From a virus (Duplodnaviria > Caudoviricetes), in IMG/VR virus record IMGVR_UViG_3300042544_002864, positions 1,784-65,783 of that record: a stretch of DNA of 64,000 nt. One strand, written 5' to 3'. Numbering within the stretch: position 1 is the stretch's first letter; each line of letters starts with the position of its first letter. Positions 1 through 64,000 of this stretch are shown here, piece by piece. Below the pieces are notes generated by a model. That model made no database searches. It was not told the origin of the DNA and saw only the letters and a program-made list of their open reading frames with translations. The position numbers and the translations under genes were made by a program.

Positions 1-978
1 ATTCGTAGATTTTTAGAATTACTAGGAACCAATAACCCAACCGTTCTTGAATTACTTAACACTCCAGAGGATTGTGTTATTTATAAAGATCCTATTTTTG
101 ATTTAATTCTAAATGATAGAGAAAAGTTTATCACTAAAATCTGTGCTAAATCTTTAGGTGGTTATGCTAAACAACAAATCTCTAAAGCTAAAGGTCAAAA
201 TAAAAAACAAAACTGGGAAAAAGATAAAGTAACTCGTAAAGAAGTTCTTGACTTTGTTTATGTAATTGAAGGAGAAAAATCTATTCCTTGGAAAGTTTGG
301 AATGAGGATTACAACTACGAAGAAAAATTCATTGGAGTTGTAAATGTTCCAAATGCTAGAGATATTTATGCTGTTTATTATGATGGTGTTGCTAGAAATA
401 TGTTTTCAGAAAATATCACAGAATCTGATAAAAATCTTTTGATTAAACTAAAAAAAGAACTAGGAGAACCAATGGGATTCGGTTATAAAGGTTTAGTTAA
501 AACTGGCGAAGGTGTAAATGTCGCTGAATCAAATCAACTTAGACTTTCTTCTATTCCAAAAGGTGAAGAACCAATTTGTGTTGTTACTTATAATAAGGAT
601 GGATACACTCAACATTGTAATGATTATAAATCTTACCAAACTTGGTTAGAACAAAGAAATGAGTCACGTTGGGTTGATGTTCAATCACATGGTCAAAAGA
701 TTGATGGTAAGAATATGATGCATTGTATGAGACTTATTCAAATGTCTCGTGAAATTGCTGAAGGTAAGGGTATTATTGTTCGTAGACCAAATGCTAAAGA
801 ATTGATTTCTATCAGAAGAGGAGAAGTTGACCTTCAAACTTTAATTGATAAAGTTGAGAAAGAAATTGTTGAAATTGATAAACTTTTTGAAGAGTCTAGT
901 TTACCAAATAGTATTGATTCATCATTTATAAATGAATTAATAGTGAAAATTAGAAAATATATATATAAACTAAATTAG
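1..978 (+). CDS. Predicted nucleotidyltransferase (Nuc-transf/RlaP/YcgL-like), 5' truncated by window edge
   Basis: Frame 1 is open from base 1 (IRRFLELLGTNNPTVLELL...GGYAKQQ) into the 400..978 ORF; C-terminal DGKNMMHCMRL...L.SIRRGE motif typical of this family. Confidence 0.7.
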   Translation: MRRFLELLGTNNPTVLELLNTPEDCVIYKDPIFDLILNDREKFITKICAKSLGGYAKQQISKAKGQNKKQNWEKDKVTRKEVLDFVYVIEGEKSIPWKVWNEDYNYEEKFIGVVNVPNARDIYAVYYDGVARNMFSENITESDKNLLIKLKKELGEPMGFGYKGLVKTGEGVNVAESNQLRLSSIPKGEEPICVVTYNKDGYTQHCNDYKSYQTWLEQRNESRWVDVQSHGQKIDGKNMMHCMRLIQMSREIAEGKGIIVRRPNAKELISIRRGEVDLQTLIDKVEKEIVEIDKLFEESSLPNSIDSSFINELIVKIRKYIYKLN

Positions 979-997
979 AATTTATAATAAAAATACT

Positions 998-1615
998 ATG
1001 GAGTATATATCAATCTATATTTTAGTGTTAGTGTTGGGAGTCTATATAGGAGTCTTCTTCAATAGATGGTCTACAAAACTTTCTTTAAAAATCGAAAAAA
1101 TGAAGTTGGTTAAAGATGTTAATGACCATTATTTAAGTATATTAAATAATATCAATAACAAAAAGACTAAATTCAAATCTAGAGTAAACAATACTATCTA
1201 TATAGGAACAAAACTACCTGATTTAGGTAAAGTTGAGGTTGTTTATCTTTTAGATAAAGGTGATGTAGTCGTTTTTAAAGATAAGAGGTGTATATTAACT
1301 AGTGAGTTGGTTGATATAAATACATTAGAACAAATATCAAATTCAATTAATATGGTTCATTATGATGATATAAATGATGTTATTGAGATAATGGGTATGT
1401 TGTTTTCTAGAGCTGACTTTGAAAAAACATTCAATTTAAACTTTGAGGATATGAAAAACAAAATGAATATGTCATCTGGTTCTGATATTGATAGAATAAT
1501 AGAAGAAAATGAATATAAATTTGATATTGATTCAATCCTTGATAGGATTTCTGAAGTAGGTATTGAAAATCTTTCACCTGAAGAGAAGAAATTTCTTGAT
1601 AACTTTAATAAATAA
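998..1615 (+). CDS. Membrane-anchored protein with C-terminal DUF6576-like helical motif
   Basis: N-terminal hydrophobic helix; C-terminus IDSILDRISEVGIENLSPEEKKFL. Confidence 0.55.
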   Translation: MEYISIYILVLVLGVYIGVFFNRWSTKLSLKIEKMKLVKDVNDHYLSILNNINNKKTKFKSRVNNTIYIGTKLPDLGKVEVVYLLDKGDVVVFKDKRCILTSELVDINTLEQISNSINMVHYDDINDVIEIMGMLFSRADFEKTFNLNFEDMKNKMNMSSGSDIDRIIEENEYKFDIDSILDRISEVGIENLSPEEKKFLDNFNK

Positions 1616-1619
1616 TTTT

Positions 1620-1832
1620 ATGATAAAATTAAGATCTTTAGACTCCAAAATGAATGAAATTTTGGAAAGATTGAAACAAGGTAAGATATACGGACAGGAT
1701 TTAAAGCCATATACTGAGAAAATACTTAAAACAGCTTTAAACTTCTTCGAAGAGAAAGAAGAATATGAGAAATGTGTTATTATCTTGGAAAAGTTAAATA
1801 GATTTAATCATAATAATAACTATGTTAAATAA
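1620..1832 (+). CDS. Small protein with UVR (UvrB/UvrC)-like coiled-coil motif
   Basis: ATG at 1620 just after upstream stop; ALNFFEEKEEYEKCVII resembles UVR motif (A...E.YE.AA.IRD). Confidence 0.45.
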   Translation: MIKLRSLDSKMNEILERLKQGKIYGQDLKPYTEKILKTALNFFEEKEEYEKCVIILEKLNRFNHNNNYVK

Positions 1833-1860
1833 AAAAGAGGAGTTAATCTCCTCTTTTTTT
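1831..1860. terminator. Bidirectional intrinsic terminator
   Basis: aaaaaagaggag-ttaat-ctcctcttttttt hairpin flanked by A and T runs between convergent genes. Confidence 0.8.
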
Positions 1861-2678
1861 TATTTTAATAAATTATAAAATTCTTTGAAGTGTTTGATTC
1901 TATCAGGTAATCCGATAGTACCACCGTTAACTCTTTTAGTAACTTTAGTAACAACATCATCTGATGAACCTAAGTCACAAATCGACCATAATTTATTTGA
2001 ATCAAAGAAGAAAGCTGCTGAAGCTAATGGATATTTAGTTGCTACTAAATCAGGATTTGATACACAATCCTCACCGATAAATTGAGTAAATTTTGTATAG
2101 TTAGATTTTCCTGTTAATTGAATATAACCTCTTCCTCTAAATTTATATCCTTCTTTTGTAGTTTCATCACCATTACCCATTCTATTACCATATACTCTTG
2201 ATGCAATCATTTCTGGTTTCTTTTCATATTTAGCAGCTGAAACAGAATCAAAATATTTACCAAAAGTTCCTAATAAACCTTTAGCGCTATAATTTAAGTT
2301 TTCAGAAACTGCTTTGAAACTTCCAGATTCATGACCACATTGTGCCAAGAAATGTGCCAATCTTAGTGGATTTGTGATATTAAATTTTGCTGCAGTATCA
2401 GGAATTTGAGCAATAACTGAATCAGGAATATGTCCTTTCAAAGCCTCTAACTTAAATTCAGATGGTGGTATTACTACTGGTGTAGAAGGTGTTGAATTTC
2501 CAAATAATTTTTCCCAACTTTTATCACCTATAATACCATCAGGTGTTAGACCATTTTTAGTTTGCCATTCTTTAACAGATTTTTCAGTTCCAGGTCCGAA
2601 AGAACCATCAGGTGTTAAACCTAATTTTTCTTGGAGTTTCTTAACGTCTTCTCCTTTACTTCCATTTTTTAGTAACAT
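1860..2678 (-). CDS. Endolysin: N-terminal PG_binding_1 domain + GH19 (chitinase/lysozyme-like) domain
   Basis: LKNGSKGEDVKKLQ..LG...DG.FGP.T...VK.WQ...GL..DGI.G; AHFLAQCGHES, FRGRGYIQLTG, VTKRVNGG..GL.DR motifs. Confidence 0.9.
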   Translation of the reverse strand: MLLKNGSKGEDVKKLQEKLGLTPDGSFGPGTEKSVKEWQTKNGLTPDGIIGDKSWEKLFGNSTPSTPVVIPPSEFKLEALKGHIPDSVIAQIPDTAAKFNITNPLRLAHFLAQCGHESGSFKAVSENLNYSAKGLLGTFGKYFDSVSAAKYEKKPEMIASRVYGNRMGNGDETTKEGYKFRGRGYIQLTGKSNYTKFTQFIGEDCVSNPDLVATKYPLASAAFFFDSNKLWSICDLGSSDDVVTKVTKRVNGGTIGLPDRIKHFKEFYNLLK

Positions 2679-2766
2679 AACGATATAATATTTTTAATTA
2701 TATATCAAATCAAAAAATCAAAAAATTATAATATTAGTGTATAGAAGTATCATGATGATACATGAT

Positions 2767-3477
2767 TTAAGACATCCAGATAAAGTAACCTTGAAATTCA
2801 TCTTTGAAGTTAAAACCATTATCTAAACAATCACTTATTAGTTTTTTGGCTACTTCATCAGTTAAAATGTTTTCAATTCTATTGGTAAATGCTTCTTTTT
2901 TAATTAAATCTGATAATTCAATAGAAATATGCTCAGATAATTCAATTTTCTTTTTAGAAAGTTCCTCATATAAATGATCAAAGACATTTGTTAAGATAAC
3001 ATCCATTTCTTCTTTAGAATAAATAACGACTTCAACATCTTGATTTTCCCAATCATTTATTTTGAATATGTGTTTATCAGCATCAACTATATCAATGTCA
3101 CCTAAGTTAGTATCAAAGTGGTCAGCTAAAACTTTTTCCATTTTAGCAGTTGCTTTTTCAATTCCTTTATAAAGACATTGCTTCATTGAATGAATTTTGA
3201 ACTCTTCTGATTCAAACATCTTGAATGATTCAAATGTTATAACACCATCTTTTTCCATATGGTTTCTATCTTCGATTATATCTTTCAATATCACTTCAGC
3301 ACCTTTAACATCTTTTAGTTTATTTCTTTCTAGAAATTTATTAAATCTTTCTGATCCTGGTTGTAAATATCTTTTAAGTGAAGAAGGTCTTATCTTCCAC
3401 TTATCAATATAATCATCTACCAAACCATTAATAACTTGGTAGTATCTATTAGCATCTTCTCTAGTATTAATTGACAT
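2767..3477 (-). CDS. Hypothetical protein (internal ITFESFKMFESEE motif)
   Basis: 236-aa ORF overlapping upstream gene end; internal copy of the tag-like motif. Confidence 0.6.
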   Translation of the reverse strand: MSINTREDANRYYQVINGLVDDYIDKWKIRPSSLKRYLQPGSERFNKFLERNKLKDVKGAEVILKDIIEDRNHMEKDGVITFESFKMFESEEFKIHSMKQCLYKGIEKATAKMEKVLADHFDTNLGDIDIVDADKHIFKINDWENQDVEVVIYSKEEMDVILTNVFDHLYEELSKKKIELSEHISIELSDLIKKEAFTNRIENILTDEVAKKLISDCLDNGFNFKDEFQGYFIWMS

Positions 3478-3778
3478 CTTTCTTACCTCTTAAATTGTAT
3501 AGATCGATAAATTCATCAGATTCTTTACTTCTTTCAGATTCCATATCTTCTATTTCATCTTCATCTAATCTTGACTTTTGTAAGTCATAATATTCATCTT
3601 CACTTAAATCTTCTATTTCATCAGAATCACAGAATTTGCATTTATCACAAGTCTCATTTAATTCTTTCCATAAAGCATTACACTCATCACAACTATAGTA
3701 GTTTGTTAGAACATTTTTTGATGTTACCGGAATCGTTTGATTGAAATCAAAAGTTTCAAATTTTCTAATGTGTTTCAT
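3467..3778 (-). CDS. Acidic Zn-ribbon protein with capsid-targeting-like N-terminus
   Basis: MKHIRKFETF start; CxxC...CxxCxxC; TAATATATA upstream at 3784-3792. Confidence 0.65.
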   Translation of the reverse strand: MKHIRKFETFDFNQTIPVTSKNVLTNYYSCDECNALWKELNETCDKCKFCDSDEIEDLSEDEYYDLQKSRLDEDEIEDMESERSKESDEFIDLYNLRGKKDVN

Positions 3779-3893
3779 ATATCTATATATTAAAAATATT
3801 TTTACCTTTTTTAAAACAAGTTGATGGTTCTTTTATATATAGTATCTAAATACACAAACAAACAATTTACAAAAAAAACAAAAACAAACAATT

Positions 3894-4082
3894 ATGAAAA
3901 AAACCGCTTTTATGCTTTTTGCATCAGCAACAATTTTCTTAGCTTCTTGTACAACTGGAGCTGAAAAAACAGAAACAACTACTACAGATTCTACAGCAGT
4001 GGCAGTAGATTCTACAGCTACACCTTGTGACTCTTGTGCAACTTTATCAGTTGATACAACTTCTACATCAGTAGCTAAGTAA
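3894..4082 (+). CDS. Small lipoprotein (Bacteroidota-style, D-S/T-rich)
   Basis: MKK + hydrophobic stretch + lipobox LASC; repeated DST/DSC/DTT; followed by terminator. Confidence 0.75.
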   Translation: MKKTAFMLFASATIFLASCTTGAEKTETTTTDSTAVAVDSTATPCDSCATLSVDTTSTSVAK

Positions 4083-4101
4083 TCAAAATGATACTATAAA
4101 T

Positions 4102-4129
4102 AAAAGAGACTTTTTTAGTCTCTTTTTTT
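4102..4129 (+). terminator. Intrinsic terminator
   Basis: aaaagagact-ttttt-agtctctttttt hairpin. Confidence 0.75.
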
Positions 4130-4156
4130 ATTTTAAAACATATAAGTAAATATACA

Positions 4157-4873
4157 ATGATAAAATGTCAAGATAATTTAGAATTTATGAAATCAATTGA
4201 AGATAATTCAATTGACCTTATTTATTGCGATATTTTATATGGCACTGGTAGAAAATTCTCTGACTATCAAGATCTTAAACCAATTAAATCAGATATAGAA
4301 GAACACTATATACCTCGTCTAAAAGAAATGCACCGAATACTTAAAAAAACAGGCACAATCTACTTACAAATGGATACTAAAATCAATCATTGGATTCGAT
4401 GTATTATGGATGATATATTTGGATATGATAATATGAGAAATGAAATTGTTTGGTTTTATAATACTGCACCAAGAAAGAAATCAGATTTTGGTAAAAGACA
4501 TGATATAATCTATCGTTATTCTAAAACCGATAACTATAAATTCAACCCAGTTAGAGAACCCTATTCTTTATCAGCACCAAGAGGATATGAGAAAGAAAAG
4601 TATTACCACCCAGAAGGTAAAGTAATTGGTGATGTTTGGCAAATGAATATTTTAGGTCAAAATGATAAAAAAGAAAGAGTTGGTTATGATACCCAAAAAC
4701 CAAAGTCTTTAATAGAAAGAATTATAATATCATCATCTGATGAAGGAGACCTAGTCGGTGATTTCTACTTAGGTAGCGGCACAACAGCTGTTGTTTGTAA
4801 AGAGTTAAATAGAAATTTTATTGGATGTGATATAAATCCTAAAGCTATCGAAATAACTAAGTCAAGGTTATAA
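4157..4873 (+). CDS. DNA N6-adenine/N4-cytosine methyltransferase (beta class), atypical motif IV
   Basis: SIDLIYCDILY (motif IV position), TQKP..L.ERII..SS.EGDLV.DF.LGSGTT (motif I), GCDIN. Confidence 0.85.
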   Translation: MIKCQDNLEFMKSIEDNSIDLIYCDILYGTGRKFSDYQDLKPIKSDIEEHYIPRLKEMHRILKKTGTIYLQMDTKINHWIRCIMDDIFGYDNMRNEIVWFYNTAPRKKSDFGKRHDIIYRYSKTDNYKFNPVREPYSLSAPRGYEKEKYYHPEGKVIGDVWQMNILGQNDKKERVGYDTQKPKSLIERIIISSSDEGDLVGDFYLGSGTTAVVCKELNRNFIGCDINPKAIEITKSRL

Positions 4874-4903
4874 ATTAGACAAAGATAAATTAATATATAT
4901 GTT

Positions 4904-5806
4904 ATGAATTTGTCTCAATTAAAAGATTACTATAATAAGAAGCCTGTTGAGTTTGTAGTTAAAGAAAATTATGAACTTATTGAGGATAATGAATATATCC
5001 CAAGATTTTCCTTAAAGAATGTAAAAGACATTGCTGATATTCCTATCAATGAGCCTATAAAATATTCTGATCAAATGATGATTAAGGCTATTAAATATGG
5101 TATGATTTTTCTTATCAACTATAAAGGAGAAGAAGATACACACTTTGCAGGTCACGAGCGTGTTATTTATCCAATGGTATTAGGTAGATCTTCAAAAGGC
5201 AAATCATTATTAAGAGGATGGCATTTAAATGGGTGGTCAGTATCTAATAAAAGACACATTAATAAAATATGGCGTTTATTTAGAACAGATAGAATTTTAT
5301 CTATGACATTTACAGGTTCTTTTTACAGATTAGCTCCGGTTGGATATAATATGAATGATAAAGGAATGAGAGGTGGTCTTATTGCTAAAGCTGATTTCAA
5401 TGAAATTAGAAGAAATCAACAAAACTTAGTTAAACAAAACAAAATTCAAAATAAAGAAGAGGTCACACTAGGAGACGAAACAAGAAAATTCATATCCATA
5501 AGAACTACTAACACAAATTCAACAATAGATTTGATGAAACCTTTAGAGAATGCTTATATTAATAATATCAAAGATATGGCTTCTGTTAAAATATCTTTTC
5601 TTAAAAGTATTTATGGAAATAAATATATCGCTGTCTTAGGAGCTTTAGGTCAACCAGGTAATACGGTAAAAGTAATTGATGAAAAAGGAATAACCTTAGG
5701 AGTTTATAAAGTATTAGACTCAATTACTGGACAAGTATTAAAGAATATCAAAAAGGTAAAAGGTAACTCTGTTTATGATCTTTATCTATTTGATAAAAAG
5801 GTCTAA
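4904..5806 (+). CDS. WYL-like domain protein
   Basis: INYKG...ERVIYPMVLG...LLRGWH...WRLFRTDRI resembles WYL domain; TAATATATA at 4891-4899. Confidence 0.55.
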   Translation: MNLSQLKDYYNKKPVEFVVKENYELIEDNEYIPRFSLKNVKDIADIPINEPIKYSDQMMIKAIKYGMIFLINYKGEEDTHFAGHERVIYPMVLGRSSKGKSLLRGWHLNGWSVSNKRHINKIWRLFRTDRILSMTFTGSFYRLAPVGYNMNDKGMRGGLIAKADFNEIRRNQQNLVKQNKIQNKEEVTLGDETRKFISIRTTNTNSTIDLMKPLENAYINNIKDMASVKISFLKSIYGNKYIAVLGALGQPGNTVKVIDEKGITLGVYKVLDSITGQVLKNIKKVKGNSVYDLYLFDKKV

Positions 5807-5877
5807 TCAACTAAATTTAATAAAATTTAAAATTATGTTTCTTGTATTTTATATATACAGAAAACTAATAATATTAT

Positions 5878-7032
5878 ATGCTATTCAGATTTAATAAATT
5901 TATTAACGAAGAAGTAAGAATAGAAAAAATGGACGAGCCTACATTAATTTCTTTAAAGAAGAACTTAATGTTTAGACTTGGCGAGTATCGTACTTATATC
6001 TTAGCAAACATTGAATATAATTTCACAACTAATAAGGTAGAGTATAAAAACTTCGATAAAATCGATATTCCTGTTATAATAAGAGAATTATCAAATGAAT
6101 TCACCACTGAAGTAATTGAGGACCTTAATATAGATTCTTTCTTAAGAAAGCTAAATCAAATAATTGAATTAAGAAAAAGAAACACTAAGAGAAAAGTTAG
6201 AGAAGCTTTTGATGAGTATTACAAAACAATTGAACAAAGAATAACAAATATCAATAAATCTGGAGAAGCTCCAGATCCTTTTGACCAAATATCAGGAGAA
6301 GGTTCTATATTACCAAGAAGACAATATGAGTCAGAAAAATATCAAATTCAAATAGAGTTACTGAAACTACAAGAGTGGGTTATCAAAAATAAGAAAAAAG
6401 TAGCAATTGTATTTGAAGGTAGAGATGCTGCTGGTAAAGGTTCAACAATTAAAAGATTTACAGAATACCTAAATCCAAGTGGATTTAAGATTGTTGCTTT
6501 AGGAATTCCAACAGATGAAGAAAAGCAAAATTGGTTTGGTAGATATGAAAAATACTTACCAAAAGAAGGTGAAATAGTATTCTTTGATAGAAGTTGGTAT
6601 AATAGAGCGGTTGTTGAACCGGCTATGGGTTATTGTACGGAAGACCAATATGAAAACTTCATGAATAATGTAATTGATTGGGAAGAAAGTCTAATAAAAA
6701 GTGGAACAATTTTAATAAAGTTCTGGTTCTCTATTACACAAGAAAAACAAATAAAAAGATTCGATTTAAGAAAAGAAAGTCCTTTGAAATATTGGAAGTT
6801 CTCTCCAAACGATGCTAAAGTATTAGACAAATGGGAGATAATCGGAAACTATAAAAATCAAATGTTTTCCAAAACATCAAGTAGATTATCACCTTGGGTT
6901 ATTATAAATTCTAATGATAAAAAAATTGGAAGACTTAATGCAATGAGATATGTTATCTCGGAAATAAACTATAAAGATAAAAATCCAAAAATTGGAAACT
7001 ACTACCCAGAAGTGGTAAATGTTTTAAAATAA
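5878..7032 (+). CDS. ppk2: Polyphosphate kinase 2 with N-terminal extension and capsid-targeting-like leader
   Basis: Walker A FEGRDAAGKGSTIK, Walker B FDRSWYNR, lid PLKYWKFSPND; N-terminus MLFRFNKFINEE. Confidence 0.9.
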   Translation: MLFRFNKFINEEVRIEKMDEPTLISLKKNLMFRLGEYRTYILANIEYNFTTNKVEYKNFDKIDIPVIIRELSNEFTTEVIEDLNIDSFLRKLNQIIELRKRNTKRKVREAFDEYYKTIEQRITNINKSGEAPDPFDQISGEGSILPRRQYESEKYQIQIELLKLQEWVIKNKKKVAIVFEGRDAAGKGSTIKRFTEYLNPSGFKIVALGIPTDEEKQNWFGRYEKYLPKEGEIVFFDRSWYNRAVVEPAMGYCTEDQYENFMNNVIDWEESLIKSGTILIKFWFSITQEKQIKRFDLRKESPLKYWKFSPNDAKVLDKWEIIGNYKNQMFSKTSSRLSPWVIINSNDKKIGRLNAMRYVISEINYKDKNPKIGNYYPEVVNVLK

Positions 7033-7062
7033 GATTTAATATATAAAAAAACTAAAAATATT

Positions 7063-7803
7063 ATGAATATTAAGAAATTTGAAAATTATATGTCTAGAGA
7101 AGAAATGTGTCGATCTCTTTGTAGATGTGGATATAATATGAGTGAACTTGAAGAGTGTTCAAATCAAGAACTCGAAGAAATGTGTAAAAACGCAGAAAAA
7201 AGTGATGAGGAAGAAATGACTCAAGAAGCAAAAGGTGAAAAATGGATTAAAGATGCCATTAAGAAACCAGGATCTTTAAGAAAATCATTAAATAAAAAAG
7301 AAGGTGAGAAAATCACTAAAAAAGAAATAGATACTGAGTTACAAGCTCTTAAAGGTAAAGATAAAGACCCTAAGAAAAAAGGAGTACAAGGATTAAAAGG
7401 TAAAGATTTATCTAAATTCAGAAAACTAAACTTGGCTAGAACTCTTAAATCTATGAAAGAAAACCAAGAAACTCAAAATTATATGTTCTTTGGTAATTTA
7501 CAAACAATCAAAAGATTAGTCGATAAGATGTTAGAGATGGATGAGTCAGAAGTTGATGCAATCTTATCAAATGGACACAACTGGGCTTTGGATCACATCG
7601 CGACTTCTAAAGATGATGTTGAAGAAGTATTTAACTTCTTAGCAGGTCGTCATGATGAACCAAGTGATAACATAGCTGATTCAGAAGAAAATCACTTATT
7701 AGGTGGTCCGGAATCATCACACACGGTACATGACAATCATATGAGAAATGTTGATATTGAAGGACATCAAGAAAGTATCAAAAGTTTTAAAAATTTCAAA
7801 TAG
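7063..7803 (+). CDS. Putative internal head protein (acidic/basic mosaic)
   Basis: MNIKKFENY start, C-terminal IKSFKNFK; basic block KWIKDAIKKPGSLRKSL...LARTLK; TAATATATA 7037-7045. Confidence 0.55.
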   Translation: MNIKKFENYMSREEMCRSLCRCGYNMSELEECSNQELEEMCKNAEKSDEEEMTQEAKGEKWIKDAIKKPGSLRKSLNKKEGEKITKKEIDTELQALKGKDKDPKKKGVQGLKGKDLSKFRKLNLARTLKSMKENQETQNYMFFGNLQTIKRLVDKMLEMDESEVDAILSNGHNWALDHIATSKDDVEEVFNFLAGRHDEPSDNIADSEENHLLGGPESSHTVHDNHMRNVDIEGHQESIKSFKNFK

Positions 7804-7823
7804 TAAAAAAATTAAATAAGTAT

Positions 7824-8417
7824 ATGTATAGTAAAGAACAAGTAGAATCAGCTGTAAAAGCAAAAGGATATGTTTGGTTTGAGGATGCAAACAATAAAGG
7901 ATTTGATGTTAACATCGTTGGTGTTAGAAATTCAACAACTGGACAAAAAGTTACAAACGCATTTGATGATGTATTAACATTATCTTATAAAGAAAATGGT
8001 GAGTGGAAATTTCATTCTTGGCCAGCTACAACTGATCCAGGTAAAAAAGGAGTTTTAGAATATCATAACGCTGCTGGTGTTGCTAGATTAGTAGAAGGTC
8101 AATATAGAGGATCTCACACAATTAGATTACACCAAGGTAAATATGAGGCTTTAGGTCAAGCTAAAAATGTAAAAGTTTATAGAGATGCTAACAAAGACTT
8201 AAACTATGATGAGAACAAAATTCAAGAAGGTCTTTTCGGTATTAACATTCACAAAGCAGGTGCTGATTCAACTTATGTTGAAAACTGGTCTGAAGGGTGT
8301 CAAGTATTCAAAAAGTCTGCTGACTTTGAAGCATTCATGAAAATTTGTCGTAAAGCAAGAGATATCCATGGTAACTCATTCACTTACACACTAATTGAAT
8401 CAACGGATATAAAATAA
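7824..8417 (+). CDS. YkuD/L,D-transpeptidase-like (Cys) peptidoglycan peptidase
   Basis: GINIHKAG...WSEGCQV His/Cys motif comparable to HxxxxxS(H/E)GC of YkuD-fold enzymes. Confidence 0.55.
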   Translation: MYSKEQVESAVKAKGYVWFEDANNKGFDVNIVGVRNSTTGQKVTNAFDDVLTLSYKENGEWKFHSWPATTDPGKKGVLEYHNAAGVARLVEGQYRGSHTIRLHQGKYEALGQAKNVKVYRDANKDLNYDENKIQEGLFGINIHKAGADSTYVENWSEGCQVFKKSADFEAFMKICRKARDIHGNSFTYTLIESTDIK

Positions 8418-8432
8418 TAGATGAAAATATTC

Positions 8433-8462
8433 AAAGCCTCTTAGATTTAAGAGGCTTTTTTT
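8433..8462 (+). terminator. Intrinsic terminator
   Basis: aaagcctctta-gatt-taagaggcttttttt. Confidence 0.8.
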
Positions 8463-8524
8463 ATGCAAACAAATTACTAGTTTTTAACTAAAAGTAATAT
8501 GATTGTAAAAAATAATATTGAACA

Positions 8525-8971
8525 ATGAAGGAAATTGATGAGTTCTTGGAGTTTTTAATTAAAAATGAAAATGATGAAAGAATAAGTATCAGTAAAAAAA
8601 TGAAATATGGGTATCGATACTTTTATATTTCATTCCATATAGATGAAAAACCAGAAGAAGATAAAAATAATCAATCATATGGTACTAACAGATCTTTTAG
8701 TGCATATAGAATATCAGACTCTGTTGAAATAGTAATTGATAATAGAAATTCATGTGTTGAATTATTATACGAACACGGTTCAGAAAACATCATCATTGAA
8801 GATACACAACTGGTTGAGAAATGGAGTCAAATTTTAGAAGATTATATAAATAAAGATATATCTGAAAAAACAAAATCAGTTATTGAGAATACATTAAGTT
8901 CATGTTATAATAAGAACTTATACAGAGAATACCAAATGAAAAAAATACTACCAGACGATGAATCTTTATAA
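8525..8971 (+). CDS. Hypothetical protein
   Basis: 148-aa ORF; C-terminal YREYQMKKIL resembles the RxxKIxxIL motif. Confidence 0.6.
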   Translation: MKEIDEFLEFLIKNENDERISISKKMKYGYRYFYISFHIDEKPEEDKNNQSYGTNRSFSAYRISDSVEIVIDNRNSCVELLYEHGSENIIIEDTQLVEKWSQILEDYINKDISEKTKSVIENTLSSCYNKNLYREYQMKKILPDDESL

Positions 8972-9452
8972 TCAAGAAGAAATAGATAGAATAACAAAGG
9001 TTAAAGAAACTAATGATAAATTAGAAGATTTCTTTAATGATAAAAGAACCGAGTGGAACAAAAACGTAGAACCACTTTTTAAGGTTCTAATGGTAGATTT
9101 ATCAAATCCATCAAACTCAAAGGAGATATTAAATGCTCAATCATTAGCTCTTACATTTAGACAACAGATTTATGAACAAATCAATTTCTTCTTAAATAAA
9201 AGAAGTAAAGAAACAACCAAAATTAAAAAATTAAGACAAGAGAAATTTATCTTTTATGCAACAGGATTTGGAATTAAAACAAATCTTGGTGAAAAAGGAA
9301 TTTTAATTGATGGACATATAGCTGAAAATGATAGATGTATTGAATTAATAGAGTCTTATATTGAGTTCTTGAGAGATTCTATTAGAAATTTAGAGAGTTT
9401 GTCTTATTCGATTAAGAATATGATTGAATTAATGAACTATTTAGGTCGTTAA
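8958..9452 (+). CDS. uvsY: UvsY-like recombination mediator
   Basis: Helical 164-aa protein ending YIEFLRDSIRNLESLSYSIKNMIELMNYLG, resembling the T4-type UvsY C-terminus; UvsW is in the same window. Confidence 0.55.
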   Translation: MNLYNQEEIDRITKVKETNDKLEDFFNDKRTEWNKNVEPLFKVLMVDLSNPSNSKEILNAQSLALTFRQQIYEQINFFLNKRSKETTKIKKLRQEKFIFYATGFGIKTNLGEKGILIDGHIAENDRCIELIESYIEFLRDSIRNLESLSYSIKNMIELMNYLGR

Positions 9453-9453
9453 T

Positions 9454-10686
9454 CTACTTCTTTTTCATATACTTTTTATTAATCTTAGTTTCGATTCCTT
9501 TCTTCATTAATACTTCATGTCCAAGTGAACAATCTGTACATAAGGTTGCGTCTTTGTGCTCACATTTAATGTCACCTTCACCTTTACAAGTAACACATTT
9601 ACCCGAATCGGTATCTCCGGTTCCATCACAATCATCACAATCATATCTCCCGTCACTATATTTACAATCATCACAATCATCACATACACCATCACAATTT
9701 TGACATCTATCACCATCACCAGAAACCGAATGTAGAAAGTAAGAATCGATATCGGATAAGTTAGAAAGTACTTTCTTTTTATCATCTAAGAAACACATAG
9801 TATCTATAAATGGATAGTAAGTATAATCACCATCTAATTTAACGGTAGCTTCACCAAATACATCAGATCCTTTATAAGTAAAATGAATATTATCCTCTAA
9901 GTAACTATTCATTTTTTTCTTTAACATCCATCCTTTTTCATCAGCATACATTTTAAATTTGATAACATCTGAATCACGATTAGTATAAACTCTATCCATA
10001 AAGTATTTAGCCTCACAAGGAGAATCTTTTAGTTTCCATACAATCGCTCTACCATGTACCTTATTTTCTTCATCTAAAAGAACTAGTAGTTTAACCTTTG
10101 ATGGATTTTCAGTATAAATTTTAAATGTTTTTTTAGACTCTTCAGACATACAAGATCCACCTAAACTACCACTTGAACTATAATATCTATCACTGTTATA
10201 ATATTTTGCGATATCATTTCCATCAACTAATTCAAATTTTAATTTAGTATTTGATTTAGTGGCTTTGAAATGGTTAACAAATTCTTCAACATCTTTATCT
10301 TTAAATTCAATGTGTGTAAATGGAAGTAAATACCTGACGATCTTACCTATTTTAACATCACCTCGACCTTTAGTTGTATATGGTAATGATGGATCCTCAT
10401 CAGAATCCCAATCAGATGGTATTCTATTTTGTGGAATAAAAGATAACATATCATCTTTATCAACTAAGTCAAAATAGTTTTGTTTTATATCCCTATCTGA
10501 AATATATCTTTCATCTTCTATTAAGTCTAAAATACCTTGAGCTATTTCACCTGTTTTTCCTTTTACTTTTGCAATTTCTTTAAACTTCATCATGAAATCT
10601 GTAGAGCCATAGATATAAGCATCCATTACTGAATATAACTGAGATATTAACTTTTTTACTAAAAAACTATTATACTTTTTAATCAT
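9454..10686 (-). CDS. Conserved phage protein (SCM/GRA.VW/MDRVY/YP.DT family) with C-terminal CxxCxGxG zinc-finger repeats
   Basis: Likely start MIKKYNSF at 10686 right after TAATATATA (10692-10700); paralog of 24479..26350. Confidence 0.65.
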   Translation of the reverse strand: MIKKYNSFLVKKLISQLYSVMDAYIYGSTDFMMKFKEIAKVKGKTGEIAQGILDLIEDERYISDRDIKQNYFDLVDKDDMLSFIPQNRIPSDWDSDEDPSLPYTTKGRGDVKIGKIVRYLLPFTHIEFKDKDVEEFVNHFKATKSNTKLKFELVDGNDIAKYYNSDRYYSSSGSLGGSCMSEESKKTFKIYTENPSKVKLLVLLDEENKVHGRAIVWKLKDSPCEAKYFMDRVYTNRDSDVIKFKMYADEKGWMLKKKMNSYLEDNIHFTYKGSDVFGEATVKLDGDYTYYPFIDTMCFLDDKKKVLSNLSDIDSYFLHSVSGDGDRCQNCDGVCDDCDDCKYSDGRYDCDDCDGTGDTDSGKCVTCKGEGDIKCEHKDATLCTDCSLGHEVLMKKGIETKINKKYMKKK

Positions 10687-10717
10687 ATAATTATATATTA
10701 AAAATGTAAAACTATTT

Positions 10718-11119
10718 ATGTATTTTCCAAAATTCAGATTAAAAAAAGATTGGTATATTGAAGTTGACATACTTGGCACAAAGAATAGAACACTTGTTCT
10801 AACAGAAGGTCAAATTTTTGAAGTTGAAAGTGATAACAACTATCATATAATCTATGGAGGTTGGTCTGAGAAAACTCCAAATGTTGGAGGTAGAATGATA
10901 TTAGACGAGGAAAAAATGAGATTAGCGACTGATGGTGATGAATTACTATTTGAAGCTATTGATGAAAGTCCTGATTTGGAAATTATAATTGAGGAAGTTC
11001 CTGACGATGATGATATATTAGTTAGAAATTGGAGAATACAATTAGATGTTAAAACAACTAGAAAAAAACTAAAAGAAATAGAAAAAATTATAAATCAAAT
11101 GGTAAAACCTATTTTATAA
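10718..11119 (+). CDS. Hypothetical protein
   Basis: 133-aa ORF filling the gap between divergent gene and nad operon. Confidence 0.6.
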   Translation: MYFPKFRLKKDWYIEVDILGTKNRTLVLTEGQIFEVESDNNYHIIYGGWSEKTPNVGGRMILDEEKMRLATDGDELLFEAIDESPDLEIIIEEVPDDDDILVRNWRIQLDVKTTRKKLKEIEKIINQMVKPIL

Positions 11120-11124
11120 TTTCG

Positions 11125-11132
11125 TATATTTG
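11125..11132 (+). promoter_or_regulatory. Bacteroidota sigmaA-type -7 element (TAnnTTTG) upstream of NAD salvage operon
   Basis: TATATTTG ~20 nt before the ATG at 11152. Confidence 0.6.
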
Positions 11133-11151
11133 TAACATAAATCTATACAAA

Positions 11152-12066
11152 ATGGAAAAGACATATCCAATCGGAGCTTTAGTCGGTAGATTCCAAGTTC
11201 ACGAGCTACATGAAGCTCATAAATACCTGATTGACCAGGTAGCAGAAAATCACAAAAAAGTAATTTTATTCCTCGGTGTTCCAAAAGTAGTTGGAACCAA
11301 AAAGAATCCATTAGATTTCGATACTCGAAAAAGAATGATTCAACATCACTATCCAGATATTGTAATTTTAGCACTTCCAGATTTTGGAGATGATCGTAGA
11401 TGGTCTTCTGAATTAGATAAGAGAGTTAAAGAAGTTTATCCTATCGGTGAAGTTCTTCTTTATGGTGGTAGAGACTCATTTATCCCTTACTATAAAAGTG
11501 GTGGAGGTCATTTCGATTGTAAAGAATTAGAAGAATACGGAACATTTGTTTCAGGTACTGAAGTTAGAAAAATGGTATCAGAACAAGTTAAGGATTCAGC
11601 TGACTTTAGATCTGGTGTTATCTATCAATCATATAATCAATATCCAAAAGTTCATCCTTGTATTGATGTTGCTATATTAGATGAATCTGAAGAAAAAGTA
11701 CTTTTAGCAAAAAGACCATTTGAAGATGGTTGGAGATTTATCGGTGGTTTTTCAAAGCCAACTGATGTCTCATATGAACACACTGTTCGTAGAAAGATTT
11801 CAGAAGATGCTGGTCACAACTTATCGGTAAATCATCCAAGATATATTGGTAGTTGTCAAATTCCTGACTGGAGATATCAAAGTGAGGAAGATAAAATCTT
11901 AAGCATACTTTTTATTACTAAAAAACAATTTGGTAGAATTGACCCATCTGATGATGTTTCAGAGTTAAAATGGTGGGATATTAGTGAATTAGAAAATGAT
12001 GAAAAAATTATCACTAAAGAACATAAAATTTTACTGGATATGTTCCTTAAAAACAAAAAATATTAA
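11152..12066 (+). CDS. nadM: Bifunctional NMN adenylyltransferase / Nudix (NadM-Nudix, NatV-like)
   Basis: VGRFQ...HEAH, KNPLDF..R..MI, SGTEVR NMNAT motifs; C-terminal Nudix fold (IGGF...SDDVSELKW). Confidence 0.85.
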   Translation: MEKTYPIGALVGRFQVHELHEAHKYLIDQVAENHKKVILFLGVPKVVGTKKNPLDFDTRKRMIQHHYPDIVILALPDFGDDRRWSSELDKRVKEVYPIGEVLLYGGRDSFIPYYKSGGGHFDCKELEEYGTFVSGTEVRKMVSEQVKDSADFRSGVIYQSYNQYPKVHPCIDVAILDESEEKVLLAKRPFEDGWRFIGGFSKPTDVSYEHTVRRKISEDAGHNLSVNHPRYIGSCQIPDWRYQSEEDKILSILFITKKQFGRIDPSDDVSELKWWDISELENDEKIITKEHKILLDMFLKNKKY

Positions 12067-12087
12067 TAACTTTAAATAAAAATTACT

Positions 12088-13671
12088 ATGAGCTTACAAA
12101 GACAAATCACTAGAAAGTTAGAGAAAGCAATTCTTGATAAAGATTGGACCTCTATTGAAGGTATTCAAAAACACCTTACAAAAATCATCACAAAACCAGA
12201 TAACTTAATTCTGTGTACAGACGCATATAAGTACTCACATCATAAGTTTTATGGTAGTGAAATGACTAAAATGATTTCCTATATGGAATCTAGAGGTGGT
12301 AAATTCTCTAAAACCGTATTCTACGGATTACAAATCTTCTTAAAACAATATTTAGAAGGTGTTGCCATCACAAAAGAAGAAGTTGACGAAGCATTTGACT
12401 ACTTAGGTACTAAACACGGTGTATTTGGTAGAGAAGATGTTTTCGATAGAAGTAAATTTGATTACATCGTTGATAAATACGATGGTAAATTACCTATCAG
12501 TATTAAAGCTGTTCCAGAAGGAACCGTGGTTGACGCAAAGAATGTACTTTTCACAATTGAAAGTTTAGATGAAAATTGTGCTTGGTTAACTAACTTCTTA
12601 GAATCACTTTTATTACAAGTTTGGTATCCAATTACCGTAGCAACTCTTTCAAGAGAAGTAAGAGTAATTGTTACAAAAGCGTTCAAAGATTGCACAAGTT
12701 ACGATGATGAATTGATGAACATTATGATTGACTTCGTTCTAAACGACTTTGGATTCCGTGGTGTATCTTCTGTTCAATCAGCAAAAACAGGTGGTTCAGC
12801 TCACCTTGTAAACTTCTTAGGATCTGATACGGTTATCGCTTCTAAGTTAATCAGAGACGTTTATAACACAGAACGAGTTTATGGACTATCTATCCCAGCT
12901 ACAGAACACTCTATTATGACTCTTAAAGGAGAATCAGGTGAGTTAGAACTTATGAAAAGAGTTCTAACAACGTTCCCTACTGGATTAGTAGCTTGTGTAT
13001 CTGACTCATTTAATATCTTTAGAGCTTGTTCAGAATATTGGGGAACAGAATTGAGAGATTTAGTTCTTTCAAGACCAGCAACTCCGGGTAATCAGTTAGT
13101 AATCAGACCTGACTCTGGTCACGTTACTAGAACATTAGTCGAAGTATTCAACATCTTGTTTGATAAATTTGGATACACCGTTAATGAAAAAGGTTACAAA
13201 GTACTTCCTCCACAAGTAAGAGTTATTCAAGGTGATGGTGTTAATCTTAACTCTATTCAAGAAATCTATGATATCTTGAAATCTGAGAAAATCTCACCAG
13301 AGAACTTAGCATTGGGTATGGGTGGTAAATTGTTACAAGCTGACATCAACAGAGATACTAACAACTTTGCAACTAAAGCTTGTTCGGCAATTGTTGATGG
13401 TGTAGAAGTGGATGTTGTTAAATCACCTACTGAAATGGATGAAAATGGAAACATTACTAAATCATTCAAGAAATCTAAAAAAGGTAAATTGAAATTGGTT
13501 AAAAATGAAGATGGTTCTTATAGAACGGTTACATCAAGTGACCCAGATTTTGATAATGTTAAAGATGAATTAACTGAAGTCTTTAGAAGTGGAGTTATCA
13601 CAAAAGAATGGACCTTTGAAGAAGTTCGTGATAGAGCTAAAGTTGAGACACAAATTGAAGAAATGGTTTAA
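12088..13671 (+). CDS. nadV: Nicotinamide phosphoribosyltransferase (NAMPT)
   Basis: TDAYKYSH, DFGFRGVSS, IPATEHS, VSDS, IRPDSG, IQGDG, GMGGKLLQ, KKSKKG motifs. Confidence 0.93.
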   Translation: MSLQRQITRKLEKAILDKDWTSIEGIQKHLTKIITKPDNLILCTDAYKYSHHKFYGSEMTKMISYMESRGGKFSKTVFYGLQIFLKQYLEGVAITKEEVDEAFDYLGTKHGVFGREDVFDRSKFDYIVDKYDGKLPISIKAVPEGTVVDAKNVLFTIESLDENCAWLTNFLESLLLQVWYPITVATLSREVRVIVTKAFKDCTSYDDELMNIMIDFVLNDFGFRGVSSVQSAKTGGSAHLVNFLGSDTVIASKLIRDVYNTERVYGLSIPATEHSIMTLKGESGELELMKRVLTTFPTGLVACVSDSFNIFRACSEYWGTELRDLVLSRPATPGNQLVIRPDSGHVTRTLVEVFNILFDKFGYTVNEKGYKVLPPQVRVIQGDGVNLNSIQEIYDILKSEKISPENLALGMGGKLLQADINRDTNNFATKACSAIVDGVEVDVVKSPTEMDENGNITKSFKKSKKGKLKLVKNEDGSYRTVTSSDPDFDNVKDELTEVFRSGVITKEWTFEEVRDRAKVETQIEEMV

Positions 13672-13676
13672 AACTA

Positions 13677-13707
13677 AAAACCCTCTGATTTTTCAGAGGG
13701 TTTTTTT
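13677..13707. terminator. Bidirectional intrinsic terminator
   Basis: aaaaccctctga-tttt-tcagagggttttttt between convergent genes. Confidence 0.8.
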
Positions 13708-13708
13708 A

Positions 13709-14107
13709 TTACATCAATCCACGAGTGATTCTAAAGTCTTTTTTATCATCTTCCTCTTGTTCTATGAAATCAGTATTCTTCAATTGTTCAACTAAATTAA
13801 AAATTTGCTTACAAACCTCAGTTGATACTTCTATATACTTATCATTCATTTTCATTTCACCACTATATCCACCACCGCCAGGTCCCATACGAAAACCATA
13901 CTTTACATGAAATTTAAATCCATCCACTATAAATGAATATCCACGAACCTCTGATATCAATAATTTAGCAATACCTTCTAAATTACCTCTTAATGATTTT
14001 AATTCTCTAAGAACTTCCAAAGCAATATCTTCGTCTTTCCAAAAAGGGTTAAATTTACGAACCGGTTTAGGAATTAAAAATGCTTCAAATTTTTTTAAGT
14101 GATTCAT
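13709..14107 (-). CDS. Hypothetical protein with capsid-targeting-like N-terminus
   Basis: MNHLKKFEAF start. Confidence 0.65.
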   Translation of the reverse strand: MNHLKKFEAFLIPKPVRKFNPFWKDEDIALEVLRELKSLRGNLEGIAKLLISEVRGYSFIVDGFKFHVKYGFRMGPGGGGYSGEMKMNDKYIEVSTEVCKQIFNLVEQLKNTDFIEQEEDDKKDFRITRGLM

Positions 14108-14808
14108 TATTTCTTTTTCTTTTTTCTTGCTTTTGCGGCTTTTGCTTTAGTCCATAAATCAGCATCTGCTTTTCTAGCACCACCGGCACCAGTGATAAAT
14201 GAGTTTACTCTACCCATTCCCCATTGATGTTGAGCAACACCCGGTCTGTGACCAGCATTCCAAGCTTGCATTCCCTTAGAGAAAACTTTTCTTAAAATAC
14301 CCATTGGTATTCCAGAAGCTTTAGCTTTCTTTTTAAGTGAGACACTCACACCGGACTTTTTAGATTCATCTAAACCTTCCAATTCATCATCACCATCTAA
14401 TCCAATAGCATAATTCAGTTCATCAAGAATAGCATCTGTAGGAATTTCATCATCATCTTCATTATAGAATTTTCCCTCAGTTCCATATTGAGAATAACTA
14501 ACTAATGGAGTTCCTTCTTCAACTATTTCGTTATATAGTGAGATAATATCGTTTGGATCAACTTCTTCACCAAGTTCCATTATTACACCAGTATAATGAG
14601 ATGGAATATAAATTTTATTTTCAGATTCAAAGCTTTCATTCTTACTTAAAGAAGAAATTATTTGATTAACTTTATCTAAACTAAAGTCTAATTCAATAGC
14701 AATTTGTTCAGCTGTTAGACCTTCTTCTAATAAGTCTTTCACATCTTCCATATCAGCATGTGTGAAGTCTTCAAAAGTGTATGATTCAAATGTTTTTAAG
14801 TATTTCAT
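14107..14808 (-). CDS. Tagged acidic protein with basic C-terminal DUF5824-like module
   Basis: MKYLKTFESY start; after LDES: SLKKKAKASGIPMGILRKVFSKGMQAW..GHRPG...HQWGMGRVNSF. Confidence 0.6.
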   Translation of the reverse strand: MKYLKTFESYTFEDFTHADMEDVKDLLEEGLTAEQIAIELDFSLDKVNQIISSLSKNESFESENKIYIPSHYTGVIMELGEEVDPNDIISLYNEIVEEGTPLVSYSQYGTEGKFYNEDDDEIPTDAILDELNYAIGLDGDDELEGLDESKKSGVSVSLKKKAKASGIPMGILRKVFSKGMQAWNAGHRPGVAQHQWGMGRVNSFITGAGGARKADADLWTKAKAAKARKKKKK

Positions 14809-14809
14809 A

Positions 14810-15244
14810 TTAATGTTTTAATTTTTCTAATCTTTTTATTACCTCATCGATATTTTGGTTCCAATCTTTTGATAATACTGATTTACCAAACTCATTAAGT
14901 TCACCAACACTATCTCTAATACCTTCTAGCTCTGAAATTATATCATCACACTCATCACAGATATAAGTATCTTTAATATCTTCTCTTTCGTAACTATCAA
15001 AAAATTCTGGGTAATTTTCAACAAAAACAGCGCCCGCACTTTCTTCTTCACCTGGTTTTGTCTTTACAATATATCCATTATCATAAATTTCCCCGGTTAC
15101 TTCGTATCCAAGTTTTTTTGCTAAATCTTTTACCGTACCGTATCCTATATCAGCGTTTCTATTTGCAAATACAACTACTTCACCTTTCTTATGAGAAGGA
15201 AATCTTGATACTAATTCTTCATTAAATTTTCTTAGGTGTTTCAT
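14810..15244 (-). CDS. Hypothetical protein with capsid-targeting-like N-terminus
   Basis: MKHLRKFNEE start. Confidence 0.65.
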   Translation of the reverse strand: MKHLRKFNEELVSRFPSHKKGEVVVFANRNADIGYGTVKDLAKKLGYEVTGEIYDNGYIVKTKPGEEESAGAVFVENYPEFFDSYEREDIKDTYICDECDDIISELEGIRDSVGELNEFGKSVLSKDWNQNIDEVIKRLEKLKH

Positions 15245-15246
15245 TA

Positions 15247-15804
15247 TTAATCTTTTCCCCCAAACATTTTTTGATAAGCTTTTGTAGCAGCAGATTTTTT
15301 AGTTTTAACTCTTTTACCTTCACCACCTTTACCACCGGTATAGTCAGCATCCCAATCTTTTTTGTACTCTTTTTTACCCCTGAATGTGTCAATTTCTTTT
15401 TTCATTTTACCTGGATTTTTAGTTAGATATTTTCCAGGAATTTTACGACCTTTATATTTTTGAGCCTTAACTCTTTCAGAAATTCCTAGTATACCTTGAA
15501 TGTCTTTTTCTATCATATCTAACCCTTCGTCCATTGACTCAACATTAGTTTGGAAATCAATAACATCACCGGCAGTTTTAGTGATATATAAATCGTCTAT
15601 ATCAAATTCATATTTAACAGACAATTCACCAGTTGAAAAACTAACAGATAACTGATGGTCTTTTTTATTCTCCCATTCATATATCATGTTTTGACCATCT
15701 GATACACTATCAACCAAATCTTTAAGTTCCTGCATTTTAGCGTCTATTAGGCTATCCGGATTATTTACGAATTCTCTAATAAATTGATTCCATTTTTTTA
15801 TCAT
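15247..15804 (-). CDS. Tagged protein, acidic N-half and basic C-terminal module
   Basis: Likely start MIKKWNQFIRE at 15804 after TAATATATA (15810-15818). Confidence 0.6.
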   Translation of the reverse strand: MIKKWNQFIREFVNNPDSLIDAKMQELKDLVDSVSDGQNMIYEWENKKDHQLSVSFSTGELSVKYEFDIDDLYITKTAGDVIDFQTNVESMDEGLDMIEKDIQGILGISERVKAQKYKGRKIPGKYLTKNPGKMKKEIDTFRGKKEYKKDWDADYTGGKGGEGKRVKTKKSAATKAYQKMFGGKD

Positions 15805-15821
15805 ATGATTATATATTAAAT

Positions 15822-15847
15822 AAACAAAATCTACTTTTTTCACTATA
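15822..15847 (+). promoter_or_regulatory. Putative middle-type promoter AAAC-N18-TATA
   Basis: AAAC 15822-15825, 18-nt spacer, TATATCATGTA; same layout upstream of PolB, primase, UvsW. Confidence 0.5.
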
Positions 15848-15875
15848 TCATGTATCAAAATCTATGTGATTAACA

Positions 15876-16655
15876 ATGGCAAATAAAATTAAATTCAAGG
15901 TTAAAGGAGATAAATTCTCAGACTTCATCAATAAATTAGATGACCTAACCAAAATAGATGACACAATTAAACTTAAAATTGACAACGATAATATTCTAAT
16001 GTATTCTATGTTAGGTGGTAACGTGATGTTGGCATTTAAGAATTATCTAATTAATACTAGAGAATATTTAGATTATGGTGATGACTTAGAGTACTCAATG
16101 GATGTAATCATTGTTAATGCTAAAAAATTCGTTAAAAATCTTAACTTCATAAAAGAATCTGAAAAGATAACAATGGAGATAACATATAAAGAATCTCCCG
16201 ATGATGATTCTATTATGAATGCTAGGTCGGTTCAAGTGGTTGGTGGTAAACTAAAAGTTAATTGGTTAGCAGGTGAACACTTTGAAATGAGAGATATTAA
16301 TAAATCAGTTCTCAAACAAAGATTAGACTTTAAGAATAGAAAATGGAACTTTAATATATCTAAATCTGAATTCTCAGATGTTAAAAAGTTATCAAGTATA
16401 AATAGTGATAGAATTATTAATATAAATATTATTGGTGGTAAAGTTACTTTATCAGAGACAGCAGCCTGGGAGTTGGAAATAGACTCTATCGATGATAGAA
16501 ACGCTAATCTTATGTTAAATAAAAAGTTCCTTAATTGTATTAATGATAATGTTGATAATGTTGAATTCAATATATTTGAAACCTTTATGTTAGTTAAGGA
16601 TGATATATCAAATCTAATGTTAAGCTTTGAACAAAATTTCGAAGATGAAGATTAA
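15876..16655 (+). CDS. Sliding clamp (T4 gp45/PCNA-like)
   Basis: 259 aa, two-repeat alpha/beta pattern (F.I...EFSDVKKLSSI; LNKKFL), near DNA polymerase. Confidence 0.55.
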   Translation: MANKIKFKVKGDKFSDFINKLDDLTKIDDTIKLKIDNDNILMYSMLGGNVMLAFKNYLINTREYLDYGDDLEYSMDVIIVNAKKFVKNLNFIKESEKITMEITYKESPDDDSIMNARSVQVVGGKLKVNWLAGEHFEMRDINKSVLKQRLDFKNRKWNFNISKSEFSDVKKLSSINSDRIININIIGGKVTLSETAAWELEIDSIDDRNANLMLNKKFLNCINDNVDNVEFNIFETFMLVKDDISNLMLSFEQNFEDED

Positions 16656-16687
16656 TTTGTAAGTGAATAAATTTTCACTTATATTTG
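16656..16687 (+). promoter_or_regulatory. Bacteroidota sigmaA-type promoter (-33 TTTG, 20 nt, -7 TATATTTG)
   Basis: TTTG 16656-16659; TATATTTG 16680-16687; matches TTTG-N19-21-TAnnTTTG. Confidence 0.7.
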
Positions 16688-16706
16688 TAACTTAAAATCA
16701 TATAAA

Positions 16707-17048
16707 ATGACAAGAAATGAAAGAATTCTATTAAATAGAATGAGAAGAACATCCGCTTTACTGACTTTAATTATTTTTTTCATGGCTAGTTGGGTTAAAA
16801 ATCTTTACGATGATATTGATTGGGTTAGATCCGAGAATAACACATATTTTTATGATAAGATAAATAAAGAGAATCATATAAAATTTCTAAATCAGAAAGT
16901 TGACTCTCTTAAAAAAGTAAATGAGTTGAAAGTGGTTGAGGTTCCAAAATTAAAACCAAAGAAAAAAGTAGTAATCAATACTGACTCAGTTCCTATTATA
17001 CCTATTGACACGATAAAATCTGAAAGTGTTAACGATACTATAAAATAA
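16707..17048 (+). CDS. Single-pass membrane protein with D-S/T-hydrophobic sequons
   Basis: TM helix near N-terminus; DSL, DSV, DTI, DTI in C-terminal tail. Confidence 0.6.
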   Translation: MTRNERILLNRMRRTSALLTLIIFFMASWVKNLYDDIDWVRSENNTYFYDKINKENHIKFLNQKVDSLKKVNELKVVEVPKLKPKKKVVINTDSVPIIPIDTIKSESVNDTIK

Positions 17049-17051
17049 TCT

Positions 17052-17082
17052 AAAAACCTTTGTTATTTACAAGGGTTTTTTT
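17052..17082 (+). terminator. Intrinsic terminator
   Basis: aaaaaccttTgt-tattt-acaagggttttttt hairpin with U tract. Confidence 0.7.
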
Positions 17083-17129
17083 ATGCTTTACAATTCTAAA
17101 CCAAATTAAATTCTGGTCATATAAGTGAT

Positions 17130-18557
17130 ATGACTAAAGATGAAAAAATCAAACAAATAGAAATTCTTAAAAAGAAAGCAGCTGAAATTAAAAAAGAAGC
17201 TGATTACTATAACGCACTACAACTTGCTTTGAAATTAGTATTGAATGGTTCATATGGAGCCTTCGCTACATCTTACTTTATTCTTTATAATAATCACGTA
17301 GCTGGTACTATAACTGCTCAAGGTAGAGACTTGACTAAGACAATGGATAAAGTGAATGAGGATTATTGGTACAATCAGTGGCAAGATGACTTTGAATTAC
17401 ACTTTAAACTTGGAGTGAAAGATGTTACAAAGATAACAAAATCAGAACCTGTTAGTATTTATGCTGACACCGATTCTCTTTTTGTTTCTTTCAAACCAGC
17501 AATTGACCATTGTACTTGGAAAGATTTAATATTCAATAATGATTATTTAAGTTCTATTAACGATAAATTCATCATATTAACAAATGATGAAACTAAAACA
17601 AACAATCCTAATTGTTTAGGAGTTGCTACTAATCTATCTGAATTAGGAGAGTTGATTAAAAATGATTATGAGTTAATATTAATTGATGGTAATTATATTA
17701 AAGACAGAGGCCTGAATAAGATGATAGACTCTGGTGTTTTCACATCAGAAATTAGATGGAATTGGAATAGTGAACAAGACTTTATTCAAGGACTTGACCA
17801 TTTTAGATATGGTGGATATTTCAAAAAGTGTTTAGAAGATTATGCTGCTTCTTTCGGTGTTGAAAATAAAGAAGATTTTGAGTTAGAAAGAATTTCGGAA
17901 TCAATGATTAACATTGCTAAGAAAAAGTATATTTGTCACATCACTTATGAAGATGGTATTCCATTTGAAAGGTTAAATTATATTTACCCAAAAGGAGTTG
18001 AACTTGTTAGATCATCCACACCAGCATTTGCTCGTGATAAGATTGTGCATATCGTTAAATATCTTTTCTCACATCCGGATACTTTCAATATAAAAGACTT
18101 ATTGAAATTAGTTAAAGGTCTAAGAAAAGAATTTGAACTAGCTGACATTGATGATATATGTATGCAATCATCCGTTTCTAAATATGAGATTAAGGTTTTA
18201 GATGATTCGAAACTACCTCTTCAGTTTGTTAGTGGTGCTCACTTCGCAGTTAAGTCAGCAGCTCATCATAATTATCTATTATTAAAGAGTAAAGATTATC
18301 AACAAAAGTATGAATTTATAAAATCTGGTAATAAAATTAAATACTATTGTTGTAAGGATAAATCTATAACGGATATGTTCGCTTACACAAGAGGATCTTA
18401 CCCTATTGAATTTGCACCAGAGATAGATTATGATGAACAATTTGCTAAGTCTATCCTTTCTCCAATAAATTCAATTATTGAACCATTAGGAATGCCAGAG
18501 ATTACTAAAAGGTTATCAGTTGTTATGGATATTTTTGGTGGTAAAGGAGGCTTCTAA
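17130..18557 (+). CDS. Family B DNA polymerase, C-terminal part only (split PolB)
   Basis: Motif B QLALKLVLNGSYG, motif C IYADTDSLF, KKKY, KGVELVRSSTP; no exonuclease domain or motif A. Confidence 0.88.
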   Translation: MTKDEKIKQIEILKKKAAEIKKEADYYNALQLALKLVLNGSYGAFATSYFILYNNHVAGTITAQGRDLTKTMDKVNEDYWYNQWQDDFELHFKLGVKDVTKITKSEPVSIYADTDSLFVSFKPAIDHCTWKDLIFNNDYLSSINDKFIILTNDETKTNNPNCLGVATNLSELGELIKNDYELILIDGNYIKDRGLNKMIDSGVFTSEIRWNWNSEQDFIQGLDHFRYGGYFKKCLEDYAASFGVENKEDFELERISESMINIAKKKYICHITYEDGIPFERLNYIYPKGVELVRSSTPAFARDKIVHIVKYLFSHPDTFNIKDLLKLVKGLRKEFELADIDDICMQSSVSKYEIKVLDDSKLPLQFVSGAHFAVKSAAHHNYLLLKSKDYQQKYEFIKSGNKIKYYCCKDKSITDMFAYTRGSYPIEFAPEIDYDEQFAKSILSPINSIIEPLGMPEITKRLSVVMDIFGGKGGF

Positions 18558-19231
18558 AGTAGACCAATACTACCATATACACTTATCCAAGAATTAGGAT
18601 TAGATGGGTCTATTAAATGTGTATTGTTTACCTGTGTTTTACTAACAGGAAGATATTTTTTAATGTAAATTTTACCAGGAATGACATCATTTACAAGATA
18701 AAGTGGAACCATAATTCCATTCGATCTAAGTTCTTTTGTGAATTTCAAAGCCGCTTCAAAAATTGGATCTGTAGCTAAATCTGCCATTTTTAATCCCTCT
18801 GTTCTAAACATAACAGCTTTTGGTCGAGCGTATCTTATTTCAACATATAATCTATCTGAAGTGTCTATTAAATTATATCCAGCTAGAGAAGGTAGCTGAA
18901 TAGGTGCGTTATTACCTTGAAATTTGTAAATAGTATTTGTAGAGGTTTCTTGAAATAATAAATCACAATTAAGTGCGTTACATATATCAAGTAACTTTGT
19001 TCTTTGCCAAGTACCAGAAGCTAACATTGGATTTCCTAAAAATTTAGAGTCAAAGGTATACTTATCTTCAATAATACCATTTATAAGATTATTAACTATT
19101 GATATATTATCTATATCAATCATAGCACAATTCGCTGGTAAATTAGGACTTCTATGATTATTAGAGAAAACATTACCACCAACATGTATTCTATTTTGTG
19201 CTTCAAATATTGAAAATTTAGTTATTAACAT
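18554..19231 (-). CDS. Possible PD-(D/E)XK-like protein with tag-like N-terminus
   Basis: MLITKFSIFEA; IDID...IIEDK spacing like restriction-fold nucleases; TAATATATA 19236-19244. Confidence 0.4.
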   Translation of the reverse strand: MLITKFSIFEAQNRIHVGGNVFSNNHRSPNLPANCAMIDIDNISIVNNLINGIIEDKYTFDSKFLGNPMLASGTWQRTKLLDICNALNCDLLFQETSTNTIYKFQGNNAPIQLPSLAGYNLIDTSDRLYVEIRYARPKAVMFRTEGLKMADLATDPIFEAALKFTKELRSNGIMVPLYLVNDVIPGKIYIKKYLPVSKTQVNNTHLIDPSNPNSWISVYGSIGLL

Positions 19232-19262
19232 AGTGTATATATTAAAATTAGATATATAAATT

Positions 19263-19493
19263 ATGAAAACAGATGAAATATATCCATATTATTTAGATTA
19301 TCTAAATGATAGAATGTTAGAAGGTAAAATATCAAAAGGATCATTCTCTTTATTGAAGATTAGTAGAGATTCATTTGAGGACTTTAAGTTCAGGTTTGAG
19401 AATGATGAACTTTTCAGTAGAAAAGTAATAGAATTACATAAGTCTGAAGTTAGAGACAAAAAAATTGATGATATATTCGATGATTTTGATTGA
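19263..19493 (+). CDS. Small protein with C-terminal RDKKIDDIF motif
   Basis: 76-aa ORF. Confidence 0.6.
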   Translation: MKTDEIYPYYLDYLNDRMLEGKISKGSFSLLKISRDSFEDFKFRFENDELFSRKVIELHKSEVRDKKIDDIFDDFD

Positions 19494-19878
19494 TGAGATA
19501 ATAGTAGATAATGTAAATATTAAATTTTACAAAGGAATGGATATTGACTTACTTCTAAATCATAATAGAGATGGATCCAATGGGTTCATCTTTTGTTTTA
19601 TAGATAGTTGGACAGCTGAAGTTAAAAGTTATAATAGACAAAGAAAGTTAGTATCAATAGTCGATGATATCAATTATAAAGAATTTGAATGGGAAATGAT
19701 TAACAATAATTATATTAATGTTTATCAAACAGAAGGTCTTGGAATAGATATTGTTTATGAGACTATAAGAGGTAAATTGGAAAAAAATCAACTTCCTGAC
19801 CAACCATGGACACCAATATCAGGAATATCAAGGGGTGCATGGAAAATATCAAATAACCAAACTAAATATATAACCTAA
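19465..19878 (+). CDS. Hypothetical protein (internal RQRKLVSIV motif)
   Basis: 137-aa ORF in operon. Confidence 0.55.
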   Translation: MMIYSMILIDEIIVDNVNIKFYKGMDIDLLLNHNRDGSNGFIFCFIDSWTAEVKSYNRQRKLVSIVDDINYKEFEWEMINNNYINVYQTEGLGIDIVYETIRGKLEKNQLPDQPWTPISGISRGAWKISNNQTKYIT

Positions 19879-20393
19879 TGACTAAAATTATGAAACATTT
19901 AATGAGATATGAGGGTTATACATCTATGGAAAGAGTAGATGACATTTTAGATAAAATATCTAAATATGGCATTAAATCGCTTACTCAATTAGAGAAGGAT
20001 TTTCTAGATTCTCATAAAATAGGAAATGAGGAAGAAATACATGATAAATTAGCAAAAGAAGAATCCGAAACGGTATTTGAAGACGATAATGGTTATTTCA
20101 AATTTGAACATACTGAAACCGAAGATTACGGAGATGAAGTGCATTATATAGGAACACTTTATGTACCAGATTTAGAATGGCCAAATGGTAAAAGATTAGA
20201 AGGTCGTTTAGAGGGTAAAATAGTAGTTTATAGTAATGGTTCTATTTCTCCTGATTTTTATTCAGTTGTAAAAGATCCACAAACTCATGATAATTATGAT
20301 GTGTTTGAGTTCTGTAATGGATTGGAGTATGAGTTAGATTCTTTTATAGACTATGTAGTATCTGAATTAGATGATAAAAATAAAGATTTATAA
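19878..20393 (+). CDS. Tagged protein with DUF6576-like motif
   Basis: MKHLMRYEGY then VDDILDKISKYGIKSLTQLEKDFL. Confidence 0.6.
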   Translation: MTKIMKHLMRYEGYTSMERVDDILDKISKYGIKSLTQLEKDFLDSHKIGNEEEIHDKLAKEESETVFEDDNGYFKFEHTETEDYGDEVHYIGTLYVPDLEWPNGKRLEGRLEGKIVVYSNGSISPDFYSVVKDPQTHDNYDVFEFCNGLEYELDSFIDYVVSELDDKNKDL

Positions 20394-20431
20394 TTTAATA
20401 TATAACATTATATAAAAAATAATTAGAAACA

Positions 20432-20980
20432 ATGATTAAAAGATATAATCAATTTGTTAAAGGTGTTAACGAAGAATTTGAAATGGGAGAAGAAAGACCT
20501 TCACCAATTACAAAACCAGCACCTACAACTACACCAGACACACCAACTAGACCAAGACCAACTAGACCAGGAATTACACCAACTGAAGTTCCTTCAGAAG
20601 AAGATGCTCCTTTAGCATATGGATATGGTGAGAATGAATTACCTGAAGAAGAAGGTGGTGAGTATATGGGTCAAAAAATGATGGCTGATTTAGCATCAGA
20701 ACTTGGTACTGAAATAGGAACTGATGGTTCTATTAACTATAACGGTAAAAAAGTTAACTTTTATTCAGAAACTGAAATGTTCCATGTTGATAAAAAGAAA
20801 TTCAAAACACCTGAAGAGGTTGTTAGTTATTTAGATTCTGTTTCTCCTGAAGAAACAGAAGAACCATCTTTTGAAGAAACTGAAGGTGATTTAGCTAAAA
20901 GAGACTTAGAAGACGAAATGGGAGCATTTGAATCTAAAAGTTACAAAAGAACTTTTGAAAGTTATAAAAGAAAGAAATAA
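20432..20980 (+). CDS. Acidic/Pro-rich putative internal head or scaffold protein
   Basis: MIKRYNQFVKGVNEE start; C-terminal AFESKSYKRTFESY; TAATATATA 20396-20404. Confidence 0.6.
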   Translation: MIKRYNQFVKGVNEEFEMGEERPSPITKPAPTTTPDTPTRPRPTRPGITPTEVPSEEDAPLAYGYGENELPEEEGGEYMGQKMMADLASELGTEIGTDGSINYNGKKVNFYSETEMFHVDKKKFKTPEEVVSYLDSVSPEETEEPSFEETEGDLAKRDLEDEMGAFESKSYKRTFESYKRKK

Positions 20981-20994
20981 TTCTAATAGAAATA

Positions 20995-21025
20995 AAAAAA
21001 CCCACTCAATTTGAGTGGGTTTTTT
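20995..21025. terminator. Bidirectional intrinsic terminator
   Basis: aaaaaacccactca-att-tgagtgggtttttt. Confidence 0.8.
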
Positions 21026-21028
21026 GTT

Positions 21029-21358
21029 TTACATCTCTGTAGGTTCTGATGGTTTTTCTGATTTCTTTTCTTGTTGTATCTTATTAATGATATAACCTGA
21101 AACAGCGAACTCAGCCGCTGCCCATAGAAGAAATTCTCCCATTGATAATGTAGCATGTTTTTCTAAAAGAAAGAAAATCATACCCCATTGAGCAATAATA
21201 AATGCTACTCCAGATTCAACTCTTTTCTTTGAAAAGTAAGATGATTTACCGCTATACATAGCTAATAACTCACTGAAGAACCATTTAATTTTGTCTGAAA
21301 TTTTTTGAAACCAGTTCTTTTTAGTTTCAATAACTGTTGTTTTCTTTTCGTTTGCCAT
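21029..21358 (-). CDS. Small two-TM membrane protein (holin candidate)
   Basis: Two hydrophobic segments, charged C-terminus, late-type TATATA upstream. Confidence 0.45.
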   Translation of the reverse strand: MANEKKTTVIETKKNWFQKISDKIKWFFSELLAMYSGKSSYFSKKRVESGVAFIIAQWGMIFFLLEKHATLSMGEFLLWAAAEFAVSGYIINKIQQEKKSEKPSEPTEM

Positions 21359-21426
21359 AGTAGTGATTAATTTTTATAAAGTATATATATTTTTAGGAAA
21401 GTATATTTTTTCAATATATAATTAGT

Positions 21427-21891
21427 ATGAGATTAATTAGAATTTTGAGATTTATTTATAAAGCAGAGCATCCACACTTTCTATCTGTTGATAAATCAAC
21501 CTATTTCAGATGGAAGTGGGTTATCAAAATGGTTCTTAGTATGAATAAAAACTACAAACCTTGTGAGATATTAAGAAAGAAATATAAAGTATTAGAAGAT
21601 TTTGTTGTTATAGGATTAAAATATAATGGCAAAAATGTAAAAAGAAGAACATGTGGTTTTGCTAAAGAATTCCTAGAAGAAAATAAAGAAACATCTTGTG
21701 TTTATTGTGATGTTGTATTAAATGAAAGTAACGCAACCGCAGATCATATCATTCCTATATCAGATGGTGGAAATAATTGTCAAGTTAATTTAGTTGTTTG
21801 TTGTAAAAATTGTAATAATCAAAGAGGTAATTTAGATTTTAGAGAGTTTATGAGATTGAAAAAAAGAAATTATAAAAAGTTATTTATTTAG
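21427..21891 (+). CDS. HNH endonuclease
   Basis: CVYC...TADHIIPISDGG.N...NLVVCCKNCNNQRG. Confidence 0.85.
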   Translation: MRLIRILRFIYKAEHPHFLSVDKSTYFRWKWVIKMVLSMNKNYKPCEILRKKYKVLEDFVVIGLKYNGKNVKRRTCGFAKEFLEENKETSCVYCDVVLNESNATADHIIPISDGGNNCQVNLVVCCKNCNNQRGNLDFREFMRLKKRNYKKLFI

Positions 21892-23077
21892 AGATTTTTA
21901 ATAGAACTAAACTTTTTATTATAATCGGTCACTTCATTATTATTTTTTTTCCTTCTAAATTTTGGTATCCATTTAATATCCAAAACATCAGAACTGAAAA
22001 AATTCTCTAAATTTAATTTCTTATAAGGATCAGACATAAGTTCAGATAATTTATTCATATCTTTTACTTTACTTATTCTATGTAATAACCTATAAGGATC
22101 ATCTGTTTTCTTTTTTTCTACAATATCATCAAATAACTTCTTCCAAAGGAATACGGGATATCCACTTTTCAACTTCTCTTCAGATTTTTTATAACCGGCT
22201 TCATCATTATCAAAGAAGTATTGTAAATCTAGATTATTATTTTCTAAAAATCTATAATCTGTATTAACACCAACAAGTCCAATTGAATTCGGGAAAAATA
22301 AAGAGTCGATATAACCCTCAAATACGGTAATCTTTTCCATAAAATCAACATTAAGTATGTTGAAATAATATGATAACTTATTGTAGATGACCATCTCACT
22401 AATATCCGGTTCTGGTAAATCTTTTCCCATACTTACCCATTCTAATAGGTTCTCATAGTTGTATATTTTGAATGTACGACGCTTTCCTTCTTTTAAGTTA
22501 CGAGTTTGCATACCAAGTACTTTATCACCTCTGCGATTCAATAAAACGATTATCCACTCACTTTCATCTTCATTCTTCCAGTATTTGGCTTGATAAATAT
22601 TCTTATGATACTCTGGTGGTATTCCACGACCAACTAAGTATTTATAAACACCGCCATTAACTTGTATAGGTTTGAAATCAGATATTGGTGTTAAGTCTTG
22701 ACTGAATACTCTTTCTAATTCGGTCATGTCAATTAGATTTTCAAATTTAGCATCAACAAAATCACCTTCATAGTCAGAATAAGTCATAACACTATTTAAG
22801 TGTTCTATCATTTCTAACTTTTTTTCAGGGTCTAGTTGTTCATTGAAATCTTTGCATAATCTATCAAAGGTTGTTTTCTTATCACAATTAAAACAAATAT
22901 AGATAAGTCTGTTAAAATAGAAGTTACCTCTTTTTTTGTGTTCGGACTTTCCATCACCACAATAAGGACAACACATATTCAATCTATCCGAATATGATAT
23001 TAATTTTCTTCTATGAACAGAAGAAAACTCTTTATTCAAGATTTTTTGTAAAATATCATTTATGTATTTTTGGTCCA
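21888..23077 (-). CDS. DNA primase (T4 gp61-like)
   Basis: Zn finger CPYCGD...CFNC; TOPRIM FEGYIDSLF...FFDNDEAG; KDMN; likely start MDQKY. Confidence 0.85.
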
Positions 23078-23173
23078 TACATGATATATTTTGCAAATAC
23101 ATCTAAGTTTTCAAAAAAATCAAAAAAAGATATTTAAAACTAAATATATACTATAATAAAAAAAATATAAAAT

Positions 23174-23737
23174 ATGAAATATATTAAGACATTTGAAGGT
23201 TATTCAACTAAATCATTAATGGTTTTTGAAAACGTTGAAATTGGAACACAAGAACAAAAAGATTTATTAAATAGATCTTTTGAAGAATTATCAAAACAAG
23301 AACAAGAAGCTGCTTTTAAAGGAATTGAAGAATTAGCTGCGAAGGCTGGATGTTCTGTTGAGGACTTAACAAACTCTAAGTTTGTTCAATCTATATTCAA
23401 CAATGCTGAAGAAGATCGTGCTTATGGACCAGATTCATTAGAAGAAGGAGTTATTGGTGACTTTTTTGAAAGAACAAAAAAATTCTTTGGTAATCTATTA
23501 AACGGATTAGGAATCGCTTTAAGATGGGCTGGAGGATTAGCTGGATCATTAACATCATTTCTTGCTATCGCGGCAGGTAGTCCTGATTATAGAATAGACT
23601 GGATGTGGCATGAGTCATTGAGAAGTTTATCAAGAGATCAAGAAGCTGGAATGTTTTTAGCTGGATTAGCAGCATTAGGAATAAGTATAATCGCTGGTCA
23701 CTACTTATCACACAAAGGTAAATCAATGGCAAGATAA
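23174..23737 (+). CDS. Tagged protein with C-terminal hydrophobic helices
   Basis: MKYIKTFEGY start; LEEG site followed by Gly/Ala-rich hydrophobic segments. Confidence 0.6.
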   Translation: MKYIKTFEGYSTKSLMVFENVEIGTQEQKDLLNRSFEELSKQEQEAAFKGIEELAAKAGCSVEDLTNSKFVQSIFNNAEEDRAYGPDSLEEGVIGDFFERTKKFFGNLLNGLGIALRWAGGLAGSLTSFLAIAAGSPDYRIDWMWHESLRSLSRDQEAGMFLAGLAALGISIIAGHYLSHKGKSMAR

Positions 23738-23757
23738 TTTTACAAATAATATTAAAT

Positions 23758-23785
23758 AAAAAAAGACCCTTATGGGTCTTTTTTT
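23758..23785. terminator. Bidirectional intrinsic terminator
   Basis: aaaaaaagaccc-ttat-gggtctttttt. Confidence 0.75.
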
Positions 23786-24119
23786 ATTTTGAGTATTTTT
23801 CGTCTCGGATATCTACTAAAACATCGATAATTGTTTTGATACTTTCTTTGTCAGGTGCTATTTTTTTCAAGTAAACACCTTTAGCGAAATATGTGTAGTA
23901 GATAAAGTGAGCTACCAATAAAATAATTGCGAATGGTAAGATGAAGTTCAAAAACCAGATACCAATTAAAAATGGAATCAATGTAACTACAAACATAACT
24001 CCTTCAGTAAATAACATAGATGCAACTTTTAACAAGTTAATACTTTTATTAAAATCTGATTTTGTATAGTTAGCTGTTTTTACTAATTCTTCTTGTTTTA
24101 CTTCGTTGTATGTTTTCAT
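23784..24119 (-). CDS. Membrane protein (probably early)
   Basis: Long hydrophobic stretch; TATATTTG on minus strand at 24159-24166. Confidence 0.6.
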   Translation of the reverse strand: MKTYNEVKQEELVKTANYTKSDFNKSINLLKVASMLFTEGVMFVVTLIPFLIGIWFLNFILPFAIILLVAHFIYYTYFAKGVYLKKIAPDKESIKTIIDVLVDIRDEKYSK

Positions 24120-24250
24120 TTTGTAGTGGATTTATTTGTGTTTAATTATTTAACAATACAAATATACAATTATTTTCCTAATTATAAAATATATATATCA
24201 AAAAAATTAAAAATAGTAACCATTTCACTTTAAATTTATATATTTGTATT

Positions 24251-24490
24251 ATGAGAACACTAAAAGAGTTATACAATGCTAATGTGGATGTCAGAGACTC
24301 TGATATTCCAGTTGAATGGAAAGAAAGTTTTGGCAAGTTTATGATGGGTCAAACATGTTCTGCTGAAGTCGATGAAGATGGTACAATAAAGGAGTTTATT
24401 TACTACGCTTGTGATTTCAGAGGTTGGTACTTCCAAAATAAAGAAGCTATTGAAAGAGATATTAAAATAGATAACGTATTAAAGAGTTAA
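24251..24490 (+). CDS. Small early protein with C-terminal ERDIKIDNVL motif
   Basis: TATATTTG at 24239-24246 directly upstream. Confidence 0.6.
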   Translation: MRTLKELYNANVDVRDSDIPVEWKESFGKFMMGQTCSAEVDEDGTIKEFIYYACDFRGWYFQNKEAIERDIKIDNVLKS

Positions 24491-26350
24491 TAATAAGTAT
24501 AACTTTTCAATTTCTTTTCTAAATGAAGAATAATCAAATGATTTACACATTCTATAAAGTGCTCTGATATATCTGTAATCTAATCTCAACATCTTCTTAT
24601 ATTTAAGATTCAAATCTCCATCACCTGTTAATTTCTCTATTTCTGAAGTAAATAGAGAAACTTTACTACTTGTGCTAAGACTTTCTGTGAATGTTATTGC
24701 GGCTAATAAAGATGGTATCATTTCCTCTGGTGTTAGTAATTCAGAAGAGTCCATACCCCAATAAACATTTTTTAAACTTTTTACATAGACTTCATTTGAC
24801 TCTATAGAAGAAATGACTTCTTTAGTGTTTAACTCACCACTTTTATAACTATCATATAGTTTTTTCTTAACCTTTTGAACTAATTCACGATGTTCACAAT
24901 CATCACCTGGGAATAACTCTTCTCTTATCTTATGGTATAATAAATCTCCCCAAGTCATTGTATCACTTCTATTTTCTTTCTCATCTATAAAGTGATATTC
25001 ACCAGTATATGGATCTTTTATATAACTTTTTCTCAAAAAGTATTTAGTCTCACCTACTATTATTTGTTCTATATAAAGGTCTGTTCTAGATTTAACTAAC
25101 CAATCAGTATCATTTTTTGATATCTCAACTTCTATTACTTGTTCATTATCAGGATAAAGGTAATCGTTCATAACTTCAGAATAAACAGCATCATCTTTAT
25201 AAAAATTCTCACTATGGTACTCTGACCAAACTACATCCTCATTAGGGTAAGCCCATTCATCTTTATAATCTAAATAAGTGGCATCATCTGTGTAAACATA
25301 ACTATTAATATTTTCACACCAAACCGAACCTTCTCTACTAATATGTTCGCCATACCACTCAGACCAAATACCATCTTCTTCTTCAAAACCACCACTCGTA
25401 TCTTGAATCTTTATATAACCTTGGCCTGGCCATAAATCTTCATCATCTCTTAAAATTTTAGTTGTGGGATTATAAACAACAAATGTATCCATATAAGGAT
25501 ATTTCTCATAAGTGTGATCTCCTAATTTAACTTCTAAGTAGTGTGTGTTTTCATCTGAAACTCTATATGAGTTTTTTATCATCCATTTCTCAAAAAAATC
25601 ATTAAATAACAATCTATCTGAATCATTTATAGTATAGATTCTATCCATAAAATAAGAGTCATCTGTTAATTTCCAAATTAAAGCTCGACCTGTTATTTTA
25701 TCTTTATTGTCCTCTGATTTTAATATAAGTAATTGACAGACCTCTGGATTTTTAACATAAATATCTAAAAAATTTTGACAACTATTATATCTCATACAAG
25801 AATTTCCTAATTGACCTCTTCTTTCAAGATAATTGTTTTCATGATACCATTTTTTAATATCTTCCCCATTTACCAACTCAAAGTTATTAATATCACCATC
25901 AACAGCCGCCTTATATTGGTTTACAAATGTTTCTATATCAGAATCGGTAATAGAAGATTTATGTACTTCAGTCACTATTCTTCTAAGCCATCTACCAATA
26001 CTTATCTCCGTTCTACCTTTATTCCAAAATTCATTTGATTTATCATTAGTTATATTTCTTGGAAGAAAATAAACATCATCATTAGGATATGTTTTTGTAT
26101 CTGGGTTGGATCTTAAAATTCTATTTACTTGAATAAAAGATATTGTATCATTCTTATCAGTGATATCAACTAAAGTGTAGATATCAGTAATTTGATTAGA
26201 ATCTTCAGCGGATAATAAAAATTTAGCATACTTATTATTTTTAGAAACTTTGTCTAAAAGTTTTCTAAACTCATCAGAGTAATAAAGTCTCATCTCTTTT
26301 TTAGCAACAGCTTCAAAAATAAAGTCTAAGTAGTTAGATAGAAATCTCAT
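24479..26350 (-). CDS. Conserved phage protein (LGNSCMR/GRALIW/MDRIY/YPYMDTF family), paralog of 9454..10686
   Basis: Shared motifs; tag-like MRFLSNYLDFIFEA; TAATATATA 26355-26363; short VWSE(W/Y)-like repeats. Confidence 0.65.
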   Translation of the reverse strand: MRFLSNYLDFIFEAVAKKEMRLYYSDEFRKLLDKVSKNNKYAKFLLSAEDSNQITDIYTLVDITDKNDTISFIQVNRILRSNPDTKTYPNDDVYFLPRNITNDKSNEFWNKGRTEISIGRWLRRIVTEVHKSSITDSDIETFVNQYKAAVDGDINNFELVNGEDIKKWYHENNYLERRGQLGNSCMRYNSCQNFLDIYVKNPEVCQLLILKSEDNKDKITGRALIWKLTDDSYFMDRIYTINDSDRLLFNDFFEKWMIKNSYRVSDENTHYLEVKLGDHTYEKYPYMDTFVVYNPTTKILRDDEDLWPGQGYIKIQDTSGGFEEEDGIWSEWYGEHISREGSVWCENINSYVYTDDATYLDYKDEWAYPNEDVVWSEYHSENFYKDDAVYSEVMNDYLYPDNEQVIEVEISKNDTDWLVKSRTDLYIEQIIVGETKYFLRKSYIKDPYTGEYHFIDEKENRSDTMTWGDLLYHKIREELFPGDDCEHRELVQKVKKKLYDSYKSGELNTKEVISSIESNEVYVKSLKNVYWGMDSSELLTPEEMIPSLLAAITFTESLSTSSKVSLFTSEIEKLTGDGDLNLKYKKMLRLDYRYIRALYRMCKSFDYSSFRKEIEKLYLLLTL

Positions 26351-26392
26351 ATATTATATATTAAATAAATAGATTTAAAATAAAAAATCCTC

Positions 26393-27496
26393 TTATTTAG
26401 AGGATTTTATTACTTTCTTTTTCCTTTTCTTAGTACCGACAATATCACTCGATGTTTTAGCTAAGAATTTAGTTTGTCTTTTGAATTGATTTGCAAAATC
26501 ATCTTGTCTTTGATCTTGACCTATTGGATTTAATTGACCAGCCATATTACCAAATTGTGTAAATTTTAATACTGACCCTTCCATACCTGGATTTTGTTGA
26601 GACGTTTCAGTTAATACCTCTTTTGATACAACTTTTCTAGTTATATTTAGAGGATCTTTAGTTCCCTTAACAACAAAAGAAACAATATTTGGAAATCTTT
26701 CGTGATTTAATTCAATCACATGTTCCATATGTTCTTTATTTTTATTATCATCATCTGAGAATCCAAGTTTTGCAACCCAATGGTCTCCAGAGTTAGAGTT
26801 CAACTCATCGATGAAACTATTTACTTTTTCAGTAAACTCTAAAAATACATCTTCTTTAGCTTTTTCAGGATTACTAGGAGAACCACCTCTTGAAGGAGAT
26901 GAAACACCAACGAAATCACAATTATCTAAATAAACTTTAATCAACTCATTTTGAGATGGTTGACCTTTTAGTATTTTAGATGAATCTTCTTTATCAACTC
27001 CGAAGAAATAAGCATATTTCATTACTTGATTATACATTTGATATAATTGTTCTTCACTTAAAACATTATCTATAATCCACTCAACACCTTTTCTCATTGG
27101 TCCAGATTCGTGACCACGAGCAGTAATGATTGCGAATAATGACCCATTTGATAAACATTCAACAAAGTCATCCCAAGCTGGTCCGAAACTACCACTTGAT
27201 ATAGCTTTTTTAACATCCTCTGTAAAGATTGACTCCCCCATAGGACCACTATCTCTGAAATTAGAAAAAGCCTCTGATGGATCATTGTTTATAACTCTCC
27301 AATTTTCAGAATCTCCTCTAACCTCTGCGAATTCCGCAGTAGAGATATCAATAGGATTCCAAGAATCACCATCTCTTTTCTCCATGTGAATAACAGTTGG
27401 CATGTTTAATATATTATCATCCCAGTCAAAAGCATAGTAAAGTAGATAATCTGATTCTCTACTTTCTTTAATAAATTGACCAAATTTCTTAACCAT
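26393..27496 (-). CDS. HAD-superfamily phosphatase-like protein with capsid-targeting-like N-terminus
   Basis: MVKKFGQFIKES; motif I AFDWDDN, motif II IITARGH, conserved K, motif IV GFSDDD. Confidence 0.65.
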   Translation of the reverse strand: MVKKFGQFIKESRESDYLLYYAFDWDDNILNMPTVIHMEKRDGDSWNPIDISTAEFAEVRGDSENWRVINNDPSEAFSNFRDSGPMGESIFTEDVKKAISSGSFGPAWDDFVECLSNGSLFAIITARGHESGPMRKGVEWIIDNVLSEEQLYQMYNQVMKYAYFFGVDKEDSSKILKGQPSQNELIKVYLDNCDFVGVSSPSRGGSPSNPEKAKEDVFLEFTEKVNSFIDELNSNSGDHWVAKLGFSDDDNKNKEHMEHVIELNHERFPNIVSFVVKGTKDPLNITRKVVSKEVLTETSQQNPGMEGSVLKFTQFGNMAGQLNPIGQDQRQDDFANQFKRQTKFLAKTSSDIVGTKKRKKKVIKSSK

Positions 27497-27502
27497 AGAT
27501 AT

Positions 27503-27853
27503 TTATTTTTTCTTGTTTATAAATGATTGAAATGATTCAAGAGCTCTTACGTTCTCTTCTTCCTCATCATCGTCATCATCGTCATCACCTTCTTCGTCAT
27601 CTTGAATTTCATCTTCAAGACCTTCAGGAGCTTCTTCACCAGCGAAGTCTTCTTCTTCACCACCGAAATCACCAAAAGATTTAATTCCTTCTCCGTCTTC
27701 AGACTCTTCACCATCTTGACCTTCTTGAGCTTCTTCAGTATCGATTGAGAATTCCTCAATAACCTCACCTTCGAATTCTGCTTTTACTGATATACGACCT
27801 TCCATCTCTTCGATTTCGATCTCATATCCGTTTATTTCAACTTTAGTTTTCAT
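27503..27853 (-). CDS. Highly acidic protein with C-terminal LESFQSFINK motif
   Basis: D/E-rich; TAATATATA 27874-27882; likely start MKTKVE. Confidence 0.6.
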   Translation of the reverse strand: MKTKVEINGYEIEIEEMEGRISVKAEFEGEVIEEFSIDTEEAQEGQDGEESEDGEGIKSFGDFGGEEEDFAGEEAPEGLEDEIQDDEEGDDDDDDDEEEENVRALESFQSFINKKK

Positions 27854-27957
27854 ATTGTACAATTAATTTTTATTATATATTAAATATGTAACCTCGTTTT
27901 TTGATAAATAAACTTTTACCCATTTATATAATAAAAACTAAAACTAAACATAATATA

Positions 27958-28614
27958 ATGACAGATTTTAGAAAATTCAGCATACAAAGTATAAGTGGTA
28001 ATAAATTCGATGACTACTTTAAGAAACTACAAAAAAAGAACTTCACATCAAACTTACTCGAATCAAATGGAATGCCAGTTGATGTATTTTCAAAACTATT
28101 AGATGATAGGATTATCTTTTTAGCAGATGAGATCGATTCAGATGTTTGTAACATAATTAAAGCACAACTTCTTTATTTAGAATCTGTTAATGATGATGAT
28201 ATTAAAATCTATATTGATAGTCCAGGTGGTTCAGTTTACTCTGGATTAGGTTTATTAGACGTAATGGATTTTGTTAAACCAGACATCGTTACAATCAATA
28301 CGGGACTTGCTGCATCAATGGGTGCTGTAATTCTATGTTCCGGTACTAAAGGTAAAAGAAAAGCTCTTAAAAGAAGTAGAACAATGATTCACCAACCAAT
28401 GAGTTATGGTGGATATGTTCAACAAGCTTCTGATATGGAAATTGAGGCCAGAGAAATGAACTCAATAAAAAAAGAGCTTTATGAAATAATATCAGAAATG
28501 ACAGGTCAAAATTACGATAGAGTTAGTAAAGATGGTGATAGAGATTATTGGATGAACGCTATTGAAGCTAAGAAGTATGGCATGATTGATGAAATCGTAA
28601 CAAAAAGAAAATAA
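27958..28614 (+). CDS. clpP: ATP-dependent Clp protease proteolytic subunit
   Basis: DVFSKLLDDRIIFL, YIDSPGGSV, GLAASMG (Ser), MIHQP (His), DRDYWM (Asp); likely start MTDFRKF. Confidence 0.93.
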   Translation: MTDFRKFSIQSISGNKFDDYFKKLQKKNFTSNLLESNGMPVDVFSKLLDDRIIFLADEIDSDVCNIIKAQLLYLESVNDDDIKIYIDSPGGSVYSGLGLLDVMDFVKPDIVTINTGLAASMGAVILCSGTKGKRKALKRSRTMIHQPMSYGGYVQQASDMEIEAREMNSIKKELYEIISEMTGQNYDRVSKDGDRDYWMNAIEAKKYGMIDEIVTKRK

Positions 28615-28619
28615 TATCT

Positions 28620-29051
28620 ATGATGCAAATTTCACAACTAACTAAGGACCAAAGAGTTAAAGAGATAATCACTGAGATTAATAAGAAGACTTCAAACTCT
28701 ATGAGTTTTACGCCATTTCAATCTGTAATAGAACGATTAACTTTAATTCAAATAGTTGAATCAATAGAAGATAGAATTTATTTTATATCAGAGTCTCCAT
28801 CATTTGAGTTGAACGGAAGAAACTGGACTTGTCAACAATATAAATGTGATACTATCGAAGACTTTAAGTCATTGATGGATAACCATCCTAATGAATTTTA
28901 TATACTTTATAACATTATGTTAACTAATGGTGTTGTTTCAAATGCTCCTGGTATTTCTCAAACTCCATCTTATATGATTAGAGGAGTTTTCGTAGAGGAT
29001 CCTTCAGTTAAAAGAGAACAAATAATAAATCAAATATTAAACGAAGAGTAA
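28620..29051 (+). CDS. Hypothetical protein with C-terminal KREQIINQIL motif
   Basis: Directly downstream of clpP. Confidence 0.6.
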   Translation: MMQISQLTKDQRVKEIITEINKKTSNSMSFTPFQSVIERLTLIQIVESIEDRIYFISESPSFELNGRNWTCQQYKCDTIEDFKSLMDNHPNEFYILYNIMLTNGVVSNAPGISQTPSYMIRGVFVEDPSVKREQIINQILNEE

Positions 29052-29076
29052 CTTTTAAATATTAATATATAATGAG

Positions 29077-29781
29077 ATGAAAAAATTCTCTAAACTTATA
29101 TTAGAATCTAAAGATGAGTCACGAACAATGAGTCCTCTTACAAATCCGGTTGATTGGGATGAAATATTCAAACCTTTAATAGATCATATTGAATCTAATC
29201 TTCAATCAAAAGTTCAAGGTCCAGGAAGTGCCGTTTTTACAAACCAAACAAAAGCACTTCTTGATGAATTTATTGACCAAGTAGAAGAAGATTATAAAGA
29301 TTATTATCAATATGAAATACATGATGGTTCACAAGAAGGATTCTTATCAGCTTTTAATATCAATGTTGATTATAGAGATATAATGGATTGCATTCAACCA
29401 TTATTAGACAGAACAGATGATGTTGAAGATTCCGGTAACTTTGAATTAGGCGCTTTTGTTATTGATATTGCAGAAAAAAAACCTACTGCACCATCATCTC
29501 CAATTAAATATAATACTAATGAAGAAATAGCTGAAGATTTAGCAGACGTTCATGGTAAGTTAAAAATGTTAGATGCTGATTTTACTATCAGAGTTACGAA
29601 ATCTAAAACAGCTCAATACTCATCTACAAGAATGAGAGAAACTGGAACTATATCACTAACAAAAAATTCAACAGATGTTGATACTTTATTCTTAAATGGT
29701 TTACATGATGATGAAAAAATAACTAATGTTATAATCTATGTTTATAATAAAGAAACAGTTCAAGGTGCTGATTTAGATTAA
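29077..29781 (+). CDS. Tagged hypothetical protein
   Basis: MKKFSKLILES; TAATATATA 29063-29071. Confidence 0.6.
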   Translation: MKKFSKLILESKDESRTMSPLTNPVDWDEIFKPLIDHIESNLQSKVQGPGSAVFTNQTKALLDEFIDQVEEDYKDYYQYEIHDGSQEGFLSAFNINVDYRDIMDCIQPLLDRTDDVEDSGNFELGAFVIDIAEKKPTAPSSPIKYNTNEEIAEDLADVHGKLKMLDADFTIRVTKSKTAQYSSTRMRETGTISLTKNSTDVDTLFLNGLHDDEKITNVIIYVYNKETVQGADLD

Positions 29782-30470
29782 TCTACTTTCTTTAGAATCT
29801 TTTTAATAATTTCCATTTTCTTTTTACCGCCTTCACCTTTGAATTTATTCCAAATACCAAAGGCTCCAAAAGCAAAACTATCAGCAAAATCCTCTCTTGG
29901 ATTTCTTGATGTATATTTTCTACAAAAATCAGAATCTTCTTTATAAATCCAGTTAGATAGTTTATGACCAGCTATTTCTCTGCCTTTTCTTTTCTCTTCA
30001 TATCTAGCATAACCATCAGGAACATTTGCTCTTCTATCTAATTTTTTCCAACCAGATATTGCTTTCCACTCTCTTGAAAACGATACTTTTTCTAAATGAT
30101 CTATACAATGTCCTATTTCATGAACAACTACAAATAAATCATATGGTATATCATTTGTACCATTTTCAAACTCTCTTTTGAATTTAAATATAGAAGGATT
30201 TAGAGTCATCTGTTTCTTCTTAGATGAATCATGCCATCTACCATGAACACCACCCAAATCTTTACAGATTATTTTATCTATTTTATTTTTGATAAATGAT
30301 TTATCAAACATCTTAAAAGCTTTCTTAATTAATTTTAAATGATTAATGTCAAAGTTATCATCTACTTCAACTCCATATTCCTTATTAAAGAAATCAACCA
30401 TTTCAATGACTTTTTCTGAAGGAACTTCTTCTTTAGATTCAAATATCGAAAAATGTTTAAGATGTTTCAT
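29778..30470 (-). CDS. Zincin-like metallopeptidase with capsid-targeting-like N-terminus
   Basis: MKHLKHFSIFES; VVHEIGH and downstream Y...NPREDFADSF; TAATATATA 30475-30483. Confidence 0.65.
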   Translation of the reverse strand: MKHLKHFSIFESKEEVPSEKVIEMVDFFNKEYGVEVDDNFDINHLKLIKKAFKMFDKSFIKNKIDKIICKDLGGVHGRWHDSSKKKQMTLNPSIFKFKREFENGTNDIPYDLFVVVHEIGHCIDHLEKVSFSREWKAISGWKKLDRRANVPDGYARYEEKRKGREIAGHKLSNWIYKEDSDFCRKYTSRNPREDFADSFAFGAFGIWNKFKGEGGKKKMEIIKKILKKVD

Positions 30471-30492
30471 GTCTTATATATTAAATATAAGA

Positions 30493-32976
30493 TTATTTTT
30501 TTTCAACAACAACCAATTTAATACCAACATTATACTTAGTTATAATACTTTCCTCAAGAGTCCTTAACATAGATTCTAATAGTGAAGTTTCATCAGATGT
30601 TGCTGATTCCTGGCCTTCTAGTGGTCCTATCTGACCACCATCCGGGAAACCAGAGATAAATCCAGTTGCTGATTTCATAGGACCTCTTTTTGTAAAGGTT
30701 ATTTTACCATTGACTTTTTTACTATTCGCTGTTGTTGGATTTAATATAGCAATTATATACTCATTTGTCGAACCCACACTAGATGAACTAGATGTAGATG
30801 GTGAACCTTTTTCAAGTGAAAACTCTATTTCTTTTTTAACAGACTTTTGTTCATTATTAGATTTCTTGTTCATTGTTATTGAAATTGATATCTTATAAGA
30901 ACCAATAGAATCATCACTACCAGTTTCTATATATTGTTCAGATATAATATTATAAGTAGCCTCTGTTGAATTTAAACTTGTTACTTGTTGACCAGTTCCA
31001 GCACCATTAGGAGCATTATATGAAACATCACTAGTGATAAATTGCCACTCACCTGGAATCGATTGTGATTTTATAGAAAATTTAATATCATCATTGCTAA
31101 GAGATTTAATATCATCTGTTGTCATTTTACCAGATATTATAGTCTTTGGAACATAAACATCAATCATTAAACTACCATCTCCTAAAACATCAATAACTTC
31201 TGATTTATTTTTCTCAACCATTTCTTGAGACTGACTTTGAGTAGCTGTTGATTGTGTTGTTCCTGGTGTATCAGCAGCAACATCAACGGCACTCTGAGTA
31301 TTACCTAAAGGATCACTCGCTTTATCAGCTCCAACATTTTTTGTAGCTTGGTCCCAATCATTTTTTGTAGCTAATGTGTAAGTAAATTTGTTTCCATATT
31401 TTTCTTTGTGTTTTTCACAATGTTGAAAGAATTCATTTAAACTATCAGAAGTTGGAAATACCTGAGAACCCTCAGACCAACTACCAACATTAACACCACC
31501 TGGATAACCTAAATGTATTTTTATACCATTATCAACCAAATCATTAGGTGTTATAGTCTCAGGTGCAGTTAAGTTACTTGGATTGAATGTATCGGGACTT
31601 GAGAAATCTAAGTCTCTCCAAACCAACTGTGATGCTCCTGGTGTTACTTTCATAGCCTTAGCTCCTTTATATTCAGATACATAATAAGTATCGATATATT
31701 GAGATGGTGCTAAAACAGGAAGACCACTTTTTAAAACAGGGTCACCATTTTCACTACCAGCTATTTTAACATAATCCTTCATAAATATTTTCTTACCAAC
31801 TGAATCTATCCAAGGTTTAACATTTTTAAGATTCTTCTCAGTTAACCAAGAGTCAGTTATAGTAAACTCTAAACCAGGAACCGTTGAAAATAAATAATGT
31901 TTAACATCCCAAGAATCATCTTCTTTTTTATACATTATATACAACTTATCACCAAATTGATCTGTGTATTTATCACCTGGTGATAAACACTGATTTCTTA
32001 TAGCAACTATATTTAACTTATTAACTTCCGTAGATAAAACATAACTTTTAATCTTCATCAATTCCTCAATAATTTTAGCATCTGGATTTTCAGCTGGTTT
32101 AGGCTTTGGAGCTTCGACAGGAATAGATTGTGTTGATGCTATAGGAGTATCCATCGGTGGTTGATCAAAAGTAGTATCAGAAGAACCACTTGTTGGTGTA
32201 TACGGAACAGGCTCTTTTGATGTCATAGTATTATCCTTCACAGTAGATTGCCAAGTATCACCTTTTTGACCTTCGGCTATTCTATCTAACTTAGCTACAT
32301 TTTCATTATCAACAATGTAAACATTTTTAGAAAGAAATTTAGGATCTTTTAATTGTTGATATAATTGTAAACTACCAAGTAAGGCTGGTGTTGCTACAAC
32401 AGGAGCTCCTAAGTTACCCAAAAATGGACCACCTTTTGAACCCATTAATATCTGAACAAAGTCATCAAACCAATTTAAAAAATTATCACCAAGTATAGCT
32501 CTTTGTGTTGAATTTGCAGTACCTAAATTTATTTTAGCAAAATTATCTTTTAGATTTACATTTATAGATGATTCTTTAATATTAATCATATTAAATTTAT
32601 GGTCTAGTTTAAGACCCTCACCTTCATTTACATATACTTGAGTCCTGTGGTCAAATATTAGTGATTTCATTGTTAAGTAATCACCAGTACCTAATCCACT
32701 TAATTTTTTCTCAAGATTTATATTATAGTGATCAGAGGATATAAATTCAGGACTATTTTGGTCTCCGTTTTCAAAAACAACAGTAACAACCTTACCCTTT
32801 TCAGGAACAGCAAATCCATTACCAGCTAAATCTTTCCAAGGATTAGCCCAAGGTAAATCTTCAACAGGAACATCGTCAAAAACATCAAAAACTCTGATTT
32901 TAACTCTTCCTATTTTTTTAGGATCTTCACAATCTTCAACAACACCAACGTATGTTTTACCACTTTTTACTTGCAT
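30493..32976 (-). CDS. Baseplate spike (gp5/VgrG-like OB-fold) fused to a YkuD-like domain
   Basis: YVGVVED..DP.KIGRVKIRV...LPWA.P...VP..G..V.V.FENGD gp5 N-terminus; middle region homologous to 7824..8417. Confidence 0.8.
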   Translation of the reverse strand: MQVKSGKTYVGVVEDCEDPKKIGRVKIRVFDVFDDVPVEDLPWANPWKDLAGNGFAVPEKGKVVTVVFENGDQNSPEFISSDHYNINLEKKLSGLGTGDYLTMKSLIFDHRTQVYVNEGEGLKLDHKFNMINIKESSINVNLKDNFAKINLGTANSTQRAILGDNFLNWFDDFVQILMGSKGGPFLGNLGAPVVATPALLGSLQLYQQLKDPKFLSKNVYIVDNENVAKLDRIAEGQKGDTWQSTVKDNTMTSKEPVPYTPTSGSSDTTFDQPPMDTPIASTQSIPVEAPKPKPAENPDAKIIEELMKIKSYVLSTEVNKLNIVAIRNQCLSPGDKYTDQFGDKLYIMYKKEDDSWDVKHYLFSTVPGLEFTITDSWLTEKNLKNVKPWIDSVGKKIFMKDYVKIAGSENGDPVLKSGLPVLAPSQYIDTYYVSEYKGAKAMKVTPGASQLVWRDLDFSSPDTFNPSNLTAPETITPNDLVDNGIKIHLGYPGGVNVGSWSEGSQVFPTSDSLNEFFQHCEKHKEKYGNKFTYTLATKNDWDQATKNVGADKASDPLGNTQSAVDVAADTPGTTQSTATQSQSQEMVEKNKSEVIDVLGDGSLMIDVYVPKTIISGKMTTDDIKSLSNDDIKFSIKSQSIPGEWQFITSDVSYNAPNGAGTGQQVTSLNSTEATYNIISEQYIETGSDDSIGSYKISISITMNKKSNNEQKSVKKEIEFSLEKGSPSTSSSSSVGSTNEYIIAILNPTTANSKKVNGKITFTKRGPMKSATGFISGFPDGGQIGPLEGQESATSDETSLLESMLRTLEESIITKYNVGIKLVVVEKK

Positions 32977-33014
32977 ATAAATTATATATTAAAAAGATCA
33001 TTTGTTACTGAAAA

Positions 33015-34931
33015 TTAACCACCTTTTATAATACCACCAATTTGGTTACCAAGAACTGATCCCAATGAATCACCTGCAAAATCTCTTACAGCATTTTGAA
33101 CATCAAAGAAAGATGTTGGTGAAACTCCTCCTGTACTAGCAGCTCCTCCGACAAGCGGTATATTGGAAATATAATTTGGAACGGTGCTAAATCCATTAGC
33201 TCTTTCTCCATCCATACCAGCATGATTTGGATGTGATGTGTATACATTGGTAGGAGCTCTCATTCTTCCAAGACCGGATGAATTTCTAACTTTTTCCAAT
33301 GTATTATTTAACAATCTGAGTCTAGTATCAACCTGACCTCTTATTTCTCTTTCTACCGTACTCTGTAGACTCTTAGCTAAATTTTCTCCAGCTTTTTTAG
33401 AAGCTTCTTTAAATGCTTCTAGTCCTTCTTTTACTTTGGCTTTTCTTTGAGCTTTTTTATCAACACTATTATTACTTGTATCTCCACCTTCTGGATCTGG
33501 TGTTTCATTTTTTCCTTTATCATCACCAGATTGTTGGTCAGCTATTTTTCCCTTTGTTTGTGCCTCATTTACAACAGATACGTTCCAACCATCAAAAACA
33601 ATAGGACTTGAAACACCATTTGATTTTAGAGTGTTAGTTCCAATTGTAAAAAATTTAGGAACAGAAACATCCTTAACTCCACCACTATTCGTATTATCGG
33701 TTGCTGCTCTACCTCCTGGGTTACCAACTTTCCAAATAGCTCCATTATTATACCCAACATACTGACCAAATCTTTGTTCATCTGGAGTCCATCTTTCAAA
33801 TTTAGTAGAAACATATTTATAATCCATTGTAACGGTTGCTCCACCAAAGTCTTTAATACCTCCTTCATAGTCAATTTCTGAATCATGTGGTGGTGTATCA
33901 AAGAAAAGTTGACACTCTTTAAGTGAATAAATATGTCTACTTAGGTTATCCTTTATTGTTTCTAAATCCCCAGTATCAATAGCTTTTCTAACTCTTTGAT
34001 AGTTTCTACACTCAGAAATAACTATATCACAATTAAATCTTAATAGATTTTCCATTATTAAGTTTTTACCATTTGGCTTAGACCAATATAAAAGTTTATA
34101 TAAGTGTTGTAATGTACCAAATGTTAACGATACATCTTCTGAAAATGTCAATTTAATAAAATCCTCTCTATAACTTGTTAGATATTTTTTCTTATTAGAA
34201 GTATTTCCAATCATTAAAAGTTCTAACCCACCTATCTTCTTAATATAATAAGATAAATAAGCTTTTTTACCTGGTTGATAATAACTAGCTTGTGACGGCG
34301 TATTTGCTTCATTTGGTATATTAATAGACTGTGTTTTTTGAGTATTTGGAACTTGTTTAGGAGTACCCTTTACTTTGAATAACTTCTCAAATTGTAATTT
34401 GAAATCTATCATTACATTCTTTTTAGAAGCTATCTCACTAACGTTACTAAATTGTTCAATAAAATCCTCAACTGATCCATTAAGTAATGGAGAACTAACA
34501 CCGTCTATAATCAACTCAAATCCAAAAAATACGGGATCGTTATTCTCATATGGAGTGTAGTTAAAATTTGCTAACCTAAGACCTGGTGCGGTTTCTGAAC
34601 CATCCCATGCTTCCTTTACACCTGAATCATTTCTAAGTGGTGTTTTACCATCAATTACATGTAATCCATTTTTAAAATAGTCAGTTGATGTATCACCAAA
34701 CATCGCCAAGTAATCTCTTGTAGTATAAGGACCTGTAAATGATTTTGTTCCTAGATTTTTAGTTAAATCAAATCTTCCAGATGTTGATAGCTCTTTTGTG
34801 TTGTCATTTTTACCAAAAAGTCCTTTAGAAAATTGAGGATGTGTATCTAATAAATTACCATACCAATCCTTTCCATATCTAGAGTTTGGTCTAAATCCAG
34901 GTTGATCTCTATCTAAATTAAGAAGTGCCAT
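33015..34931 (-). CDS. Putative baseplate/tail structural protein
   Basis: 638 aa within tail cluster, late-type TAATATATA 34953-34961. Confidence 0.5.
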   Translation of the reverse strand: MALLNLDRDQPGFRPNSRYGKDWYGNLLDTHPQFSKGLFGKNDNTKELSTSGRFDLTKNLGTKSFTGPYTTRDYLAMFGDTSTDYFKNGLHVIDGKTPLRNDSGVKEAWDGSETAPGLRLANFNYTPYENNDPVFFGFELIIDGVSSPLLNGSVEDFIEQFSNVSEIASKKNVMIDFKLQFEKLFKVKGTPKQVPNTQKTQSINIPNEANTPSQASYYQPGKKAYLSYYIKKIGGLELLMIGNTSNKKKYLTSYREDFIKLTFSEDVSLTFGTLQHLYKLLYWSKPNGKNLIMENLLRFNCDIVISECRNYQRVRKAIDTGDLETIKDNLSRHIYSLKECQLFFDTPPHDSEIDYEGGIKDFGGATVTMDYKYVSTKFERWTPDEQRFGQYVGYNNGAIWKVGNPGGRAATDNTNSGGVKDVSVPKFFTIGTNTLKSNGVSSPIVFDGWNVSVVNEAQTKGKIADQQSGDDKGKNETPDPEGGDTSNNSVDKKAQRKAKVKEGLEAFKEASKKAGENLAKSLQSTVEREIRGQVDTRLRLLNNTLEKVRNSSGLGRMRAPTNVYTSHPNHAGMDGERANGFSTVPNYISNIPLVGGAASTGGVSPTSFFDVQNAVRDFAGDSLGSVLGNQIGGIIKGG

Positions 34932-34981
34932 TTTAATAAATCTATTTTTTATTATATATTAAAAAGTAATGGTTACTTATG

Positions 34982-36406
34982 TTATGAGTAAGCAGTTCCA
35001 TTTTTCTCAAGCACTGACCAATAGTAAGCAAATTTTTCTTTCCTATCAGCCAAACCATTATCACCACCATTAACCCATCTTGATATTTTAGTAACAACGG
35101 CTTCGGTTGCTCCTTCTTTAGCCTTTTTAGGGAAGTTTTTAACACCTTTTGGACCAGCAACAGACCAGAACCAAACAGAGCAATCAGCAGCAAATTTTCC
35201 CTCTAATAATTCTGGATTAGCTACAACATCATCATTTTTCCCTTTAGATACTAAATATTTATTATATTCTGTATAATTTGCTTTTCCGGTTATTTGTATA
35301 TAACCCCTTCCTTTATATCTAACTCCATCTCCAGGTTTATTATTACCTAAGTCACTTCTTCCTTCGTAGGCTTTTCCAGTTGCGAACTCTCTCTTCCATT
35401 GAAATTTACCAGATTCGTGAGCACATTGAGCAAGAAAATGAGCTTGTTCAAGAGGGCTTGTTATACCATAATCTTTCATAGCTTTAATAACCTCTGGTGG
35501 TGGTGTTGTAGATGCTTTACCCGGTTTATATTTCACAATTTCTTTTGCAATTTCAGTTTTCTCTTCCGCTGAAATGTTTTGACCCTCAGATATTTGAGTA
35601 AGATAAGTATTGTAAACCTCTTTCAACTCTTCATCTCCTGCAAAAATATCTTCTGAATATTCTGGATCCAAATCTTCAGGGTTTGTGTTATCATCAAATA
35701 CCCAATCAGCTGGTTCAGTTATTATTTTTAAATCTCCAGTGACGCTATATGATCCACTAGTTGGGCCAACTATTACAAAGGTGTCTTTCTTTTCAACATT
35801 AAACTTAAAATCTCCTTTTAACTTAGAGTCAACAAAAACTGGCTCAGTTGTTATAGGTTTTTCTGGCTTTGGTTTAAGATTATCTTCCACCCACTTATTC
35901 CAGATATCAAAGTATCCTTCTGGATGACTTGGAACAACAGCAGGATCAAATGTTGGTTGAACTATCTCATAAAAAGGTGGTAATGATTGTGTTAATCCAG
36001 AATAATATTTAGCAAATAAACCAGTTGTGTAATCTTTGGTTGGATTCAACCAGTCACCAAGTGATTTTATATTAATATTAATATCATTAATAAATTTAGT
36101 TACAAAATCATCAGTTGTTTTAAATATATCATTTGAAGGTTTTGGCTCAAAATTATAAGATAATCCGGCTATATCATAAGCTCTATTTTTCCCAGTTGAG
36201 TTAGGAGGATCTCCAGGACCAGGTGGTATATCATATATAACTGGTTCAAATTTAATAAAATAATCTTTCCTACCACTTTTATATAGTGTTAGTTTAATAT
36301 CACCTATACCTAAGTTATCAGGTTTTGGTTCTTTCCAATATTTACCATCGGTAGATATTTTACCTCTTAGTCTTACTTGTTTTATAATTTCTTCTTCTTT
36401 AGCCAT
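34982..36406 (-). CDS. Virion-associated GH19 muramidase with duplicated N-terminal domain
   Basis: C-terminal AHFLAQCAHESG, YKGRGYIQITG, VNGG.NGL.DR; N-terminal ~175 aa shared with 36416..38836. Confidence 0.8.
   Translation of the reverse strand: MAKEEEIIKQVRLRGKISTDGKYWKEPKPDNLGIGDIKLTLYKSGRKDYFIKFEPVIYDIPPGPGDPPNSTGKNRAYDIAGLSYNFEPKPSNDIFKTTDDFVTKFINDININIKSLGDWLNPTKDYTTGLFAKYYSGLTQSLPPFYEIVQPTFDPAVVPSHPEGYFDIWNKWVEDNLKPKPEKPITTEPVFVDSKLKGDFKFNVEKKDTFVIVGPTSGSYSVTGDLKIITEPADWVFDDNTNPEDLDPEYSEDIFAGDEELKEVYNTYLTQISEGQNISAEEKTEIAKEIVKYKPGKASTTPPPEVIKAMKDYGITSPLEQAHFLAQCAHESGKFQWKREFATGKAYEGRSDLGNNKPGDGVRYKGRGYIQITGKANYTEYNKYLVSKGKNDDVVANPELLEGKFAADCSVWFWSVAGPKGVKNFPKKAKEGATEAVVTKISRWVNGGDNGLADRKEKFAYYWSVLEKNGTAYS
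35895..35993. repeat. Direct repeat copy A (99 bp, 1 mismatch to copy B)
   Basis: ttattccagatatcaaagtatcc...ggtaatgattgtgtt also at 38328-38426. Confidence 0.9.
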
Positions 36407-36415
36407 TTTATTTTA

Positions 36416-38836
36416 TTATATTTGTTCTAAATTACCTACTACCTCAGTTCCATTTTCAAGTAATTGTTTAACTGTTAATTTATATTTAACACCTGCGCTA
36501 TCTTGTACCGTAAGAACTTCACCAATCACATAAACGCTATTTGGTAAAATTGGAGGAGTAGATGCTGTAGTTCCTGGAACAACTGGATTATCATTAATTT
36601 GTTTTTCTTCTGGTTTTTTAGCAACTGGAGTTGGATCTTCCATTTCCTGTTTAGTTTTACCAAGTTCACTTCTAACAAGACTTAATTCCTGTTTAAGACT
36701 TCCTCTTCTAAAAGAATATGAAATATTAGATATTATATACTTACCAGAGTATCTATAATTCATTGAATCTTCAGTTGGTGTTGCACTAGGATTAATAATA
36801 TCAATAGTAACTCTCATGTATTTATATAAACAAAAATTAGGATTTGATAGTGTCACATCAACCCCTATCTTAGTTAAGTTGTCAAGATTTATTCTATTTT
36901 GAGTATAAGCATAGTTATAGTTTTTATGCATATTATCTGTATCTAACTTACCTAAAAACTTTGTTATAATATTTTCTTTGAAGAATTTATCATCAGCTTG
37001 TTTACCCTTTAGAATCAATGATGACTTACCGTCAGATGTCGATGAATCTACATCAAAGACTAAAAATGATTTTGTAACTCTATCATAATATTTAGCTACG
37101 GTCAAATAACCAACCTCAAGTGACTTTTTAGTTGAATTATTTTTAGTTGTATATTTTTCAAAAAATAATGAAGATGAATTGAAAGTTTGATCATTTGTTA
37201 ACCTAAGTGGAATAATTCTATCCTGATCTTCTGGAGTAGATGTTTTTGAACTACCAGCTGTATCAATAACAACATCTCCGGTTACATTTCTAGTTTGTTC
37301 TTTCTCAACATCAACATAATTAAAACAATAGTAATAATCTATATAACCTAACATGAATGATTTATCTGATATGTATGAATGTTGTATAACATCATTGATA
37401 AAATCATAAGGTTTTTTGTTAGTACTTCTCCAAGTCATTGAATCATCTGCACTAGTTATATTTGAATTAAAACCAAGTCCTAATTCTTTACTAACTTCTC
37501 TTAATACTTCAAATGAAGTTCCTTTATATGACTTATTTTTTATTATATAAAGATTTGGTATATCTATCGTTCCTCTTATTGTATAAGTTTGTCCTGATTT
37601 TTCAGGACTTTTATCAAATCCATCTATTTTAAAAACTAAATGTATAGACTTTATATTTTCAGAGGTTGAGTTCAGGAAAAGATCAACAGAAGTTTGGTCT
37701 TGTGGAGTTCCGTCTCCCTTCAATATATTTTGAGTATCTTTAAAATTAAATTCAAGTTTTGGTATTATACCATCATGATATAAATTCATACTGACTAAAT
37801 CTTCTGTTTTTATTTGATATCCAGAATACCAAATAAATGGAGTATATCCTAACCCATCAGTAACCGGTTTTTGACCAGATGCAGCCGGATTAACTACGGT
37901 ATCTTGTGAGAATTTTATAGGAGGAACACTGATAGTAGGTGGATCTATTTGACTAATTATTGGTCTTGTTCCATCCACGTTTTTCTCCTTAGGAGTTTCT
38001 TTATTTTTCTCATCCTGTGCAATTAGCTCCTGTTTAGGTAAAACTTTAATCGATATCTCTTTATACTCTATTTTTTCGTTATCAGATGAAACAGTTATGA
38101 CATAATCACCTGGTTCTGTAAATTGTATTTCTTTGAAATCAATTTTAGCAGAGTCAACATCTGGTATTTTCTCCATTGCAATCTCAGTAATACCCGTTAT
38201 CTCACCTGGTCCGGATTTTTTCTTTAATAATATTTTACCACTAAGAGCCGGAACACTTGTTGGTGGCACATCAGAGTTTGGAGCAGGATCTTGTTTTGGT
38301 TTTGGAGTATTATTTTCCTCTACCCATTTATTCCAGATATCAAAGTATCCTTCTGGATGACTTGGAACAACAGCAGGATCAAATGTTGGTTGAACTACCT
38401 CATAAAAAGGTGGTAATGATTGTGTTCCTGATTGTGTTAACCCAGAATAATACTTAGTAAAACTTTTAACCCATGCAGGATTACCAAATCCAGAAGATTT
38501 AATATTAACATTAAGACCTTCGATGAAATTAGTTATAAAATCATCTGTTGTTTTAAATTTATCATTAGATGGTTTTGGTTCAAATCCATAAAATACTCCA
38601 AATTTATCATTAATTCTATTTACACCTGTTGAGTTAGGAGGATCTCCCGGAGCAGGTGGTGTATCATATATAACAGGTTCAAATGAAACAAGATAGTCTT
38701 TCCTACCTTTCTTACTTAAAGTTAATACAGCATCTCCAATACCTAGGTTATCGGGTTTAGGCTCTTTCCAGAATTTACCATCACTAGATATTTTACCTCT
38801 TAATCGAACACTTTTAACTTTTACATAATCAGACAT
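36416..38836 (-). CDS. Baseplate hub-like protein (gp27/GpD-like) with duplicated N-terminal domain
   Basis: GTSFEVLREVSKELGLGF, YIDYYYCFNYVD, YSGKYIISNISY...QELSLVR typical of hub proteins; next to gp5-like gene. Confidence 0.6.
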   Translation of the reverse strand: MSDYVKVKSVRLRGKISSDGKFWKEPKPDNLGIGDAVLTLSKKGRKDYLVSFEPVIYDTPPAPGDPPNSTGVNRINDKFGVFYGFEPKPSNDKFKTTDDFITNFIEGLNVNIKSSGFGNPAWVKSFTKYYSGLTQSGTQSLPPFYEVVQPTFDPAVVPSHPEGYFDIWNKWVEENNTPKPKQDPAPNSDVPPTSVPALSGKILLKKKSGPGEITGITEIAMEKIPDVDSAKIDFKEIQFTEPGDYVITVSSDNEKIEYKEISIKVLPKQELIAQDEKNKETPKEKNVDGTRPIISQIDPPTISVPPIKFSQDTVVNPAASGQKPVTDGLGYTPFIWYSGYQIKTEDLVSMNLYHDGIIPKLEFNFKDTQNILKGDGTPQDQTSVDLFLNSTSENIKSIHLVFKIDGFDKSPEKSGQTYTIRGTIDIPNLYIIKNKSYKGTSFEVLREVSKELGLGFNSNITSADDSMTWRSTNKKPYDFINDVIQHSYISDKSFMLGYIDYYYCFNYVDVEKEQTRNVTGDVVIDTAGSSKTSTPEDQDRIIPLRLTNDQTFNSSSLFFEKYTTKNNSTKKSLEVGYLTVAKYYDRVTKSFLVFDVDSSTSDGKSSLILKGKQADDKFFKENIITKFLGKLDTDNMHKNYNYAYTQNRINLDNLTKIGVDVTLSNPNFCLYKYMRVTIDIINPSATPTEDSMNYRYSGKYIISNISYSFRRGSLKQELSLVRSELGKTKQEMEDPTPVAKKPEEKQINDNPVVPGTTASTPPILPNSVYVIGEVLTVQDSAGVKYKLTVKQLLENGTEVVGNLEQI
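38328..38426. repeat. Direct repeat copy B
   Basis: Matches 35895-35993 at 98/99 positions. Confidence 0.9.
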
Positions 38837-38872
38837 GATTTATATATTTTATATCATGTTCTTCAGTGAGAA

Positions 38873-40483
38873 TTAAAGGTTAATTTTGGTAATTTTATAA
38901 GGATATCCTCTTTTTATATAGAACTTTTCTCTTTCCTTAAAATGTCTAAAAAGAATATTTGACATTTCTTTACTTGAAAAAACATCAACTAGGTCAAAAA
39001 TATTTGCCTTCTTTTTATCATCGTGTAAACGAAGAGCTCGACCAATCGATTGTATGATAATCTGTTCAGATTTAAATGAATCAGCAAATATAACATTAAA
39101 GATTGCGTTAATAGAAACTCCCGTTGATAAAGTACCATAAGAAGCTATCAAAACTTTTACCTTACCATCGGTGTTTTCCATCTCTTTTTTAATAACCTCT
39201 CTCTTTTTGCCACTGACTTCACCATCAATATAATAAAAATCTCTATTAGGTAACTCTTCTTTTAGCTTATTAAATATCTTCTGACCATATTCAATTGTGT
39301 GGAATAATAGTAGGGTATTTGAATCACACTTATCTACAATCTTTTTTATAAAATCTAATCTCTTATCTGATATATGTATATACTCTTTTTCTAAGTCAAA
39401 GGCATTTTTACCATTACCTCCTCTTCTAATCTCAGTCATTCTACCATCAAACTCTAAGTCCTCATGATTCATGATTACAACTTTAACATCCATTGGTGTG
39501 ATAATACCTTTCTCTTTTAATTCATTTGCAGACACCTCAGTTATCTTTGGTCCTAGTACAGATTGAATTGTTAGTATCTCACAAGTATCTTCTTCAGGAA
39601 ATGTACCAGATACTCCAAATCGTGAGTAAGCACTTCCGAATGTATGATTTAATATTGTAGTTATTGTTTTAGCTTTAGCCCCATGTGCTTCATCGGTTAC
39701 AACCGTGTGAAACTGCTTGAAGAATTCTTTTGGCCATTTTTCTAAAGATTGATATGTTCCGATATAAACATTCGCATCTAAAGTACCAGACCATTTACGA
39801 GGTCTTTCAGACATTACTTCCTCAATTCTAATATCACAAGGTAAATGAGAATCATTTAGAATATGGTCTAACTTCTTTTCTCTCATTTCTAATATGTTAT
39901 TAACACCCATATTATATTCTAAGATGTTATCATAGAACTGAGTAACCAACGTAATAGATGGAACTATTATTAGAAACTTTGCTTTAGGATCTATATTTCT
40001 CAATGTGTAAAAAATAACAATTGATATTATTAAAGACTTACCACCTGATGTAGCAACTTCAGCCATACAATATCTATTCTTTAGAATTTTATAAGCGGCT
40101 TCAATTTGATGGTCATATGGTGTAAATGGAACCCACTCACCTGATTTAGTTCTTACTTTATGAGTTTTGAAATAATCAGTACAGAAATCTCTAACACCTT
40201 GTAAAGTAACATCTCTATTAAGTGGAAACTCATCTTTGTTTTCCAACACAAAGCTAGTTTCAATTTCTTTACAACCTCTCATAGCTTCTTTCCAAAGTCC
40301 TAGGTTGATTCTTCCATTTTTAAAATATGATTGTTGTCCATTCCAAACACCCATCTTAAAAGCAGGCATATATCTATAACCCTTTACATGACGGGTTAAC
40401 CATAGACTAACTTGATGATATTCTATTCTTGTAGCCTCTGATACAACTAATTCTTCAGTTTCTTTATCATATCTAAATTTCAT
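38873..40483 (-). CDS. uvsW: UvsW-like SF2 DNA helicase
   Basis: PYDHQ, ATSGGKS, IIVPSITLV.Q, TDEAH, GVSGT, STGVSI, QSIGRALR. Confidence 0.9.
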   Translation of the reverse strand: MKFRYDKETEELVVSEATRIEYHQVSLWLTRHVKGYRYMPAFKMGVWNGQQSYFKNGRINLGLWKEAMRGCKEIETSFVLENKDEFPLNRDVTLQGVRDFCTDYFKTHKVRTKSGEWVPFTPYDHQIEAAYKILKNRYCMAEVATSGGKSLIISIVIFYTLRNIDPKAKFLIIVPSITLVTQFYDNILEYNMGVNNILEMREKKLDHILNDSHLPCDIRIEEVMSERPRKWSGTLDANVYIGTYQSLEKWPKEFFKQFHTVVTDEAHGAKAKTITTILNHTFGSAYSRFGVSGTFPEEDTCEILTIQSVLGPKITEVSANELKEKGIITPMDVKVVIMNHEDLEFDGRMTEIRRGGNGKNAFDLEKEYIHISDKRLDFIKKIVDKCDSNTLLLFHTIEYGQKIFNKLKEELPNRDFYYIDGEVSGKKREVIKKEMENTDGKVKVLIASYGTLSTGVSINAIFNVIFADSFKSEQIIIQSIGRALRLHDDKKKANIFDLVDVFSSKEMSNILFRHFKEREKFYIKRGYPYKITKINL

Positions 40484-40603
40484 CTTATTATTATATATAA
40501 AATAAAGACATATGTTTAAATATTGAAAAATTTGAGGTTTTTTTGAGGTTTTTTATGGAGGGAGATTAAAGAAGTGTATATATAATAAAAAATAAGTTAA
40601 ATC

Positions 40604-40966
40604 ATGAGTATAAGATCATTTTTTAGAGGATTGTTTGGTTCATCAGAAAAAGCAGTTGAAGTTTCAACACCAGTGGTTGTAGTAGAAGAAAAAGTAGCAC
40701 CTAAAGAGATAGATGCTGAAAAAGCTAAAGCTGCAATTGAACAAAGACTGAAAGAAATTTCTGAAGAAAAGAAATCCGAAGAAAAGAAAGCTGAAGAAAA
40801 GAAAGTAACAGCTAAAGAAATCAAAGCTAAAGTTAAAAAGGCACCTGAGACTAAGGTAGAACAACCAGCTAAAGTTAAACCAGCTAAAGCATCTCAACCA
40901 GCTAAACAAACTGAGAAGAAGACTGAAAATAAACCAAGACCTTCTCGTAAGAAAACTGATAAATAA
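40604..40966 (+). CDS. Lys/Ala/Glu-rich low-complexity protein (histone-like tail)
   Basis: EEKK repeats and KPAK repeats; followed by terminator. Confidence 0.6.
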   Translation: MSIRSFFRGLFGSSEKAVEVSTPVVVVEEKVAPKEIDAEKAKAAIEQRLKEISEEKKSEEKKAEEKKVTAKEIKAKVKKAPETKVEQPAKVKPAKASQPAKQTEKKTENKPRPSRKKTDK

Positions 40967-40983
40967 TCAGAATAAAAGCTTAT

Positions 40984-41017
40984 AAAAAAACTCACTTAAA
41001 ATTAAGTGAGTTTTTTT
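40984..41017. terminator. Bidirectional intrinsic terminator
   Basis: aaaaaaactcactta-aaat-taagtgagttttttt. Confidence 0.8.
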
Positions 41018-41020
41018 ATG

Positions 41021-42766
41021 CTATGCAAGGTCATTTTTGAAAGCATCTTTTCCAATATACTCTCTATGCCAAGGCTCGTGACCGGCACCGGCTCCTTTTG
41101 CCCATCCTGGATTAACCCATCCATATTTTCCACCAATTTGTTCTAAGAAGTCAAATTTTGCACTTCCTTTATCACCCATATTACTTGTGTCTATAGCTAA
41201 TCCCCATCCGTGTTGACTTGTTCCAGGCTTAGCAGCAGCAGTTCCTCCATTGGTTCCTATTTTTCTAGCTTTACCGGTTCTATCATAGTGATCCCAATCA
41301 AAAATTGAATTTTGAACATCAAAAGATCTATTACCACCACTCATTGCAATATCAACACCAAACTTAGCTTTGAATTCTTTATTCATAGCATTTAATTGTT
41401 TAGCAGCATGTTTTTCAAGTTTGATACTAGAAAAATCAAGCTTAGCAATCAAGTTAGCGGGTAATTCACCATTATAAACGGTTGTTCCATTAACAACCAT
41501 TTTTTTCTGAAATCTTCTAATTCCACCACCTCCACCTGGAGATGTCTTCAAAGCTGGTCCATTCAAATCTACAGTAGAACCAGATGAGGATGGTGTGTCA
41601 GTACCAGTCTCACCATCTTCACTACTAAGTTGTAATAAGAATTTTATTTCTGCTTCATCTTCTATAGAAATTGGAGACTCTTGATACTCTGGATCAAGTT
41701 CAACATCTTCATCTATTTCATCATTATTAATATTCTCTTCTGGTGGTGTATAGATTTTATTAACATGTACAGAAAAGTCTGGAAGATTTTCACCGGCTTT
41801 TAACTGAATAGTATCAGGTAATCCTACTAAAAATAATTTAGTTTTATCTGAAGATTGACTAGCTCCTGTTGGTGCTAAATCCTTTGCCGCACTATCATCC
41901 GTAGTTACAGGTTTAGGTTCTCCATTAAAATCAACATATCGGATTAATTTACAATATTCAGTATCTGGATCACATAGTGCTAATTTACTATCGGAAGTTC
42001 CATCAAAACTACTAATTTGTGATTGTAAATTTGTTATAACACTTTTTATAAGATCACTATCTCGTGATGTTCCACTATGTCTTAACCTATCAGAATATTT
42101 AATATCCAAACCAATTTTACCATCTTTTCCTTGATATCTACTATATGCAAATTTATCAGTTGCCGCATCTGATTGATCTCTCAAATCAGCAGGTAATCCT
42201 TCAGTTCCATTTCCTTTAGTATATGGAAAATAATTAACTAGCTTCTCGATATAACCACTAGCGTTGTCATATTTAGATCCCTTTGAAAAAGCGTTTTCCA
42301 ACCATTCTATATGAATTTGAGAACCATCATTTAAATAATAATAAGTGAATCCATAGTTTCTTGATGTAGGTGGTGAATCCTTCCAAGGATTTTGTAAAAT
42401 CATTTTATTTTCAACAAGATTATCACTAATACTGAAAATCGAAAAATATCGATATCCAATATCAGATGCTCGATTTCTTAGTAAAAAAAGAGCACCTTTT
42501 ATAACCTCATCGTCTGACATCGATCGATCTACTTTTTCAAATTTGTAATCATCTCCAATATCCGGAAAATATGTATTGGGTGACTTTAAAACAGCATACT
42601 TTCGTTTACCTTTCTGATAAACATCTAATCTCGCACTAGTTTCACTATTTCTAATTCGACCTGTAGTATCAGATGGATATCTAGTACCTTCTTCTAATTC
42701 TCTTTGTGAGGCACTTGGATCTGGCTGAACTATTCTAACTGATTTTAACAATTCTTCATCTGCCAT
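41021..42766 (-). CDS. Virion protein with C-terminal M15 (VanY-like D,D-/L,D-peptidase) domain
   Basis: RSFDVQ, AAKPGTSQHGWGLAID (SxHxxGxAxD), EPWH. Confidence 0.8.
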   Translation of the reverse strand: MADEELLKSVRIVQPDPSASQRELEEGTRYPSDTTGRIRNSETSARLDVYQKGKRKYAVLKSPNTYFPDIGDDYKFEKVDRSMSDDEVIKGALFLLRNRASDIGYRYFSIFSISDNLVENKMILQNPWKDSPPTSRNYGFTYYYLNDGSQIHIEWLENAFSKGSKYDNASGYIEKLVNYFPYTKGNGTEGLPADLRDQSDAATDKFAYSRYQGKDGKIGLDIKYSDRLRHSGTSRDSDLIKSVITNLQSQISSFDGTSDSKLALCDPDTEYCKLIRYVDFNGEPKPVTTDDSAAKDLAPTGASQSSDKTKLFLVGLPDTIQLKAGENLPDFSVHVNKIYTPPEENINNDEIDEDVELDPEYQESPISIEDEAEIKFLLQLSSEDGETGTDTPSSSGSTVDLNGPALKTSPGGGGGIRRFQKKMVVNGTTVYNGELPANLIAKLDFSSIKLEKHAAKQLNAMNKEFKAKFGVDIAMSGGNRSFDVQNSIFDWDHYDRTGKARKIGTNGGTAAAKPGTSQHGWGLAIDTSNMGDKGSAKFDFLEQIGGKYGWVNPGWAKGAGAGHEPWHREYIGKDAFKNDLA

Positions 42767-42776
42767 ATAATATTAT

Positions 42777-43265
42777 TTAATTTTTAGAAACACCACCAAC
42801 TACTATACTTTGACCCTCTAATCTAACAGGAGCTTGTGGTGTATTTAAAACAACCGGTGGTAAAGAATATCCGTTCTCTACATACTTACTTCTATTATTA
42901 TCTTTTCTGGTTGTTTTATTAGGAACAGCTAATTTCTTTTTAACTTGAGAAGTTGAATTCTTTTGATTAACCAAAATTCTATATGAGTCCAATTGAGAAG
43001 ATGGTGGGTAATATAACTTTTGACCAGTATAAATATTTAAAGGATTATCTAAATCATTTATAAAGCATATTATGTCAATATTCTCAAGAACCGTTCTATC
43101 CTCATCATAAATTGATAACATAACCAAGTCAATTCTCATCTCTTCCCCTTTTTGAACAATATATTCGTTCAAATCTGAAGAAAGATTTCTTAGTATTTGT
43201 GGGTTAAAAAGATCATAGAAACCACTTCTTGGTTTTCTAAGTAAAGTCAGAGATTTAATATCCAT
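42777..43265 (-). CDS. Baseplate wedge protein (gp53/LysM-like)
   Basis: YIVQKGEEMRIDLV...IY...IICFINDLDNPLNI..GQKL..P. Confidence 0.65.
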   Translation of the reverse strand: MDIKSLTLLRKPRSGFYDLFNPQILRNLSSDLNEYIVQKGEEMRIDLVMLSIYDEDRTVLENIDIICFINDLDNPLNIYTGQKLYYPPSSQLDSYRILVNQKNSTSQVKKKLAVPNKTTRKDNNRSKYVENGYSLPPVVLNTPQAPVRLEGQSIVVGGVSKN

Positions 43266-43279
43266 AATATTTTTATTTT

Positions 43280-45223
43280 TTAAGTTGTTGTTGTTGTTGT
43301 TGGACCCGTAGCTGGTAGAGTACTATTAGCATCACTAATAGTTGGATTAGTATTTGAAGCATTTCCACCACCTTGACTAAAACCGGTCGCTTCTGATGCA
43401 GAAGCTGAAATTGGTTTAACTCCACCATCAGCTGTACTTTGTGTGTTACCAGATGGTAAAGGATTTTGTAGATTATTATTAGTGTTGGTTGGGCCACCAG
43501 TTCCACCAATATTTGATGCACTACCACCACCACTTGCAGTACCTGAAACAGTTCCAACATCAGGTGGAACAGATGCCTCACCAGGTAAGACACCAATAGG
43601 TTCTGTATATGATTTACCATCTTTTGTTGTAATTTGACTAGTTTCATAATATGTCTTTTGAACATCTATAGATCTTAAATATCCACTATTGAACTTACCC
43701 ATTATCTCTTGCATACCTAAAGCTCTAGCGTTTTCTAAAGTAAACTCAACAGTTATTGAAGATGGTAAATCATTAAAGGCCAATTGTGGACCAAGTTTAA
43801 GACTCACACTTTTTGTTAACATATCACCTGAACAAAATATTGGTCTCATTGGATTACCAATTGTAAGGTGCCAAGGAGCTGAAGGTAGTCCAGCTAAGGC
43901 ATTTACGATACCAATTATTTTAACTCTATATTTTTGTATCAAACCTTCAGATACATCTCCTAATACTTTACTGATTGAACCTAATATTTTCTCACTTGCT
44001 GTTTTTTCTTCTTTTGCTGCAGCGTATGGATCAACCGGTGGTGGTGGATCTGCTTTTTGTTCCTCTTCAGCTGCTGTAGCTTTATCAGCTAATGCTTTAG
44101 CATCTTGAAATATCTCTTCAATCTTTTTAGTAACCTCAGCAACGATACCAGATATAGCATTTTTAATACTTGAGAAAACTTCTTTTAAAAGTGATTGTGG
44201 ATTATTTGCCCATCTGATTAATTTTGCAGAAACAGACTTACTTAGTCCATAAGTTTCACTTTCTGATGTTCCAAATCTTAAAATAGTTCCAATTAAATCC
44301 ATCCAAACAATGGTTGGATCAATTCCTGAAATATACTTCAATTCATACTCACATAACATTTTAACTTGAACTGTACAAGTCAAACCAGAACCAGCCTCGC
44401 TATATCCAACTGTTTTCCTCATTTTAGCTTGTTTAATTAAGTTTGGATTACCAGCTGGTATCATATTCGCTGAATTTGATTCTATTAAACCCAATGATGC
44501 CAAGAATTGTCTTTGGAATATTTCAGTAAAACCAGGAAGTGGAACAACATTTCCCGCAGCTCCACCTATTCCTCCTAAATTACCAATTCCTAAATCCTCA
44601 CCTAAACCACTAAGAACTCCTTTAAAATCAGCCTCAGCTTCCATCCATTCCTCACCAAAAGATATGTTTAGAAAGTCCTCAGATTCTGGAACCCACGTAA
44701 TTAAAGTAGCCAATGATCCAATTTCACTTGGTTTTTTCTTAATCATTATATTATCACCGGTTGGTGATGCAAATCTTCTAGCCACCATTAGTCTGTTATT
44801 TGGATAAACACCAACATTCTTTAAGTAAGCGAAATCCGATGGTTTTAATTGCCCTTTTGTGTTTGCTAATTTTTCAATTATATTTAAAACTGAAGTGTCA
44901 TAGACAGAATCAGAGTGAAGTGTTTGTTGAGTATAGACTTCAGATCCTCTTACTGCATTTGCTCCGGTCACATCTGGATATTCTTCACCACTTGGCTTAC
45001 CGTCTACAGTATCTTGTACAGGTGCTAGAGCTTTTATATCGGCCCACGCTCTTATTCTTCTTTTACCAGTAAATAGTGTACCAGCAGCTGACTTATTATA
45101 GTCTTGTACCCTAACATTTCTGGATTTATCAATATTAAATGATGTGTATCCATCAGGTGTGGGAGCACTTCTTACTCCTATTATACCTAATGGGGAACCT
45201 CCTAGTATAGATCTATAAGCCAT
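43280..45223 (-). CDS. Putative tail-tube initiator/baseplate protein
   Basis: PWHLTIGNPMRPIFCSGDM...LGPQLAFNDLP..I.VEFTL pattern; TAATATATA 45243-45251; tail cluster. Confidence 0.5.
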   Translation of the reverse strand: MAYRSILGGSPLGIIGVRSAPTPDGYTSFNIDKSRNVRVQDYNKSAAGTLFTGKRRIRAWADIKALAPVQDTVDGKPSGEEYPDVTGANAVRGSEVYTQQTLHSDSVYDTSVLNIIEKLANTKGQLKPSDFAYLKNVGVYPNNRLMVARRFASPTGDNIMIKKKPSEIGSLATLITWVPESEDFLNISFGEEWMEAEADFKGVLSGLGEDLGIGNLGGIGGAAGNVVPLPGFTEIFQRQFLASLGLIESNSANMIPAGNPNLIKQAKMRKTVGYSEAGSGLTCTVQVKMLCEYELKYISGIDPTIVWMDLIGTILRFGTSESETYGLSKSVSAKLIRWANNPQSLLKEVFSSIKNAISGIVAEVTKKIEEIFQDAKALADKATAAEEEQKADPPPPVDPYAAAKEEKTASEKILGSISKVLGDVSEGLIQKYRVKIIGIVNALAGLPSAPWHLTIGNPMRPIFCSGDMLTKSVSLKLGPQLAFNDLPSSITVEFTLENARALGMQEIMGKFNSGYLRSIDVQKTYYETSQITTKDGKSYTEPIGVLPGEASVPPDVGTVSGTASGGGSASNIGGTGGPTNTNNNLQNPLPSGNTQSTADGGVKPISASASEATGFSQGGGNASNTNPTISDANSTLPATGPTTTTTT

Positions 45224-45276
45224 GTAATAATTTAATTTTTATTATATATTAAACTACCATCAATCTGTATATAAAT

Positions 45277-45666
45277 TTAATAGTCTCTTATTATTTGTGA
45301 GTTTGAAAATTTGGAAAGATTTGAAAAAACATCATCGATTATTTCTGGGCTTTTTCGGAATTCATTATAGAATATTAATACATTGAAATTATTTTCACCA
45401 AGTATCTTTTTTAAGTTTAATAGTTTCTCTATTGAGAATTCATTATCAAAGTCTGGTATGTAATAAATATCCTTCTTTTTATCGATAGCTTGTTGTATCT
45501 TATTAAAGATTATTACTTTGAGATACATTTTATCATCATCAAAATTAACCTCTTCTTCTTCCATTATCTTTTTAATATCGATAATATACTTATTTTTTAT
45601 ACGGTTAACCTTGATGAACTTGTCAACTTTCTTTCTCGTTTTACAATACACACAGAAAAATTCCAC
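45277..45666 (-). CDS. Hypothetical protein
   Basis: 129-aa ORF, GTG start. Confidence 0.55.
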   Translation of the reverse strand: MEFFCVYCKTRKKVDKFIKVNRIKNKYIIDIKKIMEEEEVNFDDDKMYLKVIIFNKIQQAIDKKKDIYYIPDFDNEFSIEKLLNLKKILGENNFNVLIFYNEFRKSPEIIDDVFSNLSKFSNSQIIRDY

Positions 45667-45779
45667 TTATCGATATAATTTTTTTTAACTTTCAAAATAT
45701 ATATAAAACAACATATTTTCCCTATAGCTTTTTATTCATACTATTTAATTTTGAGAAGAGAAGTTTAATATATAATAAC

Positions 45780-47174
45780 ATGAAGAAGTATTCAGATAAA
45801 TTTCTTAATCAGTCAAATAAACTTAAATTTGCTAAAATTGGGTTTGAATTTGAGTTTTATATGAAAGACCTGTCTTATTATAAGACATTAGAACTATTAA
45901 ACATTGAACTAGCTCCTGTAAAAGTTTGGGGGTTTAGACAATATCACTCAGATTTCAAACCAGATGAGAAAAATTTCAAAATAGAACCTGATTTATCAGG
46001 AGGTTCTAACATGGTCGAGTTAGTAACTGGACCACTTGATTATTATGATGCTAAATACTATTTAGTTAAAATAATAAAATTTATACAAACTTACGGATAT
46101 ACAAATGAGAAATCATCTGTACATTTTAACTTATCATTTAATAATGAAGATAAAAACTTAAATGATTTAAATATATTAAAGTTAATATTAAATACAGATG
46201 AGGATGAGATTTATAGAATTTTTCCATCTAGAAAAAGTAATGTATATGCTAAATCTATAAAGAAAATTATTCCATATAAAGAATATGACTTCTTTAATAT
46301 ACCTATTAGTGTTGTTAAAAACAATCTAAGATTACCAAGTGATAAATACTATGGTATTAATTTCTTAAATATCAATAATGATAAAGAAAGTCAAAGACTT
46401 GAATTTAGATATGTCGGTGGAAAGGATTACGAAAGTAATATAGGCAATCTAATCTATTTTATGGATAGATTTATAATAACGGTATTTGATTCTATTGATA
46501 CTGACTTTAATTCGGAAGATGTTAACAAGTTAGAAGAATACTTAGAAAAAAATATCTCACTATTTAAGAACTTTTCCAAATATGATAACTTTATAGTTGA
46601 TTTTCCTACTATTCAATTACAAATTGACCAAGTTGGTAACTATGATTTAATATCAGCATACTATCCGAATATTTATACTAAATTATATAACTTAATAGAC
46701 GCAACAAGTGGTCTAAAAGAATGTATTGTAAATTATGTAACATCTACACAAACAATGGAAGTTGTTGATGCTGAAATTAAAAACACATCCACTATTAAAG
46801 GATATGATTTAATCAATTGTAGATGTGAAGGTATCTATGAGAATTGTTTCTTCATAGGATGTGAAGTAGATAATGCTCAAATGACTAAATCTAAATTACA
46901 ACAATCTTCAGTTGTTAACTCAAAGGTTTTAAATTGTAAAGTTGAATCTACTGACTTAACAAATTGTTACTTTATGGATGGTTATTTAAATGGTGATATG
47001 ATGGGTGGTGTATTTAGATCGGGTAGATTAGGACCTTATGCAACATTAGATTCAGAGGTTAAAGTTGTTACTGATAATGAAAATTTCTTTGATACTAAAT
47101 TTGATACCGAGACAAAAGGAGATTCAAAAGGAAATATAAAAGGATATGGGAAAACTCCATTTGGTAAGAAATAA
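45780..47174 (+). CDS. Putative amidoligase (COOH-NH2 ligase type 2) with C-terminal beta-helix-like repeats
   Basis: KIGFEFEF, EPDLS, VELVTGP, SSVHFNLS, KYYGINF, LEFRY; TAATATATA 45766-45774. Confidence 0.7.
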   Translation: MKKYSDKFLNQSNKLKFAKIGFEFEFYMKDLSYYKTLELLNIELAPVKVWGFRQYHSDFKPDEKNFKIEPDLSGGSNMVELVTGPLDYYDAKYYLVKIIKFIQTYGYTNEKSSVHFNLSFNNEDKNLNDLNILKLILNTDEDEIYRIFPSRKSNVYAKSIKKIIPYKEYDFFNIPISVVKNNLRLPSDKYYGINFLNINNDKESQRLEFRYVGGKDYESNIGNLIYFMDRFIITVFDSIDTDFNSEDVNKLEEYLEKNISLFKNFSKYDNFIVDFPTIQLQIDQVGNYDLISAYYPNIYTKLYNLIDATSGLKECIVNYVTSTQTMEVVDAEIKNTSTIKGYDLINCRCEGIYENCFFIGCEVDNAQMTKSKLQQSSVVNSKVLNCKVESTDLTNCYFMDGYLNGDMMGGVFRSGRLGPYATLDSEVKVVTDNENFFDTKFDTETKGDSKGNIKGYGKTPFGKK

Positions 47175-47617
47175 TGAAGTATCTAAAAAAGTTTGAAAGT
47201 AGTGATGATAAACTTCAATTTGGAGTAACACCTGAAGATATCAAATATCTATTTACTGATATATCTGATAATGGTTGGAGAGTAGATGTTAGATTTTTAA
47301 AGAAACTAATTGACTTCAAAAAACATAGTGGTGATGTTAATTTTGAACATGATTCAGATTTAAAACTAGGATTAATTCCTTATATACAAGTTTCAATTAG
47401 TAAACCAACTCCATTTGAAGATAGATTTAAACGTTCGAAATGGCAAGAATCTCAAGAGTTACAATCATTTATAGAATCAAATGAATTTAAAGAGATAATT
47501 GAAGTTGCTTCTTTAAGATTAGATGAATCTGAACTTTATATACAAAAACAATCGTATGTAAATAATGCGTTTAATATATTAATATATAGAAAAACAGACG
47601 AAAATTATATAAAATAA
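47174..47617 (+). CDS. Tagged hypothetical protein
   Basis: MKYLKKFESS start. Confidence 0.65.
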   Translation: MKYLKKFESSDDKLQFGVTPEDIKYLFTDISDNGWRVDVRFLKKLIDFKKHSGDVNFEHDSDLKLGLIPYIQVSISKPTPFEDRFKRSKWQESQELQSFIESNEFKEIIEVASLRLDESELYIQKQSYVNNAFNILIYRKTDENYIK

Positions 47618-47618
47618 T

Positions 47619-49469
47619 ATGATAAAAAAATATCAAAACTTCCTGAACGAAGAAGTAGGTCTTAAAAACATTTCTAAGATAGCGAAACTTTACAAAACTG
47701 CTGAAATTTATTTCCACAAAGACTTAGATGGTGTTACATCAGCTATCGCTATGAAAGAATTCTTAAAGAATTATTATCAAATAGAAACGGTTGATTGTCA
47801 TATTATTCAATATGGTGGATTGGAATACGCTGTTAAAAATCATAAAGAAGGAAATCTTTGTGTCTTAGTTGACTTTGCTCATGGTAAACCAATGTTTCAT
47901 ATTGCAACTGACCACCATGATAAACAATCAGGTGCTGAAGATACTCAATCTACTTATTTCAAACACACTCGTTCAAATGTTGAAACTATTTCAGGTGAGA
48001 TTTCATATTCTGATATTTTCACTCACGAAGATATTGAATTAATTAAAACAGTTGACTCTGCTAACTTTTTAGCAAATGATATCAAACCAGAAGATGTTCA
48101 AAATTCTATCTTCTCTACTAATAAAAATCTTTCTCCTTCTAAAAATAGATTTATGATGGGTTTTGTAGTTAATAGATTATTATTAGCTTATAAAAATAAA
48201 AGAATTACAACTAAATCATTAGATGGTAAAAGAAACCATATCAATAGAAATATACTTGAGTGTTTAACTTTAGATTCTACTGGTAGTTTATATTCAATGT
48301 TTAATAACCTTAAAAATTATATCAACAATGCTAAAACTACTGATAAGTTAGGAAGATTAGCAACTCCAGAAGAAATCAAAGCTAACTTAAGTGACTATAT
48401 TGATAGAATGAAAAACTATAGTTTCATTGAGGATCCTAGTACGGGAGATGTTTCCGAATACGATCCAACTAACTGGAGACATAAAAAAATGTTAGATACT
48501 GGAGCTCAAATTGGTAAAGGTGTTCACTTTGATGAGGAATATAACATAGTTACTCAATATGGTGGTGGTTCAATGATTAAAGCTGGTTCTTATGACAGAT
48601 ATGTTGTTTTCAAAAACAACCCTAAAGCAGATTTCAATTGTATTGCTTGGCCAATGGGTTTATTACAAGTTTCTTGTAACCCATTTAAGGAAAAAGCGTT
48701 AAAGGAAATTAACTTAGGTGAAATTGCTAAAGAAGTTTTAGCTAAACACGAGTCGATTCTTAAAAGATTCTTCGTTTCTTTAGAGTCGATTAAAAAAGAA
48801 TTTGAAACATCTCAAGATTGGAAAGCAATGGCTAAAGCAGAAGGTGATGATTATGAAGGAGTAGGATTTAAATTTAGTGATTTAGAAGCTTTCTACAAAG
48901 ATTGTTTATTTGAGAAAAAAGATAATAATGTTGTTAATGTTGATATTAATGATCCAAAACTAAGAAGTAGTATGAATACTTTATTCACTGACCTTACACC
49001 AGATCAAAAATTCTACCTAAGTAGTATTAAAATTCCAGCTTGGGAACTTATCATTAGAAACTCAGGTGGACATCCATCAATTACTAACATTACAGGTTTG
49101 AATTTCTTAAAATATAATAAAGCGGCTCTTAAAATAGCGTATAAAACAGAAAAGTATGTTGATGTTCTTAAAACATTAGCTAAAGATTTTGTAAATGTTC
49201 TTAAAACTAAAATTGATATTGCTAAAGAAGGTGGTCAAGTTGAGTATGATACTAAAGGAGTTGAGTTACTTGGACAAGATACAAATGAGAATTTTGATTA
49301 TCAAATTGTTGATAAAGTAAGTGGTCAACCCGTTTCAGTTACAAAGGATCAATTCTTAAAAGCTGGAGCATCTAAAGGAATGAAAACTGATAGAAAAAGT
49401 TTGATGAGTATTGATATGGTGAATAAGAAAGTAGTTGCTAAGTTTGAAAATTTTAATATTAAAAAATAA
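47619..49469 (+). CDS. DHH-family phosphoesterase with capsid-targeting-like N-terminus
   Basis: MIKKYQNFLNEE; FHKDLDGVTSA, LVDFAH, TDHHD, C-terminal SGGH. Confidence 0.75.
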   Translation: MIKKYQNFLNEEVGLKNISKIAKLYKTAEIYFHKDLDGVTSAIAMKEFLKNYYQIETVDCHIIQYGGLEYAVKNHKEGNLCVLVDFAHGKPMFHIATDHHDKQSGAEDTQSTYFKHTRSNVETISGEISYSDIFTHEDIELIKTVDSANFLANDIKPEDVQNSIFSTNKNLSPSKNRFMMGFVVNRLLLAYKNKRITTKSLDGKRNHINRNILECLTLDSTGSLYSMFNNLKNYINNAKTTDKLGRLATPEEIKANLSDYIDRMKNYSFIEDPSTGDVSEYDPTNWRHKKMLDTGAQIGKGVHFDEEYNIVTQYGGGSMIKAGSYDRYVVFKNNPKADFNCIAWPMGLLQVSCNPFKEKALKEINLGEIAKEVLAKHESILKRFFVSLESIKKEFETSQDWKAMAKAEGDDYEGVGFKFSDLEAFYKDCLFEKKDNNVVNVDINDPKLRSSMNTLFTDLTPDQKFYLSSIKIPAWELIIRNSGGHPSITNITGLNFLKYNKAALKIAYKTEKYVDVLKTLAKDFVNVLKTKIDIAKEGGQVEYDTKGVELLGQDTNENFDYQIVDKVSGQPVSVTKDQFLKAGASKGMKTDRKSLMSIDMVNKKVVAKFENFNIKK

Positions 49470-49830
49470 TATCAATATTTAAATCTTTTATCAACTCATC
49501 AGTACCTAAAATAGCATTTATTTTATTTTCTCTCATACGTTGTAAGTCTTTTGATAGTATTATTCTATTATCTGTTAGATATAGGTCTACATAACAATCA
49601 TATCCACAAAATATACCGACTTTAAATATACCAGTTGGGTTATTAATTTCACATGATGAGAATCTTGGATCACATTCGAGTATATTGAAAACAGACATAG
49701 GCATTATTATAAAGTTATAATTTTCATTAAGTCTATTCAAACTATTATAAATTGTTGAGGACTTCAATCTATTCTCCTCATATTCACTTTCTATTTGTCC
49801 GTATGTTATTTTATTTAAATCAATCTCCAT
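49459..49830 (-). CDS. Small protein, possible major-capsid-like fragment, with RENKINAIL motif
   Basis: NFIIMP.SVFNILE...KVGIFCGYDCYVDLY resembles a gp23-type segment. Confidence 0.5.
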   Translation of the reverse strand: MEIDLNKITYGQIESEYEENRLKSSTIYNSLNRLNENYNFIIMPMSVFNILECDPRFSSCEINNPTGIFKVGIFCGYDCYVDLYLTDNRIILSKDLQRMRENKINAILGTDELIKDLNIDIIF

Positions 49831-50488
49831 TTAATATTTTATTAATTTTATCATTTCTTAACTTAGAGACATCCTTTATAGATATTTTATATGAGTTAAA
49901 TCTACAATCATATAAATTATAATTAATTGTATGTTTCCACTCAAAATTATTATTATCAATTGGTTCTATTACATAATCCATATTCTGTAAAGAGTAAACT
50001 AAACTTTGTATAGAGTTATCAACAACATATAAAGTAAGTTCATCATCATCATTTATCAATGGTGAGTAAAAAACATCTACATTCATACCTACATATTTAT
50101 CTATTGAGTAGAAATAAGAAGGAAAAGCACTTGTGTTACTCTTACTTTTAACTAAACCAAAAATCTTTCTACTTTTATCTGAACAAAATATATAAAGAGG
50201 TTTTATACCTAATTCCGATATCTTATCAAACATATTTATCTCTTTTGATTTACTCATAGATTCTAATGGTATGATATACTCTTTTGATTTACCAATCATT
50301 ATATTCACACTTTTCTGGTATATGTCAACTATACTATTGATTATAAAACTCGGTGATGTGAGAGGTGAGTTTTTAATCTCTGTGTATTGAGAATCTATAG
50401 ATGAAATAACATCACCATTATATAGATGACTTACTTTCATCAGATTTTGTTCTAATGTTTTTTTATATTCTGAAAAAGATTCTCTCAC
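49820..50488 (-). CDS. Hypothetical protein with C-terminal RNDKINKIL motif
   Basis: 222-aa ORF, GTG start. Confidence 0.6.
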   Translation of the reverse strand: MRESFSEYKKTLEQNLMKVSHLYNGDVISSIDSQYTEIKNSPLTSPSFIINSIVDIYQKSVNIMIGKSKEYIIPLESMSKSKEINMFDKISELGIKPLYIFCSDKSRKIFGLVKSKSNTSAFPSYFYSIDKYVGMNVDVFYSPLINDDDELTLYVVDNSIQSLVYSLQNMDYVIEPIDNNNFEWKHTINYNLYDCRFNSYKISIKDVSKLRNDKINKILNGD

Positions 50489-50530
50489 TATATTTTTAGA
50501 TATTTATTTGAAAAAGTTTATATATAGATT

Positions 50531-51118
50531 ATGAATCATATAAAACTATTTGAAAATTTTACCAATCAGCCTTTAATCGATCTTGAGAATCAATTAATGA
50601 AATACTCAATTCCTATTCAATATTGGGGAACTGGAAATGCAAAAACAATCGAACATCTATTAGATGAGATAGATAATGAAGAATGTATAATTAAAGATGA
50701 AGGTGGGTATTTAGTTCGATATATCGAGTTTGTTGGAATTAGAATGTTATACAAAGACAAAGATAATAACACTTGGTTGTTAAAAGAAGATAGACAAGAG
50801 TTCAAAGATGGTAGAATTAGAAGAAGAGATATGCAATCATCAGTTTCAGAGAAAATGAAATCTGGAGAAAATCCATTAGTTTCAGCAGTAAGAGGAATTG
50901 AAGAAGAACTAGGTGTTAAAATCGAATCATCTCAATTAAGAAAGTTAAGACCAATGTATTATAATGGTGGTTCACAATCATATCCAGGATTAAAAACAAA
51001 ATATATCGGACATCAATTCACTTGTTATCTAACACCTGAGCAATTTGTGGAAAATGGTTATGTCGAAATACAAAAGGATAAGAGTACATTCTTTAAGTGG
51101 GTAAAACGAGATAATTAA
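50531..51118 (+). CDS. Nudix-like protein with capsid-targeting-like N-terminus
   Basis: MNHIKLFENF; SEKMKSGENPLVSAVRGIEEELGV is a variant Nudix box. Confidence 0.6.
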   Translation: MNHIKLFENFTNQPLIDLENQLMKYSIPIQYWGTGNAKTIEHLLDEIDNEECIIKDEGGYLVRYIEFVGIRMLYKDKDNNTWLLKEDRQEFKDGRIRRRDMQSSVSEKMKSGENPLVSAVRGIEEELGVKIESSQLRKLRPMYYNGGSQSYPGLKTKYIGHQFTCYLTPEQFVENGYVEIQKDKSTFFKWVKRDN

Positions 51119-51211
51119 TTTAACAATTATTTAATACTCTAAAATCACCTATTTTGTTGTGTTATTAAACAAAAGATAAAACTATCTTTTTTAAGACACT
51201 ATATATAATAC

Positions 51212-52195
51212 ATGAAAATTCTATATGGAATACAACTTAATGGGAATGGACATATAACAAGATCTATCGAAATAATATCAACTCTAAAAGAAAAGGGATT
51301 TGAGGTAGATATAATAACGTCCGGTGAGAACTCTAATTTAAATTTACCATTTGAAGTTAAAAGACATTTCAAAGGATTTTCACTACATTATAATAAATCA
51401 GGATCAATAAATTGGTCAAAATCAATTTTATCATCAAATATTTTTAGACTATTCAAAGATATCAAGTTTGATGTATCTGAATATGATTTAGTTATTTCCG
51501 ACTTTGAACCAATAAGTGCTTGGTCAGCTAAAAAATGTGGTATTAAGTCTATAAGTATATCAAATCAATGTTCACTAACATCAAAGAATACTCCAATAAA
51601 ATTAGGATTGTCTAAAAGAATATTTAGATTTTTTATAAAATATTTTGCGAAGTGTGATTATAACATTGGAATAGGATATGAAAGATATGATGATTTTATT
51701 TATCATCCAATAATTTCAAATTTCTTTCTGAAAAATAAAGTTTCAGACGAAGGTTTCTTTTTAGTTTATCTACCATCAATATCTCTTAATTTTTTAACTA
51801 ATGAGATGAGATGTTATAGGAATCTAAAATTTAAAATATACTCAGACGAAACAAAAACTGAGGTAACCTATAGTAACACAATAGTATGTCCAATAAATAA
51901 AGAATCTTTCCAAAGAGATTTATTAAGGTGTAGTGGTATAATAACAGCATCTGGGTTTTCAACTACATCAGAAGCTCTTATATTAAATAAAAAACTATGG
52001 TCTATTCCACTTAAAGGACAATATGAACAATTATTAAATGCTGAAAGCTTAAGTAGAATGGGTGTTTACACTTCTGACTTCAACTCAAATTCATTGGGAA
52101 TGTGGGTATTAAGTTACAATAGTATAGATTACAATTGGGTAAACCCAAAAGATGATATAATAAATAAGATAATTAGTATTTATGGAAAAGATTAG
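51212..52195 (+). CDS. Glycosyltransferase (GT-B, MJ1255-like)
   Basis: MKILYG...GNGHITRS, DLVISDFEP, SGF.T.SEAL...K....IP..GQYEQ..NA. Confidence 0.85.
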   Translation: MKILYGIQLNGNGHITRSIEIISTLKEKGFEVDIITSGENSNLNLPFEVKRHFKGFSLHYNKSGSINWSKSILSSNIFRLFKDIKFDVSEYDLVISDFEPISAWSAKKCGIKSISISNQCSLTSKNTPIKLGLSKRIFRFFIKYFAKCDYNIGIGYERYDDFIYHPIISNFFLKNKVSDEGFFLVYLPSISLNFLTNEMRCYRNLKFKIYSDETKTEVTYSNTIVCPINKESFQRDLLRCSGIITASGFSTTSEALILNKKLWSIPLKGQYEQLLNAESLSRMGVYTSDFNSNSLGMWVLSYNSIDYNWVNPKDDIINKIISIYGKD

Positions 52196-52919
52196 AACTT
52201 TATTTATATCCGATGTTCATTTAGGAACTACTAAATGTCAAGCGGATAAATTACTTCAAGTATTAAAAGATTATGAATATGATGAATTGATAATCGTAGG
52301 TGACTTTATAGACCTAACATCATTGAAAAGAAAATTTTACTGGAACCCAGACCATTCTACGGTTATCCAAAAGGTTTTAAGATCATCTAGAAAAGGAACA
52401 AAAGTTACTTATATTTTAGGCAATCATGATTATTTCTTAAGAGGATTGATAAAAGAAGAGAATATAAACTTAGGTGATGTGCTTATTTGTGATGAACATT
52501 ATTACAAAACATTAAAAGGTGAGAATATCTACATTTGTCATGGAGATCAATTTGATGGATTCATAAGATTACATCCATTCTTATATGTTTTAGGTGACTG
52601 GGCTTATGAGATGAGTTTTAAGATTAATAAAATGTATAATAAGATAAGACGATTCTTTGGATTAGAATACTGGTCACTTTCACAATATCTTAAATCAAAG
52701 GTTAAAAATGCTATTTCATTTATAAATGACTTCAAGATACTCTCTATGAAGAAATTAGAAGAGGTTCAGTGTGATTCGATTATGATAGGACACATTCATA
52801 CTCCAGCTATTGATAAAATAGGAGACAAGACTTATTATAATACTGGTGATTTTTGCGAGACTTGTTCATTTCTAATAGAAACAATTGATGGTGATATTGA
52901 AATGATTATTATTGGTTAA
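52182..52919 (+). CDS. Metallophosphoesterase, UDP-2,3-diacylglucosamine hydrolase (LpxH)-like
   Basis: ISDVHLG, VGDFID, GNHD, HGDQFD, GHIH, NTGD. Confidence 0.85.
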   Translation: MEKIRTLFISDVHLGTTKCQADKLLQVLKDYEYDELIIVGDFIDLTSLKRKFYWNPDHSTVIQKVLRSSRKGTKVTYILGNHDYFLRGLIKEENINLGDVLICDEHYYKTLKGENIYICHGDQFDGFIRLHPFLYVLGDWAYEMSFKINKMYNKIRRFFGLEYWSLSQYLKSKVKNAISFINDFKILSMKKLEEVQCDSIMIGHIHTPAIDKIGDKTYYNTGDFCETCSFLIETIDGDIEMIIIG

Positions 52920-52963
52920 ACTTTTTATTTTTATTGATATATAAATAAAAAATATAAAACTAA

Positions 52964-53377
52964 ATGATACAAATTGGAAGTACGGTAAATGTACACTACA
53001 CTGGAAAATTAAAAAGCGGAGAAGTTTTTGACTCTTCTGAAGGGAGAGATCCTTTATCATTCACTATTGGAACTAATCAGATTATTCCAGGATTTGAGAA
53101 TGCTATTATCGGTAAAAATGTTGGAGATAAAGTAACTATCGAAATCGAGCCAAAAGATGCTTATGGTGAGTATAGAGAAGACTTATTAGTTAAAGTTGAA
53201 AATGATCAATTACCTGGTCCGGTAGAAGTTGGTCAAGTGTTACAAGCAGACAATGGTGGACAACCAGTGAATGTAACGGTTAAAGAAGTAAATGAAGGTC
53301 ACGTAATAATTGATGGTAATCATCCTTTATGTGGAAAAGAGTTAATCTTTGACATCGAAGTTGTTAGTTTTCAATAA
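52964..53377 (+). CDS. slyD: FKBP-type peptidyl-prolyl isomerase (SlyD/SlpA-like)
   Basis: VHYTGKL..GEVFDSS, IIPGFE, AYGE, DGNHPL.GK.L.FDIEV. Confidence 0.9.
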   Translation: MIQIGSTVNVHYTGKLKSGEVFDSSEGRDPLSFTIGTNQIIPGFENAIIGKNVGDKVTIEIEPKDAYGEYREDLLVKVENDQLPGPVEVGQVLQADNGGQPVNVTVKEVNEGHVIIDGNHPLCGKELIFDIEVVSFQ

Positions 53378-53395
53378 TTAACATTAAAAGAAACA

Positions 53396-53422
53396 AAAAA
53401 AAGACTCATATGAGTCTTTTTT
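53396..53422. terminator. Bidirectional intrinsic terminator
   Basis: aaaaaaagactca-ta-tgagtcttttttt. Confidence 0.75.
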
Positions 53423-53434
53423 TATTTTAAATAA

Positions 53435-53704
53435 TTAGAAGTCTAGTTTCAGAAATCGAACACCATCACATTGGAAATATTCAACCATTTGTATAATTAA
53501 TTCCTCATCCTTTGAGATAATATCATATTCCTGTTTAGCCATTTGAATATTATAATCCTCATTGCATCTACATCCGTTATAATAATCATACATAAAGTCA
53601 ATAAAAGGTAGAAACTTATTATTCTCAGATAAAGTTGAATTTTCAGAAATTAGTCTATATAATTGATCAGTTGATTTTATATAAAGATATTTTGATACAT
53701 TCAT
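53435..53704 (-). CDS. Hypothetical protein
   Basis: 89-aa ORF with GCRC. Confidence 0.55.
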   Translation of the reverse strand: MNVSKYLYIKSTDQLYRLISENSTLSENNKFLPFIDFMYDYYNGCRCNEDYNIQMAKQEYDIISKDEELIIQMVEYFQCDGVRFLKLDF

Positions 53705-54037
53705 TTAATATACATTCTTTTTTAATAACATATATATCACATAACTCACTATGTAAATAATGGGAAAGAATATAATATTATTGTAGATAATACAAAATAA
53801 TAAAACTATCCAAAAATTTATACAAGGTGGACAAGTAATCAACCTTGTATAAAAGTTGGAATATTTTTGTCTTATGAAAGATAGATATGTTATTTTTGGA
53901 TTCTGTGTTTTATATTCATCAAATTTATCAATCTTAAATAACTTACTTAATCTTAATAACCTGAAATACTCAATAAAGGCATCAGTATCGAACCATATAA
54001 ATAATAAAAAATTTATCCAAAAAATTTGAAATATCAT
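53705..54037 (-). CDS. Membrane protein, DUF1360-like
   Basis: Hydrophobic; LITCPPCINFW CxxC motif. Confidence 0.5.
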   Translation of the reverse strand: MIFQIFWINFLLFIWFDTDAFIEYFRLLRLSKLFKIDKFDEYKTQNPKITYLSFIRQKYSNFYTRLITCPPCINFWIVLLFCIIYNNIIFFPIIYIVSYVIYMLLKKNVY

Positions 54038-54066
54038 ATTTATTATATTTAATAATAAATCAATGT

Positions 54067-54213
54067 TTATCTTCCTTGTCCTTTATAAGACTTTTTATAA
54101 TTTTTAGCGTTTTTAGAAACTGAACATTTTGTCTTTGCGTGAATACCTGCTCTTTTCTTTTTTGGCTTTGATACAAGTGATGTTGATGATGTTGAAGATT
54201 TAGCTTTTGCCAT
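54067..54213 (-). CDS. 48-aa very basic peptide (not in ORF track)
   Basis: MAKAKSSTSSTSLVSKPKKKRAGIHAKTKCSVSKNAKNYKKSYKGQGR; TAATATATA at 54235-54243. Confidence 0.75.
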   Translation of the reverse strand: MAKAKSSTSSTSLVSKPKKKRAGIHAKTKCSVSKNAKNYKKSYKGQGR

Positions 54214-54274
54214 AGTGGTTATTTTAATTTTTTATATATATTAAAAATTAAAAAAATAATAATATCTTTACAAG

Positions 54275-54994
54275 ATGATTAAACAACTAACTATTTTATT
54301 TTTATTAATATCGTCTAGTCTTTTCTCACAGACCGAATTAAACTTAGATAATAATCTTACTGGGGTGTATTCTGAGACAAAAAATGGACCTCAATTTGGT
54401 CTAAATTTCGCAGGAAATAACTCACTAGATATAAACAAATTTTCACTTGATTTAGGTACAAACTATCAACTAGGATATCTACAAAAATCTTTAACTCAAA
54501 ACGAATTTATACAAAGAGCTAATTTAGCTTATAATCACGAATATTGGGATGTATTTACAACTTATCAATATAACTATTCGTTAATAAGACAAATCGAATC
54601 TGATAATTGGATCGGAATTGGTGGTGGTGTTAAGAAGAAATTTAGTTGGGGTAAATTATCTTTATCTTATGCAACATTATATCAAAGTACAAATTATACT
54701 GGTATAGAATCAACAGGTCAACTTAGACATTCATTAAGAGCTAAAATAAAGATTGATAAAACCAGAATTGGATTATCAATGGAGTATTACTATCAACCAT
54801 CAATGAGTAATTTTAATGATTATATTGTATATGGAATAACTAAAATAATAATAAATCCAAAAAAACCTGTTAGTTTTATAATACAAGATGTTTTAAATTA
54901 TAGAACAGATAGTGAATTTAAATTGTTACATAATATAAATTTCGGAATTTCATACAAGTTTGTAAAAAAAGTCGAAAAAAAATCCGAAAAATAG
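54275..54994 (+). CDS. Outer-membrane beta-barrel protein (DUF481-like)
   Basis: Signal peptide ending LFS-Q; alternating amphipathic strands; C-terminal FGISYKF. Confidence 0.6.
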   Translation: MIKQLTILFLLISSSLFSQTELNLDNNLTGVYSETKNGPQFGLNFAGNNSLDINKFSLDLGTNYQLGYLQKSLTQNEFIQRANLAYNHEYWDVFTTYQYNYSLIRQIESDNWIGIGGGVKKKFSWGKLSLSYATLYQSTNYTGIESTGQLRHSLRAKIKIDKTRIGLSMEYYYQPSMSNFNDYIVYGITKIIINPKKPVSFIIQDVLNYRTDSEFKLLHNINFGISYKFVKKVEKKSEK

Positions 54995-55074
54995 TAAAAG
55001 GAAGAGATAGTTTCTGATATATACAAAGAAGATTTTGGTATGGATTAGTTTCTGTATCAAAAAAAAAATTTCTT

Positions 55075-55917
55075 ATGAAAAAAACCTTAACGTACAATTC
55101 TCTCGTTCAAAAAATGAGGGACTTTTTTTTGCAAAAAAACTTCGTAGAAGTCCCTACACAATCTAGATTATCTATTTTGGCGGCATGTGAAAATCCACAC
55201 TCAGTAACAACCTTTAATTATCAAGGTGAAGTATGGCCTTTACCTCAAACTGGTCAAATGTGGTTAGAATATGAACTACTTAGAAACCCAGAGTGGGAAG
55301 GATGTTTCTGTATTTCTACATCATACAGACAGGAAAAAGATCCAATTCCTGGTAGACACGAAATGATATTTCCAATGTTCGAATTTGAATCAAAAGGAGG
55401 TATGGAAGAATTAAAAAAATTAGAAGCTGAATTATTAGAACATTTAGGATTTGACGCACCAGTAGAAAGAAACTATGATGATTTATGTCAAGAATACGGA
55501 GGAGTAGAAATACTTGAAGATGAACACGAAAGTAAAATGTGGAAAGAATTAGGACATTGCGTTTCCTTACAAAACTTTCCAATTAGAACATCACCATTCT
55601 GGAATATGAGACATGCTGGAGAAGGAATCTTTAATAAAATTGATGTTATTCTTTTTGGACAAGAAACAATTGGTTCAGCAGAAAGAAGTTGTGATAAAGA
55701 ATATATGAGAAATCTATTTGAAACAATTTCAGAAGGTGGTTATGCTGCTAAATTATTTGAATTATTTGGTGAAGAAAGAGTAAGAAAAGAATTAGATGAA
55801 TTTTTAGAATTTGAATTCTTTCCAAGATTCGGTGGTGGTATCGGACTAACAAGATTAGCAAGAGCTTATGAAATGTTACAAGAACTAAAAGAAAAAGAAG
55901 TTGAAGAACTAGTATAA
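55075..55917 (+). CDS. Class II aaRS catalytic-domain-only paralog (Asn/Asp-RS-like; archaeal-type asparagine synthetase-like)
   Basis: Motif 1 RDFF...FVEV.T, motif 2 SYRQE....GRH..IFPMFEFE, ETIGSAER, motif 3 GGGIGLTRL; no anticodon-binding domain. Confidence 0.8.
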   Translation: MKKTLTYNSLVQKMRDFFLQKNFVEVPTQSRLSILAACENPHSVTTFNYQGEVWPLPQTGQMWLEYELLRNPEWEGCFCISTSYRQEKDPIPGRHEMIFPMFEFESKGGMEELKKLEAELLEHLGFDAPVERNYDDLCQEYGGVEILEDEHESKMWKELGHCVSLQNFPIRTSPFWNMRHAGEGIFNKIDVILFGQETIGSAERSCDKEYMRNLFETISEGGYAAKLFELFGEERVRKELDEFLEFEFFPRFGGGIGLTRLARAYEMLQELKEKEVEELV

Positions 55918-55919
55918 TT

Positions 55920-55947
55920 AAAAGGGAGTCAATTGACTCCCTTTTTT
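55920..55947 (+). terminator. Intrinsic terminator
   Basis: aaaagggagtca-at-tgactccctttttt. Confidence 0.8.
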
Positions 55948-55990
55948 ATTTTAAAATATTTAATATATAAACTATAAAAATAACATTATA

Positions 55991-57568
55991 ATGGCTACAA
56001 CTAGACCTTTTGCATATAATCCAACATTAACACCAATACCAGGAACTGAACAAGTTGGTGATTTGGCTATTGGTTTTCCAACTTCGGGATTTGAAGCTAG
56101 TGGAGTACAATGGTGGAATGGACCAGATGAAGAATTAGGGTATGTTATATCTAAACCTATTCCTAGTAATACACAACCAACACCGATATTTGACTCAATA
56201 GGACACATGACTTTCAGTACAACATACAAAGGTGTTGATATTGTATTAAGTAATTCGAATCAGACTGCTTTACAACAATTTGGATATATACAATCCGTAT
56301 TAGCTGAAACACTTATTAACACTAATAGTCGAGTAATGTTCAGTATTTCTTTATCATTGGCTAATCCACCTGCATTACCTGGAAGTCATTTTGTTGGAAT
56401 TGGAAGAAAGTCTATGGATTTTCAAGGTAGTCCACCATTTGGTAATCAAGCATTTCCAGGTAACGATAATAATAGTATGGGATATTGTAGCGATGGAACT
56501 ATTTGGTATAATGGAAACGTTTATGCTTCCGGTTATACCTTACTTCCTTTTGGAGATGGGGATATAATTGATGTTGTTATTAACACAAACACTGGCGGAA
56601 TGTGGGTTAGAGTAAATGGTGGAGATTGGAATAATGATCCCGCTCAAGATCCTGTAGCTAATCCTAGTTTAGGTATAGAAATCATCAATGCTCCATTTTA
56701 TCCTGTATTATGTCCAGGATATGAAGGTACAATGACTATACAAAACACATCAACATACGGAGTTCCTGATGGATATACATTATTAGGAACTAATGGTATG
56801 GCTTCCGTTGGATTTTACAGAACTGGATTTAATGATAATGAATTTGTTAATTTGGCAAATTCACTTTTAGGATCAAGTTATACTAGCGCTACTGAATCAT
56901 CAGAGGCACTAACAAACAATGGATATTGGAATTCATATACAACATTTTCTCCAGTATTATCTTTAGATGCTGCTTATTATACAAGTGGTGATTGGATAGA
57001 TTCTATTGGTGGAAAATCATTTGTATTATATAATTCACCTACTTGGTCACCAAGTAATGGAGGCCATTTTAACTTTGATACTTCGTTATCACAATCCATA
57101 AAATCTTCAACAAGTTTACCAAGTATGAGTACTTGGACTGTCGGTGTTTGGCATTATTATACAGGAACAGAGACAGGTGCTGGTCCTTGTATCGTAACTG
57201 AAACCTTTATTGGTGGAGGTATAAATTATTCACTTGGTAAAAATCTTGCACCATTTAGTGTGGGATTCTTTAATGGTGGTTGGAGAATTACTGATGGATA
57301 TTCATTAACTCCAAATAATTGGTATTATATTGTTGGAACTTATGATGGTTCAACTATTAAATTATACGTTAATAATACATTAGTTGATAGTACTAATTAT
57401 ACAGGAACACCAACATCATCAGGTGCAGGTATACGATTAATGGAAAGATGGGACTTATCTGATTATTGGGGTGGTAAATTAGCCACCGTTGATATCTATG
57501 ATAAAGCTTTAAGTAATTCAGAAATTGAATCTATTTGGAATTTAACTAAATCGAGATTCGGATTATAA
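55991..57568 (+). CDS. Virion carbohydrate-binding protein (SPRY/ConA-like + LamG-like domains)
   Basis: GDIIDVVIN...MWVRVNG; WYYIVGTYDGSTIKLYVN...IYDKALS.SEI; TAATATATA 55961-55969. Confidence 0.7.
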   Translation: MATTRPFAYNPTLTPIPGTEQVGDLAIGFPTSGFEASGVQWWNGPDEELGYVISKPIPSNTQPTPIFDSIGHMTFSTTYKGVDIVLSNSNQTALQQFGYIQSVLAETLINTNSRVMFSISLSLANPPALPGSHFVGIGRKSMDFQGSPPFGNQAFPGNDNNSMGYCSDGTIWYNGNVYASGYTLLPFGDGDIIDVVINTNTGGMWVRVNGGDWNNDPAQDPVANPSLGIEIINAPFYPVLCPGYEGTMTIQNTSTYGVPDGYTLLGTNGMASVGFYRTGFNDNEFVNLANSLLGSSYTSATESSEALTNNGYWNSYTTFSPVLSLDAAYYTSGDWIDSIGGKSFVLYNSPTWSPSNGGHFNFDTSLSQSIKSSTSLPSMSTWTVGVWHYYTGTETGAGPCIVTETFIGGGINYSLGKNLAPFSVGFFNGGWRITDGYSLTPNNWYYIVGTYDGSTIKLYVNNTLVDSTNYTGTPTSSGAGIRLMERWDLSDYWGGKLATVDIYDKALSNSEIESIWNLTKSRFGL

Positions 57569-57628
57569 TATTTTTTATTTTAAACAAAGTTATTTTTTTA
57601 TAATAAAAATAAAAAATAATTTTTAATA

Positions 57629-58228
57629 ATGATTTTATATATCGAGGGTGTTGTAGGTTGTGGTAAATCAACCTTATCTGAAAAAATTGGAAAAGCATTG
57701 GATATACCAGTATTCTACGAGCTTCAAAACCAAACTACAATGAATCTTCTTGAAGAATTCTACAAAGATAAAAAAAGATGGGCATTCGCTTTACAAATTC
57801 ACTTTCTAAATGAAAGATTTAGAATGGTTAAAGAGATTCATAAAAATGGAATTGGTATATTAGATCGTTCTATTTTCGGAGATAATATTTTTGCAGAGAT
57901 GTTAAACGAAGATGGATATATGACCAATGATGAATATGATACTTATAAATCACTATTAAATAATATGTCTCAACATATTAGTGGACCAAATGTTTTACTT
58001 TATATTGATTGTGATTTAGAAACCGCTTTGAAAAGAATTCAAATAAGAGGTAGAGAAATGGAACAATCAGTTGATGAGAGTTATTGGAAAAGATTAAACG
58101 AAAAATATACAAAATGGTATTCAGAATATAACTTATCTGATAAATTTTCAATTGATGCTAACTCATACCATCCAGATAACGATTCTGATATATCTAAGAT
58201 AACTTCACTGATGAGTTCGTTTGTTTGA
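57629..58228 (+). CDS. Deoxynucleoside kinase
   Basis: IEGVVGCGKST P-loop, FY.D..RWAF.LQ, DRSIFGD, RI..RGR..E. Confidence 0.9.
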   Translation: MILYIEGVVGCGKSTLSEKIGKALDIPVFYELQNQTTMNLLEEFYKDKKRWAFALQIHFLNERFRMVKEIHKNGIGILDRSIFGDNIFAEMLNEDGYMTNDEYDTYKSLLNNMSQHISGPNVLLYIDCDLETALKRIQIRGREMEQSVDESYWKRLNEKYTKWYSEYNLSDKFSIDANSYHPDNDSDISKITSLMSSFV

Positions 58229-58462
58229 TTTAATTCTATTAAAAGAAGATATGATTATATCTTTAATTTCTTTAATTGGATTATTACCCGAAAATAAGAA
58301 ATATAACCCAAAGCAGAATCCCGCAAGGCAATACAAAACTGAATTGGCTCCTAAGTAAGAACCTGTTAAATTCATTAACATTATTTGTATCGCGTCGAAC
58401 CCGAACGGATTGAAGAACATCCCCATCATTAGAAACAATGTTGCTAGTTTTTGTTTTTTCAT
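58205..58462 (-). CDS. Small two-TM membrane protein
   Basis: Two hydrophobic helices with FFNPFGFD; late-type element at 58563-58571. Confidence 0.5.
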   Translation of the reverse strand: MKKQKLATLFLMMGMFFNPFGFDAIQIMLMNLTGSYLGANSVLYCLAGFCFGLYFLFSGNNPIKEIKDIIISSFNRIKSNKRTHQ

Positions 58463-58598
58463 TTTCTATTATACTGGGGCCTGCGTCCATACTTTTTCTC
58501 TTTTTTGACTTACATCTCTCACTCTAAAACACTAAACAACACAATGAGATGCAGTTATAAATTATATATTAAAAATAAAAATTAATATATAATTTAAT

Positions 58599-59033
58599 AT
58601 GAAACATTTAAGAAATTACAAACTATTTGAATCCACAATATTTAATAATCAACTTGAGGATATTTTACTTGAGTTATCAGACTTAGGGTATACTTGGAAA
58701 ATTGAAACAAAAACTTGGTCACAAGGTCAATTTATGTTGGAACTTACTATTTCAAATACGTCATCTGTTATCAGTAGACTTTCACATGTAAATAAATTTG
58801 GTAAGAGAGATAGTAGTTTAAATGTTGATAACTTTAAGGAGATGTCTGATTGTTTGTTAAGAATAAAAGATTATATGATTTCATCTGGATATGAACCGAG
58901 AATATATCGTCACAAACATTTTTATGAATTATTAGAAGCAAGTGATTGGGAAAAACTTGAGAAAGATCCACAACATTATATGATGTCTCCTAATATTGAT
59001 ATTTCTTTTTTTGATGAAAGTTATACGGTATAA
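58599..59033 (+). CDS. Tagged hypothetical protein
   Basis: MKHLRNYKLFES; TAATATATA 58583-58591; I.DILLEL.D.G core shared with 47174..47617. Confidence 0.65.
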   Translation: MKHLRNYKLFESTIFNNQLEDILLELSDLGYTWKIETKTWSQGQFMLELTISNTSSVISRLSHVNKFGKRDSSLNVDNFKEMSDCLLRIKDYMISSGYEPRIYRHKHFYELLEASDWEKLEKDPQHYMMSPNIDISFFDESYTV

Positions 59034-59060
59034 AAGATTGTGAAATAAATTATATAGAAT

Positions 59061-59711
59061 ATGAAACATCTTAAACAATTCAATGAATCTTCCTCTGAAG
59101 ATATTAAACAAGACATCTTAGATAATTTTGCTTATATATCTGATAAGTTTGGAGAACCTGCTATAGGTTCACATAGTTATGGAAAAGGAACAAAATGGAA
59201 TTTATCTTGGGATATTAGATTAGACCTTTCTGTTTTACAAGAAGCTACTAAACTTATTCAAAAGTTAAAAGATATTGTAGAAGAAATTGATGATGTCCTT
59301 GCAGCTTCTGATAGATTAGAAAACTATAATATTAATATGAGTTTAACTAATAGTCTTAGAATTGAATTGGTTCCTAAAGATACTGGTGATAACACCTTTA
59401 AATTTATTAAAGGATATGAAAGTAGAGCTCTTTATGTTAGAATAAATGAAGTGGAAAGATTTTTTAATTCAAGAGGACTTAGAGTAGTTAAGTGGGATAA
59501 TGAATCTAGTTATGACGAAGGTAATCAAACTAATGATTTAGAAATAGTTTTAAATAAAAGAGATAATCAAATTATGGCTGAATTTCATGATTTGGTTATG
59601 GCTGAATTGAATCTAATTGATGATAGAGAATATGTAGTGAGAACACAAGGTGATAGTGTTGTTATATATCCAAATGAAGAAAAATCTTATATAGAAGTTA
59701 CTACTACTTAA
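59061..59711 (+). CDS. Tagged hypothetical protein
   Basis: MKHLKQFNES start; TATATA upstream. Confidence 0.65.
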   Translation: MKHLKQFNESSSEDIKQDILDNFAYISDKFGEPAIGSHSYGKGTKWNLSWDIRLDLSVLQEATKLIQKLKDIVEEIDDVLAASDRLENYNINMSLTNSLRIELVPKDTGDNTFKFIKGYESRALYVRINEVERFFNSRGLRVVKWDNESSYDEGNQTNDLEIVLNKRDNQIMAEFHDLVMAELNLIDDREYVVRTQGDSVVIYPNEEKSYIEVTTT

Positions 59712-59898
59712 CGTAAGATTTATAAATTTCAATAGTATCATTTTGGTAACCTTCAAATAGATTTTTCCTATCTAAAGTTGGTCGACTGACACCTAATTGA
59801 GTTCCAGAATAAAAAGTAAATAGCTTGCCTAGATTGACGAATATTTCAATCCTACCTGTAAGTTTCCAACGTACACAAATTGCTGTTTGACTTCTCAT
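59704..59898 (-). CDS. Small hypothetical protein
   Basis: Likely start MRSQTAI at 59898 downstream of metallophosphoesterase. Confidence 0.4.
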   Translation of the reverse strand: MRSQTAICVRWKLTGRIEIFVNLGKLFTFYSGTQLGVSRPTLDRKNLFEGYQNDTIEIYKSYVK

Positions 59899-59926
59899 TT
59901 CTATTAAGTTATAAAGAAAGAGAGAG

Positions 59927-60679
59927 TTAGTCTCTCTCTTCCCAAAGTTCACCAACTCCTAAAAGTCGATGTTTAGTTCCATACATATTCATTACATCAC
60001 TTTTATGAAAGTGTCCATAGTAAGCAAACTCAATATCATTATTCATTTTAACAATATTAAAAGCTTGTGTAACTTGATTTCGTTCAAAAAGTAAATCAGT
60101 TCGTAATTCGGTATCACCAGTATCTCGTATAATACCTTCTACAAATGCTCCTAAGCTAAAAGTATTGTCAGGTGTACAATAATCTGGACAAGTATGAGTT
60201 ACCATAATATTGATATCTCGTAAGTCTTTAATTTTATCTACGTCTAAAACAAACGGCTCATCAGGCCACCAACTTTCAATACCTAAAGTAGTATTTTCAA
60301 ATATGCCTAATTTTTGTTTTTTTGTGTAACGCCATTCACGGTCAACACTAACAGCTCCACCAATACAAAGAATATTTTTATCACCTAAGTTAAGTACGGT
60401 ATAATCTGGAACTAAATGAATGTTGGTAAAACCAAATGGATCATTATCAAAGTGAGGTTTGTAGTCATGATTACCACGGATAGCCCATACATGAACATTG
60501 TTATTAACAAGTTGTGGATGATACATTTCAAGCATACGTTTTTCTTTTTCAACCGTATTAAATCCAACTCCAAAGTCTCCAACTTGAATTATATGTGCAT
60601 CTTTAATACCATACATCTTTACATATTGATGTATAACACTAAAATTTCCGTGTATGTCTCCTAAATAAATGATTCTCAT
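59927..60679 (-). CDS. Calcineurin-like metallophosphoesterase
   Basis: GDIHG, VGDFG, RGNHD, VTH, GHFH; likely start MRIIYLGD. Confidence 0.85.
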   Translation of the reverse strand: MRIIYLGDIHGNFSVIHQYVKMYGIKDAHIIQVGDFGVGFNTVEKEKRMLEMYHPQLVNNNVHVWAIRGNHDYKPHFDNDPFGFTNIHLVPDYTVLNLGDKNILCIGGAVSVDREWRYTKKQKLGIFENTTLGIESWWPDEPFVLDVDKIKDLRDINIMVTHTCPDYCTPDNTFSLGAFVEGIIRDTGDTELRTDLLFERNQVTQAFNIVKMNNDIEFAYYGHFHKSDVMNMYGTKHRLLGVGELWEERD

Positions 60680-60683
60680 AATA

Positions 60684-60714
60684 CAAATATACAAATAAAA
60701 TTCAGATAACCAAA
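60684..60714 (-). promoter_or_regulatory. Bacteroidota sigmaA-type promoter (-33 TTTG, 19 nt, -7 TATATTTG)
   Basis: Minus strand TTTG (60711-60714), 19-nt spacer, TATATTTG (60684-60691). Confidence 0.7.
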
Positions 60715-60799
60715 GTTTATAGTTAATATAATCATGGTGTTACATGATATTAAAACTTTTGTATAATATATTATTATATTATTTTATATATAAGTTGTT

Positions 60800-61192
60800 A
60801 TGAAAAAAATAAAAAACTTTGAGGCTTTTAACGAGGGATTGGGAAAAGTCGGAAATTACCTGAATGATTTAATCAAAAAAGGTGGTAAAATGGCATCTGA
60901 TACTTGGGAAGCAACCAAAAGAGAAAGTCAAGAAACTAAATTAGCTGTTGGTATTTTATCAAAAATGCTAAAAGGGGAAGAAGTTTCTGATAAAGAAAAA
61001 AGTTTTTTAAAAGAACAATCAAAAGATTTAGCTCGAATAATTCCTTTAGTTGCGGTCTCTGGAATACCTATTCCAATTCCCTTAACCCCTTTGTTAATAA
61101 TGCTTGGGAAGAAATATGGATTTGACTTTCTACCTAAAGATCATCGTGGATTATTAAAAGATGATGAAAAAACTCCTCCAGTAGAAGAATAA
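60800..61192 (+). CDS. Tagged protein with LETM1-like segment
   Basis: MKKIKNFEAFNEG; EK.FLKEQSKDLARIIPL...PIPLTPLL..L.KK....LP. Confidence 0.5.
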   Translation: MKKIKNFEAFNEGLGKVGNYLNDLIKKGGKMASDTWEATKRESQETKLAVGILSKMLKGEEVSDKEKSFLKEQSKDLARIIPLVAVSGIPIPIPLTPLLIMLGKKYGFDFLPKDHRGLLKDDEKTPPVEE

Positions 61193-61234
61193 TTCATTTT
61201 TTCCTTTAATATATACAAAAAACCACTACAAAAT

Positions 61235-63388
61235 ATGTCATTAAAGTCTAGAATTTCATTAGTTATATCTGTTATAATAATGAGTATTTTCTTTTTAACA
61301 AAAACCTTAGTTTTTACAGAATTAACACCATCAACTCCTACAACTAGAGGAATTGAATATTTTTGCTTTTTATTATTTGTTCCTTTCTTTTATGTTGTTA
61401 TAAGAGAACAAATTAATAAAAATAGATTAGAGGCAAAACTATCTAAGTATATTAAAAAGTTAAATAATGTACTTGTTAATCAATCTCACAATGTTTTGTT
61501 TTATGAGGGAAAAGTAGAAGAAGGAGCAAAAGAACTAACAAAAGAAGTTATTAATACAATGGGAGTTGACAGATGTTCAATCTGGTTATATAACTCTGAT
61601 AAATCATCTATAATATGTCAACAACTTTATATTAAATCAGAAGATAATTGGTATCAAAATATTGAGTTATTTAGAAAAGATTTTACTCCATACTTTGATC
61701 ACTTATTAGAAGATCCTATAATAATAGCAGTTAATGCTGAAGAACACCCAGCTACAAAATGCTTTGCGGATTCCTACTTGAAACCACTTGGAATAAAATC
61801 AATGTTAGATGTTCCAATAATACATAGAGGTCAAGTTATTGGTGTTATTTGTATCGAATCATTCAATACACATGATTGGAATAAATCAGAAGTTGACTTT
61901 GCTCAAATGTTATCATCACTATATACATTTGCTTACTCTGTAAAAGAAAGTAATGTATTAGCTAATGATTTGGTAGAGTTTGAAAAGTTTGTTGAGACTT
62001 CCTCTATTATTTCAGTTGCTGATTCTAAAGGAAAAATAACCTATGTTAATCAAAAATTCACTGATGTTTCAGGATATTCTTTAGAAGAAGTTATCGGCCA
62101 AGATCATAATATTGTAAACTCCGGACACCACCCTAAAGAATTTTGGACAAATATGTATAAAACCGTTATTGCGGATAAAGGTATTTGGAATGCTGTTTGT
62201 ACTAATCGTGCAAAAGATGGTAGTTTATATTATGTTGACACTTTTATTAAAGCAAAGTTTGATAGTAATAACAAACTTGTTGGATTTTCATCTATCAGAC
62301 AAGATGTAACAGACTTAAAAAGAAAGGAAATGGAAATATCTAATAGAATGAATGCTATTAATAGATCAAATGCTGTTATTGAATTTGATTTAGATGGTAA
62401 TATAAGATTCGCAAATGATTCTTTTTTGAATACTTTGGGATATACACAAGATGAAGTTGTTGGAAGACATCATAGTTTATTTGTAGAGAATGACTATAAA
62501 GATAGTGAGGAATATAAAGATTTCTGGAATTCTTTAAGAGAAGGAAAATTCTTTAGAGGTGAAATTACAAGAAGGAAAAAAGACGGAACATTAATTTACC
62601 TTCAAGCAACATACAATCCTATTTTAGGAAGTGATGGTAATCCTTATCGAATAATGAAAATTGCTACTGATGTTACTGAAAGTTATAATCAACAGATGGA
62701 GATTGAAAAGAAAAATACTTATCTTGAACACGCTGCCAAAATACTTAGACATGACATGCATAGTGGTATCAACACATATATGCCTCGTGGATTAAGTTCT
62801 CTTGAAAGAAGATTATCAGAAGAACAAATAAAGGAACTTAAATTGGAAGCTCCTCTTAAAATGATTAAAGAGGGTCTTCGTCATACACAAAAAGTTTATA
62901 AAGGTGTTTATGAATTTACAAATCTTGTAAAGAAAGATGTGGTACTTAATCGAGTTGAATGTAATCTAAAAGATATTCTTGAAGATTATTTATCAGCAAC
63001 AGCATATAAATCACAAGTACTAATTGAAGATTTAGGAACACTTGATGTTAATGAATCTCTTTTCTGTACATCAATAGATAATTTAATAAGAAATGGATTA
63101 AAGTATAATGATAGTTTGAACAAGTCTGTGAAGATTTATTTAAGCACAGAAAGAAAAGAATTTGGACTAAGAAAGAATTTTATATGTATAGAAGATAATG
63201 GTAGAGGAATGTCACAAGAAGATTTTGAATACTTGTCAAAACCATATACTAGAAAAGAAGGCCAACAAGAGAGTGGAACCGGATTAGGATTAAATATATG
63301 TACTGCTATCCTAAAGGAACATGGTTTTTCAATAACTTCTGAAAAAATGACAGAAGGTGGAACAAAAATAAAAATAAAAATAAATTAA
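61235..63388 (+). CDS. Membrane sensor histidine kinase (2 TM, GAF, PAS, PAS, HisKA, HATPase)
   Basis: GAF (RCSIW...SMLDVPI...GVICIE), two PAS (YVNQKF..VSGY; FAND.F...GY), H-box RHDM, N-box NLIRNGLKY, G1 EDNGRG, G2 GTGLGL. Confidence 0.9.
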   Translation: MSLKSRISLVISVIIMSIFFLTKTLVFTELTPSTPTTRGIEYFCFLLFVPFFYVVIREQINKNRLEAKLSKYIKKLNNVLVNQSHNVLFYEGKVEEGAKELTKEVINTMGVDRCSIWLYNSDKSSIICQQLYIKSEDNWYQNIELFRKDFTPYFDHLLEDPIIIAVNAEEHPATKCFADSYLKPLGIKSMLDVPIIHRGQVIGVICIESFNTHDWNKSEVDFAQMLSSLYTFAYSVKESNVLANDLVEFEKFVETSSIISVADSKGKITYVNQKFTDVSGYSLEEVIGQDHNIVNSGHHPKEFWTNMYKTVIADKGIWNAVCTNRAKDGSLYYVDTFIKAKFDSNNKLVGFSSIRQDVTDLKRKEMEISNRMNAINRSNAVIEFDLDGNIRFANDSFLNTLGYTQDEVVGRHHSLFVENDYKDSEEYKDFWNSLREGKFFRGEITRRKKDGTLIYLQATYNPILGSDGNPYRIMKIATDVTESYNQQMEIEKKNTYLEHAAKILRHDMHSGINTYMPRGLSSLERRLSEEQIKELKLEAPLKMIKEGLRHTQKVYKGVYEFTNLVKKDVVLNRVECNLKDILEDYLSATAYKSQVLIEDLGTLDVNESLFCTSIDNLIRNGLKYNDSLNKSVKIYLSTERKEFGLRKNFICIEDNGRGMSQEDFEYLSKPYTRKEGQQESGTGLGLNICTAILKEHGFSITSEKMTEGGTKIKIKIN

Positions 63389-63392
63389 AATT

Positions 63393-63824
63393 ATGATTGA
63401 TTCAATTTTACTAGTAGACGATGAAAATTTATTTCATTTAGTATTCGAAGACGCATGTAGTCTTCTAGATATTTCACTTACTCTTGAGGGTATAGATAGC
63501 TCTGATGAGGCAGCTAGACTTTTTGAGGGTTGGCAAAAAGATCCTAGTGGAAAACCAGAATGTGTTTTCGTGGACTTAAATATAATTGGTTCTTCCTATG
63601 ATGGAATAGAGCTGATTCGTAAAATCAATTTCGAATATGGAAATAATGTTATAATCGGTATAATTTCATCTTCTAATGAACCAGAAGAACAAGCTAAAGC
63701 AGTTAAGGCGGGAGCTCAATTTTGGATTATCAAATCTGATGAAATCGAACCTAGATTAGAAGAGTTTAAAAAAGATTTCGAGGGATATAAAAATAGAACA
63801 AATCCTTTTAAGGTTTATAAATAA
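63393..63824 (+). CDS. Single-domain response regulator (CheY-like receiver)
   Basis: ILLVDDE, VFVDLN (phospho-Asp), DGIEL, ISSS, IIK. Confidence 0.88.
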   Translation: MIDSILLVDDENLFHLVFEDACSLLDISLTLEGIDSSDEAARLFEGWQKDPSGKPECVFVDLNIIGSSYDGIELIRKINFEYGNNVIIGIISSSNEPEEQAKAVKAGAQFWIIKSDEIEPRLEEFKKDFEGYKNRTNPFKVYK

Positions 63825-64000
63825 TGATTAAGTTAGATAAAAATACCAGAAATCAATTGATTGAACTTTTCAAGACTAAGAAAATTGGTCTTGAAGGTAA
63901 TATTTTAAAATTAATTGATCCTGATGGTGATGAAGAATTTGCATCCTATGTAAAAGACTCTATTGAGAAGGATAAAGATAGTCGTAGAAAAAGATTAGAT
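63824..64000 (+). CDS. Next operon gene, truncated by window end
   Basis: ATG overlapping TAA of the receiver gene; MIKLDKNTRNQLIELFKTKKIGLEGNILK... open to end. Confidence 0.6.
   Translation, partial: MIKLDKNTRNQLIELFKTKKIGLEGNILKLIDPDGDEEFASYVKDSIEKDKDSRRKRLD

Follow-up and report, generated by a model that had tools for sequence, protein, structure and literature searches.

Why do about one quarter of the genes on a single fragment of phage DNA open with one common short peptide? The window, the whole 64-kb stretch analyzed here, is a piece of a 65.8-kb record from a giant uncultured phage and carries 74 genes. The proteins that giant phages bring into the cell are largely unknown because these phages are uncultured, and no paper describing such a tag in them was found in the literature. 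The first-pass annotation had read the peptide as an address label resembling the capsid-targeting sequence (CTS) of T4. For comparison, LR745206.1 was used, a complete 635-kb syntenic relative with 907 ORFs, whose proteins are 30–85% identical to those of the window phage.

A short peptide common to unrelated genes

All N-terminal peptides listed by the first-pass annotation were recovered at their coordinates and on their strands (22/22); it put the total at about 24 tagged proteins and listed 22. The 22 peptides align to a single motif, M-(x-x)-[LI]-[KR]-x-[FYW]-x-x-[FY/E]..E, with a long form, MK[HY][LI][KR]xFExF/Y, and a short form, MIKK[YWF]xxF[ILV]xE, which equals the long form minus two residues. 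An HMM was made solely from these N-termini and scored by leave-one-out, as were the bit values given below for the listed tags of the window. At a threshold of at least 10 bits, 18 of 74 genes matched, compared with 3 of 1480 shuffled N-termini, and none of the 324 internal-Met 16-mers of the window did so. Of the listed tags, 19 of 22 reached at least 9.7 bits. The three weak tags open the genes at 18554..19231 (minus strand, 225 aa; MLITKFSIFEA, 4.2 bits, I-F-E ending at residue 10), 29077..29781 (plus strand, 234 aa; MKKFSKLILES, 3.6 bits) and 24479..26350 (minus strand, 623 aa; MRFLSNYLDFIFEA, 2.2 bits, with tagged relatives in LR745206.1); a promoter-like motif, TAATATATA, lies 13, 14 and 13 nt upstream, respectively. 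Two unlisted genes, at 45780 and 8525, gave weak scores of 7.1 and 5.0 bits.

The bodies behind the tag proved unrelated, as had been claimed: after removal of the first 18 residues, BLASTP found one related pair among the 22 (9454-10686 / 24479-26350). Codons within the tags vary synonymously, the peptide being conserved and the DNA not. A [ILVMF]-x-E site ends at residues 8–14 in 14 of 22 tags, and a Glu lies at positions 8–14 in 21 of 22, as read by eye from the printed N-termini; the tag of 10686 lacks Glu throughout residues 1–16. In the long form K-F-E replaces the I/L-x-E site, which counts against the CTS reading. The replication and NAD genes (DNA polymerase, helicase, NAMPT, NUDIX/NAD, dNK and methylase) are indeed untagged, and so is the ClpP gene.

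On the minus strand, the tag opens a 103-aa protein (3467..3778; MKHIRKFETF, 20.9 bits) with a tagged LR745206.1 ortholog and a 410-aa protein (9454..10686; MIKKYNSF, 16.1 bits), the paralog of 24479-26350; both have TAATATATA 14 nt before the ATG. A four-gene run is opened by a 185-aa gene (15247..15804; MIKKWNQFIRE, 12.5 bits) with TAATATATA 14 nt upstream and an identical tag in its ortholog, followed by genes of 144 aa (14810..15244; MKHLRKFNEE, 15.4 bits; ortholog tagged) and 233 aa (14107..14808; MKYLKTFESY, 21.9 bits; DUF5824 at residues 156–216). The run ends with a 132-aa gene (13709..14107; MNHLKKFEAF, 19.8 bits) that has no promoter motif of its own. Further along lies a 367-aa gene (26393..27496; MVKKFGQFIKES, 10.4 bits), whose look-alike clusters are nearly all viral.

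On the plus strand, the tagged genes encode proteins of 246 aa (7063..7803; MNIKKFENY, 11.0 bits), 182 aa (20432..20980; MIKRYNQFVKGVNEE, 12.2 bits), 187 aa (23174..23737; MKYIKTFEGY, 17.1 bits), 147 aa (47174..47617; MKYLKKFESS, 17.6 bits), 144 aa (58599..59033; MKHLRNYKLFES, 13.3 bits) and 130 aa (60800..61192; MKKIKNFEAFNEG, 10.3 bits). The tag of a 216-aa protein (59061..59711; MKHLKQFNES, 17.5 bits) is retained in its ortholog behind a GTG start. In the gene at 19878..20393 the tag MKHLMRYEGY (13.1 bits) begins at 19890, four codons past the first ATG; the ortholog retains this four-residue prefix, and a DUF6576-like stretch directly follows the tag. A 616-aa protein (47619..49469; MIKKYQNFLNEE, 14.8 bits) gave a weak DHH phosphoesterase match (27.7 bits; cut-off 28.1), and its ortholog, with 67% identity, starts MISKYNQFINEE. 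A weak NUDIX match was found in a 195-aa protein (50531..51118; MNHIKLFENF, 17.1 bits).

Two tagged proteins allowed the tag to be followed across homologs and in structure models. The polyphosphate kinase 2 (PPK2) of 384 aa (5878..7032, plus strand; MLFRFNKFINEE, 9.7 bits) carries its PPK2 domain at residues 147–369 (TIGR03707, 308.5 bits). The tag is kept in 117 of 120 homologs, and in 50 homologs of 74–95% identity E11 and E12 are invariant and M1, F5 and F8 are conserved in at least 90%. The second is a putative zinc metallopeptidase of 230 aa (29778..30470, minus strand; MKHLKHFSIFES) with an HEIGHCIDH motif and 4l7a as its best fold match (E 2.7e-4), encoded directly downstream of the baseplate hub gene. 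In its family the tag is followed by a variable K/E linker with indels and then by a conserved body, and the key tag positions hold in about 115 of 120 homologs, counted by eye, down to 55% identity. The AF2 models place PPK2 residues 1–11 and peptidase residues 1–13 outside the fold (pLDDT <50 in both; mean of the peptidase body 86.5). The tag is therefore detachable as modeled, lying outside the predicted fold in both proteins and, in the 230-aa family, ahead of a linker of variable sequence.

Tag, promoter motif and head genes in a complete relative

When the window HMM was applied to the N-termini of LR745206.1, 119 of 907 ORFs (~13%) scored at least 10 bits, and the controls gave 4 such hits in 2973 internal-Met windows and 10 in 9070 shuffled N-termini. 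Together, the window and LR745206.1 yielded 141 tagged proteins in 124 BLAST groups. A paralog family with a conserved N-terminal domain was considered and rejected, 110 of the 141 being BLASTP singletons once 18 residues had been removed. An ortholog exists for 13 of the tagged window genes; it is itself tagged in 12 cases (in two after start correction) and carries a degenerate tag in the remaining one, whereas none of the orthologs of 37 untagged window genes is tagged. Of ten amino acids tested for codon usage in LR745206.1, eight (K, F, E, H, N, I, R and S) showed no difference between tags and gene bodies; Leu and, marginally, Tyr did. The tag is thus real, N-terminal, selected at the peptide level and portable between unrelated bodies.

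The co-occurrence of tag and TAATATATA suggested by the first-pass annotation was confirmed in the window, where the motif was present in the 40 nt ahead of the gene for 11 of 22 tagged genes, compared with 8 of 52 untagged ones (p 0.003); when one-base variants are included, the figures become 16 of 22 and 11 of 52 (p 5e-5). In LR745206.1 it precedes 49 of 119 tagged versus 63 of 707 untagged genes (p 9e-17), and variants of it precede the portal, protease and capsid genes. The reverse holds for a host-type TAnnTTTG box, which stands ahead of one of the 119 tagged genes but of 77 of the 707 untagged ones (p 7e-5). The tag is kept between orthologs and tied to the promoter-like motif of head and baseplate genes, and from this motif we infer that tagged genes are made late, with the head proteins. 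The tag is not general to late genes, since baseplate and tail genes behind TAATATATA lack it: on the minus strand at 30493..45223, an untagged set comprises the baseplate hub, lysin-bearing and other tail-type genes, of which those starting at 32976, 34931 and 45223 follow the motif. An untagged helicase gene (38873-40483) lies inside this stretch, as does one plus-strand ORF.

A search of the whole 65.8-kb record with PF03420 gave no match, and the fragment carries no head gene; the argument from protease and scaffold therefore rests on LR745206.1. This genome encodes a Gp23-type capsid protein (88.7 and 95.9 bits, above cut-off) and, directly upstream of the capsid gene, a 707-aa protease-scaffold. 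The protease N-domain matches phrog_207 (E 2.6e-30), the group that also contains T4 gp21 (E 7.8e-73); only this PHROG match is strong, the scores against Pfam Peptidase_S77 being 20.1 and 22.7 bits, under the cut-off of 27. The scaffold part contains 11 tandem YSEY[LIV]AE units, which match the core of the T4 tag, YQEFIAE. The setting thus fits a T4-like tag in close relatives, with a Gp23-type capsid and a gp21-family protease-scaffold bearing a T4-tag-core repeat. The tag-like 11-fold repeat of the clade scaffold was not found in a pattern scan of T4 gp22. In addition, none of the 304 ORFs of PTm1, a cultured distant relative, reached 10 bits with the window HMM.

Likeness to T4 and other packaging systems

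In T4, the internal proteins IPII and IPIII carry the CTS MKTYQEFIAE, and IPI also has a CTS; it is removed by the prohead protease gp21. With the window HMM, IPII (11.0 bits), IPIII (10.4 bits) and IPI (9.1 bits) were among the top 4 of 267 T4 ORFs, and no shuffled T4 N-terminus reached 10 bits (0/2670). The claimed likeness to the T4 CTS is therefore well founded, whereas the canonical site is present only in part (14/22). The top T4 match was gp61.1, annotated merely as hypothetical, whose gene adjoins the primase gene; a tag-like N-terminus alone is therefore no proof of packaging. T4 gp23 contains FGSFLTE ending at Glu65, and the relevant part of a 2023 review (PMC9958956) states that gp23 loses 65 residues, that gp21 clips small N-terminal peptides, and that foreign proteins are brought into the core of T4 by a CTS of ~10 N-terminal amino acids.

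Both the T4 CTS and the clade tag are N-terminal peptides of about 10 residues on unrelated bodies, with the common pattern M-(K)-x-aromatic-x-x-F-(I/L)-x-E. They differ in scale, with three internal proteins in T4 as against 19–22 tagged genes on the 64-kb window and at least 119 in LR745206.1, and the clade tag, unlike that of T4, has a second, longer form, MK[HY]LKxFExF, that lacks the I/L-x-E site. The candidate cargo, known here from sequence, is acidic and includes enzymes (median pI of tagged proteins 4.8 versus 5.6 in LR745206.1; 5.1 in the window), whereas IPII and IPIII are basic (pI 9.6); packing acidic proteins alongside DNA would differ from the T4 model.

Other systems offer further parallels. 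Encapsulin cargo-loading peptides are likewise short and portable and send unrelated enzymes into an HK97-fold shell, but they are C-terminal, uncleaved and shell-binding, unlike the clade tag in the reading proposed here. According to the sections of PMC7411985 and PMC10052503 considered here, about 50 proteins are packaged in and ejected from the SPN3US head, and in SPN3US and phiKZ several head and ejection proteins undergo trimming by a prohead protease that is essential. As proposed for the present clade, many packaged proteins and propeptides cut by a prohead protease are thus described; these phages belong to another clade and were compared by description only, and those sections mention no short, uniform address peptide at the N-terminus. 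The tagged set of LR745206.1 (at least 119 proteins, ~13% of genes) is far above the ~50 reported there for SPN3US, which counts against packaging.

A proposed head address and its alternatives

The conserved start might reflect expression instead, as a 5' coding context for translating leaderless or nearly leaderless late mRNAs of a Bacteroidota phage. In many tagged genes the late motif does lie 13–14 nt ahead of the ATG, TTA makes up more of the Leu codons in tags (71% versus 51%), and LR745206.1 genes with the motif 12–16 nt from the ATG comprise 43 tagged, 21 grey and 32 untagged genes, versus 55 tagged among 714 without the motif. However, those 55 of 119 tagged genes lack such a motif within 40 nt, the window genes 14107, 14808 and 15244 are operon-internal, and the baseplate genes 32976 and 4904 have the same 13–15 nt spacing and no tag. 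Together with conservative substitutions at the protein level (F/Y/W, K/R, I/L) and the match in codon usage to gene bodies for eight amino acids, these data make an expression effect very unlikely. The frequent pairing of promoter motif and tag on unrelated bodies could also be the functionless trace of a cassette of promoter and first codons recombined before new genes. The conservation of peptide over DNA, the stable tag status between orthologs, and the invariant or nearly invariant key tag positions in PPK2 and 230-aa family homologs all argue against such a relic, which we regard as highly improbable.

Alternatively, the tag could be a sorting or control signal with another destination, namely a Clp degron or adaptor signal, another intracellular assembly, or a pro-piece, removed by a protease, that merely keeps enzymes inactive without packaging. 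A full ClpP is encoded among the tagged genes (27958-28614, E 3.5e-66), LR745206.1 encodes ClpS, and a numerous, acidic cargo is more in keeping with cytoplasmic than with DNA-associated proteins. Nevertheless, ClpP is untagged and unconnected with the motif, the T4 capsid tag is similar enough for the T4 internal proteins to be retrieved, and the tag core is common to the head scaffold repeat of LR745206.1. Another destination is therefore unlikely, and on balance the common N-terminus appears from the sequence evidence to be a T4-type capsid-targeting propeptide, hugely expanded in use.

Under the capsid-targeting model, tagged proteins would be made late in infection, and the peptide at their free N-terminus, built around the core aromatic-x-x-aromatic-(I/L)-x-Glu, would mimic a scaffold repeat unit. 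The core also resembles the putative recognition site of the clade's gp21-family prohead protease. Because of this double resemblance, we propose that the tag directs its protein to the scaffold core as the prohead assembles. The protease would then remove the tag by cutting after the Glu, and the mature proteins would be retained in the head together with the DNA, possibly entering the host alongside it. Scaffold binding, cleavage, presence in the virion and injection are all inferred steps. The proposed cargo includes PPK2, the zinc peptidase, DHH-like and NUDIX-like enzymes and many proteins without a known family. The head of this phage is thus likely to contain a protein cargo of unusual size and variety.

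If the tag is a head address, it provides a candidate cargo list from sequence, with 19–22 proteins here and at least 119 in LR745206.1, where ~92% of tagged proteins have no Pfam family. By analogy with T4 IPI, as treated in part of PMC3012670, such proteins would be the expected place for new anti-defence or takeover functions. How the T4 tag finds the core is called mysterious in the cited part of the 2023 review (PMC9958956), and the match between tag and scaffold repeat suggests a testable answer. Such short portable tags could also serve to load foreign proteins into phage heads. Finally, we tentatively suggest, at somewhat less than even chances, that the packaged and possibly injected proteome of this huge Bacteroidota phage clade may be readable from sequence: more than 100 mostly unknown, acidic late proteins per genome (~13% of genes) would carry an address that imitates one scaffold repeat and is cut by a gp21-family protease, and the head would serve to deliver an extensive, rapidly evolving arsenal of enzymes and probable anti-defence proteins.

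The shared N-terminal tag and its distribution

The window covers nearly the whole of a 65,783-base virus record, which lacks end repeats, has an estimated completeness of 19%, and shows a GC content of ~29% in the window. Its baseplate and other proteins were 30–85% identical to, and largely syntenic with, proteins of the 74–148-kb region of LR745206.1, the complete genome of an uncultured phage (634,780 bp). A passage of Al-Shayeb et al., 2020 (PMC7162821) gives 634, 636, 642, and 735 kb for the four largest complete genomes of that study, and describes a Mahaphage clade that takes in genomes of ≥634 kb and has Bacteroidetes as predicted hosts. Megablast of window positions 30000–50000 against phage records returned two short matches only.

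The first-pass annotation had listed 22 genes that begin with one short peptide, and all 22 N-termini were found where it had placed them. They align as a single motif, in which the short form (MIKK[YWF]xxF[ILV]xE) equals the long form minus two residues; the short form fits the pattern aromatic-x-x-aromatic-[ILVM]-x-E exactly, and the long form has aromatic-E-x-aromatic in its place. In a leave-one-out test, 19 tags scored ≥9.7 bits, the three weak ones being those at 19231, 26350, and 29077. Eighteen of 74 window genes scored ≥10 bits; the controls gave 0 hits among 324 internal-Met 16-mers and 3 among 1480 shuffled N-termini. The protein bodies had been described as unrelated, and only one related pair was detected among the 22 once 18 residues were trimmed.

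A profile HMM built from the window tags alone was then applied to other genomes. Among LR745206.1 ORFs from a simple ATG-only call (n = 907, ≥50 aa), 119 N-termini scored ≥10 bits, a threshold passed by 4 internal-Met windows out of 2973 and by 10 shuffles out of 9070; the 119 is an undercount, as two orthologs escaped detection solely because the gene begins with GTG or because its start had been placed too far upstream. Strong tag-like motifs also occur within two long ORFs of this genome, LKTFESFVS at residue 374 of 172579–174963 and IKKFESFDI at residue 258 of 23335–24192. No Met precedes either, and they may mark internal joints or have arisen by chance.

The proposed likeness to the capsid-targeting sequence of T4 internal proteins also held, as the four best of 267 T4 N-termini were gp61.1, IPII, IPIII, and IPI, and 0 of 2670 T4 shuffles reached 10 bits. 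The first of these, a 54-aa hypothetical protein (N-terminus MKTFKEFIKED) whose gene adjoins the primase gene (NC_000866 18966–19130, L068), outranks the known internal proteins. In the distantly related, cultured Tenacibaculum phage PTm1, none of 304 ORFs in the first 220,000 of 224,680 bases scored ≥10 bits, and no enriched N-terminal pattern was found; since PTm1 has no tag, its virion data were ruled out as a proteomic cross-check. A back-translated tag pattern matched at least 143 IMG/VR stretches (raw match count), and several contigs carry 3–6 matches each (L074–L077, L087–L089, and L097–L100). Our search of open-access papers and preprints, huge phages and Mahaphage included, found no account of such an expansion of a capsid-targeting sequence.

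Portability, coding, and promoter context

For 13 tagged window genes an ortholog was found in LR745206.1, with the tag present in 12 of these orthologs and degenerate in one; for 37 untagged window genes, every ortholog found was untagged. By manual count, the tag starts 117 of the 120 closest homologs of the window PPK2 (74–95% identity) and is kept in about 115 of 120 homologs of a 230-aa family. In 50 aligned PPK2 sequences, E11 and E12 were invariant and M1, F5, and F8 were conserved at ≥90%. The 230-aa family is laid out as the tag, a K/E-rich linker with indels, and a conserved body, and AF2 models of both proteins placed the tag outside the fold with pLDDT <50. The tag is a genuine, strongly non-random, and portable N-terminal peptide.

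The tags differ from one another at synonymous codon positions, and their substitutions are conservative (F/Y/W, K/R, and I/L). Comparison of codons 2–12 of the 119 tagged LR745206.1 genes with gene bodies showed equal codon usage for K, F, E, H, N, I, R, and S, a marginal deviation for Tyr (p = 0.04), and over-representation of TTA for Leu (p = 2e-4). The synonymous variation, body-like codon usage, and conservative substitutions show that the target of selection in the tag is the peptide.

The late-type promoter-like motif TAATATATA or a one-base variant stands upstream of the portal, protease–scaffold, and capsid genes of LR745206.1, and in the window upstream of tail-type genes such as that of the baseplate hub. 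In LR745206.1, 49 of 119 tagged genes have the motif within the 40 nt upstream of the start vs. 63 of 707 untagged genes (p = 9e-17), and the host-type TAnnTTTG box, the Bacteroidota consensus −7 box, precedes 1 of 119 vs. 77 of 707 (p = 7e-5). Several untagged window genes are also preceded by TAnnTTTG. The suggested co-occurrence of tag and TAATATATA was confirmed in the window, for the exact motif (11 of 22 tagged vs. 8 of 52 untagged genes) and with variants included (16 of 22 vs. 11 of 52). Tail and baseplate genes behind TAATATATA carry no tag, so the tag is not shared by late genes in general.

The distance from the start of TAATATATA to the ATG is often 13–14 nt. In the window it is 13–15 nt for, among others, the genes starting at 3778, 10686, 15804, 19231, 26350, 29077, 30470, 32976, and 45780; in LR745206.1, 67 motifs lie at 13–15 nt and a second group at 26–38 nt. 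By T4 late-promoter geometry, the short spacing would yield nearly leaderless mRNAs. The tag might then be tied to leaderless-type expression, a rival to which we leave a small probability and which draws support from the enrichment of the tag in the short-spacing class of LR745206.1 (43 tagged, 21 grey, and 32 untagged).

Tagged proteins and neighbouring genes

The tagged PPK2 of the window has an equivalog-level assignment in NCBIfam. The 230-aa protein (29778–30470), a putative zinc metallopeptidase with HEIGHCIDH, gave its best fold match to 4l7a, a Bacteroides putative metallopeptidase (E = 2.7e-4), with weaker M34-type matches. Further tagged window proteins showed a weak DHH match, a weak NUDIX match, DUF5824, and DUF6576, and most tagged proteins were left without a functional assignment by PHROGs, NCBIfam, and one Atlas look-up. 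In LR745206.1, 9 of 118 tagged proteins matched a Pfam family (NUDIX, GH108, peptidase M15, NFACT-R, HTH, DUF6576 twice, and a 2H/Acb1-like domain plus RNase T-like exonuclease), a depletion relative to 30 (manual count) of 150 drawn at random from its 682 untagged proteins (p = 0.005). The annotated part of that sample includes tRNA synthetases, a DnaB-like helicase, RNase H, a sigma factor, and ribosomal L7/L12. The corresponding window comparison (6 of 22 vs. 25 of 54, manual counts) did not reach significance (p = 0.20).

Several other genes were noted. In three proteins the tag is immediately followed by a DUF6576-like stretch of ~30 residues, which in two untagged ones lies at the C-terminus; the loci are window 19890–20393 and 998–1615 (the latter membrane-protein-like and untagged), and L018:8646–9155, L018:13378–14001, and L023:12252–12671 of LR745206.1. 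A full-length ClpP (E = 3.5e-66; window 27958–28614) sits amid tagged genes, and LR745206.1 encodes a ClpS adaptor (L021:414–695). Window 11152–13671 encodes a NUDIX-containing protein, preceded by TAnnTTTG, and a NAMPT-type phosphoribosyltransferase (NAD salvage), neither of them tagged. At 61235–63824, two adjacent genes encode a GAF-PAS-PAS histidine kinase of 717 aa, preceded by TAATATATA, and a response-regulator receiver protein of 143 aa. A 475-aa ORF (17130–18557) partially matches family B DNA polymerase (model positions 140–237 of 453) with an HNH endonuclease gene nearby (21427–21891), and the polymerase gene may be split.

Head assembly and a proposed head-loading role of the tag

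No head genes were found on the 65,783-base fragment. Both LR745206.1 and LR756502.1 carry a ~700-aa ORF (707 aa in LR745206.1) with a below-threshold Peptidase_S77 match, followed directly downstream by a Gp23-type capsid gene (88.7 and 95.9 bits). The N-terminal 253 residues of the LR745206.1 ORF matched phrog_207 (E = 2.6e-30), as did T4 gp21 (E = 7.8e-73); when this protease domain was compared by sequence with PDB chains, no meaningful match emerged (best E = 0.14). The gene directly after the capsid gene (LR745206.1 202508–202897) is itself tagged (MIKKYKLFKEG) and encodes an NFACT-R RNA-binding domain (E = 1.5e-16).

Behind the protease domain, the scaffold of LR745206.1 contains 11 tandem 14-residue repeats with YSEY[LIV]AE, resembling the T4 tag core YQEFIAE. 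Proteins of LR745206.1 contain 94 occurrences of aromatic-x-x-aromatic-[ILVM]-x-E, of which 25 are within the first 8 residues, 11 in the scaffold, and 3, with equal 14-residue spacing, in one 83-aa protein. The latter (460435–460686; YEDYIAE, YSEYISE, and YCDYLCE) is encoded far from the head module. In T4, the pattern marks IPII, IPIII, and gp61.1, and in gp23 it appears as FGSFLTE ending at Glu65; a passage of a review (PMC9958956) states that gp23 loses 65 residues. The likeness of tag and scaffold repeat is limited to aromatic-x-x-aromatic-[ILV]-x-E, and a form-A-weighted PSSM without Met did not match the scaffold repeats. PTm1 has an S77 protease–scaffold fusion (45.7 bits) with a repeat of another kind (LSEGIE type), and is a single case in which both the tag and the YSEY[IL]AE repeat are absent, set against one positive case.

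Several points stand against head loading, among them the acidic cargo, a canonical cleavage-type site in 14 of 22 tags only, and the unprecedented number of tagged genes. Tagged proteins of LR745206.1 have a median pI of 4.8 vs. 5.6 for untagged ones, with 96 of 119 below pI 6, unlike the basic T4 IPII and IPIII (pI 9.6); membrane-like segments are scarce among them (4 of 119 vs. 53 of 707). Moreover, gp61.1, the best T4 match, shows that proteins without known packaging can have a tag-like start. On the sequence evidence, the most probable role of the peptide is that of a T4-type tag for head loading, as the first-pass annotation had proposed, and for cleavage, which would be used here on an unprecedented scale.
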